This document shows positions 1 through 64,000 of a stretch of DNA of 64,000 bases, piece after piece. Source of the DNA: Bacteroidales bacterium (lineage in GTDB: Bacteria > Bacteroidota > Bacteroidia > Bacteroidales > WCHB1-69); the NCBI GenBank assembly GCA_045130275.1, contig JBGUPL010000013.1, positions 3,900-67,899 of the forward strand. The letters run 5' to 3'. How positions within the stretch are numbered: position 1 is the stretch's first letter; each line of letters begins with the position of its first letter. The notes beneath the pieces were generated by a model. The model had not been told where the DNA came from. It was given only the letters and a program-made list of their open reading frames with translations, and did not search any database. The position numbers and the translations under genes are program-made.

Positions 1-1
1 C

Positions 2-475
2 GACCGGTTCAAAATGACCGTCAATGTGGACTACGGGACCAAAGTCCTGGCCGAGCAGCAGGCCGTACTCGACAACATCGAGAATTTTGTTCCGGATGTC
101 TATAACTGCCGCACTTTCGTGTTCTTGGATGAACTGCAGTTCCTGATTCAGAACAATCTGGCACGAGGCGGAGACCTTGACAATGCCATCGTTTTCGTTG
201 ACAAGGTGCCCGACAACAAGGTGCTGAACGCCCTCGGGGACTTCTTCCACAAGAAAGACATCACCGTCACCCCCGACCACATCTTGAATAACACTCATCT
301 CCGCCACCCCAATGAGCCGGCGCGCCACAAGCTGCTCGACCTCATCGGAGACCTTTATTTATTAGGGGTTCCGTTGCGCGCGGAGATCATCGCGAACCGC
401 CCCGGTCACTTCGCCAACACCTCCTTCGCAAAAAAAATATTGGAGAGTTGTAACTTTTTGATACAACCTGCGTAA
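2..475 (+). CDS. lpxC: UDP-3-O-acyl-N-acetylglucosamine deacetylase (LpxC), C-terminal part; the 5' end lies outside the window
   Basis: The frame is open from the window edge (same frame as ORF 14..475). It carries the LpxC signature RHKLLDLIGDLYLLG and a late NRPGH motif. The protein ends about 25 codons later with no FabZ-like extension. Confidence 0.8.
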   Translation, partial: DRFKMTVNVDYGTKVLAEQQAVLDNIENFVPDVYNCRTFVFLDELQFLIQNNLARGGDLDNAIVFVDKVPDNKVLNALGDFFHKKDITVTPDHILNNTHLRHPNEPARHKLLDLIGDLYLLGVPLRAEIIANRPGHFANTSFAKKILESCNFLIQPA

Positions 476-531
476 GAGTAAAATGATTATGAATTAATTT
501 TCATTGTCTTACATAGGTTAATGGTTTTGGA

Positions 532-559
532 CAGCGGTATGAACTACCGCTGTTTTTTT
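532..559 (+). terminator. Rho-independent terminator after lpxC
   Basis: Stem cagcggt / accgctg (532-538 / 546-552) followed by a T7 run. Confidence 0.5.
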
Positions 560-568
560 AAAATAATA

Positions 569-593
569 TTGGGGCGTATGCGATACGCCCCAA
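569..593 (-). terminator. Hairpin downstream of the NRPS gene
   Basis: Near-perfect palindrome ttggggcgtat-gcg-atacgccccaa, 12 nt past the NRPS stop. A T-rich tract follows it on the minus strand. Confidence 0.4.
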
Positions 594-604
594 CAGTTCT
601 CAAA

Positions 605-3600
605 CTAATCGAAGAATCCCAGTCCGCTGATAGCGCTCAACATGCGATCCACATAATCCCACGTGGTGGGCGACCATTTGAAGCCCAAACGATAGAGCAC
701 TTGCGTGGTGTACAGGTTGCTTATAGGCACTTCTGAAACTTTCATGCCGTGAGCCATATCCTGGTAAGCGAGCAGGCTGGAAAGCGTTTTGGCCTTTTGT
801 GGGTCATTGCCCGCACTCTCTACGGTAGAATTGTACTCCTCATCTTCCACAAGACGGATGTCCGTGCCCAGCTTGTTGAATCCGCTGAGAACGTCGCCGA
901 GGAACTGCGTGTGGCTGTTGTAGGAATGGAACAGGCAGCAATCCTTGGGAGTGGAACTGAGCAGGATGATGGTGTGCGCCACCTCATCGATGGGCGAGAA
1001 TTCCACCTTGTTTTCGTACAATGAATAGGGGAAACAGCCTAACATGTTGAAGACTTTGATGCGCCCCATGAAGGAGTTGGTGGAGAAGTTGATTTGGAAC
1101 TCACCGTCGCTGGTACGCGCCGCCAAGTTACCGACACGGATCACCTTGGCCGACAATCCTTTATCAACAATGGATTGCAGCACAATGCGTTCTGCCAAGA
1201 ATTTGGAATGGAGGTACTGGTTTCCGAGATATTGTCCGTCGAAGAGTCTTTGCTCGGTGAAAACGTAATCGGGTGCCATGGTGTCGTTGACATTGAGGCC
1301 ACTGGTGCTGTACGTGGAAATGTGTACCAAACGTGCGCCGGTCTTCAGACAGAGGTCAACACAACGTTGCGCACCACCCACATTCACATCTTCGATCTCC
1401 GTGCCTTCGCTGAAGTGTTTCACCACTGCGGCGCAATTGAACACCGTGTCGATTTTCACTTGAACAAGGTTGGTCAGGTCGTTGGTGACATCTCCAAGAA
1501 GAATGTGGAGGCGGTTGCCGAAGAGTTCGTCGTAGGTGGATTCGAAATAGTAGAACAGGAGGGTCTTCAGCCTGTGCTCAGCGGCTTCCATGTCCTTGTC
1601 GCGCACCAGACAGTAAATGTTCTCCGCATCCGACTGGATCAGTTCCTGCAGAATGTGAATGCCCAGGTAACCCGTGGCACCTGTGAGCAGTACATTGCCC
1701 AAAGATTGGCACTCACCTTTTCGGAAGCTATCCAATATATTGTTGCTCAACAAGTTGTTAATGCCAGAATAGTCGAATTTGGTGATATCGTCATCGTCTG
1801 TGGCGACAACCGTATTGCCCGAAACGAGCGCCGCAAGCTTTCTCGGGGTGGCATTGGCAAAAACATCGCCGTAGGCCACGTGCATTCCCGCCTTGTCGGC
1901 TTCGATGATGACACGAGTCACCATGAGCGAGGTGCCGCCGAGGTCGAAGAAGCTGTCGTTGGCACCGATCTTGTCCATGGCAAGAATCTCGCTGAAGATG
2001 CGGCAGAAGAGCGCTTCCGTGTCGTTGGCCGGTGCCACGTATTCGCGGTCGGAGGCCTGCATGAGGGGCGTCGGCAGCGCCTTGCGGTTCACCTTTTGGT
2101 TCTGGTTCAGCGGAATTCTGTCGATCTGCATCGTGGAGGCGGGAATCATGTACGGAGGTTTCCGCTCGCCGATGAAGTCGTTGAGCGCCTTGATGTCCAC
2201 CTGCTGGTCACTGACGATGTAGGCGGCGATGAACTTTCCACCATTCTCGTAATCAAAGGCTTGCACGGTGGCATCCTTGATACCCGGGAACTGGCGAATC
2301 ACGGCTTCCACCTCCTTGAGTTCGATGCGGAATCCGCGAATCTTCACCTGACCGTCTTTACGTCCCACAAACTGGATGTTGCCGTCGGGGAGGTAACGCA
2401 CGATGTCGCCGGTGCGGTAGACGCGGGCGTGTTTCGGGTCGTCGCTGAACGGATTCTTCAGGTAGGTTTCAGCGTTTTTCTCAGGACGGTTCAAATAGCC
2501 GCGACTCACCTGGGGACCGCTCACCCACAATTCGCCGGCCGCCCCGGGAGGCAATCTGTTAAACTGTTTGTCAACTATATAGAGCCTCAGATTGTCCAGC
2601 GGCTTACCGATGGGAATGTCCAACTCATAATCCTTCACCCAATAGTTGGTGGTGAAGATAGTGCACTCTGTCGGACCATAGCCGTTGTACATCTTGTAGT
2701 TTGTCGGAGGATTGAGGGCGGACAACTTCTCACCGCCCACTGCGAAACAGCGCAACGAGTGGTTCTCCACATTCGTCACAAACTGATAACCCACTTGAGT
2801 GGTGATGAACGAATGGGTGATGCCCTGCGTGTTGAAATAATTGTTGAGGTCGGGCAAATTGAGTCGTATGTCTTCCCCGATAATGTGGACGCAGGCACCG
2901 CACGTCAAGGCAGGATAGAGATCCATCATGCAGGCGTCGAAACCATAGCTGGCATACGCCGCCACCTTGTCAGCCGCCGTCAACCCATAGTGCCGCTGAT
3001 ACCAATGGCAGAAGGCCACTATGTTGCCGTGCTCCAGCTGACAGCCTTTCGGTGTGCCGGTCGAACCGGAAGTGTAGAGCATGATGAAAAGGCTTGACGG
3101 AGTGATGTCAGCCTTCACAGGAACCACCGCCGGCAGTTTGTCAATGTCTTTGGTCAACAGCACGATGCCGTGATATTCATCCACGATGGGACGCAACTCT
3201 TCATCGGCAATGAGCAGTTTGGCATTGGCGTCTTGCATCATGAAGTTCAGGCGTTCAGCGGGATAGCTCGGATCCAGAGGCTGGTAGGCGCATCCGGCCT
3301 TCAATACGCCTAACGAAACGATGGCCATCCATTCGCAGCGCGGAATCAACACCGAAACAATATCTTCGTTTTTAAGACCTTGCGCGACAATGTAACCTGC
3401 GATGCGCTCCGAGATCTCATCCACCTCGCGATAAGTGTATTTATGGTCGTGATAAACAACAGCAAGATTGTCAGGTGTTTGCTCCACTTGGTGACGGAAA
3501 AGCGAAACGATAGTCTGGGTGTCGTCATAGGGCACATCCGTCTGGTTGAAGCTGTCGAGCAAAGCGGTTTGTCCGGCATCCAGCAAAGAGACCTGCTGCA

Positions 3601-6600
3601 ACGCCATCTCGGGATGATGGATGAAAGCCTCAGCCGCAGTGCAAACCGACTGCGCCAGACTTTGCATCAGCTCGTGGCTGTAGCGACCATTGTCATATTC
3701 GACCACCACACCCGGCACGCCTTCTTTCTCTTGAATGTAGAAAGCGATGCGGAACTTCGGTATATTCAGCTCAAGAGACTCTATTTCAAGCTTTTGACCG
3801 TTGATTAGATATTGGTCTATCACTCCCATCTGATAGGCGAACATGATTTCGGCCGACAAGTCGTAATCGGCAGCGATCTGCGCGAAAGGATACTTTTCGT
3901 GAGTCAAAGTCTCGTCAAAGTGCTGGCTGGTCTCATTCAGGAAGTCCATCACCTTTTGATTGCCAATCTGGGCACTCAAGGCCAACGTGTTGACGAACAT
4001 GCCCGTAGTATTGCTTATGCGCAGATCGGAACGGCCGTTGCTGATGGTGGTGATGCAAATCTGCTCGTTGTTGGTGAAACGTGAGAGCGCATAGAAAACC
4101 GCCGCCAGGGTAAGGTGCGCAGGCGAGAGGTTGTTCTTCTTGCAGAATTCCTCCATCGCGTCGAAGTCCATCTTGCAGAAGACTTCGCTGACAGTACCTT
4201 GCTCCAACGGATTGGTCAAGTCGGCTGACACTTCAGTGGCCCCTTCCACATTGCCCAAACGCTGGTTGAAGAACTCCTTAGCCTCGATGTAACTCGACGT
4301 GCTTTCAGCCGCTTTCTCATCGACAACAAAACCGGCATAGCTGATGGCTTCAGCCTCGATTTCCTTGCCGTTCATCAAGTCGCACAACTGGTTCAGGAAC
4401 AGGTCGAGGGAACCGCCGTCGAAAATCAAGTGATGCACATCCGCCAAGAGGCAAACGTTTCGCTCGGTGGTGACGATTTCCATTCGGTACAACGGTCCTT
4501 GTCTCAGGTTGAAAGGTCTTACGAACTCCACCTTGTATTTCTCCAATTCCGCCTCGCTCAACTGACTCTTTGTAAGGGCAAGAGGTTGAGTTGTGTCAAC
4601 AATTTGCACGATTTCGCCAGCTTCGCTGTCAAAATGCACAAAAAACTGCGGGTGTGCCTTGATGAGGGTCTCGATGGACTTTTCAAGCAACTGCACATCG
4701 GTGTCTTTGGGGAGACGAATAAGGGTTGGGATGTTGTACACCGTGGAGGTGGGCTGCTTCATGCAATCGACATATACGCCCATCTGCGCGTAGGACAACG
4801 GAACATTATTTAGTTGAGAGTTAAGAGTTGAGAGTTGAGAGTTGTCGGTATTTGAAACAGTTTGGTTGGTGGCAGGAGCATTGAGGAGTTTGTTAAGAAT
4901 CTCATTCTCAATTGTTTGAATATTTCCTGCCTTAACTAAGGATTTGGAATCCACGGTGATACCGTATTTTTTGTTCAGCTGCACGGCCAGTTTGATGGCG
5001 GAGATGGAGGTAAGTCCAACGTAGCCGAGCACGGTGGTCACGCCAAAGTCTTTGGTGCCCACGATGCCCGCCACGATTTCGTGCAGTTCCTCTTCGAGGA
5101 TGTTCATCGGCACATGGCTTTCCTCCACGGTTTCCGCCTTTTTCTCGGGTCTCGGCAGGGCCTTCTTGTTGACCTTCTGATTCTGATTGAGCGGAATGCG
5201 GTCGATTTGCATCGTCACAGCAGGCACCATGTAAGGCGGTTTCTCATCCATGATGAAGTTGTTAAGGGCTTCGATGTCAATCTTCTCATCAGCAACAATA
5301 TAAGCTGCAATGAACTTGCCGCCGCCCTCTTCGTCAAAGGCTTGCACGGTGACATCCTTGATGCCTGGATACTGGCGGATGATAGCCTCTACTTCCGTGA
5401 GCTCGATGCGGAAACCGCGAACCTTCACCTGTGCGTCGCGACGGCCCACAAACTGGACGTTTCCATCAGGCAGGTAACGCACGATGTCGCCGGTGCGGTA
5501 GCAGCGACCCCAAGGGGTCTCCACGAAAGCCTCGGCAGTCTTCTCCGGACGATTCAGATAGCCTCGTCCCACTTGAGGGCCATTGACCCATAGCTCGCCG
5601 GCAGCGCCCACAGGTAACCTATGCCCGCATGCGTCCATAATGTACAGATGCATATTCTCCACAGCCTTTCCTATGGGGATATTCTGCAATTTCTCCTTGA
5701 CAGCAAATGCCGTCACATAACAGATACTCTCTGAAGGACCATAGCCGTTCAGGAACAAGTAGGGAGGAGGCGTGACATCCGCCAGTTTCTCACCGCCGGT
5801 GATAAAGGCCTTCAAGGAGTGATTGGCGATATCGTTGACAAATGAGCGGGCCACCTGTGTCGTCATGAACGTATGGGTGATGCCGTTCTGCTCAAAATAG
5901 TCGTTAAGCGCGAGGAGGTCAAGACGTATCTCCTCAGGAATGATATAGACGGTAGCACCCACTATGAGCGGCGGCCATAACTCAAGCAAACAAGCATCAA
6001 AACCGAAACTAGCATACGCTCCTATGTGACTATCCGCTTCTACATGCAGGGCATGTCGGTGCATGTGACTGAACGCCACCATATTCCGATGTTCGAGTTG
6101 ACATCCCTTGGGTACGCCTGTAGAGCCACTGGTGTAGATTAGCGTAAAGAGGCTCTCGGGCTTGGGTCCATCAAATGCATTGGATTCCTTCAGGTTCTTA
6201 ATGTCTTTCGTAAGCAGCACTTCACCCTTGTATTCATCCAAGATGGAACAAAGTTCCTCGTCGGCAATCAACAGTTTGGAAGCCGTATCCTGCATCATGA
6301 AGTTCAGGCGCTCCTTCGGATAGGTGGGGTCCAACGGCTGATAAGCACATCCTGCCTTCAGCACACCCAGCGAGGCAATGGCCATCCATTCTGAACGGGC
6401 TATCAGAATGGCCACCACATCCTCAAGTCCCAATCCTTTCGATGCAATATAACTTGCAATGCGGTCACTGATTTCATCCACCTCGGCGTATGTAAACCGC
6501 TTGTCCTTGAAGACCACAGCCGTCTTGTCGGGCGTTGCTTTGGCTTGACGGCGGAACAGCGATACGATGGTCTGCGTGTCGTCGTATGGATTATCGGTCT

Positions 6601-7873
6601 CGTTGAAACTGTCAAGCAAGTCGCACTGGCTCTTGGTGCAGATGTCAATGTCGCGCAGGAGGGTTTGGCTTAGAAAGCCCTCCAGAACCGCCTCATAACT
6701 CTCCATAAATTGGTCAATCAGCGTCTCGGAATATTCGTTGGAGCTGTATTCCGCTCTGATATGATATTTTTTGCCGACATAGAAAGCCATCAAATAAAGC
6801 GACACTCCCTCGTTGTGCTTGCGGAGCTGTATGGCCTCCATCGGTTTGCCCATCAGTTCGGTATAATCAAGTAAGAGGCCGTGCCATGCAAAGGTGGTGT
6901 TGATTTGCAGATTAAGGTCCGTCATCATGTCGGTATAGGAATAGAGATCGTGCTTGCGGCAGCCGATCATCTGTTCCTCGCCGGCTTTCAGGAAGTCTAG
7001 CACGGTGGTCTCTTCCGTGAACTTGGCGTAAACGGGCAACGTCTTCACAGTCATGCCAACGGAATGTTGGAATTTCCGTTCGGTGCGGCCGTTGAAGACC
7101 GTGGCGAACAGCGATTCATGCTCGTTGTTGTACTTGGCCAGCAGGAAGGAGTAGGCCGACGTGAAGAAAGTGCTTTTTTTGATGCCGTTGGTCTTGCAGA
7201 AAGCATCCACCCGATCCATGTCGGTGTCGAGAATGCGGAGTTTATTGGCGTCCGTGTGTTCGGGGATCTCCAAATCGGGCATAAGCTGGGTGAACGTGTC
7301 GCCGCAATCGAAGTTTTGGGCATACCACTGTTTGCCCTCTTCGAAGGCAGGTGTTTTGCGCATCTCAACTTCAGCAAGGGCAAGTTCCTGCATCGACATC
7401 TCCTCGGGGGCAAGCTCGACACCATTGTAAGCTTTTTCCACATCGTAAGTGATGATGTTGTACGAGGTGCCGTCGCTGATGATATGGTGCATGTCGAAGA
7501 GCCAATAAACATGTTCCTCGTCGCGCATCACTTTCGTATGAAACAGTCTGCCGCCAATGAGTTTGTAAGGCACGATGAATTTTTGCTTCTCGGCCTCGAT
7601 GTCCGTGAACGGCTCGACAGCAAGGCTGAAATCATCCCTTTCCTTAGTGTCAACGGATTGGACAGGTTCGCCTTCTTCATTCACCTCAATCCGGGTGAAA
7701 AAAACGGGATGCGCCTTTATCGTCGCCTCAATGGCGCGGCACAAACGGTCGGCATCGAGGCTGCCGTCAAAGACAAAAAGGAACGGGAGATTATAGAAGA
7801 CTTCATTCTCGTGCTCCATGCACTCGGCATAAATACCCAATTGCGATTGGGATAAAGGGGAAGTGTTTTTCAT
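605..7873 (-). CDS. Bimodular non-ribosomal peptide synthetase, C-A-T-C-A-T-R (terminal thioester reductase)
   Basis: 2422-aa ORF. C motifs: MHHIISDG (nt 7469-7489) and DVHHLIFDGGS. A motifs occur twice: LIYTSGSTGVPKG / MLYTSGSTGTPKG, GYGPSE / GYGPTE, YRTGD, GRxDxQVKIRGFRIEL and PLNQNQKVNxKALP. Carrier-protein serines sit in YVGLTSISA and FFDLGGTSLMV. The R domain has LLTGATGYLG (Rossmann) and YLHSK (YxxxK). Approximate domain coordinates in nt: C1 6580-7873, A1 5150-6575, T1 4888-5101, C2 3520-4800, A2 2068-3515, T2 1814-2047, R 608-1702. Confidence 0.95.
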   Translation of the reverse strand: MKNTSPLSQSQLGIYAECMEHENEVFYNLPFLFVFDGSLDADRLCRAIEATIKAHPVFFTRIEVNEEGEPVQSVDTKERDDFSLAVEPFTDIEAEKQKFIVPYKLIGGRLFHTKVMRDEEHVYWLFDMHHIISDGTSYNIITYDVEKAYNGVELAPEEMSMQELALAEVEMRKTPAFEEGKQWYAQNFDCGDTFTQLMPDLEIPEHTDANKLRILDTDMDRVDAFCKTNGIKKSTFFTSAYSFLLAKYNNEHESLFATVFNGRTERKFQHSVGMTVKTLPVYAKFTEETTVLDFLKAGEEQMIGCRKHDLYSYTDMMTDLNLQINTTFAWHGLLLDYTELMGKPMEAIQLRKHNEGVSLYLMAFYVGKKYHIRAEYSSNEYSETLIDQFMESYEAVLEGFLSQTLLRDIDICTKSQCDLLDSFNETDNPYDDTQTIVSLFRRQAKATPDKTAVVFKDKRFTYAEVDEISDRIASYIASKGLGLEDVVAILIARSEWMAIASLGVLKAGCAYQPLDPTYPKERLNFMMQDTASKLLIADEELCSILDEYKGEVLLTKDIKNLKESNAFDGPKPESLFTLIYTSGSTGVPKGCQLEHRNMVAFSHMHRHALHVEADSHIGAYASFGFDACLLELWPPLIVGATVYIIPEEIRLDLLALNDYFEQNGITHTFMTTQVARSFVNDIANHSLKAFITGGEKLADVTPPPYLFLNGYGPSESICYVTAFAVKEKLQNIPIGKAVENMHLYIMDACGHRLPVGAAGELWVNGPQVGRGYLNRPEKTAEAFVETPWGRCYRTGDIVRYLPDGNVQFVGRRDAQVKVRGFRIELTEVEAIIRQYPGIKDVTVQAFDEEGGGKFIAAYIVADEKIDIEALNNFIMDEKPPYMVPAVTMQIDRIPLNQNQKVNKKALPRPEKKAETVEESHVPMNILEEELHEIVAGIVGTKDFGVTTVLGYVGLTSISAIKLAVQLNKKYGITVDSKSLVKAGNIQTIENEILNKLLNAPATNQTVSNTDNSQLSTLNSQLNNVPLSYAQMGVYVDCMKQPTSTVYNIPTLIRLPKDTDVQLLEKSIETLIKAHPQFFVHFDSEAGEIVQIVDTTQPLALTKSQLSEAELEKYKVEFVRPFNLRQGPLYRMEIVTTERNVCLLADVHHLIFDGGSLDLFLNQLCDLMNGKEIEAEAISYAGFVVDEKAAESTSSYIEAKEFFNQRLGNVEGATEVSADLTNPLEQGTVSEVFCKMDFDAMEEFCKKNNLSPAHLTLAAVFYALSRFTNNEQICITTISNGRSDLRISNTTGMFVNTLALSAQIGNQKVMDFLNETSQHFDETLTHEKYPFAQIAADYDLSAEIMFAYQMGVIDQYLINGQKLEIESLELNIPKFRIAFYIQEKEGVPGVVVEYDNGRYSHELMQSLAQSVCTAAEAFIHHPEMALQQVSLLDAGQTALLDSFNQTDVPYDDTQTIVSLFRHQVEQTPDNLAVVYHDHKYTYREVDEISERIAGYIVAQGLKNEDIVSVLIPRCEWMAIVSLGVLKAGCAYQPLDPSYPAERLNFMMQDANAKLLIADEELRPIVDEYHGIVLLTKDIDKLPAVVPVKADITPSSLFIMLYTSGSTGTPKGCQLEHGNIVAFCHWYQRHYGLTAADKVAAYASYGFDACMMDLYPALTCGACVHIIGEDIRLNLPDLNNYFNTQGITHSFITTQVGYQFVTNVENHSLRCFAVGGEKLSALNPPTNYKMYNGYGPTECTIFTTNYWVKDYELDIPIGKPLDNLRLYIVDKQFNRLPPGAAGELWVSGPQVSRGYLNRPEKNAETYLKNPFSDDPKHARVYRTGDIVRYLPDGNIQFVGRKDGQVKIRGFRIELKEVEAVIRQFPGIKDATVQAFDYENGGKFIAAYIVSDQQVDIKALNDFIGERKPPYMIPASTMQIDRIPLNQNQKVNRKALPTPLMQASDREYVAPANDTEALFCRIFSEILAMDKIGANDSFFDLGGTSLMVTRVIIEADKAGMHVAYGDVFANATPRKLAALVSGNTVVATDDDDITKFDYSGINNLLSNNILDSFRKGECQSLGNVLLTGATGYLGIHILQELIQSDAENIYCLVRDKDMEAAEHRLKTLLFYYFESTYDELFGNRLHILLGDVTNDLTNLVQVKIDTVFNCAAVVKHFSEGTEIEDVNVGGAQRCVDLCLKTGARLVHISTYSTSGLNVNDTMAPDYVFTEQRLFDGQYLGNQYLHSKFLAERIVLQSIVDKGLSAKVIRVGNLAARTSDGEFQINFSTNSFMGRIKVFNMLGCFPYSLYENKVEFSPIDEVAHTIILLSSTPKDCCLFHSYNSHTQFLGDVLSGFNKLGTDIRLVEDEEYNSTVESAGNDPQKAKTLSSLLAYQDMAHGMKVSEVPISNLYTTQVLYRLGFKWSPTTWDYVDRMLSAISGLGFFD
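4813..4844. repeat. Heptanucleotide tandem array (GTTGAGA/GTTAAGA, about 4.5 units) inside the NRPS T1-C2 linker
   Basis: Direct reading gives gttgaga gttaaga gttgaga gttgaga gttg. On the coding strand this encodes NSQLSTLNSQLN. Confidence 0.9.
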
Positions 7874-7923
7874 ATCTTTTTTGTTTCTCTATTTATTGCT
7901 ATTCAATTATTAGGTTCGGCTAA

Positions 7924-7950
7924 CAGCCAATAGCCAACGACCAATAGCTA
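7924..7950. repeat. Short heptamer array (GCCAATA/GCCAACG/ACCAATA) in the porin-NRPS spacer
   Basis: Three to four imperfect 7-nt units overlapping the porin stop codon. This is the reverse complement of the GCTATTG family seen at 41374-41444. Confidence 0.6.
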
Positions 7951-9291
7951 TTGTTTTTTCTTGTCATTCCACGGCAAGGTGAATATCGTCGGGTTGACAG
8001 TCAACATCACCCACCCCCAGTGCAATCGGCGGGTTTGGGAGACCTGTTGGAGAATCTCCATCGTCTCTGTGCCTTGCATGTAGGAATATCCTGCCGACAC
8101 CCTGACAAATTTCGCGAACGAATAGCCCACATTGATCACGAATTCATGACCCAACGATTTTTTCAGTTTGTTAAGATCGGCTGAAATGGCGTAGTAATGA
8201 TAGGCAGCGTCGATTCTCAGGCCTCTGACGGGATTGACGACGCCTCCGGCATAGAGGTTCTGCAAGCCAGGGGAGAAATTGTTCAAATAATTGTCCATAT
8301 AGAAGAAATCCATGGCACCATAGAATTCGTGGTGCGAGCCGAACAACGGGCAGAATGCCCGCGCCTTTTCGTGGAATATGAGGCCGAATCCTCCGTTAAT
8401 CCTGACGGGGAATTGATCACCGCTCAGGTAATCATATCCGGCAAAGAGGGTGTATATTTTGCTGGGCGTAACCTGAAGCTTCGCACTTCCCATGAAAGCG
8501 TCCAGCTTCATTGCGTTTTCCTCTTTTCCCATCTGATAATAGAAAGAGCCTTCCAATGTCACAATGCTGGGTTTCAATTTCACGTAGGCGCCGAACAGTT
8601 GCTGAAAGAAGGTTGTATCCGGAAAATTGGAGTTCTTGCTCTGAACCCCGATATTCATGCCAAGCAGGGACATCCCGAACAGTGACTTCGGCGTCTCGTA
8701 GTGATACCAAAGAGTCTGCATGGTCTTGTAAGGCTGGATTCCGCCGGCATAGTAAGTGGTACCTTGTGAAATGTTTTCCGAATTCTGGTTGTAGGCGAGG
8801 AGGATGTGCAGTTTGTGGCCATGACCTTCGTAGCCTAATTTCAGCGCATCGTGGGTGGGCGCAGTCATCGTCCAGTCATCGTAACCCAGGATACGCTCGT
8901 CATCGTATTCCAACGTCTGACGGCCGAGCTTTGCGAAAAGCCCTGTCTTTGTGTGTCTCATCGAGAGCCAACCCTCGGAAAGACTCAGGTTGCCACCGGC
9001 TTGTCCCCAAACCCCGGAAAACTGAGGCGAAAGCCTCAATTCGAACCAGTCGGCCCGTTTGTATCCGAGGTTAAGCCTGTACTGTCCCATGATGAAGTGG
9101 GACATCCGCTCCTTCTCGTTTTCTTCCTCGTCATCCGGATTGAAACCTCCGACACGGATTTCCCCACGGGTGTTGATTTTGGCGTCAATGGTGAATTCGT
9201 TGTCCGCCTCTTGCGCCTGCAGATTCAGGGCTGTCATCATTATCAAGGCTAAGAAGCACCAACGGAAGATTGAGTTAAGGTTTGTCTGCAT
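7948..9291 (-). CDS. Secreted outer-membrane beta-barrel (porin-like) protein; family not assignable by eye
   Basis: 447-aa ORF with the signal peptide MQTNLNSIFRWCFLALIMMTALNLQA|Q. The rest of the sequence has the alternating aromatic/Gly-rich strand pattern typical of OM barrels. It lies 74 nt upstream of the NRPS. Confidence 0.65.
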   Translation of the reverse strand: MQTNLNSIFRWCFLALIMMTALNLQAQEADNEFTIDAKINTRGEIRVGGFNPDDEEENEKERMSHFIMGQYRLNLGYKRADWFELRLSPQFSGVWGQAGGNLSLSEGWLSMRHTKTGLFAKLGRQTLEYDDERILGYDDWTMTAPTHDALKLGYEGHGHKLHILLAYNQNSENISQGTTYYAGGIQPYKTMQTLWYHYETPKSLFGMSLLGMNIGVQSKNSNFPDTTFFQQLFGAYVKLKPSIVTLEGSFYYQMGKEENAMKLDAFMGSAKLQVTPSKIYTLFAGYDYLSGDQFPVRINGGFGLIFHEKARAFCPLFGSHHEFYGAMDFFYMDNYLNNFSPGLQNLYAGGVVNPVRGLRIDAAYHYYAISADLNKLKKSLGHEFVINVGYSFAKFVRVSAGYSYMQGTETMEILQQVSQTRRLHWGWVMLTVNPTIFTLPWNDKKKQ

Positions 9292-9310
9292 ACGCTATAA
9301 TTTCAATTAT

Positions 9311-9895
9311 TCACTTGATACTGTTGTCAAAACCAGTATGGAATTTTGCGATAGAGAAAACGTAATGTTGTGTATTGATGGTTTCGATCGAATATTTCTC
9401 TGAATTCATCAGAACATTTTTCATATTGTTGCGGATACCTTCGCCCGTGAGTTTCAACACAGCCTCTTTCCGGGTCCAGAGTGTCAGAAAAGCCTCATCG
9501 GTGTTTTGCGACGCCCGGATCCAATCCTGTTCCTCATCGTTCATAGTATAGTCGATCAATTCAGGGCTGACATGGCGCACAACCTCCACATCTGCGCCTA
9601 CAGGTTCGCTGTCTATGACGCATAGCGCCACTGTCTTGGAGTGGCTGAGACTGAAATGGATATCAGGGTGCTGCTCGAGAAAAGGTTTTCCGCTATCGGC
9701 CATGACGAAAACAGGATTCTCCTGGATGCCATGTTCCATCCAAAGCCCTTTCTTCAGCAGAAGATATGCCGCTAACGAGAGCTTTTGGTCGCGCTCATGC
9801 CGGAACCGCAGTGCCTCCTCGCGCCGCTGCACCGACACTTGAGCCATCGCGAAGTCGATGTCAAGCACATCCACCCGGTCATTGACATAGACCAT
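9311..9895 (-). CDS. Sfp-type 4'-phosphopantetheinyl transferase
   Basis: 194 aa with the PPTase motifs GKPF...FSLSHS, VGADVE and WTRKEAVLKLTGEG. Confidence 0.85.
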   Translation of the reverse strand: MVYVNDRVDVLDIDFAMAQVSVQRREEALRFRHERDQKLSLAAYLLLKKGLWMEHGIQENPVFVMADSGKPFLEQHPDIHFSLSHSKTVALCVIDSEPVGADVEVVRHVSPELIDYTMNDEEQDWIRASQNTDEAFLTLWTRKEAVLKLTGEGIRNNMKNVLMNSEKYSIETINTQHYVFSIAKFHTGFDNSIK

Positions 9896-9897
9896 CG

Positions 9898-10203
9898 TTA
9901 GTCAATCACCTCAAAAATATCGTCCAACTTGGTCATCTTGAAGACCTGCATCACATCGGGGCAGACGTTCCTCAGGTACATTTTTCCACCTTTAGCGGAG
10001 ACTTCTTTTCTAATTTTCAAAAAGATACGCAAACCGGAGCTGCTGATGAACGGCATCTTTCCACAGTCGAGAATGATGTTGCGATCCGCATGTTGCAGCA
10101 ACGGATCAATGGTGTCCGCTATTTGTTGTGCGGCTACAGTGTCCAACCGTCCGTCAAAAACGGCAGTAGTGGTGTTTCCCTCTTCTGTGATATTAATATT
10201 CAT
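9898..10203 (-). CDS. STAS-domain protein (anti-sigma-factor antagonist, RsbV/SpoIIAA-like)
   Basis: 101 aa. It has the typical STAS layout with the phosphorylatable-serine motif in PFISSSGLRIF. Its stop lies 2 nt from the PPTase start codon. Confidence 0.8.
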   Translation of the reverse strand: MNINITEEGNTTTAVFDGRLDTVAAQQIADTIDPLLQHADRNIILDCGKMPFISSSGLRIFLKIRKEVSAKGGKMYLRNVCPDVMQVFKMTKLDDIFEVID

Positions 10204-10267
10204 AACCTTCTAAAATATTGTATTTCAATAAATTATTTATCGTTGAAAAAATAATCAAAGCACAGCG

Positions 10268-10275
10268 CAAAGATA
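10268..10275 (-). promoter_or_regulatory. Candidate Bacteroidota -7 box (TATCTTTG) for the STAS-PPTase-porin-NRPS operon
   Basis: Plus strand caaagata equals TATCTTTG on the minus strand, matching the TAnnTTTG consensus. It lies 65 nt upstream of the STAS ATG. Confidence 0.5.
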
Positions 10276-10313
10276 ATGTTTTTCTTTTAAACCTCAAAAA
10301 CAACCTTGATTTT

Positions 10314-10376
10314 CTATTGCCTGTTGCCTATTGCCTGTTGCCTATTGCCTATTGCCTGTTGCCTGTTGCCTGTTGC
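10314..10376. repeat. Heptamer tandem array, 9 units of CTATTGC/CTGTTGC
   Basis: Nine contiguous 7-nt units counted directly. The array covers the last 21 codons and the stop of the sensor gene. Confidence 0.95.
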
Positions 10377-12434
10377 CTGTATCTTCATCCTCAATACATT
10401 CTGCCCGTTTTCGTGCGCATATTCCACCTGATCCATAATCGTCCTGATAAGATGGATACCTAAGCCACCGATCTGCCGTTCCTCTAATGGAACGTCGAGG
10501 TTGACCTCTTTTTTTTGCAAAGGATTAAACGGCGCGCCTTCGTCAATGAGGGTGGCACAAATCTGCCCGTCCATAACCTCCAGGGAAAGCTCCACGGTGC
10601 CCTTTTCACCTTCAGGATAAGCATACATGATGACATTGGTCGCGGCCTCCTCCAGCGCGAGGTTCAACTGCGGCAACAACGACATGTCAAGATTCTCTTG
10701 CTTGAAATAATCGTTCAGGAAAGGTTCCAACTTGTAGAGTTCCTCGATATTGTTGCTCATGCTCAGGGTATTATTGCCGCCTTTCGTGAAACGGACGGCC
10801 AGCATGGTGAGGTCGTCGCTCTGCTCGGCTTCCCCCACAAAGGTCTGTACCGCCAGCCGCATCTTTTCGACCTTCTCTTGAGCTGTCGCTCTGCAGTACT
10901 CCGTTGCAATTTCCAACGCTCTCGACTCCCCGAAAAGTTCCTTTTGGGTGTTCTCGGCTTCGGTCAAGCCGTCGGTGTAGAGGAACAGGGTGTCTCCGGG
11001 CAAAAGGGCCACCTCGCAAGACGTGTATTCAGCATCAGCATCAACCCCAAGGATAAGAGAAGGCGCGCTGTCCAAAAACTTCACCTTCCCGTCACGGATG
11101 ACAATCGGCGGATTATGCCCGGCATTGCAATAACGGATCATGCCTGTGGATAAATCCATGACACCTATGAACATTGTGATGAACATAATGTCGGGGTTGT
11201 TGTCGCTGATTGAGGCGTTGAGCGCCTGCATGATGTGTTCGGGGCGGCTGTCGCGGGCGGACAGGGTGCGGAACAGACTATGGGCGATGGCCATCAACAA
11301 TGCCGCCGGCACCCCTTTGCCGGAGACATCCCCGATGCAGAACAACAGCTGGTTGTCATGCACATAATAGTCGTACAAATCGCCGCCGACAAACTTGGCT
11401 GGGATCTGCAACCCCTTGATATCGATGGTTTTGATGGATTTCGTCAACGTTTCGGACGGCAACATCGCCTGCTGGATGTTTCTGGCGATGGAAAGCTCAT
11501 CCTCGATATGCTGTTCCTTCAAACGCACCTCGTTAAATTTCCACAAATTCTGCACCGAACGGTACGCAATGAAGAAGACCGTCAAAACGCCTGTGAAGGC
11601 CAAAATAGAGAAAAACAGCGTTGCCATCCTTAACCGATGGTACATGTCGGCGTTGGAAATCGTAATGGTAAGGACCATGTCCTTGCCATCAATAGCCTCT
11701 GAGAAGACATGATATCTGCCTTTCGTCTTGGGCACTGACGGTGGCGCCACCAGTACAGAACCGTCTGTGGTGACTAATGTACAGAAACTATGAGGATAGA
11801 GCTTTATGTTGCTGACAATACTGGCAAGCGTGTCGAGGGTGACATCCGTGCAGATAACGCCTACCGTTTCGCCTGTACTGTCGCTGATCGGGAGACAGTA
11901 GGAAATCATGTATGCCATCCCGCCGGCATTGTCGTAGTAGGGAGCACTCCAAAAGCCTTTCTCCGACGCCAGTCCTTTCTTGAACCAGTCCATTTGGAGA
12001 TAGTCATGTTCCTCACTCCCCAACTGGGTGACGAACAAGGTGTCGAGATTCTTCCGATGGCCGGCATAGGTTTCATACCATCGACCCTCATTGGGATAGT
12101 AGTTTTCTTTGAAGGCGACGCCTGCACCCATAATGTGTGAACTGGACTCCACCGTGTGATATGCAATGTCGTACATTGCTTCAGGGTCGTCAATCATGTA
12201 TTCGGCCATCGGCCCAATGGAGTTCACAACGGTTTCTATCTTACCCAAACATCTGTTAATCGAAGCTTCAGCGTTCTTCAAGGTCATTTCCACCCGTTTT
12301 TCAACTGACCTGACTTCCTGTTTCCTAATATAAAAGTAGTACTTGATTCCAACCAAAATCAAGGCCAGAACGGCAATGAGAATCTTCAGGAGTTCTTTCT
12401 TTGCGAATTGGTATTTGTCAATAGGATAGGACAT
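10314..12434 (-). CDS. Membrane sensor combining a periplasmic Cache-like domain, a PP2C (SpoIIE/RsbU-type) phosphatase and a C-terminal HATPase (RsbW/SpoIIAB-type kinase)
   Basis: 706 aa. There are two TM segments (about aa 17-37 and 272-292) around an extracytoplasmic domain of roughly 230 aa. PP2C motifs: GGDLYDY, GDVSGKGVPAALLMA (nt 11293-11334) and LYTDGLTEA...DDLTMLAV. Kinase motifs: LEEAATNVIMYAY and GGLGIHLIRTIMD. The C-terminal tail QATGNRQQAIGNRQQAIGNRQ is encoded by the repeat array. Confidence 0.85.
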   Translation of the reverse strand: MSYPIDKYQFAKKELLKILIAVLALILVGIKYYFYIRKQEVRSVEKRVEMTLKNAEASINRCLGKIETVVNSIGPMAEYMIDDPEAMYDIAYHTVESSSHIMGAGVAFKENYYPNEGRWYETYAGHRKNLDTLFVTQLGSEEHDYLQMDWFKKGLASEKGFWSAPYYDNAGGMAYMISYCLPISDSTGETVGVICTDVTLDTLASIVSNIKLYPHSFCTLVTTDGSVLVAPPSVPKTKGRYHVFSEAIDGKDMVLTITISNADMYHRLRMATLFFSILAFTGVLTVFFIAYRSVQNLWKFNEVRLKEQHIEDELSIARNIQQAMLPSETLTKSIKTIDIKGLQIPAKFVGGDLYDYYVHDNQLLFCIGDVSGKGVPAALLMAIAHSLFRTLSARDSRPEHIMQALNASISDNNPDIMFITMFIGVMDLSTGMIRYCNAGHNPPIVIRDGKVKFLDSAPSLILGVDADAEYTSCEVALLPGDTLFLYTDGLTEAENTQKELFGESRALEIATEYCRATAQEKVEKMRLAVQTFVGEAEQSDDLTMLAVRFTKGGNNTLSMSNNIEELYKLEPFLNDYFKQENLDMSLLPQLNLALEEAATNVIMYAYPEGEKGTVELSLEVMDGQICATLIDEGAPFNPLQKKEVNLDVPLEERQIGGLGIHLIRTIMDQVEYAHENGQNVLRMKIQATGNRQQAIGNRQQAIGNRQ

Positions 12435-12458
12435 AGCAGGCTATTATTTACAATGCGA

Positions 12459-12466
12459 CAAAAATA
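12459..12466 (-). promoter_or_regulatory. Candidate -7 box (TATTTTTG) for the sensor gene
   Basis: Plus strand caaaaata, 25 nt upstream of the ATG at 12434. Confidence 0.5.
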
Positions 12467-12493
12467 CAATAATTCCACGAGCATCGCCCAACT

Positions 12494-14419
<1,926 letters not shown>

Positions 14420-14452
14420 TATGGGAGACAGGGTTCAACGTTCAAGGATCGA

Positions 14453-15631
14453 TTAGGATTGCCGCAGCAACTCCATCGGATCCTCCTTCTGGTTTTCTTC
14501 ATAGGAAACTTTGCCGATATTCAAGAGCATACCTACGGCACATCCCGAGACAAACAGGGAGGCGCCGCCGCTGCTGATGAACGGGAGCGTCTGTCCCGTG
14601 GTGGGCAGGAGCTCGCAGTTCACCCCGATATGCACCAGTGCCTGGCAGGTGAACCAGAAGCCGATGCCGAAGGCCAACAGCCGCCCGAATGTGCCTGTCG
14701 CCTCCTTGGCGATTTTCCGGGATCTATAAAAGATGATGAGATAGGCCAGCAATACCGCCACTCCCACCACAATGCCTGTCTCCTCAAACAAAGACGCGAA
14801 GGCATAATCGGTCTCCTTCTCCGGCAACCGGTTTTTGATGACCCCTTTGCCGGGACCCGCGGGATTGAAGCCCGACCGGGCGATGGCCGTCCGCGCCAAA
14901 ATCATCTGATCGCCATAACCGTTGGTGTTATCCTTGGTGACAAAATACTCAAGTCTGTTGATGAACGTCGCCATTCGCCCGAACTTCGACTGTTTCTCCT
15001 CACTGAGATTCACCGCGACAATCATGGCCACGATCAACAATGCGGAGACGATCCCGAGCATTCCGGCAATGTCACGCAATTTGAACCCTCCAATGAAAAA
15101 CAACACCAGACCTGTTACAAAGAGGATAATGGCCGTGGACATATTCATCGTAGCTATGCACAAACAGAAAAACGAGAGCAACAGAAACAGGTACCGGACA
15201 TTGTTCGGGGTGATTTCCCCATGATTATGGTACAACCGCGCAATATAATTGGCGATATAGAATATTATCAAGAACCCAATAATGTAGAAAGTCTGCACGT
15301 CACGGCCAAAAATGGTGACGCCGCGCACGGCTTGTGAAAGCATGGTCAGCACCAACAGCACCACAGCCAAAAGGAGCAGGAACGGAGCCGCCACCCCAAC
15401 CTTCCGATAATCGAATTGGTACACCAAGAACATCCCGACATAGCCGAACAACAGATGTTTGAGATGCTGGAGAACCACGGCTCCGCGCATGCTGTAAACC
15501 ATCACGATGGATATAGCCGTCAGGAAAACCACAAGGATCAGGATCACCTTGTCGGTTTTCAGCGTAATCCGCCGCAGGAAAGACATCTTCGGCAACGGGG
15601 AAACGGTCGGGCTTGAGGTATCTGCATCCAT
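14453..15631 (-). CDS. ftsW: SEDS-family peptidoglycan glycosyltransferase FtsW
   Basis: Polytopic membrane protein with LPFISSGGASL near the C-terminus, in the dcw position after murD. The start is set at internal ATG 15631 (MDADTSS...) because the longer ORF would overlap the upstream gene by 122 nt. Confidence 0.85.
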   Translation of the reverse strand: MDADTSSPTVSPLPKMSFLRRITLKTDKVILILVVFLTAISIVMVYSMRGAVVLQHLKHLLFGYVGMFLVYQFDYRKVGVAAPFLLLLAVVLLVLTMLSQAVRGVTIFGRDVQTFYIIGFLIIFYIANYIARLYHNHGEITPNNVRYLFLLLSFFCLCIATMNMSTAIILFVTGLVLFFIGGFKLRDIAGMLGIVSALLIVAMIVAVNLSEEKQSKFGRMATFINRLEYFVTKDNTNGYGDQMILARTAIARSGFNPAGPGKGVIKNRLPEKETDYAFASLFEETGIVVGVAVLLAYLIIFYRSRKIAKEATGTFGRLLAFGIGFWFTCQALVHIGVNCELLPTTGQTLPFISSGGASLFVSGCAVGMLLNIGKVSYEENQKEDPMELLRQS

Positions 15632-15641
15632 AACAACACTG

Positions 15642-16199
15642 TTAAAGTTGTGCAACAGAAGCTTTGAAACGTTCGCCGCGTTCCCTGTAGGTGACCTGGC
15701 CGTTGCCGTGGACGCCCGGAGCATACAACACCGCATCGCCTTTCTGGCAGGAATAGAATGCATGGTTCACTGCATCCTCCATGCTCATGGTCATCATCAC
15801 CGGAATGCCCAACTCCGCAATTCTTTGGTAAACATCAATGCTGTACACGCCTTGCAGCACCACCTCCTTGACCTTTTGTTGCGCCTCTTTCAGGACATCC
15901 TCGCTCAAAAGGTCCGGGGAATCGATGTTGGTGATCCATACGGTGGGTTTGGTCATGGACTGCAACGAATACCAAACGGCATTTGCCGTGGTGGAACGCG
16001 CATCATCGATGAAATCCACGCCCGCGAAGCTCTTGACGTGCTCCAATTTGTGGGCGCTGCCCTCGAAATCGGACAACGATTCGGCTATATTTTTCTGACG
16101 CAGGCGGATCAGCTGTTCTGACAAAGTCCCAACCCGTGGATTGGATGTCTCTCTGGCTTGTTCGAACAAGCGAAAACTGTTATTCTTCTTTGTAGGCAT
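15642..16199 (-). CDS. MurD C-terminal-domain-like protein (185 aa) occupying the murD slot; ligase N-terminal and ATPase domains are absent
   Basis: FEGSAHKLEHV...GVDFIDDARSTTANAVWYSLQSM resembles the MurD pattern F.G..HR.E.V...GV.FINDSKATN. However, NDSKATN, the GG.DKG motif and the SP.CASFD motif are replaced by DDARSTT, TNIDSP and APGVHGNG. Only 62 nt separate this ORF from the mraY stop. Confidence 0.6.
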   Translation of the reverse strand: MPTKKNNSFRLFEQARETSNPRVGTLSEQLIRLRQKNIAESLSDFEGSAHKLEHVKSFAGVDFIDDARSTTANAVWYSLQSMTKPTVWITNIDSPDLLSEDVLKEAQQKVKEVVLQGVYSIDVYQRIAELGIPVMMTMSMEDAVNHAFYSCQKGDAVLYAPGVHGNGQVTYRERGERFKASVAQL

Positions 16200-16260
16200 A
16201 ATGGTTTGTGGTTTGTTATTTATTGTCTAAGGTTTTGATTTTAAGTCCAGGCCCGAAGTT

Positions 16261-17523
16261 TTATCGGATTTTCAGTGTCGCAATGGCCAACACCGCAAGG
16301 AGCATGCTGACCACAATGAACCGTTGCACGATTTTCGATTCATGCATCCCTTTTTTCTGAAAATGGTGATGCAGCGGCGACATCAGGAATATACGCCGGC
16401 CTTCGCCGTAACGTTTTTTGGTGTATTTGAAATAAGACACTTGCATAATCACCGACAGGGACTGAGCCAGATAAATCCCACACAGGATCGGGATAAGCAG
16501 CTCTTTGCGGATGATGATGCAGGATACTGCCACGATACCGCCGAGGGTGAGGCTTCCTGTGTCGCCCATGAACACCTGCGCCGGATAGCAGTTCCACCAA
16601 TAGAAACCGATACAGGCGCCGATCACGGCCGAAACGAAAATCACCAACTCCCCGATATTGGGGATATACATGATGTTCAGATAATTGGCGAAAATCACAT
16701 TTCCCGACACATAAGCGAGAATGGCTATACCAACAGCAACAGAGGCGGTTGTACCGGTCGCCAGGCCATCCAGCCCGTCAGTGAGGTTCGCCCCGTTGGA
16801 GACTGCCGCGATAATGAAAACGATTATCGGGATGAACAACAGGAACGACCACTTCCCGGATTTGTCACCCATCCAACGGGTAAGTGCAGCGTAATCCATC
16901 TCGTGGCTTTTCACAAAAGGAATCGTGGTCTTGGAAGAGTGATGGGGCTCATCGAAAAGTTTGGGTGTGTGCGCGTTACCTTGATTCTCCACTTGGAGCA
17001 ACTCCCCGGATGTGACTTGGGTCACTTGCTGCTTCTGGACAGTTTTCTCGCAAATGACAGCACTCGGATGAAAATACATGACCGCGCCGACCACCAAACC
17101 AAGCAGAATCTGTCCCAACAACTTCTTGCGTGGCGAAAGTCCTTCCTTGTTCTTCTTGAAAACCTTGATATAGTCATCGGCAAATCCCAGCATTCCTAAC
17201 CACAGAGTGGTGAAAATCATCAAAATGACATAGATATTCCGCAATTCACAAAGCAGAAGCACCGGAACGAGTATGGCGGCAATGATGATGAGCCCGCCCA
17301 TCGTGGGGGTGCCGGCTTTCTCACTCTGCCCCGCCAGTCCCAACTCTCTGACACTCTCCCCTATTTGCTTTTTTTTCAGGTATTTGATGAAAAACTTACC
17401 AAAGAAAATAGAGATGATCAATGCCAGTACAAAGGCGGAAACGGAACGGAAGGAAATATATTGGAAGACACCCGTGCCGGGGTATCTTTGTGTATGCAGC
17501 CAAGAGAATAAATAATATAGCAT
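16261..17523 (-). CDS. mraY: Phospho-N-acetylmuramoyl-pentapeptide transferase MraY
   Basis: 420-aa polytopic membrane protein with GTPTMGG, ADDYIKV, NLTDGLDGLA and PLHHHF motifs. Confidence 0.92.
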   Translation of the reverse strand: MLYYLFSWLHTQRYPGTGVFQYISFRSVSAFVLALIISIFFGKFFIKYLKKKQIGESVRELGLAGQSEKAGTPTMGGLIIIAAILVPVLLLCELRNIYVILMIFTTLWLGMLGFADDYIKVFKKNKEGLSPRKKLLGQILLGLVVGAVMYFHPSAVICEKTVQKQQVTQVTSGELLQVENQGNAHTPKLFDEPHHSSKTTIPFVKSHEMDYAALTRWMGDKSGKWSFLLFIPIIVFIIAAVSNGANLTDGLDGLATGTTASVAVGIAILAYVSGNVIFANYLNIMYIPNIGELVIFVSAVIGACIGFYWWNCYPAQVFMGDTGSLTLGGIVAVSCIIIRKELLIPILCGIYLAQSLSVIMQVSYFKYTKKRYGEGRRIFLMSPLHHHFQKKGMHESKIVQRFIVVSMLLAVLAIATLKIR

Positions 17524-17534
17524 ATCTTTCTGAT

Positions 17535-19007
17535 TTATTGAATGTTGAAATTGGCTTTTAGTTCTTCTGTATCATCAAAATGGTGTTTGACGTGGTTGAT
17601 TTCCTGATAGTTCTCATGCCCTTTTCCCGCCACAAGAAGCACTCCTTGCGGTTGCAACATCATGCAGGCCGTCTTGATGGCCTCGCGACGGTTCTCAATG
17701 ACCAACACCTGCTTGGATTTCGCTGCGGGGACGCCTTTCAACATGTCGTTCAGAATGGCTTGAGGATCTTCGGTACGAGGATTGTCGGAGGTAAGCAACA
17801 CTTTGGAACTGTAACGGCAGGCAATTTCAGCCATTTCAGGGCGTTTCAGCGCGTCCCTGTCTCCTCCGCAGCCCACCACTGTAATCACCTCAGCCCCTTT
17901 GCCGACGATGTCGCGGATGGTTTTCAACACATTTTCAAGGGCATCTGGTGTATGCGCATAGTCCACAATGGCCGTGCCTCCCGCTTCATTGTGCAACATC
18001 TGGAAACGACCCGCCGCACTGTCCAGCATACTCATTTTCGTCAGCACCATGTCCTTGTCCAGACCCAACAGAACTGCTGCCCCATAGATGGCCAAGAGAT
18101 TGTATGCATTGAACTTGCCGCAAAGCTTGAAATAGACCTCCCGGTCGTTGATCCTCATGTGGAGACCGGTGAAGGCGTTTTCCATCACCAAACCTTTGAA
18201 ATCGGCGGCGGTACGGAGACTGTATGTATGAACGGCCGCCTTGGTGTTCTGCACCATCACCCGACCGTTTTTGTCATCGACATTGGTAAGGGCGAAGGCC
18301 GTTTTAGGCAATTTGTCAAAGAAGGACTTCTTGGCCGCGATGTAATTGGCGAACGTCTTGTGGAAATCAAGGTGATCGTGGGTGATGTTACTGAAGATCG
18401 CACCGGCGAAACGCAATCCGGAGACCCGATGTTGGCAAAGCGCATGCGAACTGACTTCCATGAAGCAGTACTCGCACTGGCTCTCAACCATCTGGGAGAG
18501 CAATTTGTTGAGTTCTACCGCGTCAGGCGTGGTGTGGGTAGCAGGAATCGTTTCATCCCCCACCCTATTGACAATTGTGGAGAGCAGACCCGCCTTGTGA
18601 CCTGCCAACATAAAGAGACGGTGAAGGAGGGTGACCGTAGTGGTCTTGCCGTTGGTTCCGGTGATTCCAACCAGCTTCAGTTTGCGGCTCGGATGGTCGA
18701 AAAAAGCATCTGCAAGCAGGCCCAACGCCACGGAACTGTCCGCCACCTTGATGTAACATACATGCTCGTCAAGTGTGTCGGGAAGCGTCTCGCACACCAC
18801 GGCGCGGCATCCCTGTGCGATGGCGGCCGGAATGTACTTGTGTCCATCCGTCTGCGTACCACGCTGTGCCACATAGAGTTGCGTAGTGCCTTCGGGCTGG
18901 ACCGACACGACACGAGAGTCAAACAGTATTTCCGAAATGTTCAACTCCGGAAACCCCGTCAGCTCATAAGAGCGCAACGACTTCAGCAGTATATCCAATG
19001 GTTTCAT
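17535..19007 (-). CDS. murE: UDP-N-acetylmuramoyl-tripeptide synthetase MurE
   Basis: 490 aa with GITGTNGKTT and the Mur ligase central and C-terminal domains (VDYAHTPDAL, GCGGDRD...KR). It sits in the dcw position. Confidence 0.9.
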   Translation of the reverse strand: MKPLDILLKSLRSYELTGFPELNISEILFDSRVVSVQPEGTTQLYVAQRGTQTDGHKYIPAAIAQGCRAVVCETLPDTLDEHVCYIKVADSSVALGLLADAFFDHPSRKLKLVGITGTNGKTTTVTLLHRLFMLAGHKAGLLSTIVNRVGDETIPATHTTPDAVELNKLLSQMVESQCEYCFMEVSSHALCQHRVSGLRFAGAIFSNITHDHLDFHKTFANYIAAKKSFFDKLPKTAFALTNVDDKNGRVMVQNTKAAVHTYSLRTAADFKGLVMENAFTGLHMRINDREVYFKLCGKFNAYNLLAIYGAAVLLGLDKDMVLTKMSMLDSAAGRFQMLHNEAGGTAIVDYAHTPDALENVLKTIRDIVGKGAEVITVVGCGGDRDALKRPEMAEIACRYSSKVLLTSDNPRTEDPQAILNDMLKGVPAAKSKQVLVIENRREAIKTACMMLQPQGVLLVAGKGHENYQEINHVKHHFDDTEELKANFNIQ

Positions 19008-19019
19008 TGTCTTTTTAAA

Positions 19020-19068
19020 GGTTAATGGTTAAAGGTTAATGGTTAAAGGTTAATGGTTAAAGGTTATA
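19020..19068. repeat. Heptamer array (GGTTAAT/GGTTAAA alternating, 7 units) filling the ftsI-murE spacer
   Basis: Units counted directly, with one further degenerate unit extending to 19075. Confidence 0.95.
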
Positions 19069-19081
19069 GTTTAAGTCAGGG

Positions 19082-21406
19082 TCAGGGATCAAGATAGATT
19101 TTCACGATTCCTGACGAATTATCAAGCACTTGCGATTTGACGCGGCCTTTTCCTGAGATTCTAACTTTGTAGCCGGCACGGATAAGTTCCGTGACAGCAT
19201 CGGAGGCGAGCATACCCCGCACATCGGGCATTTTCTGGTACTGAGTCAGCGGCAGCGCGCGCACTGAGACGTGGCGGTTCGTGTCTGCCGCATCCACCCG
19301 GAGATAAGGCGCTGGCGTTTCGTAATCCACTGTATCATAGCCCAAACCGTTCAGCAGGGTGTTGAAGTATTTCCTGCGGATGGGGGCCGTGCGTCCCAGC
19401 GGCGTGAACGGGAAATCTGCGGCACTGCGTGTGGCACTGTAGTTGGAGCTGTTCATGATGCTGCGGGCAATGCGCGCGAAAGCATCAACAGCCACACTAC
19501 TCATCTGAGGCACACCGTAGATATAGACAATGACGGTGTATTGCGGCCTGTCCATCGGGAAGTAGCCACAGAAGGAGACCGCGTTGATATCCTTCCTGTA
19601 GCAACCCATCTGCTCGTCCCAAATGTCGCGGGTTCCCGTCTTGCCTGCGAACATGCAGTTCTCGTCACGGTACCGGTAGGCTGTCCCGTGTTCACCCCAC
19701 ACCACTTGCTCCAGATAATAGCGTGCCTTCCGGACAGTGGAAGCAGAGGCTATGGAATCCATAAGTACCTGTGGCTCAAAACGTTGAACGGTATCATACA
19801 TATCCGTGACATAACGGACAAACATAGGTGCCATCATCTTTCCATCGTTGGCAATGGCGTTGTAATAGATCAACGTTCGGATAATCGGGATGTTGAAGCC
19901 CGCCCCGAAACAAGTTGCATAGTAGGTGTTAAAATCGTTGGTGCCGTCCTTGATGCGGGCAGGCAGAAGGTCGCCGAGCTGGCTGTGCACCGTGTCCAGG
20001 AGACCGAACTTCCTGAGCTGCTCGAGATAGTTGGCGAACCCCCGTTTCCCGTACGTGTCAAAGATCATCTTGGCTATACCGACATTCGACGAACGTTTGA
20101 ACACCTCAAGGGCAGAGACGTCGAGCACCGGATAGTCATGGTCAACCTTCGTGTACTTGAGGATTTTTCCGGATTTTGTGGGGAATTCGAACGTGTTCTT
20201 GTAGATTCTGTACCTGCCGACGGTGTCATTGGGGACTTTCTCGAGGTATGCCAGCAGGGAAGCCAGTTTGAAGGTGGAGCCCGGCTCGACCTTGGCATTG
20301 AGGGCATACTCCATGCTTTCGGTATAGTAGGAAGCGTCAGGCGCCGCACGGCGCAGGTTGGAAATGGCCTTGATCTCACCGGTCTTGGTCTCCATCACGA
20401 TGGCGCAGCCCCACTCCGCATTCAACTCCGAAAGTTTCCGGGAGAGTTCGTTGTGTACAGCGTGCTGTATTTCCAACTTCAAGGTAGTGTGGATGTTATA
20501 GCCATCGACAGGGTCCATTCTGTCCCGAAGCGGCACTTTGGCATGGTTAAGTTCAAGGTATTTCTTACTGCCCTCGACACCGCCCAGAATGTCGTTCATG
20601 GAATGCTCCAGCCCGTATTGGCGTTCCGGACTCTCCACACCGAGAGTGCGCTTGGCCATCTCCCCATAGGGGTTAATACGCACATTCGCAGACACATAGT
20701 TGAAGTGCGGATGCATCACTGCCACCCGGAGGGTGTCATAGGTGGGCGCCGCTTCGACACCTTGGCGTTTCGCTCTTCTTTTCTCCCGTTTGCTTATCTT
20801 CTTGTCGGCCACGACAACCGTCTTGAACAGATAAGGCCGGTTTTTGATGAATGCGGTATCGACGCCCATCACCCACGACTTTTCATCCCAATCCTTCACG
20901 GGGAACAGGGTGGCATAGTGCTTGTTCTTGACATTCTTTTTGAAGAAGTCGTAGTAGTAATCGGCATCATATCTCGGGAAACGGTCTTTGAATTGCAGAT
21001 AAAAGTCATCGGCCAGTTTGCGGAAGATGGAGTCGAAGGCGTTCGGATTCTTGCTGAGCGTGTCGCCATACTCTTTCACAAAGCCTTTGCCGTCGAAGGC
21101 CACCTCGAAAACGGTGAAATTCGCCACCAGCACACGGCCGTGGTCATCATAGATCTCGCCGCGGACAGGCCGCAGGGTGTTCTCGCGCACGAAACAGTAG
21201 GTGTCGTCGTTCGCCAGATCCTCCCAGCCGGGCTCGGTGGTGTCCACACATTTGTCGGACGTGCCGGAAGCGACAGCGCGTTCCACGATGGAAAGGTAGA
21301 GGATCTTGGCCAAGCAGGCAACGCCGAACAACAGCATCAGCAGATAAACCACCGACATTCTCCGCAAGGTGGTAGGAGAGGCCTCTTTTCTTCTACTTGT
21401 TTTCAT
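19082..21406 (-). CDS. ftsI: Class B penicillin-binding protein (FtsI/PBP3-like) with a C-terminal PASTA-like domain
   Basis: 774 aa with an N-terminal TM anchor. Transpeptidase motifs STFK, SSN and KTGT are present. The last ~60 aa (MPDVRGMLASDAVTELIRAGYKVRISGKGRVKSQVL...) fit the PASTA pattern. Confidence 0.88.
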   Translation of the reverse strand: MKTSRRKEASPTTLRRMSVVYLLMLLFGVACLAKILYLSIVERAVASGTSDKCVDTTEPGWEDLANDDTYCFVRENTLRPVRGEIYDDHGRVLVANFTVFEVAFDGKGFVKEYGDTLSKNPNAFDSIFRKLADDFYLQFKDRFPRYDADYYYDFFKKNVKNKHYATLFPVKDWDEKSWVMGVDTAFIKNRPYLFKTVVVADKKISKREKRRAKRQGVEAAPTYDTLRVAVMHPHFNYVSANVRINPYGEMAKRTLGVESPERQYGLEHSMNDILGGVEGSKKYLELNHAKVPLRDRMDPVDGYNIHTTLKLEIQHAVHNELSRKLSELNAEWGCAIVMETKTGEIKAISNLRRAAPDASYYTESMEYALNAKVEPGSTFKLASLLAYLEKVPNDTVGRYRIYKNTFEFPTKSGKILKYTKVDHDYPVLDVSALEVFKRSSNVGIAKMIFDTYGKRGFANYLEQLRKFGLLDTVHSQLGDLLPARIKDGTNDFNTYYATCFGAGFNIPIIRTLIYYNAIANDGKMMAPMFVRYVTDMYDTVQRFEPQVLMDSIASASTVRKARYYLEQVVWGEHGTAYRYRDENCMFAGKTGTRDIWDEQMGCYRKDINAVSFCGYFPMDRPQYTVIVYIYGVPQMSSVAVDAFARIARSIMNSSNYSATRSAADFPFTPLGRTAPIRRKYFNTLLNGLGYDTVDYETPAPYLRVDAADTNRHVSVRALPLTQYQKMPDVRGMLASDAVTELIRAGYKVRISGKGRVKSQVLDNSSGIVKIYLDP

Positions 21407-21809
21407 GAGTCCGCTCCTTTCTTTTAAACCAACGGCGCTTCTCCACCGGCTTCGGGGTCTCTTTCACCGTAAACGTGTGTTTCTCGTCTGTCACAAATCC
21501 CCTTTCCTGCATCTTCTGGATGAGGATTTTGTTTTTCTCGTAGGGGATGAACTGATTGTTCGCTTTCAGTTTGCTGATTTCCGCTTTATACGTATTCTCC
21601 AGCTCCGTGATCTTCTTCTGTTTGACATGGATACGCTGCTCGCTGACCACCAAAATGGTGACCAGGATCAGCACGAAAAAGAAATACAAGTACCATGGAC
21701 GGACTTTCTTTTTCACCAAAATCTCACCTCCGAAGATATTGGAGAAGAATTCACCGAAACGGGTGCGTTCTTTCGGCTGCTGTTGCGGATTATGAGAGGT
21801 GGTTTCCAT
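21393..21809 (-). CDS. FtsL-like single-pass division protein
   Basis: 138 aa with one TM (WYLYFFFVLILVTILVV) followed by a short coiled-coil. It lies between rsmH and ftsI. Confidence 0.6.
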   Translation of the reverse strand: METTSHNPQQQPKERTRFGEFFSNIFGGEILVKKKVRPWYLYFFFVLILVTILVVSEQRIHVKQKKITELENTYKAEISKLKANNQFIPYEKNKILIQKMQERGFVTDEKHTFTVKETPKPVEKRRWFKRKERTHENK

Positions 21810-22716
21810 GATTGATAGGGGTTATTTTCTCGGCGACGCGCAGTTTGGCGCTGCGGGCGCGAGGATTGACACTAATTTCTTCTTCATCAGGCTGAACGGC
21901 TTTCCTCGTGATGAGTTTGAACGGAGTCAGGGGATTGCCGTAAAAATCCTTCTCCACCTCGCCGTCCAGTTTTCCGGCACGCATGAAGTTCTTCACCATG
22001 CGGTCTTCCAAAGAATGGTAAGAGATGACGACCAGCCGGCCGCCAACTTTCAACGCTTCCAGGGCTTGCGTGAGAAAAGACTCCAAAACGGCCATTTCCT
22101 GGTTGACTTCGATGCGTATGGCCTGGAATATTTTGGAAAGGCTTTTATTCTCCTTCCCCCGCAACAACGACGGGCGAAGAGCCTCCACCAGTTGTCCGGT
22201 GGTGGTGATGGGCTGCTCCTCACGGGCTTTAAGGATGCGGCGGGCCAACGCACGAGCGTCGGAAAGCTCGCCGTATCGGTAGAACATGTCGGTCAGCGCC
22301 TTCTCATCGTATTGGTTCACAACATCTTGGGCCGATTTTCCGGATTGAGTGTTCATCCGCATGTCCAACACGCCGTCCTCGCGGTAGGAAAAGCCGCGTT
22401 CAGGGGTATCGAACTGATGGGAAGAGACCCCAAGGTCGGCCAAGATGCCGTCCACGGGAAGGACCTGATGATATTTAAGGAATCTGTTGAGATTCTTGAA
22501 ATTGGAAGGCACAAAAGTGAATCGCTCGTCCTCGATAAGTTGCGATTGCGCATCCGAATCCTGATCAAAAGCGACAAGACGGCCTTGCTGCAATTTCTGC
22601 ATGATGGAACGAGAATGACCACCGCCGCCATAAGTGACATCGACATAAGTGCCGTTGGGATTTGTAACTAAGTAATCTACAGATTGTTGAAGAAGGACCG
22701 GGTTATGATATTCCAT
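21790..22716 (-). CDS. rsmH: 16S rRNA (cytosine1402-N4)-methyltransferase RsmH
   Basis: 308 aa starting MEYHNPVLL..., with DVTYGGGGHS and LGVSSHQFD motifs. Confidence 0.92.
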   Translation of the reverse strand: MEYHNPVLLQQSVDYLVTNPNGTYVDVTYGGGGHSRSIMQKLQQGRLVAFDQDSDAQSQLIEDERFTFVPSNFKNLNRFLKYHQVLPVDGILADLGVSSHQFDTPERGFSYREDGVLDMRMNTQSGKSAQDVVNQYDEKALTDMFYRYGELSDARALARRILKAREEQPITTTGQLVEALRPSLLRGKENKSLSKIFQAIRIEVNQEMAVLESFLTQALEALKVGGRLVVISYHSLEDRMVKNFMRAGKLDGEVEKDFYGNPLTPFKLITRKAVQPDEEEISVNPRARSAKLRVAEKITPINHGNHLS

Positions 22717-23185
22717 TTTGGCCCTCCTTTTCCGTCAAATAGTGCCCGAGGTGCATCTCCTCGTTGAGTTTCTCAAAGTCTTCGGGCTGCATGTCGAACT
22801 TTTCGTGGTATTTCCGACTGTTCCACATTTCGATCTGCCCATTATCCAGCACCATAACCAACTCTTTGTCAATGGAATACATATCCATCAGCGGTTTAGG
22901 GATAACAATACGATGCTGGGCGTCGCATTCCAGCATGGCCGTGTTGCGCAGAAAGGCGTTGCGGTACAGTTTCACACGGGTCAGGTTGCGGTCAAGGGAA
23001 TTCATATAGTCCATCTGCTTGCGATAGGCTTTTTCGGACCAAAGCATAATGTACTCGCCGAAACCGTGCGTGACATAGAAAGTCTTGCGCTCATCTTCCG
23101 ACAGCGCACGCAAAAGAGCCGTGGGCAGCTTCAACCGCCCGCTCTTCTCTATCGAGACTTCCCAATATCCGTATTCCGTAGTCAT
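22703..23185 (-). CDS. mraZ: Transcriptional regulator MraZ
   Basis: Two SpoVT/AbrB-like halves (SGRLKLP... / HRIVIPKPL). The start is set at ATG 23185 because a -7 box overlaps the longer ORF start. Confidence 0.8.
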   Translation of the reverse strand: MTTEYGYWEVSIEKSGRLKLPTALLRALSEDERKTFYVTHGFGEYIMLWSEKAYRKQMDYMNSLDRNLTRVKLYRNAFLRNTAMLECDAQHRIVIPKPLMDMYSIDKELVMVLDNGQIEMWNSRKYHEKFDMQPEDFEKLNEEMHLGHYLTEKEGQNGIS

Positions 23186-23218
23186 TTTCCTTCCAAAAAA
23201 CCAGAATTTTTCAGACGA

Positions 23219-23226
23219 CAAAAATA
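23219..23226 (-). promoter_or_regulatory. Candidate -7 box (TATTTTTG) for the dcw operon
   Basis: Plus strand caaaaata, 34 nt upstream of the mraZ ATG at 23185, at the edge of a very AT-rich divergent region (23222-23570). Confidence 0.5.
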
Positions 23227-23569
23227 TAATTTTTCCTCAACAAATTTCCATAATCCTCTACTTATTTAATGCTTGTTGTTAAAAATTACACTTAACATTC
23301 TGATTATCAATATGGAATAATATGGAAAAAAGTTATAAACACATTTCAACAATAAAAATAACATGTTGATTTACAAATAAATACAATATACTGTTTATTA
23401 AATTGTTATATCGCTGATAGTTAGTTATTTTAATAAAATATCAAGATTATTATTCAAAAATAACACTGTCACCACAACTGATCTTGGAAAAAAATGGAAA
23501 CTTTTGGAGAGCCACCCGCTCATCCAAACGCCAAATCAAGACATCGTCATGGTTATCGTCAAAAAATTG

Positions 23570-23577
23570 TATTTTTG
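23570..23577 (+). promoter_or_regulatory. Candidate -7 box (TATTTTTG) for hflX
   Basis: Exact TAnnTTTG match 26 nt upstream of ATG 23603. Confidence 0.5.
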
Positions 23578-23602
23578 CCGTCATAATAAGAAAGAAGCAT
23601 CA

Positions 23603-24805
23603 ATGGCGAAGCAAAAGGAGATAGAACACCCTGACAATTACCGCGAGACAGCTGTGCTGATAGCCGTGTCCACGCCCGACGTGGCGGAAGAGAAAACGAT
23701 GGAATACCTTGACGAGCTAGCCTTCCTCGTGGAGACTGCCGGCGGGACCAGCGTGAAGAAGTTCACCCAAAACCTCGCCCACCCGGACACGCGCACCTAT
23801 TTCGGCTCCGGCAAAATCCGTGAGGTGGCCGACTACGTGCACGAAAACGACATTGACATGGTGGTCGTGGACGACGAGCTTCCTCCTTCACAACAGCGTA
23901 ATATAGAAGAACTTATGCGCTGCAAGGTCATGGACCGCACGCACCTCATCCTCGACATCTTCGCCAAGCATGCGCAGACCGCCCACGCCAAGACGCAGGT
24001 GGAGCTGGCGCAGTACAAATACCTCCTACCCCGCCTCACCGGTATGTGGACACACTTGGAAAAACAGCGTGGCGGTATTGGCATGAGAGGTCCCGGCGAG
24101 AAGGAAATCGAGACCGACCGCCGTATCATCCGCGACCGTATCTCTTTGTTGGAAAAGCGGTTGAAGGAAATAGACAAGCAGAAGAAAACCCAGCGCGGAC
24201 ACCGCGAGCAATTCGTACGAGTCGCTTTGGTCGGCTACACCAACGTCGGGAAATCGACCATCATGAACCTGCTCAGCAACTCCGATGTGCTCGTCGAGAA
24301 CAAGCTCTTTGCCACCTTGGACACCACTGTTCGTAAGGTCGTTTTCCAAAACCTGCCCTTCCTATTGTCTGACACAGTGGGATTTATCCGAAAACTCCCG
24401 CATAGTTTGGTGGAGTCGTTCAAGTCAACCCTCGACGAGGTCCGCGAGACGCATCTGTTGCTGCACGTTGTCGATATCAGTCATCCCGACTTCGAGGAGC
24501 ACATCCAAACCGTGCAGAAAACGCTCGATGAAATTGACTGCGGCGGAAAGCCCACGGTCATCATTTTCAACAAGATAGACCAATACTCCTGGGTGGAGAA
24601 AGCCGAGGACGATCTCACACCCAAGACCAAGGAGAACGTCACACTTGACGAGCTCAAGGCCACCTGGATGGCGAAACTCGGCCCGAAAACGCTCTTCATC
24701 TCCGCAAAAACGAAGGAAAATGTCAATGAAATGAAGGATTTTCTGTACGAAGAGATCAAGAAGTTGCATATCCAGATTTATCCGTACAATAATTTCTTGT
24801 ACTAA
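23603..24805 (+). CDS. hflX: GTPase HflX
   Basis: HflX N-domain followed by G motifs GYTNVGKST, DTVGF and NKID. The start is set at the first ATG after the promoter box; the tracked ORF begins at an upstream TTG. Confidence 0.88.
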   Translation: MAKQKEIEHPDNYRETAVLIAVSTPDVAEEKTMEYLDELAFLVETAGGTSVKKFTQNLAHPDTRTYFGSGKIREVADYVHENDIDMVVVDDELPPSQQRNIEELMRCKVMDRTHLILDIFAKHAQTAHAKTQVELAQYKYLLPRLTGMWTHLEKQRGGIGMRGPGEKEIETDRRIIRDRISLLEKRLKEIDKQKKTQRGHREQFVRVALVGYTNVGKSTIMNLLSNSDVLVENKLFATLDTTVRKVVFQNLPFLLSDTVGFIRKLPHSLVESFKSTLDEVRETHLLLHVVDISHPDFEEHIQTVQKTLDEIDCGGKPTVIIFNKIDQYSWVEKAEDDLTPKTKENVTLDELKATWMAKLGPKTLFISAKTKENVNEMKDFLYEEIKKLHIQIYPYNNFLY

Positions 24806-24808
24806 TGT

Positions 24809-24863
24809 CATTCCTTAAACAGTCCCGACAGGGACAAGAGCTCGGTATAAGAACGATTCGCAA
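24809..24863 (+). repeat. Copy A of a conserved intergenic hairpin element (CATTCCTT..CAGTCCC-loop-GGGACAAGAGCTCGGTA...ATTCGCAA)
   Basis: A second copy lies at 33812-33872 in the same orientation. The ~39-nt core differs at about five positions, three of them in the hairpin loop. Confidence 0.8.
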
Positions 24864-24899
24864 TTAATTTGGAAAAAGAAATGCAGGTTCAACGTTAAC

Positions 24900-26189
24900 A
24901 TGTTAGCAGAGAAGACATTAGAGAAGCTGCGCGTTTTGGCGGAGTCGGCGAAGTACGATGTGTCGTGCTCGTCGAGCGGCACCGTGCGCGGCGGCAAGAA
25001 GGGCATGGTGGGCAACACCGTGGGCGGCGTGGGCATCTGCCACTCTTTTGCCGATGACGGTCGCTGCATCTCGCTGCTGAAGGTGATGCTGACCAACCAC
25101 TGCATGTACGACTGCGCCTATTGCGTCAACCGGCGCTCCAACGACATCAAACGCGCCACCCTCTCCGTGTCGGAATTGGAGGAGATCACGATGGAGTTCT
25201 ACCGCCGCAACTACATCGAAGGGCTGTTCCTTTCCAGCGGTGTGGTCCGCAACCCCGACTACACGATGGAGCGGCTCACCGCCATCGTCCGCGACCTCCG
25301 GCTCATCCATCGTTTCAACGGCTACATCCACCTGAAAGCCATCCCGGGCGCCTCGCAGGAACTGCTCAACGAGGCCGGCCGCTACGCCGACCGTATGAGC
25401 GTGAACATCGAAATACCCCGCGAGGAGTCGCTGAAGATGTTGGCACCGGAAAAAGACCACCGCAGTGTCTTCCAACCCATGAAACTCATCCAGCAAGGCG
25501 TGCTCGAGAACAAGGAGGACCGCAAACACTACCGTCACGCGCCCCGCTTCGTGCCCGCCGGACAATCGACCCAGATGATCGTGGGCGCCACCAAGGATAC
25601 CGACCGCGAGATCCTCACCATGTCGTCGCTGCTCTACGGTCAGCCCTCCATGCGCCGCGTCTATTATTCGGGCTACGTGAGTGTCAACACGTTCGACTCG
25701 CGCCTGCCCGTGCTCAAACAGCCGCCACTCGTGCGCGAAAACCGCCTCTACCAGGCCGACTGGCTGCTCCGCTTCTACCACTTCAAGGTGGACGAATTGG
25801 TGGACGACAGCCACGCGAACCTCGACTTGGAGATCGACCCGAAGTTGGCGTGGGCGTTGCGGCATCCCGAATTCTTCCCGGTCGATATCAACACGGCAGA
25901 TTACGAAATGCTGCTGCGCGTGCCCGGCCTCGGCACCAAGTCGGCGTGGCTCATCGTCAACTCCCGCCGTTTCAACCGGTTGACCACCTTCGACCTCAAG
26001 AAGATGGGCGTGGTGATGAAGAAGGCGAAATACTTCATCACCTGCCACGAGCTCGGCGCCTCCAACCTGCAGCCCCTCCTCGGCATCAACGAGCTGACGC
26101 CCGAACGGCTGCGCCCGCTGCTCGTCTCCAAGGCTGAACAGAAACTCGCCGCGAAGGAGGCGCAGTTGTCGTTGGAGTTTGTAGAGTGA
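24900..26189 (+). CDS. Radical SAM protein of the putative DNA modification/repair type (normally paired with a DUF4130/TIGR03915-type partner)
   Basis: 429 aa with the N-terminal AKYDVSCSSSG motif, a CMYDCAYC (Cx3Cx2C) cluster and a C-terminal helix-hairpin-helix-like region (LLRVPGLGTKSA). Confidence 0.8.
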   Translation: MLAEKTLEKLRVLAESAKYDVSCSSSGTVRGGKKGMVGNTVGGVGICHSFADDGRCISLLKVMLTNHCMYDCAYCVNRRSNDIKRATLSVSELEEITMEFYRRNYIEGLFLSSGVVRNPDYTMERLTAIVRDLRLIHRFNGYIHLKAIPGASQELLNEAGRYADRMSVNIEIPREESLKMLAPEKDHRSVFQPMKLIQQGVLENKEDRKHYRHAPRFVPAGQSTQMIVGATKDTDREILTMSSLLYGQPSMRRVYYSGYVSVNTFDSRLPVLKQPPLVRENRLYQADWLLRFYHFKVDELVDDSHANLDLEIDPKLAWALRHPEFFPVDINTADYEMLLRVPGLGTKSAWLIVNSRRFNRLTTFDLKKMGVVMKKAKYFITCHELGASNLQPLLGINELTPERLRPLLVSKAEQKLAAKEAQLSLEFVE

Positions 26190-26300
26190 CGTTGGATATA
26201 GAAAGGGGTTCGTGCCTCCTGCACGGGCGGAATCCGCAATGTCCAACCATCACGCCGGATAATGGCCATGCTCATATACCTACCGTCCAACGCCTCTCCT

Positions 26301-26315
26301 CGTGTCGAAGACACG
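26301..26315. repeat. Palindrome P1, CGTGTCgaaGACACG
   Basis: Perfect 6-bp arms. Same family as 26388-26407 and 27448-27470. Confidence 0.8.
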
Positions 26316-26327
26316 ATATTTTAGAAA

Positions 26328-26364
26328 CCCCACACGGCACTCACTTCGTTCGTTTCGTGTGGGG
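26328..26364. other. Strong hairpin (9-bp GC-rich stem ccccacacg / cgtgtgggg)
   Basis: Read directly, inside a GC-rich non-coding stretch of about 250 nt. Confidence 0.7.
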
Positions 26365-26387
26365 TTGGGCGTGCGCACACGGAATCA

Positions 26388-26407
26388 GCGTGTCGGAGAC
26401 ACGCAAC
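26388..26407. repeat. Palindrome P3, GCGTGTCggaGACACGCAAC: left boundary of the AT-rich cassette
   Basis: Matches 27451-27470 at 17 of 20 positions; all three differences are in the central loop triplet. Confidence 0.85.
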
Positions 26408-26605
26408 TGCACACGCCGCCCCCAGTCGGTTCGAGATTAAATACGGATACTTGAGAACACCTCTTCGTTGGTGTGGAAGGTGGCTTCACCGGCCTCTTTT
26501 CGTATATTTTTAGAGATAACGTCATAATATACAATGGTTTATTATGATATTATTCCTTTTATTAGAAAAAAATCAGAGAGAAGTGTTTTGTGATTAAAAA
26601 TTGTG

Positions 26606-26613
26606 TATCTTTG
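26606..26613 (+). promoter_or_regulatory. Candidate -7 box (TATCTTTG) for the cassette gene
   Basis: Exact consensus match 67 nt upstream of ATG 26680. Confidence 0.5.
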
Positions 26614-26679
26614 CAAAGTTTTATCAAACCAAAAATTTAAAAAAAATAAATATGGGAACAGATTAGTTATCAGTACGAT

Positions 26680-27435
26680 ATGACAGGCAATACAAAAGAA
26701 ACATTATTGTTTTGGCTTGCGATTTTGAGTGGCATATCCTCAATTGCAGGCTTTTTTGTAGCTTTGAGTTCAGATCAAAGCAAGGTTGTTATTGTGTTGA
26801 TTGCCATCATCGTCTTTCTTGTAGCATTGCTGCTTTCAGTTTGGTATGCCATTCACAAAATTGTCCACAAAGAATTTGACAGGGGATACATAAAGCTTTC
26901 GTTCTTTACAAAATGTGAATACGTCAACCAAAATCACATTATCTATGATGGTTATCGTCTGATTCAATCCAAGCGAGCCTTTTTACCAAGTATTAAATGG
27001 GCATTCAAATGGTCAGGCTCCAAACAGCCGATTATTAGCTCAACCCTGCAGGATTGCGATGGTAAAATAATTGAAAACACTTCGAATGACTATGACCACG
27101 TTGTTCTGAAATTTAAGAAAGCACTTTCTTACAATGAATCCGCAGTAGTTCATTTCCATGCCAACATGGATGATGTGGACAATACTGCACAACCATATCT
27201 GGATGTCAGGATTGAAGAACCTATCAGTGTCGTTGATTTCCGTGTAATATTGGCATATAAAGACGCTCAATTTTCAGAAAGGGCACAATTCATGCGAAAG
27301 CCTATCAACAGCGGAATCCCGACGGAATATCAAATACTTGAAACGGTTTCATTCAATTCGTATTCCAAAAGCTACGAATATGTTTTGACAAATCCGGAAG
27401 TCGGATATTTCTACCGGTTGCAGTGGGTGAAATAA
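26680..27435 (+). CDS. Hypothetical membrane protein with two N-terminal TM helices and a beta-rich C-terminal domain of about 185 aa
   Basis: 251-aa ORF that is clearly more AT-rich than its flanks. TM helices: LLFWLAILSGISSIAGFFVAL and VVIVLIAIIVFLVALLLSVWYAI. No recognisable catalytic motif. Confidence 0.7.
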   Translation: MTGNTKETLLFWLAILSGISSIAGFFVALSSDQSKVVIVLIAIIVFLVALLLSVWYAIHKIVHKEFDRGYIKLSFFTKCEYVNQNHIIYDGYRLIQSKRAFLPSIKWAFKWSGSKQPIISSTLQDCDGKIIENTSNDYDHVVLKFKKALSYNESAVVHFHANMDDVDNTAQPYLDVRIEEPISVVDFRVILAYKDAQFSERAQFMRKPINSGIPTEYQILETVSFNSYSKSYEYVLTNPEVGYFYRLQWVK

Positions 27436-27447
27436 CTTGTTGAACTT

Positions 27448-27470
27448 GTTGCGTGTCTTCGACACGCAAC
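27448..27470. repeat. Palindrome P4, GTTGCGTGTCttcGACACGCAAC: right boundary of the cassette and likely terminator
   Basis: Perfect 10-bp arms, 13 nt after the cassette gene stop. Confidence 0.85.
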
Positions 27471-27563
27471 TATTATATGTGCACATCTTCTATTGTTCTT
27501 TATGTTCTAGAGTGCAAAAATCGTAAGTATTTTCATATTCCGAAGAAATATTTCTAAAAGTTG

Positions 27564-27571
27564 TATCTTTG
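27564..27571 (+). promoter_or_regulatory. Candidate -7 box (TATCTTTG) for the DUF4130-type gene
   Basis: Exact consensus match 133 nt upstream of ATG 27704. The leader in between is the TAACC array. Confidence 0.45.
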
Positions 27572-27618
27572 CAACCAGAAAGATCTCCCGATTTCTTCTT
27601 CCTCTCGGTACTACCCAC

Positions 27619-27699
27619 CATTAACCTTCTAACCATCTAACCCATAACCTTTTAACCTTCTAACCCCCTAACCTTCTAACCCTCTAACCTTCTAACCAT
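27619..27699. repeat. Octamer array (ten TAACC cores, mostly TTCTAACC)
   Basis: TAACC recurs at 8-nt spacing (once at 7) from 27622 to 27697. The plus strand has no G across the array, which ends 4 nt before the ATG. Confidence 0.9.
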
Positions 27700-27703
27700 A
27701 AAA

Positions 27704-28489
27704 ATGACCTACTACACCTTCGACAGCACCTTAGACGGCCTACTCACGGCGGTCTTCGAGGCGTTTGCCCTGCGCGAACGGCCAGAAAAACTGTTGTCGG
27801 AAGGCGAGACCGTGTCCTTGTTCTGCGACCGCCTCTACCAAGTGTCCACCGACGAAGAGAAGGCACGCCGAGTATGGAAAGGATTAGAGAAACGACTGTC
27901 GAAAGAAGCACTCAAAATGCTTTATGTCAGCTGGTTATCAGAACTTCCGGAACTCAACAACGCACTATTCCAATATATCTGCAAGGTATTCCGGCAACCG
28001 GAAGGGGAAACGAGCATCGAGCGGAACTTCGCCGACCCGGACGTGCTCGCCGTGACCAACATCGCCCGCAAGGTGCTGCACGAACAGCTGCGGATGAAAC
28101 AGTTCATCCGTTTCCAGAAGGCCAAGGACGGCACCTACCTGGCTGTTGTCGCGCCCGACCACAACGTGCTGCCGCTCATCATCGACCATTTCGCCGACCG
28201 GTTCAACGACCAGCCGTGGCTCATCTACGACGCCAAGCGGCATTACGGGTATTACTACGACGGCACGGGAGCCCCTTCCCGCATCACCTTCGCCGACGAG
28301 TCGGCCGTGACGTTCAACCTCGCCAACGGCCGTCTGAACGACGACGTGCTAAGCGACGATGACCAACTTTTGCAGGAGCTATGGCGCACCTACTTCAAAG
28401 CTATCTGCATCCGCGAGCGCCTGAACCCGCGCAAACAGCTTCAGGATATGCCGCGAAGATATTGGAAGTACTTGACAGAAAAGCAGTAA
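27704..28489 (+). CDS. DUF4130/TIGR03915-type putative DNA metabolism protein, the usual partner of the radical SAM gene at 24900
   Basis: 261 aa. The N-terminus MTYYTFDSTLDGLLTAVFEAF and the C-terminus ...WRTYFKAICIRERLNPRKQLQDMPRRYWKYLTE are typical of this family as I recall it. Confidence 0.65.
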   Translation: MTYYTFDSTLDGLLTAVFEAFALRERPEKLLSEGETVSLFCDRLYQVSTDEEKARRVWKGLEKRLSKEALKMLYVSWLSELPELNNALFQYICKVFRQPEGETSIERNFADPDVLAVTNIARKVLHEQLRMKQFIRFQKAKDGTYLAVVAPDHNVLPLIIDHFADRFNDQPWLIYDAKRHYGYYYDGTGAPSRITFADESAVTFNLANGRLNDDVLSDDDQLLQELWRTYFKAICIRERLNPRKQLQDMPRRYWKYLTEKQ

Positions 28490-28506
28490 CGATTCCGAAT
28501 AATGGG

Positions 28507-30255
28507 CTAATCAATATTCTTGATTAAATCCATCACATATATCACCACCTCATACAGAACTCCGTGACGGAGTCCCGGTACTGCATTGACATTCATGGTG
28601 AAGGTGTTTCCATCGACAAAACAGACCATATCGCGGATAGGCATGGCGGCCTCCGGACCGAGCAAGGCGACAAACGCATTGAAATCAACTTGTGCGAAAA
28701 CAGCATGGTTTAAGAACTCTTTCGGCCATTCGCGCTCAAAAGGCTGCGAAAGTGTTTCTATTCCCTTGAGACTCTTGGTGTAGAACATCAGCCCGTCCTT
28801 CACCAACACGCAGGAAGAGTCTTCTTTCACGATTTGCGTGAAAGTCTCATAATCCATCTCTTTCTTGTTGGTTATAATCACATAGGCATCCCAACCATCT
28901 ATCTTTTTGTGATTCAGTGTTTTCATATTAATCGTGGAATCCTCTGGATCCACAGCTGAAGCGAACGACAATCCGAGCATTTCAAAAGTGTCAAAATCTT
29001 CAGGAAATTGGGGTGACGACATCGGTTCCTCCGATGCATTCTCCTTTTTCTTCTCGTCCATCGCTTTTTTACGCGCATGGAAAGTGGAGTCTGTAATGTG
29101 GTTGCTGACAGCCACATAACGTTCCAAGGCTCCGCGCACTTGTTCAGGATGGTCTATGAGGGTGACCGCTTGCATCTGGTATTCCGTTGCGGAGAGAGCT
29201 AACGTGAACACAAACGGTTTGTTCAACAACGGGCAAAGTTCACGCCACTGCGGAAGTGTTGTCATGTAGGGTTTCGCAAGGTCACCGTAACCTTCTATCG
29301 AACTGGCAGCCAAAACCAGATAGTCGCCCGACACGTATGGCATTAACCGCCTCAACGCCTCGGGGGATGACTTCAAGGCTTGGAATTCCGGAATGGGGGT
29401 GCGTTGATGGATCTCGCTTACAGCGGTAATACGGTCATGAAAAACATCTCCTCGTGAAAACAACTCCATATCCAGCTTAGCGAAAGCATCTTGAACATCT
29501 TTGGAAGTGGGGAAATAAACAGCCACTGCGTTGCTGAGGGTACGGATAAGTGGGTTGTTGGAACGATAGGCGGTATAAGAATCCCAACCCTTGGTCAGCA
29601 TGGTGGTCGCCAACTCACTTGAAGCAAATTTTGAACTGCTGATCCGGTTCCATAATTGCATAGGTGTTTCCTTATTTTTGTAGAAAGACTCCAACATAAG
29701 ATCAATGTCGTTGGTGTCCGGAATGGTCGAGTTGAACACGGGACTTGAATAGATGGCGTTCATGTCGTTGAGCAACGCAAGACAGGCGACATCTTCCGTG
29801 CAGATTACAGCTGCGCTTATGCTTTCTTCATCAAAAAGCATACAACGGAATTTCCGGCCAGAAGGATCCGTCATCGTCTCGAACGGCGGCACCGATTTGT
29901 CAAGAGAACGGATTGTTTTCTCGAAGTTCTTCTCATTATTCAACGGCAGGATGATGTATCGGGAATCAACCATGGCTGCCGTCGCGGTGAAATCAACGCC
30001 CATCTTACTGTCTTTCTTTATCCAACTCTGCACCAGCTTTTTGGAGAACTTTAGACTGTCATATAGTGGCTTAAGGAAGTTTTCACGATGCATGGACTCC
30101 AATTCAAATGCCCGCGCCAAAGTGTCGAGGTTCACCATGGATATCGAATAGCTGCTGTCAGGCACATAGTTGAGCACTCGCAGATGTTTCGGAACTTGCG
30201 CAAACGCGACCGACACCATAAATAACATAATGATTGTTAATATTTTACGCTTCAT
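28507..30255 (-). CDS. Hypothetical secreted protein of unknown function
   Basis: Long ORF. The start is set at MKRKILTIIMLFMVSVAFA|Q (signal peptide). No motif recognised. Confidence 0.7.
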   Translation of the reverse strand: MKRKILTIIMLFMVSVAFAQVPKHLRVLNYVPDSSYSISMVNLDTLARAFELESMHRENFLKPLYDSLKFSKKLVQSWIKKDSKMGVDFTATAAMVDSRYIILPLNNEKNFEKTIRSLDKSVPPFETMTDPSGRKFRCMLFDEESISAAVICTEDVACLALLNDMNAIYSSPVFNSTIPDTNDIDLMLESFYKNKETPMQLWNRISSSKFASSELATTMLTKGWDSYTAYRSNNPLIRTLSNAVAVYFPTSKDVQDAFAKLDMELFSRGDVFHDRITAVSEIHQRTPIPEFQALKSSPEALRRLMPYVSGDYLVLAASSIEGYGDLAKPYMTTLPQWRELCPLLNKPFVFTLALSATEYQMQAVTLIDHPEQVRGALERYVAVSNHITDSTFHARKKAMDEKKKENASEEPMSSPQFPEDFDTFEMLGLSFASAVDPEDSTINMKTLNHKKIDGWDAYVIITNKKEMDYETFTQIVKEDSSCVLVKDGLMFYTKSLKGIETLSQPFEREWPKEFLNHAVFAQVDFNAFVALLGPEAAMPIRDMVCFVDGNTFTMNVNAVPGLRHGVLYEVVIYVMDLIKNID

Positions 30256-30344
30256 ATTACAAAAAATTAATTTATAGACAAACAATAGATTTTTCAACTC
30301 TTATGACACAAATAATATAAAAGGTTGCACCTTAAAAATAATCT

Positions 30345-30372
30345 TTCTTCATTCTACATTCTTCATTCTACA
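30345..30372. repeat. 14-nt direct repeat x2 (ttcttcattctaca)
   Basis: Two exact copies; the second contains the sbcC stop codon. Confidence 0.85.
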
Positions 30373-33300
30373 TTATGAATTGTCACCTCGCTCGTTCCGT
30401 GGCTCACCGGCTGCACGATGATTTTGGTCGGGATTTTGTCAGCAAGGACATCCAAATGGCTGATGATGCCGATACTGCAATGTACGATGTGGTGCAATTG
30501 CTGGAGGGTGTTGACCACACTGTCGCACAATGTCCCGTCAAGTTGGCTGATGCCCTCGTCGATGAAGAGGAAATCGGAGGAGATGCCTTGCAGGGCGAGG
30601 TTGGAAAGGCCGAGCGCGAGCGCGATTGAAATCAAGAAACTTTCGCCGCCGGAGACCATCTCGACAGGACGTGGCGCGTCACCCAAGTACTTGTCTTTCA
30701 CCAAGATCATAAGTTCGCGGCCCGCACCGGTGAGTTCGTAACGGTCGGAGAGCATCCCGAGGAAATAGTTGGTGTTGTCCAGGAGTTTCTGCAGGATGAA
30801 ACTCTGCGCAATCTTGCGGAAGGTCTTGCCGGTGCTGTCGCCGAAGACGTTGTTGAGTCGCTCCCACTGCCGCACCTGTTGTTGCAAGGCATCCAACTTC
30901 GCCAAGGTATCGGCATATTTCCGTTTGTTGTCGGCATCCTGCCGTAAAATCTGCTGAATCTGTCCTATTTGCTGTGACTTCTGCGTCTTCAGATCGTTTT
31001 TTGTGCGGATTTGCTGCTCAATATCGGAAAGTGGCTCCTCTTCACCCATCTCCGGCTTCGACTCCTCATGTTTCCGCAGCGTTTCCTGCGCCTGCTGCCA
31101 TTTGCCGTATGCGGTATGCGCTACTTCCTGCACCGTTTTCAGCTGCTCACGAAGCTGGGCAATCATCTCAGCGGATATGCCAGCCAATTCCGACAACATC
31201 TGTTCTGAGATTTCCGAATGCTGACGATAATAGTCTTGCAAAAAAACTTCCGTTTGGGACATCTTCTTGGACAATTCCGACTGCTTTTGCGCCAGCACCA
31301 CACAGTTTTCGGCCAACTGCATCCATTCTTCGGCCAATTGTTCGCACGGTTTGGCAACTTCAGAAGCGGGGAATGGGAACAACGCCGACACTTTTTTCTC
31401 GAAAGTATGCATTTGTTGCAGTTCAAGCTCTCTTTTTTCGGCAGAATCCTGCCGGTTTCTTAACACCTCCTTGCATTTTTCGTAAGCTTTGGCTTCCCTG
31501 TCAAGTGTTTCGGCTGTTTCGGGCGGATTTTCTTCCCATTTTGGGTATATTTCACTGAAAAATGCGGCCAATTCCGCTTTGGAAGTCTCAATATTTTGGT
31601 CAGTTTGCGTTTTTTGAGCTTGAAGACTGTCCAACGACTTCTGTGCGGAAACGAGATTCACTTCCGCCTGATGCCTGTCAGCCGTCAGTTCCTCCATCCG
31701 CTTGCCCTGCTGCGAAAGCAACTCCGTTTTCTCCGTCAATTGCTTGTTGAGTTGAATAGCCGCCTGAATTCGGCAAGCGATTTCCTTAGCAGCCGAATCA
31801 GCAGTAAAAATCTGGTTTTCAATTTGTTCGTCAATGGTTTTGTCCATTGTGATATTCAACGACTTACAGGTTTCTCCCAAAGCCGTCAAGGCGGTTTTCT
31901 GTTGCTGGGATTTATTTTGGAGATCCTTTTGTGCGATCTCGAATCCAGCCTGCGCACGACTCAGGTTGGTGGCGGCGACATCCATCGCGTTCTTGGCGTC
32001 CGTCAAGGCAACGTTCGCCTCAGAAAGTTGTTGTTGCAACATCTTGACGCTTTGCTCAACCGCTTCATTGGTAAGCAGTTGTTCCACTTTTTGCCCGCAA
32101 ACGGGACAAGTGTCGCCCACTTGGAGTCCCGCGCGGATTTGCTTGGCGAAGTCGTTGACGCTCTGCGCCGCGGAATCGTAGCATTTCTGGGCCGTTTCTT
32201 GCGCCGCCTTCGCCGACGAATAACGCCGCTGCGCTTCCGCGAATTGCTGGCCAAGTTCCTGAACATTCTGCTGTTGCGTCGTCACCGCATTTTTCAACGC
32301 GGCAATCGCATCTTGCTGATTTCTAAGTTCCTGAACCGACTTTCGGATGTTCGCCAACTGGTTCAACAGATTCGTCTTCTCCGTTTGCTGGCGGGTGAGT
32401 TCCGCCAAATCGAACTGCTGTGTCTGCGACTTCAACGTTGCCGCTTCTTGCGTGAGTTGGGTGATGATTTCCTGCTGCTGACCTATTTCTCCCTTTTTTT
32501 TCTCCAAAGCCTCCCCATATTGCCCAATAGAAACAGTTGTGGCCTTGATTTTGTCCTCTGTCTGCGATAAATCTTGCTGGAAACGGGCAAATTGACCGAG
32601 TTTTTCGCACAGGACAGGAGCTTCAGCATACACATCCACCTTATATGCCTGGGTTTTCTGCTCGTTTTGGAGTTTTTCAATTTCAGCATGTAACAACTCG
32701 AGTTGTTGCCGTTCATACTGCAATCCCGATGTAAGTAATTGATATTCTGACTTATACTTTTTTTCTGACGCTTGAAGAAGATCAACATCTTGACGAAGTT
32801 GCACCATTTCTGCGTAAGTTTTGCGCACCTTTTCAGTCTTCTCCCAACGCTGTACAGTTTCCTGCGTACGAAGATGCGCTTCGGATTTTGTTGCGGCATC
32901 GGCTGATACCCATTGAGCCTCAGAAGTTCTTACATTTTCTTGATATTGAGCCAGTTGATTAATCCAATTGGATTTATTTGTCAACACCTTCAATTCTTCG
33001 TCAATCTGCTTGTTTTCCGCCTCTATATCTTGTATATTCTGCTGATATTCAGTAATTTGCTCCTCATTTAGGCGTACAATGTTCTCATTCTGGCTGTTGA
33101 GTTGCTCATATGCTCTCTTTTGGGCGTTGTATTTCTCATAAATCCTCCGACCAATCTCCGAAAAGATACTCGTATCGGTCAGCTTTTCAAGGATTTCCGC
33201 CTTGGCGTTCTGGTCGCTTTTCATGAACTTGGTGAACTCACCCTGCGCTAGCATCGTGGTGCGGCAGAATTGATCGTAGGTCAGCCCCGTGACCGTAATC

Positions 33301-33758
33301 ACCTGCTGTTCAACTTCTTTCACCTTATTCCAAACTCCATTTTCGGAAGTCAGCGACCATTCCACATTATTCAGATTTCCATTGCGGTTGATAGAGAATG
33401 CGGTTTTAGCGGTATATGTAACACTATCATTTCCAACGAATTGCAGACTACACCAACCATCTTTCGTGCCACGTTTGAGATACTGCCGCAGGTCGTTGAT
33501 GGCGATGCCTTTGTTCTTGTCGCTGAACTGGAATTCGGGGTCGGAGTACTGATTCTCTTTCTTTTCGGCGATGCTTTGCAGCCGCGGCGTTTTGCAGAAC
33601 AACGCCATGCAGATCGCATCGAGAATAGTGCTCTTGCCCGCACCCGAGGGACCCCAAATCATGAAAATATGCTGATTCTCGGGCATCAGATGCTCAAAAT
33701 CGACAACCGCTTCCGCAATGGAGTTGATATTTCGTATATCTAATCGTTTGAATTTCAT
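30363..33758 (-). CDS. sbcC: SbcC/Rad50-like ATPase of the SbcCD nuclease
   Basis: 1131 aa with Walker A GPSGAGKST, a long coiled-coil carrying the CPVCGQ zinc hook, and C-terminal SGGE...LFIDEG. Confidence 0.9.
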   Translation of the reverse strand: MKFKRLDIRNINSIAEAVVDFEHLMPENQHIFMIWGPSGAGKSTILDAICMALFCKTPRLQSIAEKKENQYSDPEFQFSDKNKGIAINDLRQYLKRGTKDGWCSLQFVGNDSVTYTAKTAFSINRNGNLNNVEWSLTSENGVWNKVKEVEQQVITVTGLTYDQFCRTTMLAQGEFTKFMKSDQNAKAEILEKLTDTSIFSEIGRRIYEKYNAQKRAYEQLNSQNENIVRLNEEQITEYQQNIQDIEAENKQIDEELKVLTNKSNWINQLAQYQENVRTSEAQWVSADAATKSEAHLRTQETVQRWEKTEKVRKTYAEMVQLRQDVDLLQASEKKYKSEYQLLTSGLQYERQQLELLHAEIEKLQNEQKTQAYKVDVYAEAPVLCEKLGQFARFQQDLSQTEDKIKATTVSIGQYGEALEKKKGEIGQQQEIITQLTQEAATLKSQTQQFDLAELTRQQTEKTNLLNQLANIRKSVQELRNQQDAIAALKNAVTTQQQNVQELGQQFAEAQRRYSSAKAAQETAQKCYDSAAQSVNDFAKQIRAGLQVGDTCPVCGQKVEQLLTNEAVEQSVKMLQQQLSEANVALTDAKNAMDVAATNLSRAQAGFEIAQKDLQNKSQQQKTALTALGETCKSLNITMDKTIDEQIENQIFTADSAAKEIACRIQAAIQLNKQLTEKTELLSQQGKRMEELTADRHQAEVNLVSAQKSLDSLQAQKTQTDQNIETSKAELAAFFSEIYPKWEENPPETAETLDREAKAYEKCKEVLRNRQDSAEKRELELQQMHTFEKKVSALFPFPASEVAKPCEQLAEEWMQLAENCVVLAQKQSELSKKMSQTEVFLQDYYRQHSEISEQMLSELAGISAEMIAQLREQLKTVQEVAHTAYGKWQQAQETLRKHEESKPEMGEEEPLSDIEQQIRTKNDLKTQKSQQIGQIQQILRQDADNKRKYADTLAKLDALQQQVRQWERLNNVFGDSTGKTFRKIAQSFILQKLLDNTNYFLGMLSDRYELTGAGRELMILVKDKYLGDAPRPVEMVSGGESFLISIALALGLSNLALQGISSDFLFIDEGISQLDGTLCDSVVNTLQQLHHIVHCSIGIISHLDVLADKIPTKIIVQPVSHGTSEVTIHNVE

Positions 33759-33778
33759 TATTTAGTGGTTGGTGAACA

Positions 33779-33794
33779 GTTTAAGGTTTAAGGT
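33779..33794. repeat. Heptamer repeat (GTTTAAG x2.3) in the sbcD-sbcC spacer
   Basis: Read directly. Confidence 0.6.
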
Positions 33795-33811
33795 AATAAA
33801 AATTTGAAACA

Positions 33812-33872
33812 CATTCCTTGAGCAGTCCCAGTAGGGACAAGAGCTCGGTAGAATTTTGAAATGAATTCGCAA
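33812..33872 (+). repeat. Copy B of the conserved intergenic hairpin element (see 24809-24863)
   Basis: CATTCCTTgagCAGTCCCagtaGGGACAAGAGCTCGGTA...ATTCGCAA, in the sbcD-sbcC spacer. Confidence 0.8.
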
Positions 33873-33885
33873 CCATGGTTAGTAG

Positions 33886-35073
33886 CTATCGTGATTGTTC
33901 CTCCCTAACCTCTTGTATGACAGAATGTAACAATTCTTTCAGCGTATCGTCCATATCGGTTTGGAGGGTGTCGGTGAAGTAGCGTTCGGCAATCTCGAAG
34001 GGGTCTTTTTCGCGGAATTCCGACAGGTTGAAGTCCGGTTTTTCCACAGCAGTCTTGCCTTCGGAGGTGGGACGCGAGACTTTGTAGTCGCAATAGAGGA
34101 GGTCTTCGCCGCGTTCCAAAATGCCGCGTATTCGGTTCTCCGTGTCGGAGGGCAGCCGCTCGGCCGACAAGACATTGACCTGCACATAGCCCTGTCGTTC
34201 AGGAAGATGCGTCTCCAAATAGTCCAAAGCCTCTTCCAACGGCTGCGGTTCGGCGGGAATCATATAGAATTTTCGCAAGGGTTCCAGATCGATCGTTTCT
34301 ATCTTTGGCATATCCCCGTGATTATCAATGGTGACCATCGTCACTGAGTGCGAAAACTGCTCTTTGAAGTTGAGCTGCACCGGACTGCCGCAGTAGCGCG
34401 CCTTGCCATTCGGCAGGGTCTGCGGTGTGTGGATATGCCCTAGCGCAAAATAGTCGTAATAATCATCTATATCACAGAGATTCATACTGTTAATACCACC
34501 AACTATGTCACGGCCGTTGAACGAGGTGCTCTCATGCGCGCTGAAGATGGCGTTGCCAATTGTAGTATGTCCCATCAGAATTACAGGCAAATTCCGGGTG
34601 TTTCGAGCACGGATTTCGGTCAGCACAATATTGTATAGATCATTTTGATAATCAGGCACATAAGGAATAGCCGCAATCCAGCCTTTGTCGGGAATCTCGA
34701 CAATGTGTTTGTCGAGAAGATATTGGTCGTCAGCACGTTCCGCCGCGCCGACAAAGTAGGCGTTCACGCGCCGCCACACCCCGGACATACTCTCCACTCG
34801 CGAACTACTGTCGTGGTTGCCGGCCGTGAGGACAACCGGCATTTCCGGTGCCAAGTCGCAGATTCTAAGCAGATTGTCGGAAAGGAAACGCATGGAACTG
34901 TTGCTGGGCGCGTTCTTGTCGTAAAGGTCGCCGCTGACGATAAGCGCGTCAGGGCGCTCGCGCACAATGATATCGCAGAGTTGATCTAAGAAGCATTGGT
35001 GTTCTTCCTGCCTATCGTAGTGGAAGTTAAGCACCTGTCCGATGTGCCAGTCTGAAGTGTGTACTATTTTCAT
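33886..35073 (-). CDS. sbcD: SbcD/Mre11-like nuclease subunit
   Basis: Starts MKIVHTSDWHIGQ, with GDLYD, GNHD and GH motifs. The start is set at ATG 35073, downstream of the -7 box. Confidence 0.9.
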   Translation of the reverse strand: MKIVHTSDWHIGQVLNFHYDRQEEHQCFLDQLCDIIVRERPDALIVSGDLYDKNAPSNSSMRFLSDNLLRICDLAPEMPVVLTAGNHDSSSRVESMSGVWRRVNAYFVGAAERADDQYLLDKHIVEIPDKGWIAAIPYVPDYQNDLYNIVLTEIRARNTRNLPVILMGHTTIGNAIFSAHESTSFNGRDIVGGINSMNLCDIDDYYDYFALGHIHTPQTLPNGKARYCGSPVQLNFKEQFSHSVTMVTIDNHGDMPKIETIDLEPLRKFYMIPAEPQPLEEALDYLETHLPERQGYVQVNVLSAERLPSDTENRIRGILERGEDLLYCDYKVSRPTSEGKTAVEKPDFNLSEFREKDPFEIAERYFTDTLQTDMDDTLKELLHSVIQEVREEQSR

Positions 35074-35091
35074 TATACCCGTTTTGAGCGG

Positions 35092-35099
35092 CAAAAATA
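35092..35099 (-). promoter_or_regulatory. Candidate -7 box (TATTTTTG) for sbcDC
   Basis: Plus strand caaaaata, 19 nt upstream of ATG 35073. Confidence 0.5.
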
Positions 35100-35155
35100 C
35101 TATTTTTTCAAAGGATATTTTCCGTGGAAGCCCATGACCATGTCTTAAAAAATGT

Positions 35156-35163
35156 TATCTTTG
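35156..35163 (+). promoter_or_regulatory. Candidate -7 box (TATCTTTG) for gmk
   Basis: Exact consensus match 20 nt upstream of ATG 35183. Confidence 0.55.
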
Positions 35164-35182
35164 CAGCCTAAATCAACCTGAT

Positions 35183-35752
35183 ATGAATGGCAAAGTAATT
35201 ATTGTATCCGCGCCTTCCGGGGCCGGCAAAACCTCTATCGTCAAGCACGTTCTGAATTTCCTTCCCGAACTGCGCTTCTCCACATCGGCCACCACCCGCA
35301 CCATGCGTAAGGGTGAGGTCAACGGCAAGGACTACCATTTTCTCTCCGTGGACGACTTCAAAAAGGGTATCCGTCGCAACGATTTCCTCGAATGGGAGGA
35401 GGTATATGCCAACCAGTTCTACGGCACGCTCAAGAGCGAAATCCAACGCATCTGGGACGAGGGCAAGACGGTGATTTTCGATGTGGATGTGAAAGGAGGT
35501 CTCAACATCAAGAAATATTTCGGCGACAACGCACTGGCCATCTTTGTGGAACCGCCCACCGTGCAGGAGTTGGAAAACCGGCTTCGCAATCGCGGCACCG
35601 AGACCGAAGAGTCGTTGCGCAAAAGAGTCGAAAAGGCTGAGTACGAGCTCTCCTTCGCGCCCCAGTTCGACAAGATCATCCTCAACGACAATCTCGACGA
35701 TGCCCGTGAGGAAATGCTCCAAACAATTCGCGAATTCCTTGATAAAGAATGA
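35183..35752 (+). CDS. gmk: Guanylate kinase
   Basis: 189 aa with P-loop SAPSGAGKTS and the TTR...E..G..YHF pattern. Confidence 0.9.
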   Translation: MNGKVIIVSAPSGAGKTSIVKHVLNFLPELRFSTSATTRTMRKGEVNGKDYHFLSVDDFKKGIRRNDFLEWEEVYANQFYGTLKSEIQRIWDEGKTVIFDVDVKGGLNIKKYFGDNALAIFVEPPTVQELENRLRNRGTETEESLRKRVEKAEYELSFAPQFDKIILNDNLDDAREEMLQTIREFLDKE

Positions 35753-36867
35753 GTTGTAAGCAAAAACATATCGCCATCATCGGGGCGGGCGCTTCGGGGC
35801 TGTTCTTGGCGAGGAAGCTTTCCGAATCGCCGGAAGTGGATGTCACCGTTTTCGAGAAAAACCGCCAAGTGGGCGCTAAGTTGCGTGCCTCGGGCGGTGG
35901 CAAAGCCAACCTTTTCAACCGCGATATACGTCCAAAACACTATAATCAACCGGATTTTATCGAAGCATTGCTACGACGATATTCCCCGGAACAGCTTGAA
36001 AACCAGTTCGCTGAATGGGGTCTGGTGACCGTTTCCGACGAGGAAGGGCGTGTCTATCCTGCCTCGCAGTTCTCCCAAACTGTGGTCGATGTGCTCACTC
36101 AACATACGCATGATAAAACTCGATTAGAGACGAATTACGACATCCAACATATTGAGTATAAAAACAATACGTGGATAATCAACGACCACCCCACCCCATT
36201 TGATGTGTTGGTTCTGGCGTCAGGATCCCCTGCCGGGATGATTCCGAAAAACCAACGTAATTACAATCTCTATTTGCAAGATTTATCCCTGAAAACCAAT
36301 CCATTAGAGTCTTCTTTGTCTGGTTTTATCCTAAAAGATTACCCGAAGTCGATATCAGGCTGCCGAACGAAGGCTATTGTTTCCTTGTATCAAAACAAAA
36401 AACTGATACATAAGGAGTTCGGTGAAATCACGTTTAAGGACGACGGAGTGTCTGGTATTGTTGTCATGAACCTGTCGGCCCATTACAGACGGTTGCAATC
36501 AAAGAAGAATTGCCGCTTGGACATCAACCTCACCTATTGGGACGAAAGTTTCGACACAAGCACATATATTCATAAAAATCAAAATGTTATAGGATTATTG
36601 CATCCTAAATTGGCTGCTCTTTATCAGCAAAAGCCTTTCGACATCCATCGCCTCATCTTCCAAATCGAAGACACCTATCCGTTGGAAGGGGCGCAGGTGG
36701 CCCACGGCGGCATCGACCTGTCGGAAATTGATGGGAACTTCGCTGCAAAAAGGTTTAAGAACCTCTTTATTCTGGGCGAAATGTTGGATGTAGATGGCGT
36801 TTGCGGCGGCTACAATCTGTTTTTCGCGTTCGCATCGGCTGCGATAGTCGGAAACAATATCCTGTAG
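35749..36867 (+). CDS. NAD(P)/FAD-dependent oxidoreductase (HI0933/BaiN-like flavoprotein)
   Basis: 372 aa with the N-terminal dinucleotide fold IAIIGAGASGLFLA and a C-terminal GEMLDVDGVCGGYNL motif. ATGA start/stop overlap with gmk. Confidence 0.7.
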   Translation: MSCKQKHIAIIGAGASGLFLARKLSESPEVDVTVFEKNRQVGAKLRASGGGKANLFNRDIRPKHYNQPDFIEALLRRYSPEQLENQFAEWGLVTVSDEEGRVYPASQFSQTVVDVLTQHTHDKTRLETNYDIQHIEYKNNTWIINDHPTPFDVLVLASGSPAGMIPKNQRNYNLYLQDLSLKTNPLESSLSGFILKDYPKSISGCRTKAIVSLYQNKKLIHKEFGEITFKDDGVSGIVVMNLSAHYRRLQSKKNCRLDINLTYWDESFDTSTYIHKNQNVIGLLHPKLAALYQQKPFDIHRLIFQIEDTYPLEGAQVAHGGIDLSEIDGNFAAKRFKNLFILGEMLDVDGVCGGYNLFFAFASAAIVGNNIL

Positions 36868-36902
36868 TGGCGATTATTCGTCAATCTTCTTTCAAAAAAT
36901 CG

Positions 36903-36910
36903 TATCTTTG
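36903..36910 (+). promoter_or_regulatory. Candidate -7 box (TATCTTTG) for purL
   Basis: Exact consensus match 26 nt upstream of ATG 36936. Confidence 0.55.
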
Positions 36911-36935
36911 CGCCGCATTTTAGAATTTACAGATT

Positions 36936-39900
36936 ATGCGTGACGCTCGTATCTTTATAGAGAAAAAACAGGGTTTTCAGGTCGAGGCCGACAGTTTGAA
37001 AGCCACTTTGAACCAGAACTTTAACCTAAACATCACCAATCTTCGACATCTGAAGGTCTATGACATTTTCAACATAGATGAAGAACTGTTGAAGAAAGCC
37101 GAAAACGTGGTTTTCTCCGAGCCCGTAACGGACAACGTGAGCCATGAGTTCCCCTTGGAGGGACTTAAATATTTCGCCGTGGAGTTCCTGCCCGGACAGT
37201 TCGACCAGCGCGCCGACAGTGCCATGCAGTGCCTTAAACTCTTGAACCCCAAGACGGAAGCGGTCATCAAAAGCGCTAACCTTTACGTGATTGACGGCGA
37301 ACTGACCGACGATCAATGGCAAAAGGTCAAGAAATTCTGCATCAACGAGGTAGAAGCCCGCGAAAAGGACATGTCCCGATTGGAGCTGACCGAAAATCCT
37401 GATGTTCAAGATGTTCCGATATACAATGGTTTCAGAACCTGGACAGAGGAACAGTTGCGCGATTTCCATGGCAAGATGGGATTGGCCATGTCGCTGGAAG
37501 ACCTGAAGTTCATCCAGCAATATTTCGCCAATGATGAGAAACGCGATCCGTCCGACACGGAAATCAAGCTGCTGGACACCTACTGGAGCGACCACTGCCG
37601 CCACACAACTTTCGAAACGGCCATCACGGACATCCAGACGGAGGGCGACAACGTTTACAAAGAGCAAATTGAGAATGCGTTGCGGGAATATCTCGCCGTG
37701 CGCGACGAGATGTACGGCAAAGAGACGCAACGGCCGGTCACGCTGATGGATTTGGCTTCCATTAACGGCAAATACGAATACAAGCGCGGCAACCTTCCCG
37801 ACAAGGAGATTTCCGAGGAGAACAACGCCTGCAGCATCCGCGTGAAGGTGGATGTTGATGGCAAAGAGGAAGACTGGCTGTTGATGTACAAAAACGAGAC
37901 GCACAACCACCCGACGGAAATCGAGCCCTTCGGTGGTGCAGCCACTTGCGTGGGCGGCGCCATCCGCGACCCGCTGAGCGGCCGTAGCTACGTGTATCAG
38001 GCACTGCGTGTTACAGGTGCGGGTGACATTAACGCCCCGATTTCCGCCACGCTGCCCGGCAAACTCCCGCAGTCGGTGATTTCCAAGACCGCCGCCGCTG
38101 GATATTCCTCCTACGGCAACCAAATCGGTTTGGCTACCACCTGCGTTCGCGAAATCTATCATCCTGATTATCAAGCAAAACGTCTGGAAATCGGTGCCGT
38201 GGTGGGTGCCGTTCCCGAGAATCAGGTGCGCCGTGAGCGTCCGCTGCCCGGCGACATCATCATCATGTTCGGTGGCCGTACGGGACGCGACGGTATCGGA
38301 GGCGCCACCGGTTCCTCGAAGGAGCACACCGAGAAGTCGCTCGACACCTGCGCCGCGGAGGTGCAGAAAGGTAACGCACCCGAAGAGCGCAAAATCCAGC
38401 ATTTGTTCCGCCGTCCCGAGGTGACCAAGCTCATCAAGAAGTCCAACGACTTCGGTGCTGGCGGTGTCAGCGTCGCCATCGGCGAGCTGGCCGACGGACT
38501 CACCATCGATTTGGACACAGTACGTACGAAATACAAAGGTCTGAACGGCACAGAAGTCGCCATCAGCGAGTCGCAGGAGCGCATGAGCGTGGTGGTCGCG
38601 CCCGAAGACGTGGAGACCTTCTTCCAGTACTGCCGCGAGGAGAACCTGGAGGCCAACATCATCGCCAAGGTGACCGACAACAACCGCCTGACGATGACGT
38701 GGCGCGGCAAGACCATTGTCGATCTCAGCCGCGATTTCATCAACACCAACGGCGTGCGCCAGAAGGTGACCGCCAAAATCGCGCACGTGGCTGACGATGT
38801 GCTGAAACCTGCTGAAATTCAAGGGAAAACGATGCAGGAAAAGTGGCATAGCTGCCTTACCAATCCGAACGTGGCTTCCCAAAAGGGGTTGATCGAGATG
38901 TTCGACGCCACCATCGGTGCATCCACCGTGTTGATGCCCTTCGGCGGCAAAGACCAATTGACGGAAGCGCAGGTGAGCGCACAGAAACTGCCTGTACTGC
39001 ACGGACATACGGATCTCGCCTCCATCATGGCATTCGGTTACAACCCGTTCATCGCTATCCGTTCGCCGTACCACGCAGGGGTGATGGCCGTGTTGGAAGC
39101 CATGTCGAAAATTGTGGCTGCTGGCGGCGACTACCACAAGATCCGCTTCACCTTCCAAGAATATTTCGAAAAACTCGGCAAAGATGCTACCCGCTGGGGC
39201 AAGCCGCTTTCCGCGTTGCTCGGTGCTTTCTGGATGCAGAAAGAGTTCGGACTCGCTTCCTTGGGCGGCAAGGACTCCATGAGCGGCACCTTCAAAGACA
39301 TGCACGTGCCGCCCACCATCGTCTCCTTCGCCATCACCACGGAGAATTCCGACCACATCATTTCGCCGGAATTCAAACAAAAAGGAAACTATATTTACCT
39401 TATTGAGAATAAATTAGAAAACGATATCCCGAACATTCAGCACACAGCCGAGATATTCGACTTTGTACGTAAAAACATTCTGGACCAAAAGATAATCTCT
39501 GCATTCACGCTGCAGTTCGGCGGCATTGCGGAAGCATTGGCCAAGATGAGCTTCGGAAACGATTTAGGCTTTGATATTCAGACAAATAAAGACTTGTTTG
39601 CATACGGTTACGGTAGTTTCATCGTGGAAACCACCGAAAAGTTAGACGCCCCGTTCGCCATCGAGTTGGGTAAAATCGCTGACGACTTCATCGTCAACGG
39701 CGAAAAGCTCGACAAGGCGGCGTTGTTGGCGGCTTGGCGCGGTTTCTACGGCAAGCTTTACCCACAAACTGCCCCGAACGAGACGGCTTCCGTGGGCGCG
39801 GAGTTCGCCCGCAACGTGCAAAACAACAATTTCGCGCCTGCCACGAAAGTCAGCAAGCCGAAAGTGATTCTGCCCGTATTCCCCGGCACCAACTGCGACT

Positions 39901-40652
39901 ACGACACCGCGAAGGCTTTCGAGGATGCCGGTGCGGAAACCCGCATTTTGGTCTTCAAAAACTTGGACGAAGCGGCCATCGAGCACTCCATCGACGAGCT
40001 GGCGGCAGCCATCCGTGAGTCGCAGATCCTTGCGCTCTCCGGCGGTTTCAGTTTGGGAGACGAGCCCGACGGCAGCGGCAAGTTCATCGCCAACGTGCTG
40101 AACAGTCCGAAGGTCAAAGCGGCAGTCGAAGATCTGTTAGCCCGCAAGTGCTTGGTGCTTGGCATCTGCAACGGCTTCCAGGCGCTTGTCAAGTCCGGTC
40201 TGTTGCCTTTCGGTAAACTCGGCGATGTCACGCCCGACTCCCCCACCCTCTACCGCAACAACATCAACCGTCACATCTCGCGCATCGTGCGCACCCGCGT
40301 GGGCAGCACCAACTCCCCATGGCTTGCCTCCTTCAACGAGGGCGATGTCCACCAAATCGCGGTCAGCCACGGAGAGGGCAAGTTCGTGGTGTCGGAGCAA
40401 TTGGCCAAGCAACTTTTCGAGAACGGCCAAGTTGCATTCCAGTATTGCGACGAAAACGGACAAGTGAGCATGGATCCGGAAGACAACCCGAACGGCTCCT
40501 TCTACGCTATCGAGGGCATCGTCTCCGACAACGGCTTGATTCTCGGCAAGATGGGTCACAGCGAACGCAAAGGACATAACCTCTACAAGAACATCAGCGG
40601 AAACAAAGTGCAGGATATCTTTGCGAATGCAGTTCATTACTTTAAAGGTTAA
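36936..40652 (+). CDS. purL: Phosphoribosylformylglycinamidine synthase, single-chain large form
   Basis: 1238 aa. FGAM synthetase core motifs (NETHNHPTEIEPFGGAATCVGG, ESQERM) plus a C-terminal glutaminase with GICNGFQ and SHGEG. Confidence 0.95.
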   Translation: MRDARIFIEKKQGFQVEADSLKATLNQNFNLNITNLRHLKVYDIFNIDEELLKKAENVVFSEPVTDNVSHEFPLEGLKYFAVEFLPGQFDQRADSAMQCLKLLNPKTEAVIKSANLYVIDGELTDDQWQKVKKFCINEVEAREKDMSRLELTENPDVQDVPIYNGFRTWTEEQLRDFHGKMGLAMSLEDLKFIQQYFANDEKRDPSDTEIKLLDTYWSDHCRHTTFETAITDIQTEGDNVYKEQIENALREYLAVRDEMYGKETQRPVTLMDLASINGKYEYKRGNLPDKEISEENNACSIRVKVDVDGKEEDWLLMYKNETHNHPTEIEPFGGAATCVGGAIRDPLSGRSYVYQALRVTGAGDINAPISATLPGKLPQSVISKTAAAGYSSYGNQIGLATTCVREIYHPDYQAKRLEIGAVVGAVPENQVRRERPLPGDIIIMFGGRTGRDGIGGATGSSKEHTEKSLDTCAAEVQKGNAPEERKIQHLFRRPEVTKLIKKSNDFGAGGVSVAIGELADGLTIDLDTVRTKYKGLNGTEVAISESQERMSVVVAPEDVETFFQYCREENLEANIIAKVTDNNRLTMTWRGKTIVDLSRDFINTNGVRQKVTAKIAHVADDVLKPAEIQGKTMQEKWHSCLTNPNVASQKGLIEMFDATIGASTVLMPFGGKDQLTEAQVSAQKLPVLHGHTDLASIMAFGYNPFIAIRSPYHAGVMAVLEAMSKIVAAGGDYHKIRFTFQEYFEKLGKDATRWGKPLSALLGAFWMQKEFGLASLGGKDSMSGTFKDMHVPPTIVSFAITTENSDHIISPEFKQKGNYIYLIENKLENDIPNIQHTAEIFDFVRKNILDQKIISAFTLQFGGIAEALAKMSFGNDLGFDIQTNKDLFAYGYGSFIVETTEKLDAPFAIELGKIADDFIVNGEKLDKAALLAAWRGFYGKLYPQTAPNETASVGAEFARNVQNNNFAPATKVSKPKVILPVFPGTNCDYDTAKAFEDAGAETRILVFKNLDEAAIEHSIDELAAAIRESQILALSGGFSLGDEPDGSGKFIANVLNSPKVKAAVEDLLARKCLVLGICNGFQALVKSGLLPFGKLGDVTPDSPTLYRNNINRHISRIVRTRVGSTNSPWLASFNEGDVHQIAVSHGEGKFVVSEQLAKQLFENGQVAFQYCDENGQVSMDPEDNPNGSFYAIEGIVSDNGLILGKMGHSERKGHNLYKNISGNKVQDIFANAVHYFKG

Positions 40653-40675
40653 AGGCTAAGGGTTAAAGGTTAAAG
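40644..40675. repeat. Heptamer array (AAAGGTT family, 4.5 units) containing the purL stop
   Basis: aaaggtt aaaggct aagggtt aaaggtt aaag. Confidence 0.9.
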
Positions 40676-40687
40676 ATGCGACCCGTA

Positions 40688-40734
40688 CCATTAACCGTTA
40701 ACCGTTAACCATTAACCATTAACCGTTAACCATT
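40688..40734. repeat. Heptamer array (CCATTAA/CCGTTAA, 6.7 units) running up to the next ATG; reverse-complement family of 40644-40675
   Basis: Counted directly. It ends at the nucleotide before ATG 40735. Confidence 0.95.
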
Positions 40735-41373
40735 ATGAGAATCAACGATATAGAATACATTGAGGTGGAAGTCCTGGATGTGCGGGCGGCGGCGCAGGCG
40801 AGCGAAGCATTCTCCATGATTGTGACGGAGCGCTACCATCCGGACCATTACATCCCGATCATCATCGGGTTGAATGAAGCCCGGGCAATTCTGGGCGAGC
40901 GTCACGGCCGTCTGCCGCAGCGACCGCTCACGCACACCCTCTTCGCAGACCTGCTGACAGACCATATTCCAGACTACAATCTTGAATTTGTCTCCATCGA
41001 CGACTTCGGCGACGGCATCTATTACGCTTCTATCGTTATCCAATCGCCCACGGGCACCTATTTCAACGTGGACGCGCGCCCGTCGGATGCGGTGGCTATC
41101 GCTTTGCACGCGAATATCCCCATCTACTTCCGGAAATCCTTGTTCGAGAAGCAGATGCAGATTGCCAAAAAGGCCTCCGACTATCAGGAAACGGCCGATT
41201 TCATGGATTTCCGTCCCGGGGCCAAAGCAGCACCCACCGTCCCCTCCGCTGAAACGGAATGGGAGACCATGTCCTTGTCGGAACTCAACGACTTGTTGCA
41301 AAATGCCATAGAAGAGGAAAATTACGAACTGGCTGCGAAGATCCAGGAGGAGATTGATAAGAGAGGGGCTTAG
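40735..41373 (+). CDS. Bifunctional nuclease (DUF151/BFN-type) with a C-terminal UVR motif
   Basis: 212 aa. The N-terminal half fits the BFN pattern (PIIIGLNEARAI...DARPSDAVAIAL). The C-terminus NYELAAKIQEEIDKR is a UvrB/C-type UVR helix. Confidence 0.6.
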   Translation: MRINDIEYIEVEVLDVRAAAQASEAFSMIVTERYHPDHYIPIIIGLNEARAILGERHGRLPQRPLTHTLFADLLTDHIPDYNLEFVSIDDFGDGIYYASIVIQSPTGTYFNVDARPSDAVAIALHANIPIYFRKSLFEKQMQIAKKASDYQETADFMDFRPGAKAAPTVPSAETEWETMSLSELNDLLQNAIEEENYELAAKIQEEIDKRGA

Positions 41374-41444
41374 GTGGTTGTTGGTTGTTGGCTGTTGGCT
41401 ATTAGCTATTGGCTGTTGGCTATTAGCTATTGGCTGTTGGCTGG
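41374..41444. repeat. Heptamer array (GTTGTTG/GCTGTTG/GCTATTG/GCTATTA, about 10 units)
   Basis: Read directly; it begins right after the nuclease stop. Confidence 0.9.
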
Positions 41445-41478
41445 TCACTGGCGAGAAATTTGAAAACTGAAACCGATT

Positions 41479-41537
41479 GACTTAGACTTAGACTTGGACT
41501 TAGACTTGGACTTAGACTTAGAACTTAGACTTAGAAC
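41479..41537. repeat. Hexamer array (TTAGAC/TTGGAC, about 9 units, two of them 7-nt variants)
   Basis: Read directly; it ends 7 nt before the recQ ATG. Confidence 0.9.
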
Positions 41538-41544
41538 ATAAACT

Positions 41545-43440
41545 ATGATGACAAATGAAGATGTTTTCACGCAACGCGCTCGCGCGGTTCTCAAGCAACA
41601 TTGGGGATACGACAGTTTCCGTCCGTTGCAGGAAGACATCATCCTGTCGGTTTTAGAGGGCCGTGACACGCTGGCGTTGCTGCCCACAGGTGGCGGAAAA
41701 TCCATCTGCTTTCAGGTGCCCGCGCTCGTGATGGGCGGCCTCTGCATTGTCATCTCCCCACTCATCGCACTGATGAAGGATCAGGTGGAGCACCTCCGTG
41801 CCCGCCGAATCAAGGCTGGCGCCATCTACTCTGGCATGCGTGTGAGCGAAATCCAAGCCACCATCGACAATTGCCTCTTCGACCCCGAATACCGTTTTCT
41901 ATACGTCTCCCCGGAACGCCTTCAGACCGAAAGCTTCAAGGCCAACTTCGGACGGATGCCAGTCTCGATGATTGCCGTGGACGAGGCACACTGCATCTCG
42001 CAATGGGGGTACGACTTCCGTCCGCCGTATCTCGAAATCGCACAGATCCGCAAGATATTCCCCAAGGTGCCGGTGCTCGCCCTCACCGCCACTGCCACCC
42101 CCGAAGTGGTCAAAGACATTCAACTACGTCTGGATTTCAAAACCGAAAATGTTTTCCAGAAGAGTTTCAAGCGGAGCAATCTGACCTATTTTGTAGTGAA
42201 TGAGGAGGACAAGAACAGCCGGATGCTACGGATCATGAACCGTTACCCTGGCTCGGGCATCGTGTATGTGCGCAACCGCAAGCGGACAGCAGAAACCGCT
42301 GAGTTTCTGAGGAACAACGGCATCTCCGCCGACCACTACCACGCCGGGCTCGACCCCCGCGAGCGCGACCGCAAGCAGCAGAGCTGGATGAAAGGCGAGA
42401 CTCGCGTGATGGTCGCCACCAACGCCTTCGGCATGGGCATTGACAAACCGGACGTACGGTTTGTGGTCCATATCGACCTGCCCGACACGTTGGAGGCTTA
42501 CTTCCAAGAGGCGGGGCGCGGGGGCCGCGACGAAAAGCCCGCAGTGGCGATTTTACTCTACGACAACTACGACATCGCGCAGCTCAAGCGCAACTTCACC
42601 TTCACCTTTCCAGAACTCGACCGCGTGCGCGAGGTCTATCGCGAACTATGCCAGTCGCACCACATCGAACTCGGCACCGGCGAAGGAAAGGTCTTCCCAT
42701 TCTCCATGGAAGAGCACGCCCGCGCTGTGAACATGAACGCCACGCAATATTTCAGCGCGCTGAAACTGCTCAACAACATCGGCGTGATCCTGGTTTCCGA
42801 ACACTTGCGCGAGAAATCCGAACTGCAATTCCGTCTCAACGGCGACCAACTGATAAAATACTATCAGGAAAAAACGGATTATGAACCACTTATCACCACT
42901 ATCCTGCGCTCCTACAGCGGTGTTTTCAACCAATACACTAACATTGACGAACGCCTGCTCGCCAACCGTTTGGACATATCGGAAAACACTGTGGTCGAAC
43001 AACTTAAGCAATTGCGCGCGGAAAAGGTATTATCCTACCAACCTCAAAGCAACATTCCGCTGATTGTCTTCCTGAAAGACAGAATTGACGAAAAGTACCT
43101 CTATTTCGACAAAAAGATTTACGATTTCCGAAAAGAGAAGGCAAAAGAGCGGCTTGCTGCAGTGGAAAATTACGTGAAAAGCGACAACGTATGCCGCAGC
43201 CAGCTGCTGTTGCAATACTTCGGGGAGTGGGACAGCACCCCTTGCCAGGAATGCGATGTTTGCAGAAGAAACCAAATCCACCGTGTGCGGAAAACCGATT
43301 TCGAACTGATATCCAACGAGATACACATTCTTCAACAACAAGGTAAATCTCAAAAAGAGATACTTGCGGAATTATCAAAAAAGTACGAAGAGCCTCAGAT
43401 TGTGGAGGTGATGAGATGGTTGGCAGACCAGAAACATTAA
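41545..43440 (+). CDS. recQ: ATP-dependent DNA helicase RecQ
   Basis: 631 aa with PTGGGKS, VDEAHCISQWGYDFRP, the RecQ-C zinc cluster (CRSQ...C.ECDVC) and a C-terminal HRDC-like region. Confidence 0.9.
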   Translation: MMTNEDVFTQRARAVLKQHWGYDSFRPLQEDIILSVLEGRDTLALLPTGGGKSICFQVPALVMGGLCIVISPLIALMKDQVEHLRARRIKAGAIYSGMRVSEIQATIDNCLFDPEYRFLYVSPERLQTESFKANFGRMPVSMIAVDEAHCISQWGYDFRPPYLEIAQIRKIFPKVPVLALTATATPEVVKDIQLRLDFKTENVFQKSFKRSNLTYFVVNEEDKNSRMLRIMNRYPGSGIVYVRNRKRTAETAEFLRNNGISADHYHAGLDPRERDRKQQSWMKGETRVMVATNAFGMGIDKPDVRFVVHIDLPDTLEAYFQEAGRGGRDEKPAVAILLYDNYDIAQLKRNFTFTFPELDRVREVYRELCQSHHIELGTGEGKVFPFSMEEHARAVNMNATQYFSALKLLNNIGVILVSEHLREKSELQFRLNGDQLIKYYQEKTDYEPLITTILRSYSGVFNQYTNIDERLLANRLDISENTVVEQLKQLRAEKVLSYQPQSNIPLIVFLKDRIDEKYLYFDKKIYDFRKEKAKERLAAVENYVKSDNVCRSQLLLQYFGEWDSTPCQECDVCRRNQIHRVRKTDFELISNEIHILQQQGKSQKEILAELSKKYEEPQIVEVMRWLADQKH

Positions 43441-43545
43441 TCAAAAAAAATAGTATCTTCGCTGCGTTATTTTTTTTCAAACATTGTTTGCCACATTTGA
43501 CTAGGTTTTTCGTCAGTATTAATGTTGTTAGAAAATCATATTCTT

Positions 43546-45771
43546 ATGAAAAATACATGTATCCTTTTAGCAATCAGTTTGTTGTTGTCATTGACCGCAA
43601 CTGCGCAATACACGCCTTGGGATTCCACACAGGGAGCGTTGAATTTCAACACCATTTCGGCTCCCTACGTCAAGATTACGCACGGCAGCAGCACCAATCC
43701 ATGGCCTTCCGTCATCAACACGCCAGGTCCAAACCAAGCGAACGGTCACACCACCCATAAACTGATCACCACTCAGGCGACCGACCCCTGCAGGTGCTAC
43801 GGAAATGTCGCCGGGACGCCGCACGACAATGTCCTGCCCCCCGACTGGTCCATGAGTTATAACCTGCCGCATTTGGACACGGTGGTCATGTTGGGATGCA
43901 ACGACTGTTCCGGTTCGTGCGAGTGCACCAAGCACGCCCAGATAGAATACTGGTTCTACCCCGAAGTGGCAAACAGCACCCTCCTGTTCATGTTCACCTT
44001 CGCTGAAGAGGACGTGTCGTCACACGTTGCATACGGTTCTGGCACGAAAAACCCTCAGTTCTATGTTGAAGTGTTGGACGGGCAAACCGAACAATTGATC
44101 CCAAGCGGCTTCTATAAAGACCAGAACGGCAATCCCAACACCGCATGGCCCTACAATCGCTTTATGGCTTGTCCTGACGGAAGTCAGTATGGACAATCTT
44201 TTCATGTCGGGCCTAACAATTACGGTATCACCACCTATTATTGGGCACATCCCGATGCCACACCCACAACATTTGACTTCTACAAATGTCCTGTCGCCCA
44301 AACTTCCGGCCATGCTACCCAGCCTGTGGGTTGGTTTGAATACAGACCATTGGCTTTCGACTTGAGTGAACATGCCAGACAACACAAATCGGTGAAGTTG
44401 CGCATCCGTGTCTATGCTTGCACCGCGACATACCACTGGGCTTATTGCATGTTCACCGCGAAGATGATTCCTGGAGTCATTCAGGTGGACGCTTGCGGTG
44501 ACCAAGATGTCTCTTTGAGCGTACCTGCAGGCTTCCGCGAGGAGGGTTCCTATGTCTGGCATTACGGCTACGACTCCACAGACGCCATCAACCGTATATT
44601 AGACTGGGAGAACCCGCCTGTCGGCATCACGTCCAACGGTTGCTATGACATCTACATCGACCGCGACCTCACCAGGCTGTGGCCTTATTATCGCTGCGAG
44701 ATGCTCTCCTACACCGGAGCCCCGTTCATCTATGAGGCCCACGTGAAGTCATACTTCCTATATCCTGGTTTTGATTTCGAACAGATCTACGACAATTGCG
44801 ACCTGACGGTCAAGTTCCGTGACACCAGCAACATCTTCGCCGTTGTGCCACCCACATCCGCAGGTGCCACAGAAGACACCATCTATCAAGACACCCAATT
44901 CATACGATGGTTTGTGAAACGTAACGGCACCTTTATCCAATTCGCCCAAAACGACACGACACCCACTTATACTTTCCAAGATGGGGAAGTGAATGCTAAC
45001 GGAGAAGCCACCATCAAAATCATCATCCAGGATGAGGAATTGAAATGCATTGACACCTTGGAAAGGACCATCCAGCTGGACACCAGTGCGCTGGAAAAGG
45101 TCCTCGACACTGACACCATCTACACCTGTGAGGAAAAACTACCTTACAGGTATGACCCAGCCTATTTCGGGAACACACAAGAATGGTCCACAGAAGGCAC
45201 CCGCCGCGTGACCTATCAGAATCTGGCTTGGAACGGCTGCGACAGTCTGGTGGACGTCACGCTCATCATCCGCAAGCCCAAAGTCGATATCACGTTTGAT
45301 TTGGACTACTGTGATGAATTCACCACCACGCTCACCGCAGAGACGACCTCGGAAGTGGATCGTTATGAATGGAACACGGGCGAGACAACCCCGTCTATCA
45401 CCATCACCGAGCCGGGCAACTACTCCGTCGTCATCACTGACGATGAAGGTTGCATCTCCGACCCCCCGGGAACCATCAACATCCCGGCTTGCAAACCTTT
45501 CCTCAACCTGCCCAACACCATCACTCCGGGCCGTCAGGACGGTCTGAACGACTATTTCTCCATTCCACAGAAAAACCTCATCCAGGAACTTGAATTCACC
45601 GTTTACAACCGCAATGGCGACATCGTGTTCCACACCACCAACAAGGATTTCCGGTGGAACGGCTCCGAAAACGGCAAACTGTTCTATGGTGCCACATATA
45701 CCTACACCCTCTACATTATTGACTACGAAGGTGTCGCTTCGCGCCACAAAGGTTCCATCACGATTTTGTAA
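43546..45771 (+). CDS. Secreted protein with a T9SS type B (gliding-motility-associated) C-terminal sorting domain
   Basis: Signal peptide MKNTCILLAISLLLSLTATA|Q. The C-terminus NTITPGRQDGLNDYF...FTVYNRNGDIVF...WNG...YTYTL matches the type B CTD pattern. The N-terminal region is unassigned. Confidence 0.7.
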   Translation: MKNTCILLAISLLLSLTATAQYTPWDSTQGALNFNTISAPYVKITHGSSTNPWPSVINTPGPNQANGHTTHKLITTQATDPCRCYGNVAGTPHDNVLPPDWSMSYNLPHLDTVVMLGCNDCSGSCECTKHAQIEYWFYPEVANSTLLFMFTFAEEDVSSHVAYGSGTKNPQFYVEVLDGQTEQLIPSGFYKDQNGNPNTAWPYNRFMACPDGSQYGQSFHVGPNNYGITTYYWAHPDATPTTFDFYKCPVAQTSGHATQPVGWFEYRPLAFDLSEHARQHKSVKLRIRVYACTATYHWAYCMFTAKMIPGVIQVDACGDQDVSLSVPAGFREEGSYVWHYGYDSTDAINRILDWENPPVGITSNGCYDIYIDRDLTRLWPYYRCEMLSYTGAPFIYEAHVKSYFLYPGFDFEQIYDNCDLTVKFRDTSNIFAVVPPTSAGATEDTIYQDTQFIRWFVKRNGTFIQFAQNDTTPTYTFQDGEVNANGEATIKIIIQDEELKCIDTLERTIQLDTSALEKVLDTDTIYTCEEKLPYRYDPAYFGNTQEWSTEGTRRVTYQNLAWNGCDSLVDVTLIIRKPKVDITFDLDYCDEFTTTLTAETTSEVDRYEWNTGETTPSITITEPGNYSVVITDDEGCISDPPGTINIPACKPFLNLPNTITPGRQDGLNDYFSIPQKNLIQELEFTVYNRNGDIVFHTTNKDFRWNGSENGKLFYGATYTYTLYIIDYEGVASRHKGSITIL

Positions 45772-45801
45772 TATATCGGATTTTTTATAAGACTATTAAT
45801 T

Positions 45802-46782
45802 ATGAAAAGAACAGTTGTACTCCTTGCATTTTTGACTGGTATTTTGGGAATGTATGCCCAAACTCCCTCTATCACAAACAGTGACTTCGAATTGTGGTCC
45901 TACGGGAAACCGGTGAACTGGACTGTCGGGTTGCATGGCAACATCACCTCCTTCGTCAACATTCCCGTGGAGGTCAACTTCGGCACACAGAGCAGCGATG
46001 CACATTCGGGTAACTATGCCATCCAGCTGACATCGGCGGATTTCACCATCCCCCTTTTGAGCTACAGTTTCAACCTGCCCGGAATTCTGCAAGCCGGAGA
46101 ATCGGAAGGGTTTTCCATTCCGCTTGAGGCCATCTTGACCATCATCCAGATGTTCTCCGACACCACCGGTGGTTCCATCGGCGACCTGGATTCATTGGAC
46201 CTCGAAGCTCTGTCCTCGCTCCTGCAACTGCTCTCCAAGGGGGTGCCGTGCAACGCTACGCCCTCCGTTGTATCCGCTTGGGTGAAGTACCAGGCTCAGG
46301 GCAATGACCAAATGACCATGGTTGCTGTAACGAAGAAAAATGGGGTCCCTGTGGACTACGCCTACAAATCATTCAGCGACCTGAACCCGAACGCTTACCA
46401 GGAAGTTGGCGTCAACTTTGAGAATCCCAATGCGGAGTGTGACTCCATTATGATTGTGTTGCTCTCTGCCACAAGTCTAAACAGCGGTTCCGTGTTGCTT
46501 GTGGACGACATCGCGCTGCATTTCAGCGGTGTCGGCATTGCCACCCTGGAAGATTTTGAGGGGAAAGTTTATCCCAACCCGGCTTCTGATATGGTGCACA
46601 TCCGTCCTGGTGACGGAAGCGCCTACCAGTGGACGCTCACCGATTTGACTGGCAGGACCTTGCAAACGGGTGAAGCTTGCGGCGAGACCACTGTGGACAC
46701 CCGCAGCTGCGCCCCGGGCATCTACCTGCTCCAAATCCTCGCAAACGGGAAAAACAGTGTCTCCAAAGTCGTGATCCGCTGA
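45802..46782 (+). CDS. Secreted protein with a T9SS type A C-terminal sorting domain (N-terminal region possibly PCMD-like)
   Basis: Signal peptide ...GILGMYA|Q, then NSDFELW near the N-terminus. The C-terminus KVYPNPASDMVHI...GIYLLQI...VSKVVIR is a Por-type CTD. Confidence 0.7.
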   Translation: MKRTVVLLAFLTGILGMYAQTPSITNSDFELWSYGKPVNWTVGLHGNITSFVNIPVEVNFGTQSSDAHSGNYAIQLTSADFTIPLLSYSFNLPGILQAGESEGFSIPLEAILTIIQMFSDTTGGSIGDLDSLDLEALSSLLQLLSKGVPCNATPSVVSAWVKYQAQGNDQMTMVAVTKKNGVPVDYAYKSFSDLNPNAYQEVGVNFENPNAECDSIMIVLLSATSLNSGSVLLVDDIALHFSGVGIATLEDFEGKVYPNPASDMVHIRPGDGSAYQWTLTDLTGRTLQTGEACGETTVDTRSCAPGIYLLQILANGKNSVSKVVIR

Positions 46783-47708
46783 TGAGTCCGAAAATCTGGC
46801 TGGCTCCGTTGCACGGAATCACTTCCCGCACGTTCAGAAACACACTATGCCGTCACGTTGACGGCATAGATTTTTTTATGGCCCCATTCTTGCCTGTGCA
46901 ATCCTTCGGGAAACTGAACCGACGGGTATGGCAGGATATCTATCCGGAACTCAACACGGCGGTCCCGCTTGTTCCGCAACTCATGGGCAACCGCGCCGAC
47001 CAATTTGTGGAAACCCTAACCATGTTGAACAACTTATTCGGTTATGAGCGCTTTAACATCAACATCGGATGCCCCTCTTCGCCGGTTGTCCGCCATCAGC
47101 GCGGCTGCGGACTGATGCCCCACCCCGACCGGATAGAGGCTGTCGTTGCGGAGATAACCGCCAAGACGGACTTTCAGCTGTCCCTGAAAATGCGTCTCGG
47201 CCTGCACTCCCCTGACGAAGGGCGCGAACTGCTCCGCCGCCTCAACGACTATCCGCTGGATTTCCTCGTCATCCATCCCCGACTGGGAGACGAACAATAC
47301 ACCGGACATCCTCATTTGGATATTCTCGAGGAGTTTTGTTCCCTTTCTGCACACAAAATAGTGTATAGTGGAGACCTTTTCACAAGAGCGGATTTCGAGG
47401 CTCTTTCCGCCCGTTTCCCGAACGTGGAAGCCTGGATGTTAGGGCGCGGGCTGCTCTACAACCCCTTTCTGGCGGAGGAAATCAAAGGTCTGGAATCCGG
47501 TGACAGCACCGCTCGGTTTTGGACCTTTCACCAAGACCTCATCGAATCTCTATTGCCGATCCGCGGCGAATCCGGCACATTAGCCAACCTCAAGGAGCTG
47601 TGGCATTACTTCGCGGAGTTCACGGGCATGACGACAGAAGCACTGCACCGATTGCTACGAACTCAAGATTTGCAGGCATTTTGCGGTGAAATCAGCCGAT
47701 ATTGCTGA
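46782..47708 (+). CDS. tRNA-dihydrouridine synthase family protein
   Basis: Starts MSPKIWLAPLHGITSRTFR and has a NINIGCPS motif. The start is set at ATG 46782, which overlaps the preceding TGA (TGATG). Confidence 0.7.
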   Translation: MSPKIWLAPLHGITSRTFRNTLCRHVDGIDFFMAPFLPVQSFGKLNRRVWQDIYPELNTAVPLVPQLMGNRADQFVETLTMLNNLFGYERFNINIGCPSSPVVRHQRGCGLMPHPDRIEAVVAEITAKTDFQLSLKMRLGLHSPDEGRELLRRLNDYPLDFLVIHPRLGDEQYTGHPHLDILEEFCSLSAHKIVYSGDLFTRADFEALSARFPNVEAWMLGRGLLYNPFLAEEIKGLESGDSTARFWTFHQDLIESLLPIRGESGTLANLKELWHYFAEFTGMTTEALHRLLRTQDLQAFCGEISRYC

Positions 47709-47780
47709 TTCTTTGTTGTATAAAACCTATTTAAAAACCATTGGGGCTGCCCGTTCTACAGAATATTAACGGACAACCCC

Positions 47781-47808
47781 AATTATCAATTATCAATTAT
47801 CAACTACT
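47781..47808. repeat. Heptamer array (AATTATC x3 plus one degenerate unit)
   Basis: Read directly; it abuts the stop of the 993-aa gene. Confidence 0.8.
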
Positions 47809-50789
47809 TACTTAACCAGCGTCACCGAACCCGTGTACTCCTTATCGTCACCGTTGAGGTTGAGCAGGCGGATTATGTACACATAGACTCCTTCGGGACA
47901 CATTTGGCCGTTCTTGTTACGACCGTCCCAATAATCGTAAGGATTGCGGGTGGAATAGATCAACATACCGCTCCGGTCGAAGATCTGCATGGAATAGTTG
48001 TCGGGATCCACTCCCTCGCCACTCGGCGCGAACGTCTCGTTCACTCCGTCACCATCAGGTGTGAAGGCATTGGGAATATAGAAGAAATACGGCACTGTGA
48101 CGGACACCCTCCTCTTGACGGAATCCACGCAATTGAGTGAATCGGTCGCTGTCAGGGTAATCGTGTAGTAACCCGAATGCGTATAGTCGTGGGTGACTTG
48201 CTCGATATTTTCCACTTGGTTGACATTGGAGAAGATGTCGCCGAAGTCCCACAACAGATGATACTCATCCTGAGACAACGGGGTCGTGCACGTAACAGTT
48301 CCTACGCCGTTCTCGACATAGATTTCCGTGGGATCCGGTATAAACGTCGGGGTGGGAAGTGGCAGCACCGTAACGGTAAAGGTATCGATGACCGTGCAGT
48401 TGCCCTCCATAGTGGCCGACACCGTGTAAAGGGTGGTCACCTGCGGTGAAACCGTGATGGTGGGACCACTTTGGCCGTTGCTCCATTGGAATTGATTGGA
48501 GGTGGCGTGCGTGGCAACCAGTGTGGCGTTCTCGCCCATACAAATCGAATCCGTACCAGAGATTTCCGGAAGCTCCAAGTCCGTGATCTTCACCCGGACC
48601 GTGTCTTTGTTGTCGCAACTATTGTCGAAAGTGACGGTAAGGGTGTAAGTAGTACTCTCCAACGGGTTCACCGTTACTGTCGCCGTCGTGTCTCCGGTGC
48701 TCCACAAATACGATTCGGGCAAAATGTCCGGATAACCGGAATAGGTTGCCGACAGGGTGGCCGGGTCGCCCGGACAGATAAAGTTGTTGCCCGTGGAGGA
48801 GGAGAGGTGCACCTCCGGCACCTGCACAAGGATGGTGGTGGTGTCCATCAGCGTGAAGGACTGCCCTGAGGCATTCGTGAACTGATAAACGGAAATGTAT
48901 TTCGTGACCGGTGCATTTGGTTTACTGACAGTGATCATCTGCTCAGTACTATAGGGCGTACCCAACGTATCGTTCACGAACCAGCGCAACGTACCTTGCT
49001 CATCCAGCGGGGTGATGGGTGTGAAACGCCATGCCTCGTCATTGGCACTCCACGCGTTAAAAGAGCCGACATGCGTAGTTGGATTGTACGTGACCCCGCG
49101 ACCCGGCGCAAAAAGAATCTGAGATGATGTTTTGTTTTGCAGGCCTATGATACCTTGGTTTCCGCTATTTGTCGAAGCACAACATGCCCGATGTTTCACA
49201 TATACGTCTATAATGTTTGTTCCCTCGTAAATCACCATCTGATAAGTGTTGTAATTGCTCGGGGAATTGTGATTACCGAAAAGGCCCACATTCAAATAGT
49301 TGAACACAAATGCACGACATGGGGGGCTACCAAGCACACCTACTCGAACAGCACCTGGGGTATTAAAGCAGTAGCTGTTGTAATAATTACAGTCAATATC
49401 CTCATATACACCATAAATACAATTGTTGTAATTAAAAGGCACCGTCATACTGCCTCCTCCTATCGTCTGGTTATTGGCAATATTCACATCATAGGGTGGC
49501 GATTGAGGAGGAACCCCGTATGAATAACCCAGATCAATTCCAGGATTGCTATGCCTGTATGTCATGGAAATCAACCCGTTGGTGCCAGGATACACTGTAT
49601 TGTAATCTTGCCCGAAAAAGGTGAAAGTAAAAGGCAAATTGACTCCCGCCAACCATTGGTCGTCATCACTGGCATTAATGCTTTGACCCTGATTGAATTC
49701 GAAAATGTGCGATTCAAAGGGGATTTGTTTTACGGAGTAGTCGCTGGTATATTGTCCAGTAGCAATGACACCGGCTTTGAGCAGGATAATGGGAATATCA
49801 CAATTCCACAAAATGGTCTTCGTCTCAGCATCAAACATGTCGGCATATAAAGAGTCAATATCGTTGGTCACCGACGGACAAGCGCTTCCGTCAGGGCTGT
49901 CAAACAACTCAGGCACGCAGGAAATCTGCGCTTTCCATCCGGATTTCTGGAGATCGCCGGCCTTGCCGCAATAGACGAAAGTGAGTGCGCTGGAAGTGGA
50001 AAAAAGTGTCGGGGGTTTGTTTTGAGTGGAATTATCAAGTGTGGATGTGCAAAACTGCCCGATGAGGCGCTTGTCTTGCGCCCAATAGTGCCCGTCATAA
50101 ATCTTCATCACCCCATTCACCGAAAACTCCGTGAACTCGCATTTCACATGCGATCCGACCGGAGAGGTGAAACTGGCAAAAACCGTCTCGTTGGCATTTT
50201 GATCCACCGTGGCTATATTGCCATTGGGACCGCCAGAATCATAAAACCATGTATTACAAGTGGTCACATCCGGTGAGTTGCCGTCTGTGGGCCAGTTGTA
50301 GCTCGATGGAGTAAGGGAAAAGGCATACACCTGTGCCCGCCATCCGGCCTGCAACCCCGGAACATGCGCATCGTTCGAATGGAACACAAATGTCAGCATA
50401 CGATCGGCGGCTGTAATCTCACCCGGGCTCTGCACCAGCGTATAGGCTCCTATAAGCGGAGAAGAGGTATTGGGGCCGTTGAAAATGTAGAGCGTGTCGC
50501 CATTGTCCATCGCAAATTCTTCAAAAGCGATATACAACACCGTGCCCGACATATTGGTTCGCAGGGTCATTGTGTCTCTGAGATTCTCTGCAAAATAGCC
50601 GTTCGGATCCTGGTTTGCACCCATTTGGCCTGGGACACCACCGGGGTCGTAGAAATTTCTGGGATAGTCATCGATATCGGCCACCAACGGGGCGGATCCC
50701 ATAATAATATCTTGGCCTTCAGCATTTTGCAAAAAATAAAAGCCGCTTACGAGCAAGATTAGCGTGAATAATATTTTCCTCATTGTCAC
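47808..50789 (-). CDS. Large secreted protein with two CUB-like N-terminal modules, Ig/PKD-like repeats and a T9SS type B C-terminal sorting domain
   Basis: 993 aa with a signal peptide. FYDPGG... and WFYDSGGPNG... segments have CUB-like spacing. The C-terminus NAFTPDGDGVNETF...MQIFDRSGMLIY...WDGRN...GVYVYII is a type B CTD. Confidence 0.7.
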   Translation of the reverse strand: MTMRKILFTLILLVSGFYFLQNAEGQDIIMGSAPLVADIDDYPRNFYDPGGVPGQMGANQDPNGYFAENLRDTMTLRTNMSGTVLYIAFEEFAMDNGDTLYIFNGPNTSSPLIGAYTLVQSPGEITAADRMLTFVFHSNDAHVPGLQAGWRAQVYAFSLTPSSYNWPTDGNSPDVTTCNTWFYDSGGPNGNIATVDQNANETVFASFTSPVGSHVKCEFTEFSVNGVMKIYDGHYWAQDKRLIGQFCTSTLDNSTQNKPPTLFSTSSALTFVYCGKAGDLQKSGWKAQISCVPELFDSPDGSACPSVTNDIDSLYADMFDAETKTILWNCDIPIILLKAGVIATGQYTSDYSVKQIPFESHIFEFNQGQSINASDDDQWLAGVNLPFTFTFFGQDYNTVYPGTNGLISMTYRHSNPGIDLGYSYGVPPQSPPYDVNIANNQTIGGGSMTVPFNYNNCIYGVYEDIDCNYYNSYCFNTPGAVRVGVLGSPPCRAFVFNYLNVGLFGNHNSPSNYNTYQMVIYEGTNIIDVYVKHRACCASTNSGNQGIIGLQNKTSSQILFAPGRGVTYNPTTHVGSFNAWSANDEAWRFTPITPLDEQGTLRWFVNDTLGTPYSTEQMITVSKPNAPVTKYISVYQFTNASGQSFTLMDTTTILVQVPEVHLSSSTGNNFICPGDPATLSATYSGYPDILPESYLWSTGDTTATVTVNPLESTTYTLTVTFDNSCDNKDTVRVKITDLELPEISGTDSICMGENATLVATHATSNQFQWSNGQSGPTITVSPQVTTLYTVSATMEGNCTVIDTFTVTVLPLPTPTFIPDPTEIYVENGVGTVTCTTPLSQDEYHLLWDFGDIFSNVNQVENIEQVTHDYTHSGYYTITLTATDSLNCVDSVKRRVSVTVPYFFYIPNAFTPDGDGVNETFAPSGEGVDPDNYSMQIFDRSGMLIYSTRNPYDYWDGRNKNGQMCPEGVYVYIIRLLNLNGDDKEYTGSVTLVK

Positions 50790-50905
50790 TATTTTTTTGT
50801 CTTAACGAAATAGTTTGCCAGATGTTGCAAAAAAAATCATTTTTGGTGAAAAAAGGCGCGAAAAAACAAAAATTTCCACAACGTGTTTTTATTTCAAAAA
50901 AAGTG

Positions 50906-50913
50906 TATTTTTG
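50906..50913 (+). promoter_or_regulatory. Candidate -7 box (TATTTTTG) for tRNA-Pro
   Basis: Exact consensus match 16 nt upstream of the tRNA 5' end. Confidence 0.55.
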
Positions 50914-50928
50914 CAGCCGCAAAACGGA

Positions 50929-51001
50929 CGGGGTGTGGCGCAGTTGGTAGCGCGCTACGTTCGGGACGTAGAGGCCGGAAGTTCGAGTCTTCTCACCCCG
51001 A
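50929..51001 (+). tRNA. tRNA-Pro (anticodon CGG)
   Basis: The cloverleaf was folded by hand: acceptor CGGGGTG/CACCCCG, D arm GCGC-AGTTGGTA-GCGC, anticodon arm CTACG-TTCGGGA-CGTAG, T arm GGAAG-TTCGAGT-CTTCT. No CCA is encoded. Confidence 0.9.
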
Positions 51002-51008
51002 CATTACT

Positions 51009-51043
51009 GTAGAGACGCATTTCTTGCGTCTCTACTTTTGTTT
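51009..51043 (+). terminator. Rho-independent terminator after tRNA-Pro
   Basis: Stem gtagagacgca / tgcgtctctac followed by ttttgttt. Confidence 0.7.
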
Positions 51044-51051
51044 AAAAAATG

Positions 51052-51059
51052 TATCTTTG
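51052..51059 (+). promoter_or_regulatory. Candidate -7 box (TATCTTTG) for the MORN lipoprotein gene
   Basis: Exact consensus match 20 nt upstream of ATG 51079. Confidence 0.55.
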
Positions 51060-51078
51060 CCGCCCTATATTTTTATAT

Positions 51079-51747
51079 ATGAAGAACCTTATTCATACCG
51101 CTATCATCGCTGTCACCCTGCTGACTGTCGCGTCATGCACGCACACGGAGACCACCTACTACCCTGACGGGAGCACCGAATCCGTTATCCAATACCGCGG
51201 AAAGAAAGAACACGGGAAGACCGTCTATTTTTACCGGAGCCCCAACACGGTGGAAATGGAGGTGGAAATGCGCGACGGGAAGCGCAACGGGGAGTTCCGA
51301 CGCTATTTCAAGAACGGGACATTGGACACCTACTGTGTCTATGTGAACGATTCCATCGAAGGACCCGAGATCTTGTATTCCGCCAACGGCTGCAAAAGCC
51401 AGGAATACACATACGTTCATGGGCGGAAAAACGGCCCTCACAAAGCCTATCACCTTGACGGAAACATCAAAATCGAAGGAGGTTTCAAGGACGACCTTTT
51501 CGACGGGCCGTGGACTTACTATGACGAGCGTGGAGTGCCGGTGGGTGAGGGAACCTTCCGGAACGGCACCGGCGAAGTCACCTTTTACGACAAAAACGGC
51601 CGCCCGCTGCGCACCACCCATTACGAAAACAACCTGAAGAACGGGCCTGAAACCTACTTCACCCCTTCCGGCGAGGTGTTCCGCACCATCATTTTTAAAG
51701 ACGACCGCATTGTCAGCCAAGAAGTTGACTCTACCCTGATTCCATAA
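51079..51747 (+). CDS. MORN-repeat lipoprotein (YwqK-like family)
   Basis: Lipobox ...LLTVASC, followed by repeated G.....Y..NG/GK..G units (HGKTVYFY, KRNGEFRRYFKNG, GRKNGPHKAYHLDG, LFDGPWTYYDERG, LKNGPETYFTPSG). Confidence 0.65.
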   Translation: MKNLIHTAIIAVTLLTVASCTHTETTYYPDGSTESVIQYRGKKEHGKTVYFYRSPNTVEMEVEMRDGKRNGEFRRYFKNGTLDTYCVYVNDSIEGPEILYSANGCKSQEYTYVHGRKNGPHKAYHLDGNIKIEGGFKDDLFDGPWTYYDERGVPVGEGTFRNGTGEVTFYDKNGRPLRTTHYENNLKNGPETYFTPSGEVFRTIIFKDDRIVSQEVDSTLIP

Positions 51748-51750
51748 CCC

Positions 51751-53283
51751 ATGAGAAAACTGTCCGTCATATTTCTCCTCATCCTCCTGTTCGCCAGTGC
51801 GACGTATGGGCAAGGTGGCCGCAAAATCCTTTACCGGGCGGACATGGGGTACTATGACGAGGAATTTCTCCCCGGAGCGCAACGGCTCATCGGACACGTG
51901 AAGTTCGCCCAGGACAATGTGGTGGGCTACTGCGACAGCGCTTATCTCTACGAAGCGGACAATTACCTCATCGCCTTCGGGAGCCCCGTGCGGTTCATCA
52001 TCAGTGACTCCATCAACCTGTTCGGGCGACGGGCCACCTACGACGGGGAAATCCGCCAGGCCTCCATCTCCGGCAATGTACGGTTGGAAAACGGCAAGTC
52101 CTATCTTCTTTCTGACAGCCTTTTCTACGACCTGAACACCGACTGCGGCTATTACACGACCGGCGGGCAAATCTTCAACGATGACGACACCCTCACCAGC
52201 CGTATCGGAAAATACTACACCAACACCGACGATGCCTATCTCCACGAGGATGTTCTGCTGCGCAGCAGCCGATACCAGATGGATTGCGATTCCCTGCGCT
52301 ACAATGCCAGCAGCAAAATCGCCTACTTCATCTCCCCAACCCACCTCGTCAACGAGGAAAACACCATCTTCACCGATCGGGGGTTCTACAATACCAACAC
52401 CGATATCTCCGTGCTTTACGGCAATGTGAAACTTTTGGGCGAGAAACAGCAGCTCTTCGCCGACAGTCTTTTCTACGACCAAAATCTGAAATTCGGAAAA
52501 GCCTGGTACAATGCCACTTACATTGACACATCCAACCATATTATCCTTAAGGGGAATTATATTGAACACCATGAGAAAGGCGGCACATCCATCGCCACTG
52601 ACAGCAACCTGCTCATCTACATTGACGACAACAAGGACACCCTTTATCTACATTGCGACACGCTGAAAGTCGATTTCGACACCGCCTCGAATCCCACCCT
52701 GGTGCGCGCCTATTTCCATACCAAATTCCTGCACAAGAACATCCAAGGGGCATGTGACTCCATGACCTACAATGTGAAGGACTCGTTGTTGGTAATGTAC
52801 TACAACCCTGTCTTCTGGTCCGACAACTACCAGCTCTCCGGCGACACTGTGCGTTTCTGCATCATCGATTCCGTACAAAGCACCATCGAACTCTGCCGCT
52901 CCGGTTTCATTGTCGGCGGACTTTTCAGAGACACGGAGTTCAACCAGATCAAAGGTCTGAATATCAAAGGGTTTATGGAGGACACCTACTTGCAAAGGGT
53001 GGATATAATAGGCAATGCGGAATGCGTTTACTATATCCAGGAAGAAGACAGCTCCCTCATAGGGATCAACACGTCCATCACAAGCGAAATGCGTATCTAT
53101 CTGGACAGCAATCACATACAACAGATCCGTTACTTTGATTCCCCCAATGGGAAAGTACATCCGGACAAACAGATGACTGAGAAAGACCGCAAGCTTCAAG
53201 GATTCCGCTGGTTAGACGCCTATCGCGCCCGAAAACCCGAAGACCTTTTCATAATGCCTGTCCCGAGGCTAATTGACAATTGA
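51751..53283 (+). CDS. Secreted OstA-like (LptA/LptD N-terminal-like) repeat protein
   Basis: 510 aa with signal peptide ...FASATYG|Q. Repetitive beta-rich segments with recurrent ...D.L.Y....... patterns resemble OstA-like domains. The assignment is tentative. Confidence 0.45.
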   Translation: MRKLSVIFLLILLFASATYGQGGRKILYRADMGYYDEEFLPGAQRLIGHVKFAQDNVVGYCDSAYLYEADNYLIAFGSPVRFIISDSINLFGRRATYDGEIRQASISGNVRLENGKSYLLSDSLFYDLNTDCGYYTTGGQIFNDDDTLTSRIGKYYTNTDDAYLHEDVLLRSSRYQMDCDSLRYNASSKIAYFISPTHLVNEENTIFTDRGFYNTNTDISVLYGNVKLLGEKQQLFADSLFYDQNLKFGKAWYNATYIDTSNHIILKGNYIEHHEKGGTSIATDSNLLIYIDDNKDTLYLHCDTLKVDFDTASNPTLVRAYFHTKFLHKNIQGACDSMTYNVKDSLLVMYYNPVFWSDNYQLSGDTVRFCIIDSVQSTIELCRSGFIVGGLFRDTEFNQIKGLNIKGFMEDTYLQRVDIIGNAECVYYIQEEDSSLIGINTSITSEMRIYLDSNHIQQIRYFDSPNGKVHPDKQMTEKDRKLQGFRWLDAYRARKPEDLFIMPVPRLIDN

Positions 53284-53374
53284 TAATCCAAATCACTATT
53301 CACCAATCACTAATCACTATTCACTGCTCACTGATCACTGCTCACTGATCACTAGTCACTAATCACCAATCGCC
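53284..53374. repeat. Heptamer array (NNTCACT family, 12-13 units) filling the spacer before uvrC
   Basis: Units aatcact attcacc aatcact aatcact attcact gctcact gatcact gctcact gatcact agtcact aatcacc aatcgcc. Confidence 0.95.
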
Positions 53375-53383
53375 CCCATCCCA

Positions 53384-55165
53384 TTGAAAGAGACTCCAAA
53401 CAATATCAAACTGATACTGAGATCTTTGCCGGAGAAGCCTGGTGTTTACCGCTTCTACGATGACAAGGGCACGGTGATTTATGTGGGCAAGGCAAAGCGG
53501 CTGAAGCGGCGGGTTTCCTCCTACTTCAACAAAGAGCATGACTCTGCCAAGGTGCGGATGCTGGTCACGAAGATCCGCGACATCCAGACCGTAGTGGTGG
53601 ACACGGAGTGGGAGGCTTTGTTGCTGGAAAACAGCATGATCAAGGAATTCAAGCCGAAATACAACATCATGCTGAAAGACGACAAAACCTATCCATGGAT
53701 TGCCGTCACGAAAGAGCCGTTTGCAAGGATCTTCCCCACCCGCAGGCCCGACCCCGCCACCATGCATCTTTTCGGGCCCTATTCTTCTGTGAAACAGATG
53801 AATATCCTGCTCGACCTCATCTACGGGCTATTTCCGATACGGAATTGCAAGATATTGAAGAACAATGACCGTCCGTGCATGCAGTACCAAATCAAAAAAT
53901 GCGCTGCTCCCTGCTGCGGACTCATCACTGCCGAAGAATACAGGCAGAATATCGACCAAGCAACGCAAATCATCAAAGGGAACCGCAAAGAGGTGATCCG
54001 GCAGTTGCGTGAGGAGATGATGGGCTATGCCGACGAATGGAAATTCGAGCAAGCCGCCGAAGTGAAGCGCAGAATCGATGCTTTGGAGACCTTCATTGGC
54101 AAATCCGTCGTGGTGAACCCCTCGCTCACCGACATGGATGTCTTCGGGATGGAGGAAGACGACAACTGCGTGTACGTCAGTTTTTTACGTGTTTTGGACG
54201 GAGCGGTGGTGCAGGCGCAGACCCTCGAAATCGACAACCGTTTGGAGACCACCCGCGAAGATGCGCTTTGGACAGCCATCCTGGAGATCAGGGAACGTTT
54301 GGGAAGTCTCTCCCCCACCCTGCTGGTGCCCTTCACGCCGGAAATCGCCCCCGACGACTGGGACCTGCAAGTGCCGCAACGTGGCGACAAGCGCAAACTG
54401 TTGGAGTTGGCCGTCCGCAACGCGCACTTCTATATGCTGGAAAAGAAAAAACGGCAAGACCTCGCGGATCCCGAACGACGTAACATCCGGGTACTGCAGG
54501 CGCTCCAAGACGCTTTAGGCATGAAGACTTTGCCGCGACGTATCGAATGCTTCGACAACTCCAACACCCAAGGCGAGGAGCCCGTGGCCGCGATGAGTTG
54601 CTTCATCGACGGCAAGCCCGCCAAAAGCGAATACCGGCACTTCAACATCAAGACTGTGGTCGGTGCCGACGACTTCGCCTCCATGGAAGAGGTCATCTAC
54701 CGCCGCTACCACCGGTTGCTGGAGGAGGAAAAGCCGTTGCCAGACCTGGTAGTCATCGACGGCGGCAAAGGGCAGCTCCACGCCGCCTGGAACGCCATCC
54801 AAGCCCTCCACATCGAAGACCGCCTTATGATGGTGGGCATCGCCAAACGGTTGGAGGACATCTACAAGGTGGGCGACGACCTGCCCGTCTATATCGACAA
54901 ACGCTCCGAGGCGCAGAAACTGCTGCAGCACGTGCGCGACGAGGTGCACCGCTTCGGCATTACCCATCACCGCAAACGCCGCAGCAAAACCAGCATCGCC
55001 TCCATCTTAGATGACGCGCCCGGCATAGGTAAAACACTCAAGACCAGACTGTTGAAAGAATTCAAGAGCGTATCGAAAATCAAAGCCGCCAACGAGACCG
55101 AACTCGCCGCAGTCATCGGTCCGAAGAAAGCCGCGGACCTCAAGGCATATCTGTTAAAGGTTTAG
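53384..55165 (+). CDS. uvrC: Excinuclease ABC subunit C
   Basis: 593 aa with a GIY-YIG N-terminus (PGVYRFYD...VIYVGKAKRLKRRVSSY), a UVR motif, an Endo V-like domain and a C-terminal HhH. The only in-frame start in the right place is TTG 53384. Confidence 0.9.
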   Translation: MKETPNNIKLILRSLPEKPGVYRFYDDKGTVIYVGKAKRLKRRVSSYFNKEHDSAKVRMLVTKIRDIQTVVVDTEWEALLLENSMIKEFKPKYNIMLKDDKTYPWIAVTKEPFARIFPTRRPDPATMHLFGPYSSVKQMNILLDLIYGLFPIRNCKILKNNDRPCMQYQIKKCAAPCCGLITAEEYRQNIDQATQIIKGNRKEVIRQLREEMMGYADEWKFEQAAEVKRRIDALETFIGKSVVVNPSLTDMDVFGMEEDDNCVYVSFLRVLDGAVVQAQTLEIDNRLETTREDALWTAILEIRERLGSLSPTLLVPFTPEIAPDDWDLQVPQRGDKRKLLELAVRNAHFYMLEKKKRQDLADPERRNIRVLQALQDALGMKTLPRRIECFDNSNTQGEEPVAAMSCFIDGKPAKSEYRHFNIKTVVGADDFASMEEVIYRRYHRLLEEEKPLPDLVVIDGGKGQLHAAWNAIQALHIEDRLMMVGIAKRLEDIYKVGDDLPVYIDKRSEAQKLLQHVRDEVHRFGITHHRKRRSKTSIASILDDAPGIGKTLKTRLLKEFKSVSKIKAANETELAAVIGPKKAADLKAYLLKV

Positions 55166-55201
55166 GGTTTAGGGTTTAGGGTTTAGAGTTTAGAGTTTAA
55201 G
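55159..55201. repeat. Heptamer array (GGTTTAG x4, AGTTTAG, AGTTTAA) containing the uvrC stop
   Basis: Counted directly. Confidence 0.95.
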
Positions 55202-55216
55202 ATATTACGAAAGATT

Positions 55217-56950
55217 ATGATTTATATGAACCGTTTTTCCAAAAGGGCTGTAAGCCCGAAACACGTCAACCCGACGCGCCGCGCTGGGATCATTACCCTC
55301 TTCGCCATCCTCATCGCCGTCACGGCCATGGCGCAAAACCAAAAGCTCACCTATCCCGAAACCTACATCGAGACCGTGGTGGACGCCGCCACGCTGAGCT
55401 CGCTGTCGCACGACTTTTCCGTGGACCACGTGAGCCGCAACAACGACGGCACTTTCAACACACGCATCTACCTGTCGTACAGGGATTTCGACAGTTTTCT
55501 ATCGAAAAACATTCCCTTCACGACCGTACCGCAGACCCGTGCCTTTGTGCAAATGGCGCAGAACTATGCGCAGCTGACCAGCAGTTGGAACCGCTACCCG
55601 ACCTACAGCACTTATCTTGCCGCGATGGACACCTTCCGCACGCGCTACCCACAGCTGTGCGAAATCGACACCATCCTGGACAACACCCCTGATCACCACA
55701 AGATCCTGGTGGCGCACATCAGCAACAACCTCAGCGACCGCGAGGGCAAGCCCTCCGTCTTCTACACCTCCACTATCCACGGCGACGAGGTGCTCGGGTA
55801 CTATATGATGCTGAGACTTATCGACTATCTTCTAACAAATTACAACTCAAATACATACGTCACTGATTTAGTCAACAGCATCGACATTTGGATCTGTCCG
55901 TTGCACAACCCTGACGGCACCTACTACACCTCTGACAACCAAATCAACAGTTCACCGGTCTCCATTCGATCGAACCTCCACGGCGTGGACCTGAACCGGT
56001 CGTTCCCGCAGGTGGGGCAAACTCCAGCCAAGGAAAACGAGGACGAACCTGAGGTGCAAGCGATGATGCAGTTCATGCAGGCTCACGACTTCACCTTGGC
56101 GGCCAACTTCCACGGGGGTGCAGAGGTATTCAACTACCCATGGGACACTTGGACCAGCTGGCAGCACAGCCACGCTGACGCCGCTTGGTGGGCATTTGTC
56201 GGCCACCGGTTCGCCGACACGTGCCAGTACTACAACTCCAACTACATGAACGAGGAAAACGACGGCATCACGGAGGGCGGCGACTGGTACGTCATCACCG
56301 GCTCCATGCAGGACTACCACAACTGGTATCTTGGCACACGCCACGTAACCATCGAAGTCGGCGACAACAAAGTGCAATCCACCAACTCCTTGCCGAATTA
56401 CTGGGGCTACATCAAGCAAGCGCTGCTGAATTTCATCGCCGAGGCGGACAACGGTATCCACGGCAGGGTCACCGACTCGCTAACCGGCGAACCGTTGGAG
56501 GCGCTCGTTTATATCGCCAATCACGACCTCGATCACTCCTACGTGGAGTCCTCCCTGCCCTATGGCGACTATCACCGTCCCATCAAGGCCGGTCAGTACG
56601 CTGTCACCTACTCGGCGGAGGGTTACCTACCCAAAACCATCGTCACCACCATTGCCGACGGCCAAAAATTAGTGCAGAATGTGCAACTGACCAAGAGTGT
56701 CGGCATTGACAGCTACGAAAACCGCGTGACCGTTTATCCGAACCCTGCAAAGGAGATTGTCAATGTACAATGTACAATGAACAATGTACAAAGCGTTGAG
56801 GTGTTCGATGTATATGGTAAATTGTTGCAAATTGTACCGGTCACCTCCGAAATCACACCGATCAACATCTCCGGCCTGGCCGACGGCATGTATTTCGTTC
56901 GCGTGGCCACTGAGGCAGGCACAGTGACCAAGACTTTCGTGAAGAAATAG
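55217..56950 (+). CDS. M14-family zinc carboxypeptidase with a T9SS type A C-terminal sorting domain
   Basis: 577 aa with signal peptide ...AVTAMA|Q, zinc motif STIHGDE, ...ANFHGGAEV, and the C-terminal VTVYPNPAKEIVNV...GMYFVRV...KTFVKK. Confidence 0.8.
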   Translation: MIYMNRFSKRAVSPKHVNPTRRAGIITLFAILIAVTAMAQNQKLTYPETYIETVVDAATLSSLSHDFSVDHVSRNNDGTFNTRIYLSYRDFDSFLSKNIPFTTVPQTRAFVQMAQNYAQLTSSWNRYPTYSTYLAAMDTFRTRYPQLCEIDTILDNTPDHHKILVAHISNNLSDREGKPSVFYTSTIHGDEVLGYYMMLRLIDYLLTNYNSNTYVTDLVNSIDIWICPLHNPDGTYYTSDNQINSSPVSIRSNLHGVDLNRSFPQVGQTPAKENEDEPEVQAMMQFMQAHDFTLAANFHGGAEVFNYPWDTWTSWQHSHADAAWWAFVGHRFADTCQYYNSNYMNEENDGITEGGDWYVITGSMQDYHNWYLGTRHVTIEVGDNKVQSTNSLPNYWGYIKQALLNFIAEADNGIHGRVTDSLTGEPLEALVYIANHDLDHSYVESSLPYGDYHRPIKAGQYAVTYSAEGYLPKTIVTTIADGQKLVQNVQLTKSVGIDSYENRVTVYPNPAKEIVNVQCTMNNVQSVEVFDVYGKLLQIVPVTSEITPINISGLADGMYFVRVATEAGTVTKTFVKK

Positions 56951-56990
56951 GGGGTTAGAAGGTTAGAGGGTTAGAAGGTTAGTAGTTAAT
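56951..56990. repeat. Octamer array (GGTTAGAA/GGTTAGAG, 4 units, degenerating to 57009); reverse complement of the 27619-27699 family
   Basis: GGTTAG recurs at 8-nt spacing, starting one nucleotide after the carboxypeptidase stop. Confidence 0.9.
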
Positions 56991-57217
56991 GGGTTGTTGG
57001 TTAAGGGGGTTGAATTGAACCCGATTGGACTTGCAGTCAGTATCCGCTACTATTATTCACAATAAAAAAAGCAATAATATAGAAGTTGACCGGCTGTCTG
57101 TTTTGCAGTTAATACAGATTAGCACTTGTTATAGTTGAAAACATGGGCATTCCCGTTTCTTATAATGAGCTGACGCACAATATTTTCTTTGTCCGCACAG
57201 CCGGACCCCAAAAAGTT

Positions 57218-57415
57218 CCCCTTCTTTTTAAGAAGGGGTGGCCGCAGGCCGGGGTAGTAATATAAAGAATATGAATACCCTAGCAGAAAAATATAACCAT
57301 TACCCACACTATTGGAAACAAGGAAATCCCATCCGCAACCTTTATGCAAATATGGAATTATCATCCATATTAACTACCCCGCCCTTTGGGCACCCCTTCT
57401 GAGAATCAGAAGGGG
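57218..57415. repeat. Inverted-repeat (MITE-like) element of about 198 bp: 41-43-bp arms flanking an AT-rich core of about 114 bp
   Basis: Left arm CCCCTTCTTTTTAAGAAGGGGTGGCCGCAGGCCGGGGTAGT (57218-57258). The reverse complement of the right arm (57373-57415) is CCCCTTCTGATTCTCAGAAGGGGTGCCCAAAGGGCGGGGTAGT. Each arm also contains its own CCCCTTC/GAAGGGG hairpin. Confidence 0.75.
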
Positions 57416-57513
57416 AATTGGCGCCTCGTGGCACGGAAGTGCCACCGTATGATGGGAGAGGTTGTCGTCCCGGTCTTATTTGTCTTTTTGGGTCAACATC
57501 TATATCATTGCCA

Positions 57514-57547
57514 TAAAAAAAGCCCGACCATGATGTCGGGCTTTTTT
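57514..57547. terminator. Bidirectional rho-independent terminator
   Basis: A7 run, then stem agcccgac / gtcgggct, then a T6 run. It lies between convergent genes. Confidence 0.8.
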
Positions 57548-57572
57548 ATATCAATAACGAAATAAAGGGGTC

Positions 57573-59297
57573 TTACTTCTTGACGATCTTGTGCATGGAG
57601 GTTCCATTATCGGTCGTCAGTTTCAAGGTATAGACACCGTTGGCAAGACTCTTCAGGGAGATGCTGTTCACGTCGCCGGACTCAGCCTTCACCATTTGAC
57701 CCTGCATGTTGAAGATTTCAACACGTTGGACATTCGAGGTGGAATTGATGTTGATCATATCCGTGGCAGGGTTAGGATAGATAACCGTCACGCTTTCAAG
57801 CGTCTCAACACCAGCAGGATAGGTCACATTGATCATATAGGTTGCCTGGCTACCGAACTTACCATTGTCTCTGAAAATCTGGGTGCCGTCCTCAGCATTA
57901 AGTTTGAAAAAGCCGAGACCGTAATTGGTGTTAATACCATCACCATATTCGTCATAGACTTCCAAACGATAGCAACCGGTGGTGGTAGGACGGAACGGGT
58001 ATTCATACGTGTGGGAGCCGGACAGTTCATGGCCTTCGCCACCGTCGGAAAGAACCACTTCGCCATTAGGATCAAAGAACTTAAAGGAAGTTTCATCACC
58101 GTATTGGTCAGTTCTGAGGGTGAAGGTCATTCTACCACCGCCCTCATAAGCATTCTTCTTGAAGGTCAAGGATTTGGGGAGAATAGTGATGCTTTCATCG
58201 TTAATCTTAGTGATTTGGATAGTCAACGTGTTATCCACACCATTCAAGATGGTCAATTCAGGAAGATTGATGATATCCTCGTGCATTGAAGGAATGCTTC
58301 CATTCCACGTGTTCGTATAGGTTGTTCCATTCAACGTGTAAGTATAAGTGACTGATGTCACCGTTTGAGCGCCCATGTTTTTGAATTTGAAATAGGCATT
58401 CGTATAATTGTCGCAAGAGGTGTTCGGGACCTCAACAACCTTGATCAGACGTCCGTCAAGAGGAGTGGTGACATTGAGGTGTTCGATCGGAACCTCAATA
58501 CCGGTGAGAACTTCCTGGTGACCTTCACAAACGAAAGCGATGAAAGAGAGATTCGACAAGACCGCATCGATAGGATTGGGCGTACCGAGCTGTGCAGGAA
58601 TCACGTACTCGTAGTTTTTCTCCACCAGTGTTCCAGGAGTGATATTGTCGATTGTCTCGCCCCATTGTCCGGTAATCAGATGGCGAAGCATATGCATGTG
58701 GCAGTATTGGTTGCCCACCATTTGGTCAGGATTCCACGTGGCACCGCCCGTTTGAGAACCCATCACATAGTCTTGGATGATGGCAACGTTCAACGCATTG
58801 GTCGAAACCGTTTGTGTGCCAGTGTAGTACAGTTGGACACGAATGTTCAATGTACGTGTAGCCCAATCCAGGGTGCCTTCAGCAGCGATGTTGACCGGGG
58901 AGGCCATTCCCATGATGGTATTGGCAGCAGCAGCCCATTGATTTCTGCTAAGCTCAGTAACGCCACCACTGAAAACATGACGGTTAACAGTACCGGCGGG
59001 GTAGCCAGTCAAACCCGTCTGGTCGGCCAGAGCAGTACCGAATGCGGTGGTATAGTTATTGTCTGCATAGTAACCTTCATGCACATTGATGATGTTCACT
59101 CTTTCGGGATACGCATCTTTGAGCTCATTGGCTCTCTTGTGTCCATCAGGACAATATTGGCAATAAATACCCGTGTACTCCTCGAGAAGCACATTGCGGT
59201 TGGAAGGGGTCAAAGACACAATCGTGTCAGTAACTTGCGCGGAAGTGACCAGGCTGGTCAGCAACGCAGCAACTAAAATAAGTAACGTTTTCTTCAT
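57573..59297 (-). CDS. Omp28-related/thioredoxin-fold-like secreted protein with a T9SS type A C-terminal sorting domain
   Basis: The start is set at MKKTLLILVAALLTSLVTSA|Q. An EEYTGIYCQYCPDGH motif is present. The C-terminus VIYPNPATDMININ...GVYTLKL...HKIVKK is a type A CTD. Confidence 0.6.
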   Translation of the reverse strand: MKKTLLILVAALLTSLVTSAQVTDTIVSLTPSNRNVLLEEYTGIYCQYCPDGHKRANELKDAYPERVNIINVHEGYYADNNYTTAFGTALADQTGLTGYPAGTVNRHVFSGGVTELSRNQWAAAANTIMGMASPVNIAAEGTLDWATRTLNIRVQLYYTGTQTVSTNALNVAIIQDYVMGSQTGGATWNPDQMVGNQYCHMHMLRHLITGQWGETIDNITPGTLVEKNYEYVIPAQLGTPNPIDAVLSNLSFIAFVCEGHQEVLTGIEVPIEHLNVTTPLDGRLIKVVEVPNTSCDNYTNAYFKFKNMGAQTVTSVTYTYTLNGTTYTNTWNGSIPSMHEDIINLPELTILNGVDNTLTIQITKINDESITILPKSLTFKKNAYEGGGRMTFTLRTDQYGDETSFKFFDPNGEVVLSDGGEGHELSGSHTYEYPFRPTTTGCYRLEVYDEYGDGINTNYGLGFFKLNAEDGTQIFRDNGKFGSQATYMINVTYPAGVETLESVTVIYPNPATDMININSTSNVQRVEIFNMQGQMVKAESGDVNSISLKSLANGVYTLKLTTDNGTSMHKIVKK

Positions 59298-59344
59298 ACT
59301 TTTGATTAATTTTATGTGAATACTACTTTCAAAAATCAAACCTG

Positions 59345-59352
59345 CAAAAATA
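59345..59352 (-). promoter_or_regulatory. Candidate -7 box (TATTTTTG) for the Omp28-like gene
   Basis: Plus strand caaaaata, 48 nt upstream of ATG 59297. Confidence 0.5.
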
Positions 59353-59393
59353 CATTTTTGTTTCAAAAAATCAAGTCGAACTACAAATATATT

Positions 59394-60665
59394 TTATTTC
59401 AATATCATTTGGACAGTGTGACGATTGCTCTGTCGAATTAGAACTTCTTCATTTGCAAACATTTCCAAAACATTTTTTTCAGAATTCTCATCGTAATGGC
59501 GGATGGTCACCAACCGGATCCCGTCATTGAATTTGACGATGAATTCCTCTTGCAACGCCTCGATGCAGGGCTGGAGGCGCAACGGCACATTGTCGGTGCA
59601 GACCGAGAAAGTGAGTGCAGAATTCTGGATCAGGTTGATTTTCACGCGGTACTTCGCCAAAATATCCAATATTATGGAAAGATTTTCGACTCCGATGATT
59701 GAGAAATCGCGTGGCGAGACGGAAAGCAGAAGCTGATTGTCCTTCACGATATAGGAAGGGACTTCCACAGAATCAGCCTCTTGTGTAATCATGCTACCCT
59801 CGTTTTCCGGATGGAAGAAGGATTTTACGAACAAGGGTATCTGTTTGTTATGCAGCGGTTTAAGGGTTTTGGGATGGATGACGCTCGCACCGTAGTACGC
59901 CAACTCAACAGTCTCGTGGTACGTCAACTTGTCGATTTTGACGGCATTTGCAAAACGTTTCGGATCGGCATTGAGGATGCCGGGAACATCTTTCCATACT
60001 GTAACGCTCTCTGCATCAAGCGTATGCGCAAGAATAGCGGCGGAATAATCGGATCCCTCGCGACCAAGCGTGGTGGTCTGGTTCTCTGCTGTGCCGGCAA
60101 TAAAGCCCTGCGTCAGCACAATGCCATGGGTACGATTCTGGAAGTAGGGATTGATGGTGTTGCAGACCAACTTTTGCGTCACTGTCCAATCAACATGCCC
60201 TTCGCGGTAGGTGTTGTCGGTGCGCACCAGCAGACGAGCATCAATCCATTGCGTATCAAGACCTTGCGCATTCAGATAGGTGGCAATCAATGTGGTGGAG
60301 AGCAGCTCGCCGAAACTCACGATGCGGTCGTAATCGTAGTCGAAGTTGTCGGACGTGGGACGCTGCAACTGCTCGTTCAGCAACGTGAAGAGGCGATCGG
60401 AGTGCGGCAGGAAGGGGTTGTTCGCGCCCATAAGTTGTTCGGCCACAGCCTCGTGATTCGTGCGCAACTCCGCAAGCAAAGCAGGCACGTTCTCAGGGGC
60501 ATGGTAATAGGCATCCAACAACTTCTCCATGAAGTTGGTGGTCTTGCCCATAGCGGAAATCACCACCACAAGTTGCTCATTCTCATAGCGTTGAAGAATG
60601 GATTTTAAGTTCTCGATGGCTGGGGCGTCCTTCACGGAGGCGCCGCCGAATTTAAATACTTTCAT
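59394..60665 (-). CDS. Aspartate kinase
   Basis: 423 aa starting MKVFKFGGASV, with an amino-acid kinase fold and C-terminal ACT-like repeats. Confidence 0.85.
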   Translation of the reverse strand: MKVFKFGGASVKDAPAIENLKSILQRYENEQLVVVISAMGKTTNFMEKLLDAYYHAPENVPALLAELRTNHEAVAEQLMGANNPFLPHSDRLFTLLNEQLQRPTSDNFDYDYDRIVSFGELLSTTLIATYLNAQGLDTQWIDARLLVRTDNTYREGHVDWTVTQKLVCNTINPYFQNRTHGIVLTQGFIAGTAENQTTTLGREGSDYSAAILAHTLDAESVTVWKDVPGILNADPKRFANAVKIDKLTYHETVELAYYGASVIHPKTLKPLHNKQIPLFVKSFFHPENEGSMITQEADSVEVPSYIVKDNQLLLSVSPRDFSIIGVENLSIILDILAKYRVKINLIQNSALTFSVCTDNVPLRLQPCIEALQEEFIVKFNDGIRLVTIRHYDENSEKNVLEMFANEEVLIRQSNRHTVQMILK

Positions 60666-60673
60666 AGTTCAAG

Positions 60674-61657
60674 TTATTCATTTTTAAGGACTTGCAATAA
60701 AGTTGTGCCCACCACGCCGAGGGTGTTCTTATCGATATGCTGGATGTTGTCGTCGAGCGTGTGCCACACCGGGTCGAAGCCGGTGCCGGAGACCGCGTCA
60801 TAGTGGATGATGTCGATCATCTTGAAGGATGCATACTTGTTGACATAATAGTGGTCGTCGGTGATCACACCACCGGGACGGTTTTGGAAATGCTGGCCGT
60901 GACCGAGTTCGTAGGCTGTGGACCACACTTTACGCACCACATCCTGAGCATCGCGGAGGGAAAACTGTTCCTGCATGAACTGTGCATTCGGACTGCCCAC
61001 CATATCCAGCAGGATACCGAAATCGGCCGTATAATCTTGGATATGAGGGTTTTTCGCCCAATACTGGGCACCAAGTCCCCACCATTCGCCGGGAACATCC
61101 TCGCTCTCCTTCGGGCCGTAGTCCTCTGCGTCGAAGAAGACGATATCGACACCCACATCCGGACGGGCTGCATGCAGCTGGCGGGCTACTTCGAGGAGAA
61201 CGCCCACGCCGCTGGCCCCGTCATTGGCCCCGTCAATTGCCTTGTCGCGGTTAGCGGGATTGGGATCGTGGTCGGCAAAAGGACGGGCATCCCAGTGAGC
61301 TGCCAGTACAACACGTTTGGTTTTCTCCGGCCCGAAACTGCCAATGAGGTTGGCGCAGGGCCACGATTTCCCATCGTAGGTCCTGGCCGTAAACGACTGA
61401 TTATAAACAGTGTCGCAATACTCGCGCAGCTTGCCGAGCAGCCAGACACGGCAATTCTCATGCGCTTCCGTGCCTAACACGCGCGGTCCGAAATCGGTCT
61501 GCGCCTTTACAAAAGCGTATGCAGAGTCATTGTCGAATGCCGGCAAGGCAACAACAGGTTGGGAGTTATCCTTTGGGGTTTTCTTGGTGCGGTCACAAGC
61601 TGTGAACAGAACAACCGCAATCATCAGCAGTATAAATATTGACCTGATTTTCAACAT
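60674..61657 (-). CDS. M28-fold protein, probably glutaminyl-peptide cyclotransferase
   Basis: 327 aa with a lipoprotein-like signal (...VLFTAC). Motifs AAHWDARPFADHD, DGASGVGVLLE and FFDAEDYG fit the metal-site pattern of M28/animal-type QC. Confidence 0.6.
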   Translation of the reverse strand: MLKIRSIFILLMIAVVLFTACDRTKKTPKDNSQPVVALPAFDNDSAYAFVKAQTDFGPRVLGTEAHENCRVWLLGKLREYCDTVYNQSFTARTYDGKSWPCANLIGSFGPEKTKRVVLAAHWDARPFADHDPNPANRDKAIDGANDGASGVGVLLEVARQLHAARPDVGVDIVFFDAEDYGPKESEDVPGEWWGLGAQYWAKNPHIQDYTADFGILLDMVGSPNAQFMQEQFSLRDAQDVVRKVWSTAYELGHGQHFQNRPGGVITDDHYYVNKYASFKMIDIIHYDAVSGTGFDPVWHTLDDNIQHIDKNTLGVVGTTLLQVLKNE

Positions 61658-61710
61658 ATTAAAATAGACTACTAAGGTTTTTCAATGTTTAAAAAAAGAC
61701 GGGCGAAGAT

Positions 61711-61748
61711 ACAAAAAAAGATGGCTGAATCGTCAGTCATCTTTTTTC
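61711..61748 (-). terminator. Terminator downstream of tRNA(CAT)
   Basis: Stem aagatggctg / cagtcatctt (one mismatch), flanked by A and T runs. Confidence 0.6.
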
Positions 61749-61750
61749 TG

Positions 61751-61824
61751 TGGCGGGATCGAGAGTTGAACTCGAGACCTCCGGGTTATGAATCCGACGC
61801 TCTAACCAACTGAGCTACCCCGCC
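61751..61824 (-). tRNA. tRNA with CAT anticodon (Met, or Ile2 if lysidine-modified)
   Basis: The reverse complement folds as acceptor GGCGGGG/TCCCGCC, D arm GCTC-AGTTGGTTA-GAGC, anticodon loop TTCATAA and T arm TCGAG-TTCAACT-CTCGA. Confidence 0.9.
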
Positions 61825-61836
61825 TTTTTGAGGCTG

Positions 61837-61844
61837 CAAAAATA
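61837..61844 (-). promoter_or_regulatory. Candidate -7 box (TATTTTTG) for tRNA(CAT)
   Basis: Plus strand caaaaata, 13 nt upstream of the tRNA 5' end. Confidence 0.55.
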
Positions 61845-62026
61845 CACTTTTTTTGGATTGTGCAACGGATGTTTGAAAATTTTATATAAAATTTTGACAA
61901 TCAATATGATACGTAATACTCAAAGGCAATAATCGGTGACTTGAAGATGAAGAAACGAAAAGATTTTGAGCGTTTCTGTCCCGAAAAGAACCACAGAGAT
62001 GCAAAATATCGTGTCTCCATTTTGTT

Positions 62027-62566
62027 TTATCGCTGCTTGACAATCCTCCACTCGCCTGGCTGGAGATCTCCCATGCTAAGCTCGCCGATCTGGACGCGGA
62101 TGAGCCGCAGCGTGGGGAAACCGACGGCGGCGGTCATGTGGCGCACCTGGCGGTTCTTGCCCTCGGTGAGGGTGAGGCGCACCCAGCTGGTGGGGATATT
62201 GGCGCGATAGCGGATCGGGGGCACGCGCTCCCAGAGGTTCTCGGGTGGCAGTGCTCGCTCGGCCTTGCAGGGACGGGTGCGATAACCTTTGATGACGACC
62301 CCTTTCCTTAGTTTTTGCAAGGCCTCGTCGGTGATTTCGCCATCCACTTGGGCAAGGTAGGCGCGCGGGTGGGCGTTCTTCGGGTCCAGCAACCGCTTCA
62401 CCAGCCGTCCGTCGTCGGTCAGCAGCAGGGCGCCCTCGCTGTCGTGGTCGAGCCGTCCCGCGGCATAGACGCCGGGCGGGAATCCGAACTCGTTGAGGGC
62501 GGGATGTCCCGCCTCTGGGGTGAACTGGCTCAGCACGCCATAGGGTTTGTTGAAGAGGATGAGCAT
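62027..62566 (-). CDS. Pseudouridine synthase, RsuA/RluE family
   Basis: The start is set at [15 protein letters not shown]. The catalytic motif [15 protein letters not shown] is present, and the C-terminus has GKNRQVRHM. Confidence 0.8.
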
Positions 62567-62586
62567 GGGTGGTTCTTTTTGGGTGG

Positions 62587-62594
62587 CAAAGATA
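62587..62594 (-). promoter_or_regulatory. Candidate -7 box (TATCTTTG) for the pseudouridine synthase gene
   Basis: Plus strand caaagata, 21 nt upstream of ATG 62566. Confidence 0.5.
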
Positions 62595-62620
62595 GGATTT
62601 TTCGGAGAATGTGTTGCTTT

Positions 62621-62656
62621 AAACAAACGTAGAGACGTTTCATGAAACGTCTCTAC
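62621..62656 (-). terminator. Terminator hairpin following the tRNA 3' fragment
   Basis: Perfect palindrome gtagagacgtttcatgaaacgtctctac, followed on the minus strand by gtttgttt. The stem sequence GTAGAGACG is the same as in the tRNA-Pro terminator. Confidence 0.65.
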
Positions 62657-62664
62657 AACTTCTG

Positions 62665-62700
62665 CGGAGAGAGAGGGATTCGAACCCCCGGTTAAATCGC
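62665..62700 (-). pseudogene. Isolated 3' fragment of a tRNA (Ser-like acceptor end): T arm plus acceptor 3' strand only
   Basis: The reverse complement reads ...CCGGGGGTTCGAATCCCTCTCTCTCCG. This gives a T loop TTCGAAT, a T stem, and an acceptor strand TCTCTCC complementary to GGAGAGA. The sequence further 5' (higher coordinates) has no D or anticodon arm. Confidence 0.6.
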
Positions 62701-62997
62701 CCTCTCATTTTTACTCATACAACAATCACAATTACTTGATTGTTAATAATTTATATTTTTTACTTTTAGTCAAATTTGCATTGCTTTGTCTCATTTCTGT
62801 CTCAGTACAAAGCAATAAAAATAACTGATTTTCAATCAGTTATCAGCATATTGATTTCGCCGTTTTTGCAGAGCGAAAGCGGCATTTTAGTTTTGTCGTT
62901 TCAAAGAGCACTGAAAAAAAATTTTTCCCAGTTGATATTTGTATTTATAAATTAAGTATCTTGCACCCAGCAAGTTACAACAAAAAATTGCTGCAAA

Positions 62998-63043
62998 TTT
63001 TGCTGCAATTTTTTGCTACAAATTTTGCTGCAAAAATACATAG
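62998..63043 (+). repeat. Four direct copies of TTGCTGCAA (one is TTGCTACAA) at 12-13-nt spacing
   Basis: Copies at 62998, 63010, 63023 and 63035. Each has palindromic arms TTGC/GCAA. Confidence 0.85.
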
Positions 63044-63076
63044 TTTTTTGGAATTAACATTTTAAATTCCAACCTT

Positions 63077-63391
63077 ATGGTAAAAAAAAATTTTGTGCTC
63101 ACAGAGCAGGCACTGAACGTGCTAAAAAGACCTGATGTAAAACCGATGCTTATGGTGTTTTTTAGGGTAAGAGACGCCAGAACCATTGATTCGTACATTG
63201 CAAACAACGTCCCGTATGGTCCGTTGATGAACCTCCATGTCAAGGAACTGATACAGTTCCTTGTACCCGATTTGCCCGAAAAGTCAATCTACCGCAGGCT
63301 GACACCGGAAGAGGAGGACGCGCTAAACAGAACCATGCCGGAATACAAGCAAAGAAAACGCCAAAATGAACAAGATGGAGAAAACCATTAA
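63077..63391 (+). CDS. Hypothetical protein (104 aa)
   Basis: ORF only; it overlaps the next gene by 26 nt. No motif recognised. Confidence 0.45.
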   Translation: MVKKNFVLTEQALNVLKRPDVKPMLMVFFRVRDARTIDSYIANNVPYGPLMNLHVKELIQFLVPDLPEKSIYRRLTPEEEDALNRTMPEYKQRKRQNEQDGENH

Positions 63392-63584
63392 ACAGGTGAT
63401 GAAGCACCTGCTATTACTGTCCGGCTACCTTGTTATCCTCAAGATTTTCGGATGGCTGACAAAAGGATGGCTGTTCGCTCTCGCCCCGCTGCTGGTAGTG
63501 GCGGCGGCGAGGCTTGCGGCCTTCACCGTATTACTCACACAATATATTATAGAGAAGCATGGGAGCAAGAAAGGCAATCAGTAA
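63366..63584 (+). CDS. Small two-TM protein, holin-like by architecture
   Basis: 72 aa with TM segments HLLLLSGYLVILKIFGWL and WLFALAPLLVVAAARLAAFTVLL and a charged C-terminus. It lies two genes upstream of an amidase. Confidence 0.45.
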   Translation: MNKMEKTIKQVMKHLLLLSGYLVILKIFGWLTKGWLFALAPLLVVAAARLAAFTVLLTQYIIEKHGSKKGNQ

Positions 63585-63792
63585 GGAGCTGCGGCGGTTC
63601 CTGCCGCACGGTTACGGGCAGGTGCTGGCCGACGAGTTCGGCTGCAGCGTCAGCAAGGTATATCACGTGGTGACGGGCCAGCTGACAGACTACCGCATCC
63701 TGGAAGCCCTGCTCGACATCATAGAGAGGAACGCCGCCCTCGAAAGACGGCTTGAACGGCGCACCAAAACCACCAAAACCAAGGAGCAATGA
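63559..63792 (+). CDS. Hypothetical small basic protein (77 aa), possibly DNA-binding
   Basis: ORF only. A helix-rich region is followed by a basic tail; there is an ATGA overlap with the amidase gene. Confidence 0.4.
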   Translation: MGARKAISKELRRFLPHGYGQVLADEFGCSVSKVYHVVTGQLTDYRILEALLDIIERNAALERRLERRTKTTKTKEQ

Positions 63793-64000
63793 TCAAGATA
63801 TACAAGGACTGGAACTTCCCCGACACGCAGTATGTCCGGGAAGAGACCGCAAAGAGACAGATTGTGCTGCACCACACCGTTTCCGGCGACAGCGTGAACG
63901 GGGACATGTCGTGGTGGTTGCACACCACGGAGCGGGTGGCCACCTCCTACGTCATCAGCCGCGAGGGACATCTGCACCGATGCTTCGACGACAAGTACTG
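63789..64000 (+). CDS. N-acetylmuramoyl-L-alanine amidase (Amidase_2/PGRP-type), N-terminal part; the gene runs off the window
   Basis: My own translation from ATG 63789 is MIKIYKDWNFPDTQYVREETAKRQIVLHHTVSGDS...ERVATSYVISREGHLHRCFDDKY. The IVLHHT and SYVISREG.L motifs fit the zinc amidase fold. It is not in the ORF track because no stop falls within the window. Confidence 0.6.
   Translation, partial: MIKIYKDWNFPDTQYVREETAKRQIVLHHTVSGDSVNGDMSWWLHTTERVATSYVISREGHLHRCFDDKY

Follow-up and report, generated by a model that had tools for sequence, protein, structure and literature searches.

Compact NRPS gene cluster with a candidate partner-switching-type phospho-relay of its own in an uncultured rumen Bacteroidales bacterium

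We analyzed a 64,000-nucleotide stretch of Bacteroidales DNA (the window), one end of which holds five adjacent genes on the minus strand. The coordinates and strands of all five ORFs were reproduced exactly, and the intergenic gaps of 2, 19, 74 and 110 nt and the domain contents of the genes (Pfam, NCBIfam) are as described in a first-pass annotation. In order of transcription, the features are:

12459..12466, minus strand, Bacteroidetes-type −7 box TATTTTTG, 24 nt 5' of the sensor ATG (motif search)
10314..12434, minus strand, sensor, 706 aa (Pfam, PDB sequence matches)
10317..10380, minus strand, tandem heptamer array, 9.1 copies (TRF)
10268..10298, minus strand, putative STAS-NRPS operon promoter (sequence and motif search)
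9898..10203, minus strand, single-domain STAS protein, 101 aa, first cistron (Pfam, NCBIfam, PDB matches)
9311..9895, minus strand, Sfp-type 4'-phosphopantetheinyl transferase (PPTase), 194 aa (Pfam ACPS and AASDHPPT_N)
7948..9291, minus strand, outer-membrane β-barrel, AlgE/OprD-like channel, 447 aa, with a Sec signal peptide (weak Pfam Alginate_exp, AF2 model, Foldseek)
605..7873, minus strand, bimodular NRPS, 2422 aa, C-A-T-C-A-T-R with a terminal thioester reductase (Pfam)
567..595, minus strand, intrinsic-terminator-like hairpin and T-run, 10 nt past the NRPS stop

STAS, PPTase, the AlgE-like outer-membrane channel and the NRPS form a tightly packed operon in that order, with STAS first and the PPTase ATG 2 nt past the STAS stop. 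The hairpin 3' of the NRPS (13-bp stem with 6 GC pairs, followed by the T-run) is the sole strong terminator and, judged by its sequence, the likely end of the transcription unit. Only weak matches to the promoter consensus occur inside the PPTase and NRPS genes, and the stretch from the sensor stop to the STAS start contains nothing that resembles a terminator. On balance, we slightly favor the view that the locus is a compact NRPS gene cluster equipped with its own partner-switching-type phospho-relay.

The sensor comprises TM1 (residues ~17–36), a dCache domain (~41–265; Pfam MCP-like_PDC_1/dCache_1), TM2 (~270–292), a PP2C phosphatase domain (SpoIIE, 360–549) and an RsbW-type Ser kinase domain (HATPase_c_2, 561–684). 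It is thus predicted to be a two-pass membrane protein with a periplasmic dCache ligand-binding domain and a cytoplasmic PP2C-kinase fusion. Its PDB sequence matches include SiaA, Rv1364c, RsbW, SpoIIAB and dCache receptors; RsbW and SpoIIAB are the best matches of the kinase domain. The PP2C metal-binding Asp motifs and the kinase N, G1 and G2 boxes are at least 95% conserved among 50 distinct sensor homologs, down to 29% identity. In alignment with PctA, the dCache domain has M148 in place of R126, the Arg with which amino-acid sensors bind carboxylate, and retains D197.

The STAS protein scores 70.5 bits against its Pfam model and also matches NCBIfam TIGR00377 (anti-sigma factor antagonist superfamily); SpoIIAA and RsbV are its best PDB sequence matches. 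Its predicted phospho-acceptor is Ser55, in the motif I-x-S-S-G-L-R-I. The FISSSGL serine context is intact, as had been noted before, and across 68 distinct STAS sequences from two deep clades conservation of the SSGLRI core is 90% or higher. From the STAS stop to the next start, the median distance in 76 cases is 8.5 nt, and 37 of them have 7 nt or less; across loci STAS is coupled translationally to whichever biosynthetic gene comes next. No STAS-NRPS fusion was found among the best 150 representatives.

The HHxxxDG motif is present in both condensation domains of the NRPS. Its best NCBIfam model is AusA-like (1491 bits, below the 2500-bit cut-off), and that of the PPTase is AusB-like (85 against a cut-off of 225). 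The window enzymes resemble AusA/AusB and the reductase-terminated gut dipeptide NRPSs in their A-T-C-A-T-R core, terminal reductase and dedicated Sfp-type PPTase; they differ in the extra N-terminal condensation domain of the NRPS and in scores that fall, for both NRPS and PPTase, far below the equivalog cut-offs. Because of the extra condensation domain, the product is probably an N-acylated dipeptide aldehyde or alcohol. The barrel has weak Pfam matches to Alginate_exp and OMP_b-brl. Its AF2 model, of mediocre quality (pLDDT 64, pTM 0.65), shows an 18-strand AlgE-like fold for which Foldseek ranked AlgE first, followed by OprD/Occ channels, with a TM score of only ~0.55 and ~12% identity; the barrel locus, unlike the AlgE context, has no alginate genes. 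The outer-membrane channel and the MATE pumps of sister clusters (see below) probably assist export and are not what STAS targets.

The Bacteroidetes primary sigma factor has a bipartite promoter consensus, TTTG-N19-TAnnTTTG. Upstream of STAS, a TTTG (10295–10298), a 19-nt spacer and TATCTTTG (10268–10275) make up a promoter candidate 64 nt from the STAS ATG, which by this good match looks like a housekeeping-type promoter. The motif search recovered both TAnnTTTG boxes previously marked (10268–10275 and 12459–12466); a good −33 TTTG was absent upstream of the latter, the sensor box. The box at 10268–10275 is not the only one in the NRPS block, as had been stated: another, at 9912–9919, lies inside the 3' end of STAS, where it encodes D-I-F-E, a match that probably arises by chance from the coding sequence. 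The whole window contains 31 TAnnTTTG sites, with 29.7 expected by chance, so the position of a box and not its frequency carries the signal. A TAnnTTTG lies upstream of STAS in 17 of the 23 sequences compared (the window being one of the 23).

According to the first-pass annotation, the window is free of sigma and anti-sigma genes. This held for the part of the window checked, in which a further ten small and medium ORFs had no sigma domains. RpoE and SigF probes gave no match in the window or in 114 loci (1.74 Mb), each being a single sequence run without a positive control, and the Pfam neighborhood lists of the loci contained no sigma-70-family gene. Sigma factors of the sigma-B or sigma-F type are not known from Bacteroidota.

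Conservation of the neighborhood was examined in 18 loci from GTDB species representatives that carry a sensor ortholog (59–68% identity) and in an NRPS-centered set of 45 metagenome loci with at least 4.6 kb of upstream DNA. Next to the sensor ortholog, STAS and the barrel were found in 18/18 species-representative loci and the NRPS (orthologs 75–93% identical) in 14/18; the PPTase was present in 11/18. The NRPS directly follows the barrel in 13 of the 14 NRPS-bearing loci. In the exception, L020, the contig ends in the barrel, and sensor and STAS are separated by a second NRPS; in its twin, L046, the NRPS follows the barrel. Both carry an additional NRPS-MATE pair between sensor and STAS. 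In the NRPS-centered set, STAS lies upstream on the same strand in 36/45 loci and STAS with the sensor in 32/45, of which 20 sensors belong to a deep second clade (29–44% identity to the window sensor). The two STAS/sensor clades are ~35% identical to each other. The genes flanking the module also differ (ABC-F/FtsW versus NrdD/NrdG), and at least six cluster layouts occur, including sensor-STAS-NRPS with or without PPTase or barrel, and sensor-STAS-MATE-NRPS. One locus (L113) combines the module with a monomodular NRPS, and another (L100) has two tandem sensor-STAS pairs. Since the metagenome loci share ancestry and are partly repeats of one another, these counts do not represent independent events.

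The first-pass annotation had proposed neighborhood analysis as a check and had named orthologous NRPS clusters without STAS/sensor neighbors as grounds for refutation. C-A-T-C-A-T-R clusters, orthologous or distant, mostly do have such neighbors. Recurrent synteny and conserved motifs support its proposal that module and NRPS operon are functionally connected, a link with exceptions: the module is absent from 9/45 NRPS loci. A further four loci have STAS and no adjacent sensor.

Control of biosynthetic machinery by a STAS protein, with no sigma factor involved, has precedents in SypA (PMC4517449), in Anabaena All4160 (bioRxiv 10.64898/2026.04.08.717354) and in a review (PMC8256260). The window system resembles SypE-SypA of Vibrio fischeri in combining an RsbW-type Ser kinase and a PP2C in one polypeptide acting on a single-domain STAS protein, and in placing the STAS gene inside the biosynthetic locus (for SypA, the syp locus that it controls). 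The output of SypA in the syp polysaccharide locus lies below transcription and involves no sigma factor (PMC4517449, PMC10120452, PMC12826045). SypE is a cytoplasmic kinase-REC-PP2C protein with phosphotransfer input, whereas the window sensor is a dCache-TM-PP2C-kinase protein with periplasmic ligand input; the syp locus directs exopolysaccharide synthesis in Proteobacteria, and the window locus encodes an NRPS in Bacteroidota. HenR/All4160 of Anabaena PCC 7120 is a partner-switching-like system in which a STAS-domain phospho-switch is reported to regulate a biosynthetic enzyme directly and not a sigma factor (bioRxiv 10.64898/2026.04.08.717354); it differs in serving polysaccharide synthesis, in having its components dispersed in the genome and in carrying the STAS domain within a larger protein.

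The recurrence of the sensor, STAS and NRPS together across many divergent genomes indicates that the phospho-switch very probably controls production of the NRPS peptide. Ligand binding to the dCache domain would alter the kinase/phosphatase balance and hence the phosphorylation state of STAS Ser55; the unphosphorylated, active form of STAS would then act on assembly-line output at a level below transcription initiation, likely by binding to a pathway protein in the cytoplasm, be it the PPTase, the NRPS or the carrier domains of the latter. By analogy, SypE/SypA-like control below transcription appears the most likely mechanism, and we consider this phospho-relay reading as a whole, including the level at which STAS would act, marginally more probable than its alternatives combined. 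An output below transcription is favored, indirectly, by the lack of a nearby sigma gene and the housekeeping-type promoter. Non-sigma partner switching would here be paired with an NRPS; the literature searched describes partner-switching control for no NRPS, and reports no partner-switching genes for AusA/AusB or gut reductase-terminated dipeptide NRPS clusters.

The same two observations weigh against a canonical partner switch with transcriptional output, as does the apparent lack of sigma-B/sigma-F-type factors in the phylum. Here the HATPase_c_2 domain of the sensor would sequester a sigma or transcription factor whose gene lies elsewhere, unphosphorylated STAS would displace it, and the freed factor would drive the STAS-NRPS operon; STAS would belong to its own regulon, giving positive feedback like that of rsbV in the sigB operon. 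The domain trio is the canonical RsbU/RsbW/RsbV set, the operon promoter is followed directly by STAS, and with 64 kb of the genome in view a sigma factor or other target may be encoded elsewhere. Also in its favor, 6/23 sequences have no promoter box upstream of STAS, and in these, which mostly have short sensor-STAS spacers, the sensor is probably co-transcribed. We regard this alternative as unlikely, though a serious contender.

Less probable still, and in our view doubtful, is that no dedicated link exists, the sensor-STAS pair being a general envelope or nutrient regulator that adjoins the NRPS through common descent within a single Bacteroidales lineage. In five loci, sensor-STAS(-PPTase)-barrel has no adjacent NRPS; it is apparently intact in L001, L006, L010 and L015 and decaying in L021. 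A Prevotellaceae genome (L024) has the sensor-STAS pair alone. Conversely, the barrel occurs without STAS, alone or with the PPTase only (L112, L114), and trimodular NRPS relatives with a MATE pump (L029, L030) lack the pair. Every sample is rumen or gut Bacteroidales-like, which implies shared phylogenetic inertia. Against this, the adjacency holds across both clades, the different flanks and all the layouts described above; STAS is translationally coupled to the next biosynthetic gene; and the extra NRPS-MATE pair of L020/L046 went between sensor and STAS, not elsewhere. A natural experiment also speaks for the link: in a lineage without the NRPS at the same chromosomal site (L001, L010, L021), L021 has a frameshift in the sensor and a split barrel. 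The earlier suggestion that STAS gates export through the co-encoded barrel draws on their adjacency in all 18 clade-I genome loci, including those without the NRPS. STAS has no signal peptide, and the barrel has a Sec signal and its AlgE-like fold, which places the two in different compartments. With STAS cytoplasmic, the barrel missing from many clusters (at least ten sensor-STAS-NRPS loci) and also found without STAS, such gating is highly improbable.

Other partner-switching systems share parts of this architecture. The same three domain families and phospho-serine motif occur in Bacillus RsbU/RsbW/RsbV-σB and SpoIIE/SpoIIAB/SpoIIAA-σF; the window system departs from these in that a sigma partner was not found, kinase and phosphatase are fused in a membrane protein, and the neighbors are biosynthetic. 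SiaABCD of Pseudomonas aeruginosa likewise consists of a membrane-anchored PP2C, a kinase and a small phospho-switch protein, which when unphosphorylated directly activates an enzyme; unlike in the window sensor, the Sia kinase is a separate protein, and a diguanylate cyclase is the enzyme activated. For the phosphatase part of the sensor, SiaA ranks first in both PDB and NCBIfam, at 75 bits against an equivalog cut-off of 700. Rv1364c of Mycobacterium tuberculosis (PDB 3ke6, the second-best match) likewise has its PP2C and RsbW-like kinase domains on a single polypeptide. It differs from the window sensor in having PAS and STAS domains on that polypeptide as well, in its link to sigma-F and in the absence of an NRPS context.

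The heptamer array (10317..10380) codes for the C-terminal tail of the sensor, which is variable, and borders directly on the promoter region of STAS. A homolog 99% identical to the sensor (P0001) is shorter by exactly 14 aa, equal to 6 units.

The genes, coordinates and minus-strand orientation of the cluster in the first-pass annotation match the ORF list exactly, and its domain contents were confirmed by Pfam and NCBIfam searches:

605-7873, minus strand: nonribosomal peptide synthetase (NRPS), 2422 aa
7948-9291, minus strand: outer-membrane (OM) barrel, 447 aa
9311-9895, minus strand: PPTase, 194 aa
9898-10203, minus strand: STAS protein, 101 aa
10314-12434, minus strand: sensor, 706 aa

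In the ORF list, the intergenic gaps are 74 nt (NRPS/barrel), 19 nt (barrel/PPTase), 2 nt (PPTase/STAS) and 110 nt (STAS/sensor). The flanking genes identified by Pfam are housekeeping genes (ABC-F and FtsW upstream, a convergent LpxC gene downstream). The cluster sits at the edge of a dcw (cell-division/cell-wall) region (14453-23185), with the ABC-F ATPase gene in between; FtsW and MraZ were assigned there by Pfam, and MraY, MurE and PBP-like genes through synteny with two related loci, L001 and L004.

The NRPS comprises Condensation, AMP-binding and PP-binding domains, each occurring twice in that order, and a terminal NAD_binding_4 reductase (Pfam). Its core motifs are intact (HHxxxDG, TSGSTGxPK and NGYGP(T/S)E, two copies each, and TGATGYLG). 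Residues 352-2409 match the AusA-type NCBIfam equivalog with 1491 bits, below the cut-off of 2500; unlike the AusA-type A-T-C-A-T-R enzymes, the window NRPS has an additional N-terminal C domain. The PPTase is an Sfp-type 4'-phosphopantetheinyl transferase (ACPS, PF01648, 52.3 bits; AASDHPPT_N, PF22624, 30.4 bits). Matches of the barrel to Alginate_exp and OMP_b-brl are marginal (PF13372, 25.4 bits against a cut-off of 25.2, with no single stretch passing). An AF2 model of the barrel built with 36 homologs (pLDDT 64, pTM 0.65) gave AlgE as the best Foldseek match, followed by OprD/Occ channels, at a TM-score of ~0.55.

The three characteristic components of an RsbU/RsbW/RsbV-type switch are present: a STAS protein with the conserved Ser, an RsbW-type kinase and a PP2C phosphatase with metal-binding aspartates. 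The sensor combines MCP-like_PDC_1/dCache_1, SpoIIE (186.8 bits) and HATPase_c_2 (92.7 bits) domains (Pfam/NCBIfam), and the PDB matches of its kinase part are RsbW and SpoIIAB; the closest solved relatives of the module's parts are SiaA, Rv1364c, RsbW, SpoIIAB, SpoIIAA and RsbV. The STAS protein scores 70.5 bits against Pfam STAS and 73.6 bits against TIGR00377 (cut-off 53.45). Across 50 distinct sensors, the PP2C motifs (VGGDLxD, GDxSGK, LYTDGLTEA, SDDLT) and the kinase motifs of the N, G1 and G2 boxes (EExxxN, DxGxxF, IGGLGI) are at least 95% conserved. The phosphorylatable-serine context, described as intact in the first-pass annotation, is indeed so: the motif I-x-SSGLRI is at least 90% conserved among 68 distinct STAS sequences. 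Conservation of these motifs indicates that both predicted enzymatic activities and the acceptor site are under purifying selection. The predicted phospho-acceptor is STAS Ser55, which aligns with SpoIIAA Ser58, the residue we take to be the acceptor there.

Two TM segments flank the dCache domain that serves as the sensor input. We considered an amino-acid sensor of the dCache_1AA type, for which we take the PctA ligand-binding motif to be R126, W128, Y144 and D173. In the alignment with PctA, the carboxylate-binding Arg is missing (M148 at the position of R126), although the Asp is kept (W150, Y166 and D197 are retained), and this assignment was rejected.

We examined conservation of the neighbourhood from two directions. 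A sensor-centred scan of one genome per GTDB species yielded 22 loci, all from MAGs of uncultured rumen or gut Bacteroidales or Prevotellaceae; in 18 of these the sensor is 59-68% identical to that of the window (clade I), and these served as the ortholog set.

Genes beside the sensor in the 18 ortholog loci, with identity to the window
STAS: 18/18, 77-88%
OM barrel: 18/18, 60-82%
PPTase: 11/18, about 56-62%
NRPS: 14/18, 75-93% in most

The NRPS directly follows the barrel in 13 of the 14 loci that have it; the contig of one locus (L020) stops within the barrel gene, and its twin (L046) shows the barrel and then the NRPS. Gene order is sensor-STAS-PPTase-barrel-NRPS in L002, within a different flank (NrdD/NrdG), and sensor-STAS-barrel-NRPS in L004. 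L001 shares the ABC-F...LpxC site with the window and carries sensor-STAS-PPTase-barrel there, the NRPS being absent; sensor-STAS-barrel without an adjacent NRPS occurs in L006, L015 and the L001/L010 lineage. L021 has no NRPS, a frameshift in the sensor gene and a barrel gene broken in two, which fits decay after NRPS loss, an assembly error being a lesser possibility. The lineage of L001, L010 and L021, all without the NRPS at the ABC-F...LpxC site, carries an extra 528-534-aa ORF between ABC-F and the sensor. A Prevotellaceae locus (L024) encodes a 38%-identical sensor of the same architecture with its own STAS protein and nothing else of the cluster. Sensor homologs of this architecture number in the thousands in Bacteroidales, typically at ~65% identity; more distant matches lack the kinase domain.

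An NRPS-centred metagenome scan with an alignment of the N-terminal condensation domain gave 80 loci, for which gene-order maps were made by blastp of all ORFs. Upstream sequence reached at least 4.6 kb in 45 loci; of these, 36 carry a same-strand STAS gene upstream of the NRPS, 32 carry both STAS and sensor, and 26 carry the barrel. Because of redundancy and shared descent among the loci, the counts are descriptive and do not represent independent events. Together with the NRPS in 14/18 sensor loci, the neighbourhood analysis proposed in the first-pass annotation thus finds that STAS and sensor mostly co-occur with the NRPS. Twenty of the 32 sensors are just 29-44% identical to that of the window, and their STAS proteins 34-42%, indicating that a second, deeply diverged sensor/STAS clade (clade II) is also attached to this NRPS family. 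The layout sensor-STAS-NRPS without a barrel occurs in at least 10 loci; others are sensor-STAS-barrel-NRPS, sensor-STAS-MATE-NRPS(-barrel) and sensor-NRPS2-MATE-STAS-barrel-NRPS. Single loci have two tandem sensor-STAS pairs (L100), an amino-acid symporter between STAS and NRPS (L108) or a monomodular C-A-T-R NRPS (L113). The module is absent from 9 of the 45 loci, several of them in multi-NRPS clusters, and from trimodular NRPS relatives with a MATE pump; at 4 NRPS loci STAS has no adjacent sensor. The barrel is also found alone or with the PPTase only.

STAS is closely coupled to whatever gene follows it. Over 76 cases, the next gene starts a median of 8.5 nt after the STAS stop, and in 37 of them at most 7 nt after it; the gap is short whether that gene encodes the barrel (35), the PPTase (21), the NRPS (17), a MATE protein (2) or a second sensor (1, L100). 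Between sensor and STAS, the median spacer (stop to start) is 67.5 nt.

A motif search placed TAnnTTTG boxes at 10268-10275 and 12459-12466, both as previously described. The accompanying claim that the former is the only box for the NRPS block did not hold, as a third lies at 9912-9919 inside the 3' end of STAS; it overlies conserved D-I-F-E codons, 16 nt ahead of the PPTase ATG, and we discounted it as an internal promoter in favour of a coding coincidence. A TTTG precedes the 10268-10275 box at 19-nt spacing, and TTTG plus TAnnTTTG is the bipartite form of promoters recognized by the Bacteroidetes primary sigma factor. The predicted promoter ahead of STAS, which includes TATCTTTG, looks housekeeping-type. 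In 17 of 23 sequences compared (window included) a TAnnTTTG lies within 160 nt upstream of STAS; the other six, most with short spacers, suggest that STAS is co-transcribed with the sensor in those loci. Just past the NRPS stop, at 567-595, there is a hairpin with a 13-bp stem and a T-run. The sensor-STAS spacer has no terminator-like site, and consensus matches inside the operon are all weak. Rfam gave zero riboswitch or leader-RNA matches across window positions 1-16000 at E<=0.1.

Comparative genomics strongly supports the predicted wiring of this partner switch to the NRPS. Its mechanism is most likely similar to that of SypE/SypA, the kinase-phosphatase and STAS switch of the Vibrio fischeri syp polysaccharide locus, a non-sigma partner switch embedded in or controlling a biosynthetic system (PMC4517449, PMC10120452). 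As in SypE, kinase and phosphatase reside in one polypeptide, here adjoining a locus-encoded STAS by domain architecture and conserved adjacency; unlike in SypE, there is no REC receiver domain (no Response_reg match in the sensor by Pfam), and dCache is the input instead. The fused kinase/phosphatase would set the phosphorylation state of STAS, and unphosphorylated STAS would act on a cytoplasmic component of the pathway.

A serious rival to a SypE/SypA-like mechanism is that the output is transcriptional and runs through a factor whose gene lies elsewhere in the genome. For the window the first-pass annotation had reported no sigma or anti-sigma gene, and we likewise found no sigma-family gene among the small window ORFs tested or in any Pfam neighbourhood list. 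Candidates at 35183-36867 proved to be a guanylate kinase and an HI0933-like flavoprotein, and other small window ORFs were MraZ, a pseudouridine synthase and similar proteins. RpoE and SigF probes (single sequences, run with no positive control) had no match in 6,688 ORFs of the window and 114 related loci, a weak negative. The housekeeping-type promoter and the lack of a sigma gene are indirect hints that STAS may act once the locus has been transcribed. The earlier suggestion that STAS gates export through the barrel is unlikely, because STAS lacks a signal peptide, the barrel has one, and many clusters have no barrel. A more specific form of the SypE/SypA-like mechanism, which we put forward tentatively and think rather unlikely, is that the phospho-switchable STAS belongs to the assembly line as a signal-controlled subunit and licenses peptide synthesis in response to a periplasmic dCache ligand. 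Unphosphorylated STAS would then dock on the starter condensation domain, a carrier domain, the reductase or the PPTase. No STAS-NRPS (Rosetta-stone) fusion was present among the best 150 representatives, in which long matches were multi-STAS proteins. If true, the subunit arrangement would make this the first NRPS under post-translational control by an environmental sensor, with STAS resembling an MbtH-like partner that can be switched on and off.

As a putative non-sigma partner switch, the system is new in its dCache-PP2C-kinase input, its NRPS output class and its phylum. Our literature search found no description of a STAS/partner-switch module attached to an NRPS cluster, or of partner switching in Bacteroides. 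The nearest described case is TciR, a REC-RsbW-like protein that affects the NRPS pigment indigoidine (PMC12826045); unlike in the window, that regulator is encoded outside the cluster and has no STAS partner. Anabaena HenR/All4160 is another non-sigma partner switch tied to a biosynthetic system (bioRxiv 10.64898/2026.04.08.717354), and STAS-only proteins have been reviewed (PMC8256260). Rumen and gut Bacteroidota are rich in NRPS clusters, and those of rumen Bacteroidota were catalogued without mention of such regulators (PMC8241843). The module would enlarge the small set of sigma-free partner-switching systems by a large family from another phylum, and its defined, co-encoded candidate targets could help find what such STAS proteins bind. 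To our knowledge, the binding target of SypA is still unknown. Most rumen and gut Bacteroidota NRPS clusters are silent once moved to other hosts, and we know of almost nothing on when they are activated. The natural inducing signal may be received by the dCache domain, and a simple genetic manipulation, an S55A substitution in STAS or deletion of the sensor, might leave the pathway permanently on.

Adenylation-domain specificity codes, read against a PheA reference sequence, differ among otherwise 75-90%-identical NRPS orthologs (A1: DALTIGGICK, DAMALGLVCK, DAEQLGGCYK or DCMAIAGILK; A2: DAMGAGGIFK or DCMAIAGILK), which suggests a combinatorial family of predicted dipeptide products. In a weak test of autoinduction, in which the sensor would read its own product, the codes do not track sensor clade, the same codes occurring with clade I and clade II sensors, and we did not retain this idea.

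NRPS-MATE-NRPS arrays are common in this NRPS family. In L020 (12066-20836), L046 and L028, a second, 49%-identical bimodular NRPS and a MATE exporter are inserted between sensor and STAS, so that the regulator pair brackets a two-NRPS cluster. Foreign insertions lie among the sensor, STAS, barrel and NRPS genes without removing them in L048 (6023-9486, type I restriction-modification), L058 (4952-9282, unannotated minus-strand ORFs) and L016 (10543-15060, Fib_succ_major genes, for the Fibrobacter succinogenes major domain). In a prevalent species, L114 carries the PPTase-barrel pair only, beside pseudouridine synthase, M28 peptidase and amino-acid kinase genes; the same gene types occur at window positions 59394-62566, placing the pair at a different chromosomal site there. 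At L031 (8001-25117), a 59%-identical A-C-A-C-A...R NRPS and a PPTase are separated by 5.4 kb from a dCache-HAMP-PP2C-HATPase sensor that has a STAS gene behind it. The context is Treponema-like, judged by DUF2715 and MACPF neighbours, and the locus was left out of the evidence; it may be a link between NRPS and module beyond Bacteroidales, or a coincidence.

The sensor diverges far faster than the rest of the cluster. In clade I loci, sensors average ~63% pairwise identity whichever domain is compared (dCache, 59-60%), compared with 77-88% for STAS, 75-93% for the NRPS and 90-95% for the neighbouring ABC-F. The 3' end of the sensor gene contains a 7-nt tandem array (9.1 copies of CAGGCAA/T, 10317-10380, minus strand) that encodes the C-terminal tail QATGNRQ(QAIGNRQ)x2, terminates at the stop codon and lies ~40 nt upstream of the STAS promoter. 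A 99%-identical sensor homolog (P0001) falls short by exactly 14 aa, the equivalent of 6 units, indicating that copy number is polymorphic between strains. Short tandem repeats also occur in the sensor-STAS spacer of the orthologous loci L004, L015 and L019, and contingency or spacing effects of such repeats on STAS expression are possible.

Follow-up and report, generated by a model that had tools for sequence, protein, structure and literature searches.

Phase-variable contingency loci of host-adapted pathogens consist of 1–5 nt units that lie inside the reading frames or in the promoter spacers of surface genes. Longer units make up the STRR of heterocystous cyanobacteria, reportedly a few consensus heptamers (CCCCAGT, TTGGTCA and CAACAGT) that are said to have been described by Mazel et al in 1990. 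Long repeats with units of 5–11 nt, among which heptanucleotide units are the commonest, were reported by Mrazek, Guo and Shah (2007), as summarised in PMC4679880; by that summary they form arrays in excess of chance, with many different units per genome, occur mostly in noncoding DNA and in scattered lineages, and have been attributed to polymerase slippage. MacGregor (2015; PMC4679880) described TAACTGA direct repeats in marine Beggiatoaceae, Cyanobacteria and five Bacteroidetes. These are intergenic heptamer repeats located just upstream of start codons, which place stops in all frames and for which no structure is predicted; a single unit predominates across the genome, and both a translational role and horizontal spread were proposed (PMC4679880). 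GGGNATC-type heptamers positioned near stop codons were described in Xanthomonas and Nostoc by Rehm et al (2015; PMC4692102), and deletion of 'contiguous heptamer repeats' near recF/recO of Nostoc altered reporter output (bioRxiv 10.1101/2022.06.06.494920), so that such arrays can affect expression.

We have analysed tandem arrays at the gene boundaries of a T9SS-bearing uncultured rumen Bacteroidales, using the whole 64,000-nt stretch from contig JBGUPL010000013.1 (assembly GCA_045130275.1), hereafter the window. The original prediction, which listed many of these arrays, knew of no description of such a system; in fact, PMC4679880 reports such repeats, and PMC4692102 together with the work of Mrazek et al, in so far as PMC4679880 summarises it, cover the heptamer bias and the location near stops. 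We consider it probable that the arrays belong to the heptanucleotide class of simple sequence repeats, are hypermutable and have proliferated in one uncultured rumen Bacteroidales clade, with no function required to explain them. Bacterial repeats of this kind are known, the lineage is new, and none of our results shows a purpose-built regulator. Co-varying hairpins formed by inverted arrays may be the one feature that is new.

Materials and Methods

Arrays in the window were called with TRF, and the chance level at a score cut-off of ≥40 was obtained from 50 dinucleotide shuffles. The window and its relatives were pooled as 27 non-redundant sequences (477 kb), and individual sequences are cited by L numbers. 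Every locus compared surrounds one gene neighbourhood, and the arrays are not independent of each other, because many are orthologous. Gene calls were made with a simple purpose-made codon-usage scorer and are imperfect; for example, the nuclease gene of L027 was missed. The closest match to the window in genome and metagenome collections was L017, a strain contig of 1.65 kb, and no copy of the window's own contig was found in these collections.

Results

At a TRF score of ≥40 the window contained 20 arrays, whereas the 50 dinucleotide shuffles averaged 1.0 and none exceeded 3; arrays of period 7 numbered 11, as compared with 1 in the 50 shuffles pooled. Arrays were recovered at essentially all of the coordinates originally claimed, and 13 of the 42 junctions in the window carried one. 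Two of the listed arrays proved to be marginal, those at 7924..7950 (TRF score below 30) and 33779..33794 (score 32). Rfam, searched at gathering thresholds, identified two tRNAs in the window and no other known RNA family. An assembly artefact was rejected because independent assemblies from different studies carry the same arrays.

The first array, (AGTTGAG)x4.7 (4812..4844, minus strand), lies inside the NRPS gene 605-7873 and, as had been predicted, occupies an inter-module linker (residues 1009-1020, translated ..NSQLSTLNSQL..), directly ahead of the second condensation domain. A weak CAGCCAA/TAGCCAA array of about 3.9 imperfect copies (7924..7950, minus strand) overlaps the stop of gene 7948-9291 and belongs to the same unit family as the array at 41374..41444, on the opposite strand. 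At the end of the SpoIIE/RsbW-like gene, (CAGGCAA/TAGGCAA)x9 (10314..10380, minus strand) encodes a 21-residue C-terminal tail (QATGNRQ QAIGNRQ QAIGNRQ) and the stop codon of the protein. The spacer from the ftsI stop to the murE start is occupied by (TTAACCW)x8.6, as read in the mRNA sense (19014..19074, minus strand), which is G-free in that sense, gives a leader MFE of 0.0 kcal/mol and adjoins a two-copy CCCTGAC proto-repeat that contains the last codon and stop of ftsI. The period-8 array (TAACCTTC)x9.6 (27619..27699, plus strand), ahead of the ATG of the TIGR03915/DUF4130 gene, is without G and was unpaired in the fold. The sbcC stop codon lies in (TGAAGAA/TGTAGAA)x4.3 (30345..30374, minus strand), in which the GAA TGA of the sbcC end is repeated one and two periods downstream, and the marginal CTTAAAC x2.3 (33779..33794, minus strand) precedes the sbcC start by 20 nt.

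The nuclease gene is flanked by plus-strand arrays. Upstream, (AGGTTAA)x4.9 (40642..40675) has the final 7 nt of purL (A GGT TAA) as its first unit; (ACCRTTA)x7 (40687..40735), which adjoins the nuclease ATG and has 6 extra units in L017, is approximately the reverse complement of the former array, and the two supply the 5' and 3' arms, respectively, of a hairpin described below. Downstream, (TTGGCTG/TTAGCTA)x9.9 (41374..41444) begins at the nuclease stop and has 4 units fewer in L017, and the period-6 array (GACTTA)x9.3 (41479..41537), ahead of the recQ ATG, differs in length in L017; both are common to L001. At a convergent junction, beside a GC-rich hairpin, (ATAATTG)x3.4 (47780..47808, minus strand) abuts the stop of the T9SS protein 47808-50789. 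The array (AATCACT + variants)x11.6 (53284..53374, plus strand) extends from the OstA/LptD-like gene stop towards the uvrC TTG and is G-poor (MFE -5.7). The first unit of (GGTTTAG)x5.9 (55159..55201, plus strand) contains the last codon and stop of uvrC (GTT TAG); this array is without C and ends 15 nt from the next ATG. Finally, the period-8 array (GGTTAGAA)x3.8 (56948..56990, plus strand) begins at the stop of the T9SS-tail protein gene 55217-56950, and no start codon follows it because the gap is convergent. Inside the same gene is (CAATGTA)x4.4 (56761..56791, plus strand), which was missing from the earlier list.

The claim that several arrays contain the stop codon of the upstream gene was borne out for purL, uvrC, sbcC and the SpoIIE/RsbW-like 'sensor', but for the 'porin', which is the T9SS protein 47808-50789, only by a one-base overlap with the array end. 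The distances claimed from array end to start codon were all correct, namely 0 nt for the nuclease gene, 4 nt for the TIGR03915/DUF4130 gene, 7 nt for recQ, 9 nt for uvrC and 12 nt for murE.

In the 477-kb pool, arrays took up 12.3% of the intergenic and 0.39% of the coding sequence, which confirms the observation that arrays are in excess at gene boundaries. The arrays in coding DNA had mostly periods of 12, 15, 18 or 21. Among intergenic arrays, 66 had a period of 7, 17 of 8, 8 of 6 and 7 of 10, and none had a period of 9 or 5. The preference for units of 7 or 8 nt was thus upheld, but the rule that periods are coprime to 3 was not: period 5 is absent and periods 10–11 are rare, and the pattern is therefore a peak at 7. 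This peak, with no period 5, matches the heptanucleotide bias of prokaryotic long repeats.

We observed 58 distinct units in 111 arrays, and some units recurred at unrelated junctions (GGTTAA/TTAACC, TAGGCAA, TTGGCTG and GACTTA). The recurrence hints at sequence preference, spread or selection, and we count it against the neutral explanation. A limited recurring vocabulary, with TAACC-like cores upstream of starts, might be expected if the arrays served a sequence-specific protein or RNA as tandem binding sites, this being a post-transcriptional regulator as proposed for TAACTGA repeats, and there is precedent for this in the proposals of PMC4679880 and of the Nostoc recF/recO preprint. We regard such binding sites as highly unlikely, given the number of distinct units, the variation of units at a single junction from species to species in accordance with local terminal codons, and the presence of arrays in all junction types and on both strands. 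Also, a search for TAACTGA (two copies with ≤1 mismatch) gave 0 matches.

Many arrays were tandem copies of the last 7–10 bases of the upstream gene, stop codon included. In 24 of 60 stop-adjacent arrays, the sequence one period downstream matched the last codon and stop at no fewer than 5 of 6 bases, and in 17 of the 60 it matched exactly; among array-free gene ends, recurrence of the last sense codon was seen in 6.5% and of the stop codon in 2.6%. The purL gene is instructive, since its product is 1238 aa long in 25 of 27 relatives and the position of its stop is fixed. Across relatives, the unit of the purL array tracked the terminal codons: ends of GGT TAA were followed by (AGGTTAA)n or (GGTTAGAA)n, GCT TAG by (GCTTAGGR)n, CGA TGA by (CGATGAAA)n, CAA TAG by (CAATAGG)n, and TC GGT TAA by (TCGGTTAA)n. 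Some relatives had identical purL terminal codons but no array, or a two-copy proto-repeat only. We found no description of the last codon and stop as a seeding site in the accessible heptamer-repeat literature. The stop-richness of the units probably results from copying of the last codon and stop of the upstream gene. A stop was present on the sense strand of 82% of units, as compared with 44% on the antisense strand and a baseline of 35%. Sense-strand stops were also in excess in start-proximal arrays that do not touch a stop (81% versus 52%), which an origin at stop codons does not fully explain, and we count this enrichment too against the neutral explanation.

Between the window and L017, array lengths differed by +42, -28 and +7 nt, all indels being of whole units and within arrays. 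Comparison of L001 and L018, which are 98.3% identical over 19 kb, gave 14 indels within arrays and 3 outside, with 8 of 14 arrays changed in length. Among pairs that are 95–98.5% identical, about 20 of 45 arrays differed in length, and copy number could swing 2-fold between strains. The suggestion that arrays are generated and resized by a replication-slippage type of process is therefore in agreement with the indels, which are mainly inside arrays and, in the closest pair, consist of whole units. Hypermutability in whole units would also be a property of contingency loci, at which gain or loss of units switches flanking genes on or off, and some of the arrays touch T9SS surface-protein genes, one of them encoding a protein tail. 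Phase variation nevertheless seems to us extremely improbable here. The neighbouring genes are mostly housekeeping genes (purL, murE, ftsI, uvrC, recQ and sbcCD), reading frames are untouched by array changes because the arrays either follow the first stop or precede the start, and the 7–8 nt units are spread through intergenic DNA, unlike the classical switches of 1–5 nt.

The purL-nuclease spacer lacks an array in L003, L024 and L034, where it measures -4 to 19 nt, and is 5–6 nt long in the outgroups L048 and L049, in which synteny is kept. Because these sequences have almost no spacer there, the arrays at this junction are dispensable. We found no arrays of period 6–8 in the 70 kb of outgroups L046-L049. 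The junction upstream of the nuclease kept an array in most species though its unit changes, which we also count against the neutral explanation.

Two properties to which the original prediction had drawn attention are real but uninformative. One base was absent from 53 of 76 heptamer units (70%), as compared with 62% of ordinary intergenic 7-mers (p = 0.10), and stops in all frames are automatic once a unit of period 7 or 8 contains a stop. The claimed depletion of G ahead of start codons did not extend to the pooled data, in which arrays before starts had G<C in 21 cases and G>C in 18, and we have discarded a G-depleted leader rule on this basis. Poverty in C, which was found in 50 of 58 stop-adjacent arrays, was discarded as a sign of function, since by our own arithmetic about 11% C, which is the observed level, is expected in a 7-mer forced to contain TAA, TAG or TGA. 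In contrast, the expectation of weak self-pairing was supported. Array leaders, folded from -50 to +15, are markedly less structured than ordinary leaders (MFE of -3.0 versus -7.4 kcal/mol, p = 1e-7), a result that counts against the neutral explanation as well, although the nuclease leader folds into a strong hairpin with the purL-stop array.

The weak folding of leaders, the excess of sense-strand stops even in start-proximal arrays, and the presence of arrays upstream of the nuclease in most species would all be consistent with selection of the arrays as intercistronic insulators or leaders, unstructured and with stops in all frames, that aid Shine-Dalgarno-independent initiation in Bacteroidota, perhaps via termination and re-initiation. 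Moreover, the arrays end 5–12 nt before the ATG and spare an A-rich stretch, which fits what is described for Bacteroidetes initiation, namely a role for low structure and upstream A residues (PMC6847099). However, convergent junctions, in which no leader or cistron follows, carried arrays at least as often (19 of 41, or 46%) as did co-directional (63 of 221, or 29%) and divergent (26%) junctions, and close relatives and outgroups run the same genes from junctions of 0–6 nt. Also, the stops are accounted for by the origin of the arrays, many of the start-proximal cases are orthologues of one junction, and the lack of a general G-depletion, the 2-fold swings in copy number and the involvement of the nuclease leader in a strong hairpin would not be expected of such elements. 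We judge selection of this kind to be quite unlikely; slippage resizing and weakly structured leaders are the parts of the earlier interpretation that stand.

Between purL and the nuclease gene, the inverted array pair was predicted to fold as a bulged hairpin (40647..40720, plus strand; -29.7 kcal/mol), with z of -3.8 in one folding run and of -4.6 to -4.7 in others. An inverted-repeat scan missed this structure because of its bulges, and it was detected by folding. Equivalent hairpins, made of different units, were predicted at the same junction in L001, L019, L026, L027, L029, L030 and L040, and z was about -4.5 to -7.7 in eight sequences (the window, L001, L019, L026, L029, L030, L040 and L004). 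The units fell into three classes (GGTTAA:TTAACC, GCTTA:TAAGC and AGACTT:AAGTCT), and the class followed the purL terminal codon and stop. Array hairpins were also predicted at other junctions, in L008 (-62.8 kcal/mol) and L032 (-45.4 kcal/mol), and 5 of 22 adjacent same-period array pairs were reverse complements with ≤1 mismatch, as compared with a chance level that we estimate roughly at 1%. In L009 and L015 an ordinary GC-rich hairpin takes the place of the array hairpin at purL-nuclease. Inverted pairs stay complementary while their units change between species, which we count against the neutral explanation. The accessible heptamer-repeat literature yielded no description of inverted array pairs.

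Each of these observations could be accommodated if the inverted-array subset were functional RNA or DNA hairpins whose complementarity is selected, for example length-tunable terminators, attenuators, RNase III sites or mRNA 3' stabilisers. An intrinsic (rho-independent) terminator was rejected for the window hairpin, whose bulged stem is rich in A and U and leads into further array units and the ATG without a run of U. For functional hairpins in general, it is unfavourable that stems are AU-rich and bulged without a U-tract after them, that the arms are unequal in length, that the change from L001 to L019 is one-sided, that the hairpin is missing in L003, L024, L034 and the outgroups, and that most window arrays are without a partner; also, quasi-palindrome template switching could keep the arms complementary mechanically. 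We therefore think a selected function for these hairpins unlikely. Somewhat less likely still is the fuller proposal that stop-seeded microsatellites and inverted partner arrays build long hairpins, the arms of which change unit and period in concert between species, and which, if pairing is selected, would serve as length-tunable terminator, attenuator or processing elements.

Discussion

The neutral reading, which was the fallback in the original prediction as a lineage-specific microsatellite expansion, fits the observations best. Many arrays originate at a gene boundary in a tandem duplication of 7–8 nt (sometimes 6 or 10 nt), the duplicated stretch being most often a gene's last codon and stop codon plus 1–2 bases, and whole units are then gained and lost, as expected from replication slippage. 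By this reading, arrays would accumulate only where they are harmless: past the first stop, before the A-rich 5–12 nt ahead of a start and, in rare cases, within those linkers or tails of proteins that are frame-tolerant. Stop-richness, all-frame stops and a missing base would be by-products, short units often lacking one base anyway and stop-derived units probably lacking C on the sense strand; the lack of self-folding would likewise follow from direct repeats of skewed composition. The stretching of a 0–6 nt stop-start junction to 50–300 nt and, at some junctions, the long hairpin from two inverted arrays are side effects, which we regard as properties rather than functions. On this best explanation, any effect on expression is secondary and strain-variable.

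The arrays resemble the class of long repeats attributed to Mrazek et al, as PMC4679880 presents it, in their excess over chance, multiplicity of units, predominance of heptamers and location outside coding DNA, and they vary between strains by whole units; the lineage (uncultured rumen Bacteroidales), the specific seeding site and the inverted pairs are what distinguish them from the class as so summarised. With TAACTGA repeats they share intergenic heptamers that often lie a few nt upstream of starts, all-frame stops in the forward orientation, a lack of predicted RNA structure, essential-gene neighbours and 7-nt indels between strains. The placement described for TAACTGA repeats, mostly between genes, in forward orientation and several nt ahead of a start, was seen for about one third of our arrays, and many others abutted stops or lay in convergent gaps. 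They differ in having dozens of locus-specific units, in all junction types and of local origin, where the TAACTGA system has one dominant unit, and membership of that family is ruled out by the lack of any match. Genome-wide spread, noncoding excess, copy-number variation and independence from surface genes are features in common with GGGNATC repeats, but the latter are G-rich, quadruplex-forming and preferentially of four copies, whereas the arrays described here are A/T-rich, diverse and without G-tracts. STRR and other Nostoc heptamers are also tandem heptamers near starts or promoters, some overlapping the start codon; the STRR have few fixed consensus units, both phylum and units differ from those found here, and none of the reported STRR units occurs among the window arrays. 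Contingency loci share the slippage of whole units, but the units described here are of 7–8 nt, outside reading frames and beside housekeeping genes.

For practical purposes, the arrays provide length markers at the strain level and are likely to act as break points in short-read rumen assemblies. They cause small annotation errors in the form of repeat-encoded protein tails and misplaced starts. We note separately that a (TTTAGGG)n array resembles the plant telomere and could trip contamination screens.

If the hairpin reading were true, the elements would set the tightness of coupling between neighbouring genes in bacteria without Shine-Dalgarno-guided initiation. As neutral repeats, the arrays are a natural example of where a compact genome tolerates tandem duplications of 7–8 bases, and they show that a spacer can become stop-rich, base-skewed and unstructured with no selection for such properties, which is a caution against adaptive readings of the similar repeats of Beggiatoaceae and cyanobacteria.

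Tandem arrays at gene junctions of the window

Essentially all of the predicted arrays, which are tandem repeats with units mostly of 6-8 nt, were recovered by Tandem Repeats Finder (TRF); those at 7924-7950 and 33779-33794 were marginal, and one at 56761-56791, inside an ORF, had been overlooked. At a TRF score of at least 40 we observed 20 arrays in the window, whereas 50 shuffles that preserved dinucleotides gave 1.0 on average and never more than 3, and 11 arrays of period 7 versus one in all 50 shuffles pooled. Arrays were present in 13 of 42 junctions, where the stop-codon overlaps and the distances of 0-12 nt from array to start codon were as described. The presence of boundary arrays was thus confirmed by TRF, shuffles and junction check.

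NCBIfam and Pfam matches identified, on the minus strand, an NRPS (605-7873), a SpoIIE/RsbW-like protein (10314-12434), murE (17535-19007), an ftsI-type PBP (19082-21406), sbcC (30363-33758) and sbcD (33886-35094), and, on the plus strand, TIGR03915/DUF4130 (27704-28489), purL (36936-40652), a PF02577 bifunctional nuclease (40735-41373), recQ (41545-43440) and uvrC (53384-55165). T9SS tails on several further proteins assign the organism to Bacteroidota. Array 10314-10380 encodes the 21-residue tail QATGNRQ QAIGNRQ QAIGNRQ of the SpoIIE phosphatase/RsbW-like kinase, so gain or loss of units would change this tail; the next gene downstream, at 9898-10203, encodes a STAS domain of the anti-sigma antagonist type. 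In the array at the uvrC stop, 55159-55201, four units are perfect copies of TTTAGGG, which is identical to the plant-type telomere repeat. The match is probably a coincidence, and akin AAACCCT-type units are present in two relatives (L027 and L034), but it could set off contamination or telomere screens.

Other features of the window were also observed. A 33-nt inverted repeat (57226-57258/57373-57405; 82% complementary, arms 114 nt apart) sits in the 620-nt convergent gap after the gene at 55217-56950; it may represent a small mobile element or structured RNA. A 12-nt tandem repeat of a class distinct from the 7-8 nt arrays, TTGCTGCAAATT x3.8 at 62972-63034, is also palindromic (26-nt arms) and ends 42 nt upstream of the ORF at 63077-63391; it may serve as an operator or promoter element. 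The 1.4 kb that precede the long (TAACCTTC)n array, 26190-27618, hold a single weak ORF (26680-27435), which had no family match in NCBIfam or Pfam. Rfam at gathering thresholds found nothing in the whole window beyond two tRNA genes, at 50929-51001 (+) and 61751-61824 (-).

Distribution of arrays in the clade

Relatives of the nuclease protein were confined to uncultured rumen Bacteroidales MAGs. We sampled 45 loci of at most 20 kb each around the nuclease gene (62-84% protein identity) from rumen assemblies of cattle, yak, goat, sheep or reindeer; all cover one 20 kb neighbourhood, many of their arrays are orthologous and hence not independent, and array lengths in MAG assemblies may be collapsed or truncated. 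Every relative carried arrays, at 1-8 per 10 kb, with period 7 commonest, whereas none of period 6-8 was found in four outgroup loci (70 kb; nuclease 34-51% identity), two of which keep purL-nuclease synteny with a spacer of 5-6 nt. These sequences indicate a proliferation that is clade-specific and derived.

In 27 non-redundant sequences (477 kb), with approximate gene calls from a purpose-made codon-usage caller, we observed 179 arrays, which account for 12.3% of intergenic but 0.39% of coding bases. Intergenic periods were 7 (66 arrays), 8 (17), 6 (8) and 10 (7), with none of 9; the suggestion that unit length is governed by being coprime to 3 was rejected, as periods peak sharply at 7 and none is 5. 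Array occupancy was higher in convergent junctions (19/41) than in co-directional ones (63/221; Fisher p = 0.03), and was 12/46 in divergent ones.

Array junctions of some relatives also contain 1-3 tandem copies of a 33-38 nt palindromic element (..CCCCACACAAGCGACGAAGGAGCGCAGTGTGGGG..), which resembles a REP-like hairpin repeat (L002 5396-5469, L007 858-937, L008 9842-9983; also L020, L023, L032 and L033); it is absent from the window.

Origin of the units at gene ends

About half of the arrays start -19 to +7 nt from a stop codon, and at junctions of all species the stop-proximal array opens with the last codon and stop of the gene upstream. For purL, 25 of 27 species encode 1238 aa, which fixes the stop position, and the last two residues vary (KG, RR, RA, RQ, GR and others). 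The array unit is the last 7-10 nt of the gene: purL ends A GGT TAA in the window, with (AGGTTAA)n; GGT TAA in L001, with (GGTTAGAA)n; TC GGT TAA in L027, with (TCGGTTAA)n; GCT TAG GG in L021, with (GCTTAGGG)n; CGA TGA in L009-L013, with (CGATGAAA)n; CAA TAG G in L032, with (CAATAGG)n; and A CGT TAG in L002, with (ACGTGAG)n. In L005 and L028 this site holds no more than a two-copy proto-repeat, and L003, L024 and L034 share terminal purL codons without an array. Among 60 stop-adjacent arrays, the six bases of last codon and stop were repeated one period downstream exactly in 17 and with at least 5/6 matches in 24; where a gene end lacks an array, recurrence is 6.5% for the last codon and 2.6% for the stop codon. 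A tandem duplication that starts within the last codon and spans the stop would keep the protein intact, which would make gene ends the most permissive seeding sites. In the window, a two-copy CCCTGAC at 19075-19087, which adjoins a long array and is the ftsI last codon plus stop in minus-strand sense, looks like a proto-array at the seeding stage.

The start codon is itself part of some start-proximal arrays, such as (GCGATGAAAA)n ahead of recQ in L009, L025 and L036. In the recQ-upstream (AAAAGCGATG)n arrays (L009 10684-10765; L025 1005-1032; L036, downstream of the nuclease gene) each unit holds an ATG overlapping TGA (GATGA), which on paper would form a chain of 7-codon mini-ORFs leading into the true recQ start.

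Length differences between strains

Three of four arrays differ in length between the window and L017, a 1.65 kb contig of a near-identical strain (+42, -28 and +7 nt); every change lies within an array, and coding DNA on either side matches at about 98-99%, as judged by eye. L001 and L018, 98.3% identical over 19 kb, differ by 14 indels in arrays and 3 elsewhere, with 8 of 14 arrays altered in length. Over all close pairs, about 20 of 45 arrays are of unequal length. Arrays are hot spots for indels and grow or shrink in unit steps, the pattern expected from slippage, which supports the proposal that they are generated and resized in this way.

Base composition, stop codons and RNA structure

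The original prediction was that the arrays, described as mostly depleted in one base, may be selected as unstructured, all-frame-stop insulators or leaders. One base is indeed lacking in 53 of 76 heptamer units, but so it is in 62% of ordinary intergenic 7-mers (p = 0.10). The sense strand is C-poor in 50 of 58 arrays starting within 10 nt after a stop; by our own arithmetic, such a composition is to be expected of a 7-mer holding TAA, TAG or TGA. G-poverty before starts did not hold up: arrays within 30 nt upstream have G<C in 21 cases and G>C in 18 (not significant), and most G-free cases are orthologous to the array upstream of the nuclease gene.

The enrichment for stops is genuine: a sense-strand stop occurs in 82% of co-directional units, an antisense one in 44%, and the baseline is 35% (31 versus 6 discordant pairs, p = 4e-5). 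Most of it follows from the origin of arrays at stop codons, which does not fully explain the excess in start-proximal arrays (81% versus 52%). We infer that a filter may add to it, as a hypermutable array at a gene end would be harmless only if all frames end quickly.

Array leaders fold weakly from -50 to +15, with a mean of -3.0 versus -7.4 kcal/mol in G+C-matched ordinary leaders (p = 1e-7; in the window, murE 0.0 and uvrC -5.7 kcal/mol). The predicted lack of structure is borne out here, although direct repeats with a skewed base composition are bound to be unstructured. The reverse is seen at the purL-nuclease junction, where the stop-side (AGGTTAA)n pairs with the start-side (ACCRTTA)n to give a hairpin with bulges at 40647-40720 (-29.7 kcal/mol, z -3.8 to -4.7). 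Equivalent hairpins built from other units occur in L001, L019, L026, L027, L029, L030, L040 and L004 (z -4.5 to -7.7 where computed), and fall into three core classes that track the terminal codon and stop; in L009 and L015 this position is taken by an ordinary GC-rich hairpin. Of 22 adjacent array pairs of equal period, 5 are reverse complements with at most one mismatch. At other junctions, array hairpins reach -62.8 (L008) and -45.4 kcal/mol (L032). The complementarity may be maintained by selection, or it may be maintained by quasi-palindrome template switching.

Discussion

Long repeats of 5-11 nt units are sporadic among prokaryotes, with heptanucleotides the most frequent class and polymerase slippage the suggested cause (Mrazek et al. 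2007, as related in PMC4679880). Intergenic TAACTGA arrays in Beggiatoaceae, cyanobacteria and five Bacteroidetes lie directly upstream of start codons, place stops in every forward frame, are predicted to be unstructured as RNA and differ between strains by 7-nt indels; a translational role was suggested for them (MacGregor 2015, PMC4679880). Heptamer arrays mostly 0-50 bp past stop codons on the coding strand, stop overlap included, were described by Rehm et al. (2015, PMC4692102), and deletion of heptamer arrays is reported to alter reporter output in a preprint on Nostoc (bioRxiv 10.1101/2022.06.06.494920). The window arrays show every defining feature of the general heptanucleotide class, but differ in unit sequence from the TAACTGA family and from STRR.

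The adaptive reading is largely unsupported, since arrays also occupy 19 of 41 convergent junctions and G-depletion is not general; the neutral alternative, microsatellite expansion, is supported. Two features may be novel, the seeding of arrays from the stop codon of the gene itself and the hairpins formed by co-varying inverted arrays, as we found no earlier description of either in the accessible literature. The arrays are best explained as hypermutable 7-8 nt microsatellites that arose in a clade-specific burst, and which would be seeded at gene ends and tolerated from the first stop up to the A-rich initiation region.

Follow-up and report, generated by a model that had tools for sequence, protein, structure and literature searches.

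The locus described here raised the question of what a gene of only 185 codons does in the place of murD, and why it has been kept there. MurD is among the most studied antibiotic targets and has been treated purely as an enzyme. The window, meaning the whole stretch of 64,000 nucleotides analyzed (contig JBGUPL010000013.1, positions 3,900 to 67,899), belongs to the MAG of an uncultured rumen Bacteroidales (GCA_045130275.1), which comprised 134 contigs and 3.19 Mb, with a completeness of 96% and a contamination of 3.8%. A preliminary description, made from the sequence alone, had proposed that the murD slot of the dcw cluster holds nothing but a diverged C-terminal domain of MurD, either repurposed, with a full-length murD elsewhere in the genome, or decaying as a relic.

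The murD slot and its 185-aa product

The dcw cluster was encoded on the reverse strand and was headed by mraZ (22703-23221, -; TIGR00242, 54.7 bits), followed by rsmH (21790-22716, -; TIGR00006, 319.6 bits) and an FtsL-sized ORF (21393-21809, -), which had no HMM matches and was assigned from its position alone. Next came ftsI, encoding a PBP3-type transpeptidase (19082-21406, -; PF00905, PF03717, and PASTA), murE (17535-19007, -; NF001126, 600.8 bits), and mraY (16261-17523, -; 420 aa; TIGR00445, 321.9 bits against a cut-off of 192), while ftsW, of the SEDS family (14453-15631, -; PF01098, E 1.2e-42; TIGR02614, 179.6 bits), lay at the far end of the cluster. These matches bear out the earlier view that murE, mraY, ftsI, and ftsW are intact. 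Between mraY and ftsW, the ORF listing and the sequence held a single ORF of 185 codons (15642-16199, -), with an ATG start and a TAA stop, and no space for MurD domains 1 and 2, as had been claimed. The spacer reported between the mraY stop and this short gene was also present, although it measured 61 nt (16200-16260, -) and not 62 nt. The probable start of ftsW was the ATG at 15631-15629, with 10 nt between it and the short-gene stop. Scanning positions 14300-17700 for promoters and terminators gave counts not above those of shuffled sequence, and the spacers were empty. A 204-aa ORF antisense to the short gene (15507-16121, +) was judged to be spurious, given that homologues of the minus-strand frame evolve under purifying selection.

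In this genome the cluster stopped after ftsW, with murG, murC, and ftsQAZ not coming next; murG was found on contig C56, murC on C29, murF on C9, and an mpl-like gene on another contig too. An ending at ftsW was a trait of this genus. An ABC-F ATPase gene (12494-14419, -; two ABC_tran domains and ABC_tran_Xtn) lay directly past ftsW, and beyond it (9898-12434, -) were a 706-aa fusion of a Cache/PDC sensor, a SpoIIE phosphatase, and an HATPase_c_2 kinase, then a STAS-domain protein (9898-10203), the two making up a partner-switching module.

Residues 27-182 of the 185-aa protein matched positions 283-439 of the 441 in the murD model TIGR01087 (E 4.2e-24), with a score of 85.4 bits that was below the equivalog cut-off of 211.95 bits because two thirds of the model are missing from the protein. 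Pfam PF02875 (Mur_ligase_C) matched weakly, at 18.6 bits (E 0.0035), under its gathering threshold of 28.4. The AF2 model, built with 33 homologues, predicted residues 50-185 with confidence (pLDDT 84-93) and residues 1-49 poorly. When this model was compared to the PDB with Foldseek, there were 53 matches with E ≤0.001, the best 33 of which were all MurD (7ti7 at E 1.7e-9, then 4buc, 7u35, 1eeh, and others), with a probability of 1.0 and a TMq of 0.57-0.66 for the MurD matches; below them were mostly MurC, MurE, Mpl, MurT, and pseudomurein ligases. The model therefore has the fold of Mur ligase domain 3. The matches also included 8qma_O, 8w9z_N, and 8ras_Q, which we take to be the plant MurE-like PAP11 chains of the plastid RNA polymerase (PEP) complex. 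The 185-aa protein is thus homologous to the last ~160 residues of MurD, with the same fold and in the same slot between mraY and ftsW; it comprises only domain 3 and, before it, the final helix of MurD domain 2. The identification as a MurD C-domain, for which an HMM check had been suggested, was upheld.

What was missing or replaced was examined in an alignment with full-length Bacteroidales MurD proteins. The 185-aa protein, which has no UDP-binding or ATPase domain, showed only gaps in the columns of the central-domain P-loop (GxxGKT/S), carbamylated Lys, and DH motif (His183). The strings quoted in the preliminary description (FEGSAHKLEHV, GVDFIDD, WYSLQSM, DDARSTT, TNIDSP, and APGVHGNG) were all found in the translation, and the motif replacements were placed as described, with IDDARSTT aligned to INDSKATN, TNIDSPDLLS to AGGVDKGNDY, and LYAPGVHGNG to LLSPACASFD. 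Thr321, Lys348, Ser415, Leu416, and Phe422 of E. coli MurD were taken as the residues of the D-Glu site, their roles being drawn in part from PMC8788868. The short protein did not have this site in full: the Thr was kept (DDARSTT), Lys348 was gone (TNIDSP for GGxDKG), Ser415 was gone (APGVHG for SPACAS), and Phe422 was replaced by an invariant Tyr171. The Lys of the NDSKATN motif (Lys319) was also replaced in the window's clade, whereas the C-terminal RG..F motif and the HR/KLE motif were retained. Judged from these alignments, the 185-aa protein cannot act as a ligase.

The MurD2/MurL route in this genome and across the order

One full-length MurD was present in the assembly (C65, 21026-22405, -; 459 aa; TIGR01087, 340 bits against a cut-off of 212), as the repurposing alternative had supposed. 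It had the motifs GTKGKST, NIYQEH, NDSISTI, and GGYDRG in place of GSNGKTT, NITPDH, NDSKATN, and GGxDKG of dcw-type MurDs and, by alignment, Glu, Arg, and Ile at the positions of E. coli D182, K348, and K319, respectively. The Glu and Arg are the residues of the MurD2 specificity switch; among Bacteroidales MurD2-type proteins the Glu was found in 13 of 14 and the Arg in 14 of 14, whereas none of 42 dcw-type MurDs had either. When the residues at the D182 and K348 positions are exchanged, the MurD2 of Xanthomonas, which ligates L-Glu, becomes a ligase for D-Glu, and K319T makes E. coli MurD accept L-Glu (PMC8788868).

An intact MurL homologue was located on contig C93 (34858-36174, +), matching positions 5-421 of the 447 in NF041275 with 256.9 bits. 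MurL homologues scored 257-261 bits, far under the 700-bit cut-off of this Xanthomonadales-specific model, so that the homologue lies outside the narrow Xanthomonadales equivalog. It was assigned to MurL on the homology over the model length, the genomic coupling to MurD2, and the absence of MurI. The tetranucleotide correlation of C93 was 0.88, against a contig median of 0.95; a congener also carried MurL and MurD2, which counts against C93 being contamination. Neither this genome nor any of the 25 genomes of its genus had glutamate racemase (MurI, TIGR00067), and no D-amino-acid transaminase scored above cut-off in this genome. By gene content, we infer that the organism uses the MurD2/MurL route, with L-Glu specificity and epimerase activity ascribed by homology. 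The route is that known from Xanthomonas oryzae (Feng et al., 2017; PMC8788868) as an alternative source of D-Glu; this genome likewise has both genes and no MurI, its MurD2 has the Glu and Arg in common with that of Xanthomonas, and its MurL has the PP-loop expected for AMP-yielding chemistry. The route forms the context of the short gene and is not its counterpart, and a leftover of canonical MurD is absent from the account in PMC8788868.

The two genes were unlinked in this genus (C93 and C65) and adjacent in most families. MurD2 was adjacent or fused to the MurL gene in 13 of 16 other families examined (L102-L117), being directly 3' of a PP-loop gene in 11 and fused to it in two more, with fusion proteins of 937 aa (G119; L102, 4107-6920, -) and 876 aa (G112; L103, 2599-5229, +). 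The PP-loop gene encoded ~460 aa with an IGGGKDS PP-loop and a CxxCxKC motif; it gave no match in Pfam and matched the MurL model NF041275 with E 1.6e-77. An AlgH-like DUF179 gene (PF02622, E 1e-44; L105, 3697-4275, -) was divergent from murL-murD2, with equivalents in nine further neighborhoods (L102, L104, L106-L108, L110, L111, L113, and L117); in this genome a DUF179 homologue was found on C29, ~4.4 kb upstream of murC.

The distribution of these genes was surveyed in 121 genomes, namely this one and a single representative for each of 120 further families in the order. MurD2-type proteins (≥39% identity) were present in 41 of the 121 genomes, MurL in those 41 and in G080, and MurI in 74, and not one genome had MurI together with MurD2 or MurL (MurL in 0 of 74 MurI-positive genomes). 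Short murD genes were found only in genomes without MurI; they occurred in 18 of 42 MurL-positive genomes, in none of the 74 with MurI, and in one of 78 lacking MurL (Fisher p 5e-9, uncorrected for phylogeny). A tree of MurE and MraY (900 columns) placed the MurD2 families, essentially, on one side of a single branch (SH-aLRT 98%). The Fisher p-values therefore overstate independence, and the pathway switch may have happened about once. In the MurI-positive genomes, a dcw MurD of ~445 aa was found in 72 of 74, that is, in all where the gene was found. In the dcw slot of the 41 MurD2-positive genomes there were 21 full-length MurDs, 17 genes of 176-192 aa, and in two cases nothing; G119, in which the gene was cut by a contig end, was probably full-length as well. 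The short form also occurred in G080, which has MurL, and in G038, and every short gene of the survey sat between mraY and ftsW. Since no remnant was seen in the two MurD2-positive genomes G109 and G144, the remnant is not indispensable everywhere. G078 was excluded as a short form, its ORF reaching the contig end with 72 further in-frame MurD residues.

Families with MurD2 and MurL and without MurI that retained canonical MurD numbered 21, the full-length dcw murD genes totaling 42 (L165-L206). The catalytic motifs of these 21 MurDs were all identical to those of the MurI-positive genomes. An intact canonical MurD in the absence of MurI implies either that D-Glu is obtained in some other way (by uptake or recycling) or that the enzyme serves a different purpose. 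Genome G038 (98% complete, 2.1 Mb) carried in its dcw slot a short remnant that was very degenerate (L158, G038:C4:296000-303500) and was placed with MurI-positive families on the MurE and MraY tree; MurI, MurD2, MurL, or any other MurD went undetected in it at the thresholds used.

The MurD2-type paralogue paired with MurL, the missing racemase, and the repeated truncation described below were beyond the view of the preliminary description. A 2021 review lists the MurD2/MurL pair for Xanthomonadales, a few Alphaproteobacteria, and Micromonosporaceae (PMC8788868), whereas here 41-42 of the 121 Bacteroidales families sampled, or about one in three, appear to make D-Glu by the 'Xanthomonas' route, among them lineages that are abundant in the rumen and gut. 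This has consequences for annotation, for proposed narrow-spectrum inhibitors of MurD2/MurL, and for metabolic models in which such MAGs are flagged for a missing MurI or a broken murD.

At least four independent truncations of murD

In a tree of the C-domain (167 columns), the short forms were interspersed with the full-length genes of MurD2-positive genomes. Six changes to the short state were required on this maximum-likelihood tree, at least two of which were forced by well-supported branches. Because the C-domain tree alone resolved the number of truncations poorly, the MurE and MraY tree was built, on which there were 12 changes to the short state, at least four of them forced by well-supported branches. 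A single clade of short forms was rejected in an AU test (p 0.035, delta lnL 114). Truncation thus arose at least four times independently.

The event could be followed within one genus, in which G145 had an intact 452-aa MurD and G075 a 182-aa gene starting from the homologous Met (G145, ...FEMTIEELALQGKHN...; G075, beginning MTIQELALQGKHN...). Compared to G145, ~800 nt had been deleted in G075, from the mraY stop to the conserved Met codon; identity between the two was 72% for the C-domains, 46.5% for FtsW, and 82% for the C-terminal parts of MraY. The shared start Met lies nine residues before the GxHNxxN motif, and 12 of the 19 short forms began there; it was found in 37 of the 42 full-length dcw MurDs. 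In related short-form loci, mraY and the short gene were separated by 4-111 nt. The 61-nt spacer of the window is the residue of the site where ~270 codons of murD once lay.

The remnants formed a series by age. Those of G075, G027, and G097 retained all C-domain motifs, which for G075 is explained by a very recent truncation, within a genus. Other remnants were partly changed. Strongly rewired remnants on long branches were those of the window's clade, G038, G080, G088, G100, and G112, with C-domain branches of 5.96 for G100, 3.58 for G038, and 3.08 for G112. In other families, the remnants on the longest branches may be decaying. The stem branch of the window's clade was 1.56 substitutions per site (support 100/100), consistent with the earlier reading of a long divergence and not a fresh deletion.

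Selection on the short gene and its possible role

A large protein database yielded 81 short homologues, nearly all of 184-187 aa, at 91% to 35% identity. Carriers in a scan of species-representative genomes were uncultured Bacteroidales of rumen, horse, human, and termite guts, digesters, and soil, and the carriers found were all MAGs. The gene order rsmH-ftsL-ftsI-murE-mraY-short gene-ftsW was seen at every locus long enough to be judged, and the slot between mraY and ftsW was constant in ~70 independently assembled relatives, including the complete 3.47-Mb chromosome OW818690.1. Among 33 homologues with identity down to 44%, 25 residues were invariant; those invariant in the window's clade included D66, W88-I89, P161-G162, and Y171-R172-G175-F178, and by alignment they map to loops homologous to the ATP- and D-Glu-facing loops of MurD. 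The former ligand face has therefore been rewired and yet is still the most constrained part of the protein, in keeping with a partner or a small molecule binding at that face.

Selection was estimated within the window's clade and, crudely, for one other pair. Over 44 pairs with unsaturated dS, Nei-Gojobori dN/dS was 0.062 for the short gene, compared to 0.056 for mraY, 0.063 for murE, 0.078 for ftsW, 0.085 for ftsI, and 0.139 for ftsL. Purifying selection thus constrains the short gene as strongly as it does mraY and murE. This answers the conservation check that had been proposed for relatives and decides between the two alternatives of the preliminary description: a decaying relic is ruled out for the window's clade, while the repurposed domain kept in the operon, with a full-length paralogue elsewhere, is supported. 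Purifying selection together with the lack of catalytic capacity points to a protein with a function other than ligation.

The explanation that we consider rather probable as a whole is that of a functional, non-catalytic remnant. The short gene would be what is left of canonical MurD, the ligase that adds D-glutamate. The alternative MurD2/MurL route would have been gained by the ancestor of many Bacteroidales families and glutamate racemase lost among its descendants, after which canonical MurD would have been dispensable as an enzyme, without catalytic value because free D-Glu was no longer made. Its first ~270 codons, for the UDP-binding and ATPase domains, would then have been deleted independently in several lineages, a deletional bias stripping the useless 5' part to the boundary of something still useful, and the surviving ORF would open at or near the conserved internal Met and code for domain 3 preceded by the final helix of domain 2. 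The remnant of the window's clade would then have changed quickly, losing Lys348, Ser415, and the Lys of NDSKATN, and would have come under purifying selection afterwards. Within this explanation, such an origin appears very likely. The conserved tail, held like its essential neighbors, probably has a second, non-catalytic role, and what is seen is a recurrent natural domain deletion in which domains 1 and 2 were discarded where MurD2/MurL took over ligation and domain 3 was kept beside ftsW.

The nature of that role can be proposed only tentatively. As a non-catalytic adaptor or ligand-sensing module, the remnant would keep a contact of the third domain of MurD within the cytoplasmic Mur-MraY-FtsW machinery, using the rewired former ligand-facing loops; an adaptor is an idea to which we give somewhat less than even weight, and a retained contact with FtsW, MraY, or MurE is the most economical guess. 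A contact role is plausible because MurD has been reported to bind the MurE-MurF complex with a Kd of ~0.8 μM and MurD-FtsW chimeras occur naturally (PMC10214165). These chimeras set the third domain of MurD against the N-terminus of FtsW, and the two genes adjoin here, which argues for a physical or regulatory link between their products; the chimeras differ, however, in having a full-length and presumably active MurD and in occurring in Proteobacteria and Actinobacteria, with no MurD-FtsW fusion in the Bacteroidales checked. Apparent fusions in G061, G105, and G102 were frame artefacts, the genes being separate. In a paper on MigC and MurD of A. baumannii, the interaction was mapped to domain 2 of MurD and not to domain 3. 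In the searchable literature, nothing was found on a truncated or stand-alone MurD domain 3, nor on MurL/MurD2 in Bacteroidales.

Several other explanations were weighed against that of a functional remnant. An assembly or binning artefact masking a full murD at 15600-16300 would be conceivable in a MAG of so many contigs, yet the same junction occurred in the ~70 independent assemblies from various studies and hosts, with a complete chromosome among them, and in 23 of 24 other genomes of the genus, so that we regard its probability as negligible. A decaying relic without protein function, whose ORF is kept for the expression of ftsW through translational coupling or embedded signals, would agree with the 10 nt between the short-gene stop and the ftsW start, with the high degeneracy and long branches of several remnants in other families, and with the two MurD2-positive genomes that have no detectable remnant. 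However, an ORF kept for coupling alone should have a dN/dS near 1 and not that of its essential neighbors, its length would hardly be as steady or its invariant residues as many, and the AF2 model is that of a complete domain predicted with confidence; this explanation is very unlikely. The remnant could also be the third ligase domain of a split enzyme, acting in trans with a two-domain protein, e.g., in the salvage of external D-Glu, and the young remnants of G075, G027, and G097 do keep every D-Glu-site motif of the C-domain. In this genome, however, no N-terminal-only MurD fragment was found, the Mur-ligase matches all being of normal length (432-490 aa) apart from one 840-aa frame, and the window's clade has lost Lys348 and Ser415; a split enzyme is thus largely refuted for this genome and highly improbable.

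Two further readings concern what the retained domain does. It could be a ligand sensor or regulator that still binds nucleotide or UDP-MurNAc-peptide at the old active-site face and tunes flux through MurD2, MurL, or MurE, or couples precursor supply to FtsW. The equivalent of Asp317 was kept in all 19 short forms, and the His-Arg/Lys of the HRLE motif in most. These most constant residues are ones that we take to be contacts of the ATP ribose and phosphates in E. coli MurD, and the invariant residues of the window's clade fall in loops homologous to the ligand-contacting ones. On the other hand, most ATP contacts come from the P-loop domain, which the short protein lacks, and the window's clade no longer has Lys348, Ser415, or Lys319. 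The reading also overlaps with that of a non-catalytic remnant instead of excluding it; we consider it unlikely. The linker helix and third domain might instead be a functional product in all Bacteroidales, made from an internal start within full-length murD, a reading that seems rather doubtful. Initiation at the conserved Met would give a non-catalytic C-terminal isoform acting at the MraY/FtsW step, of which the lineages that shifted ligation to MurD2/MurL would merely keep the coding region, and this would explain why independent deletions halted at one codon. The 21 nt before the conserved Met were 43% A and 11% G, close to true start regions (47% A, 13% G) and not to the 21 nt before other in-frame ATGs (33% A, 21% G); however, the codons of a Lys/Asn/Ile-rich peptide alone could account for this A-rich, G-poor composition.

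For a non-catalytic remnant of a Mur ligase, the nearest conceptual precedent is PAP11, which is likewise derived from a Mur ligase and has a structural role other than ligation. It differs in being eukaryotic, in deriving from MurE, in having a known partner, in keeping all its domains, and in not being a single-domain remnant.
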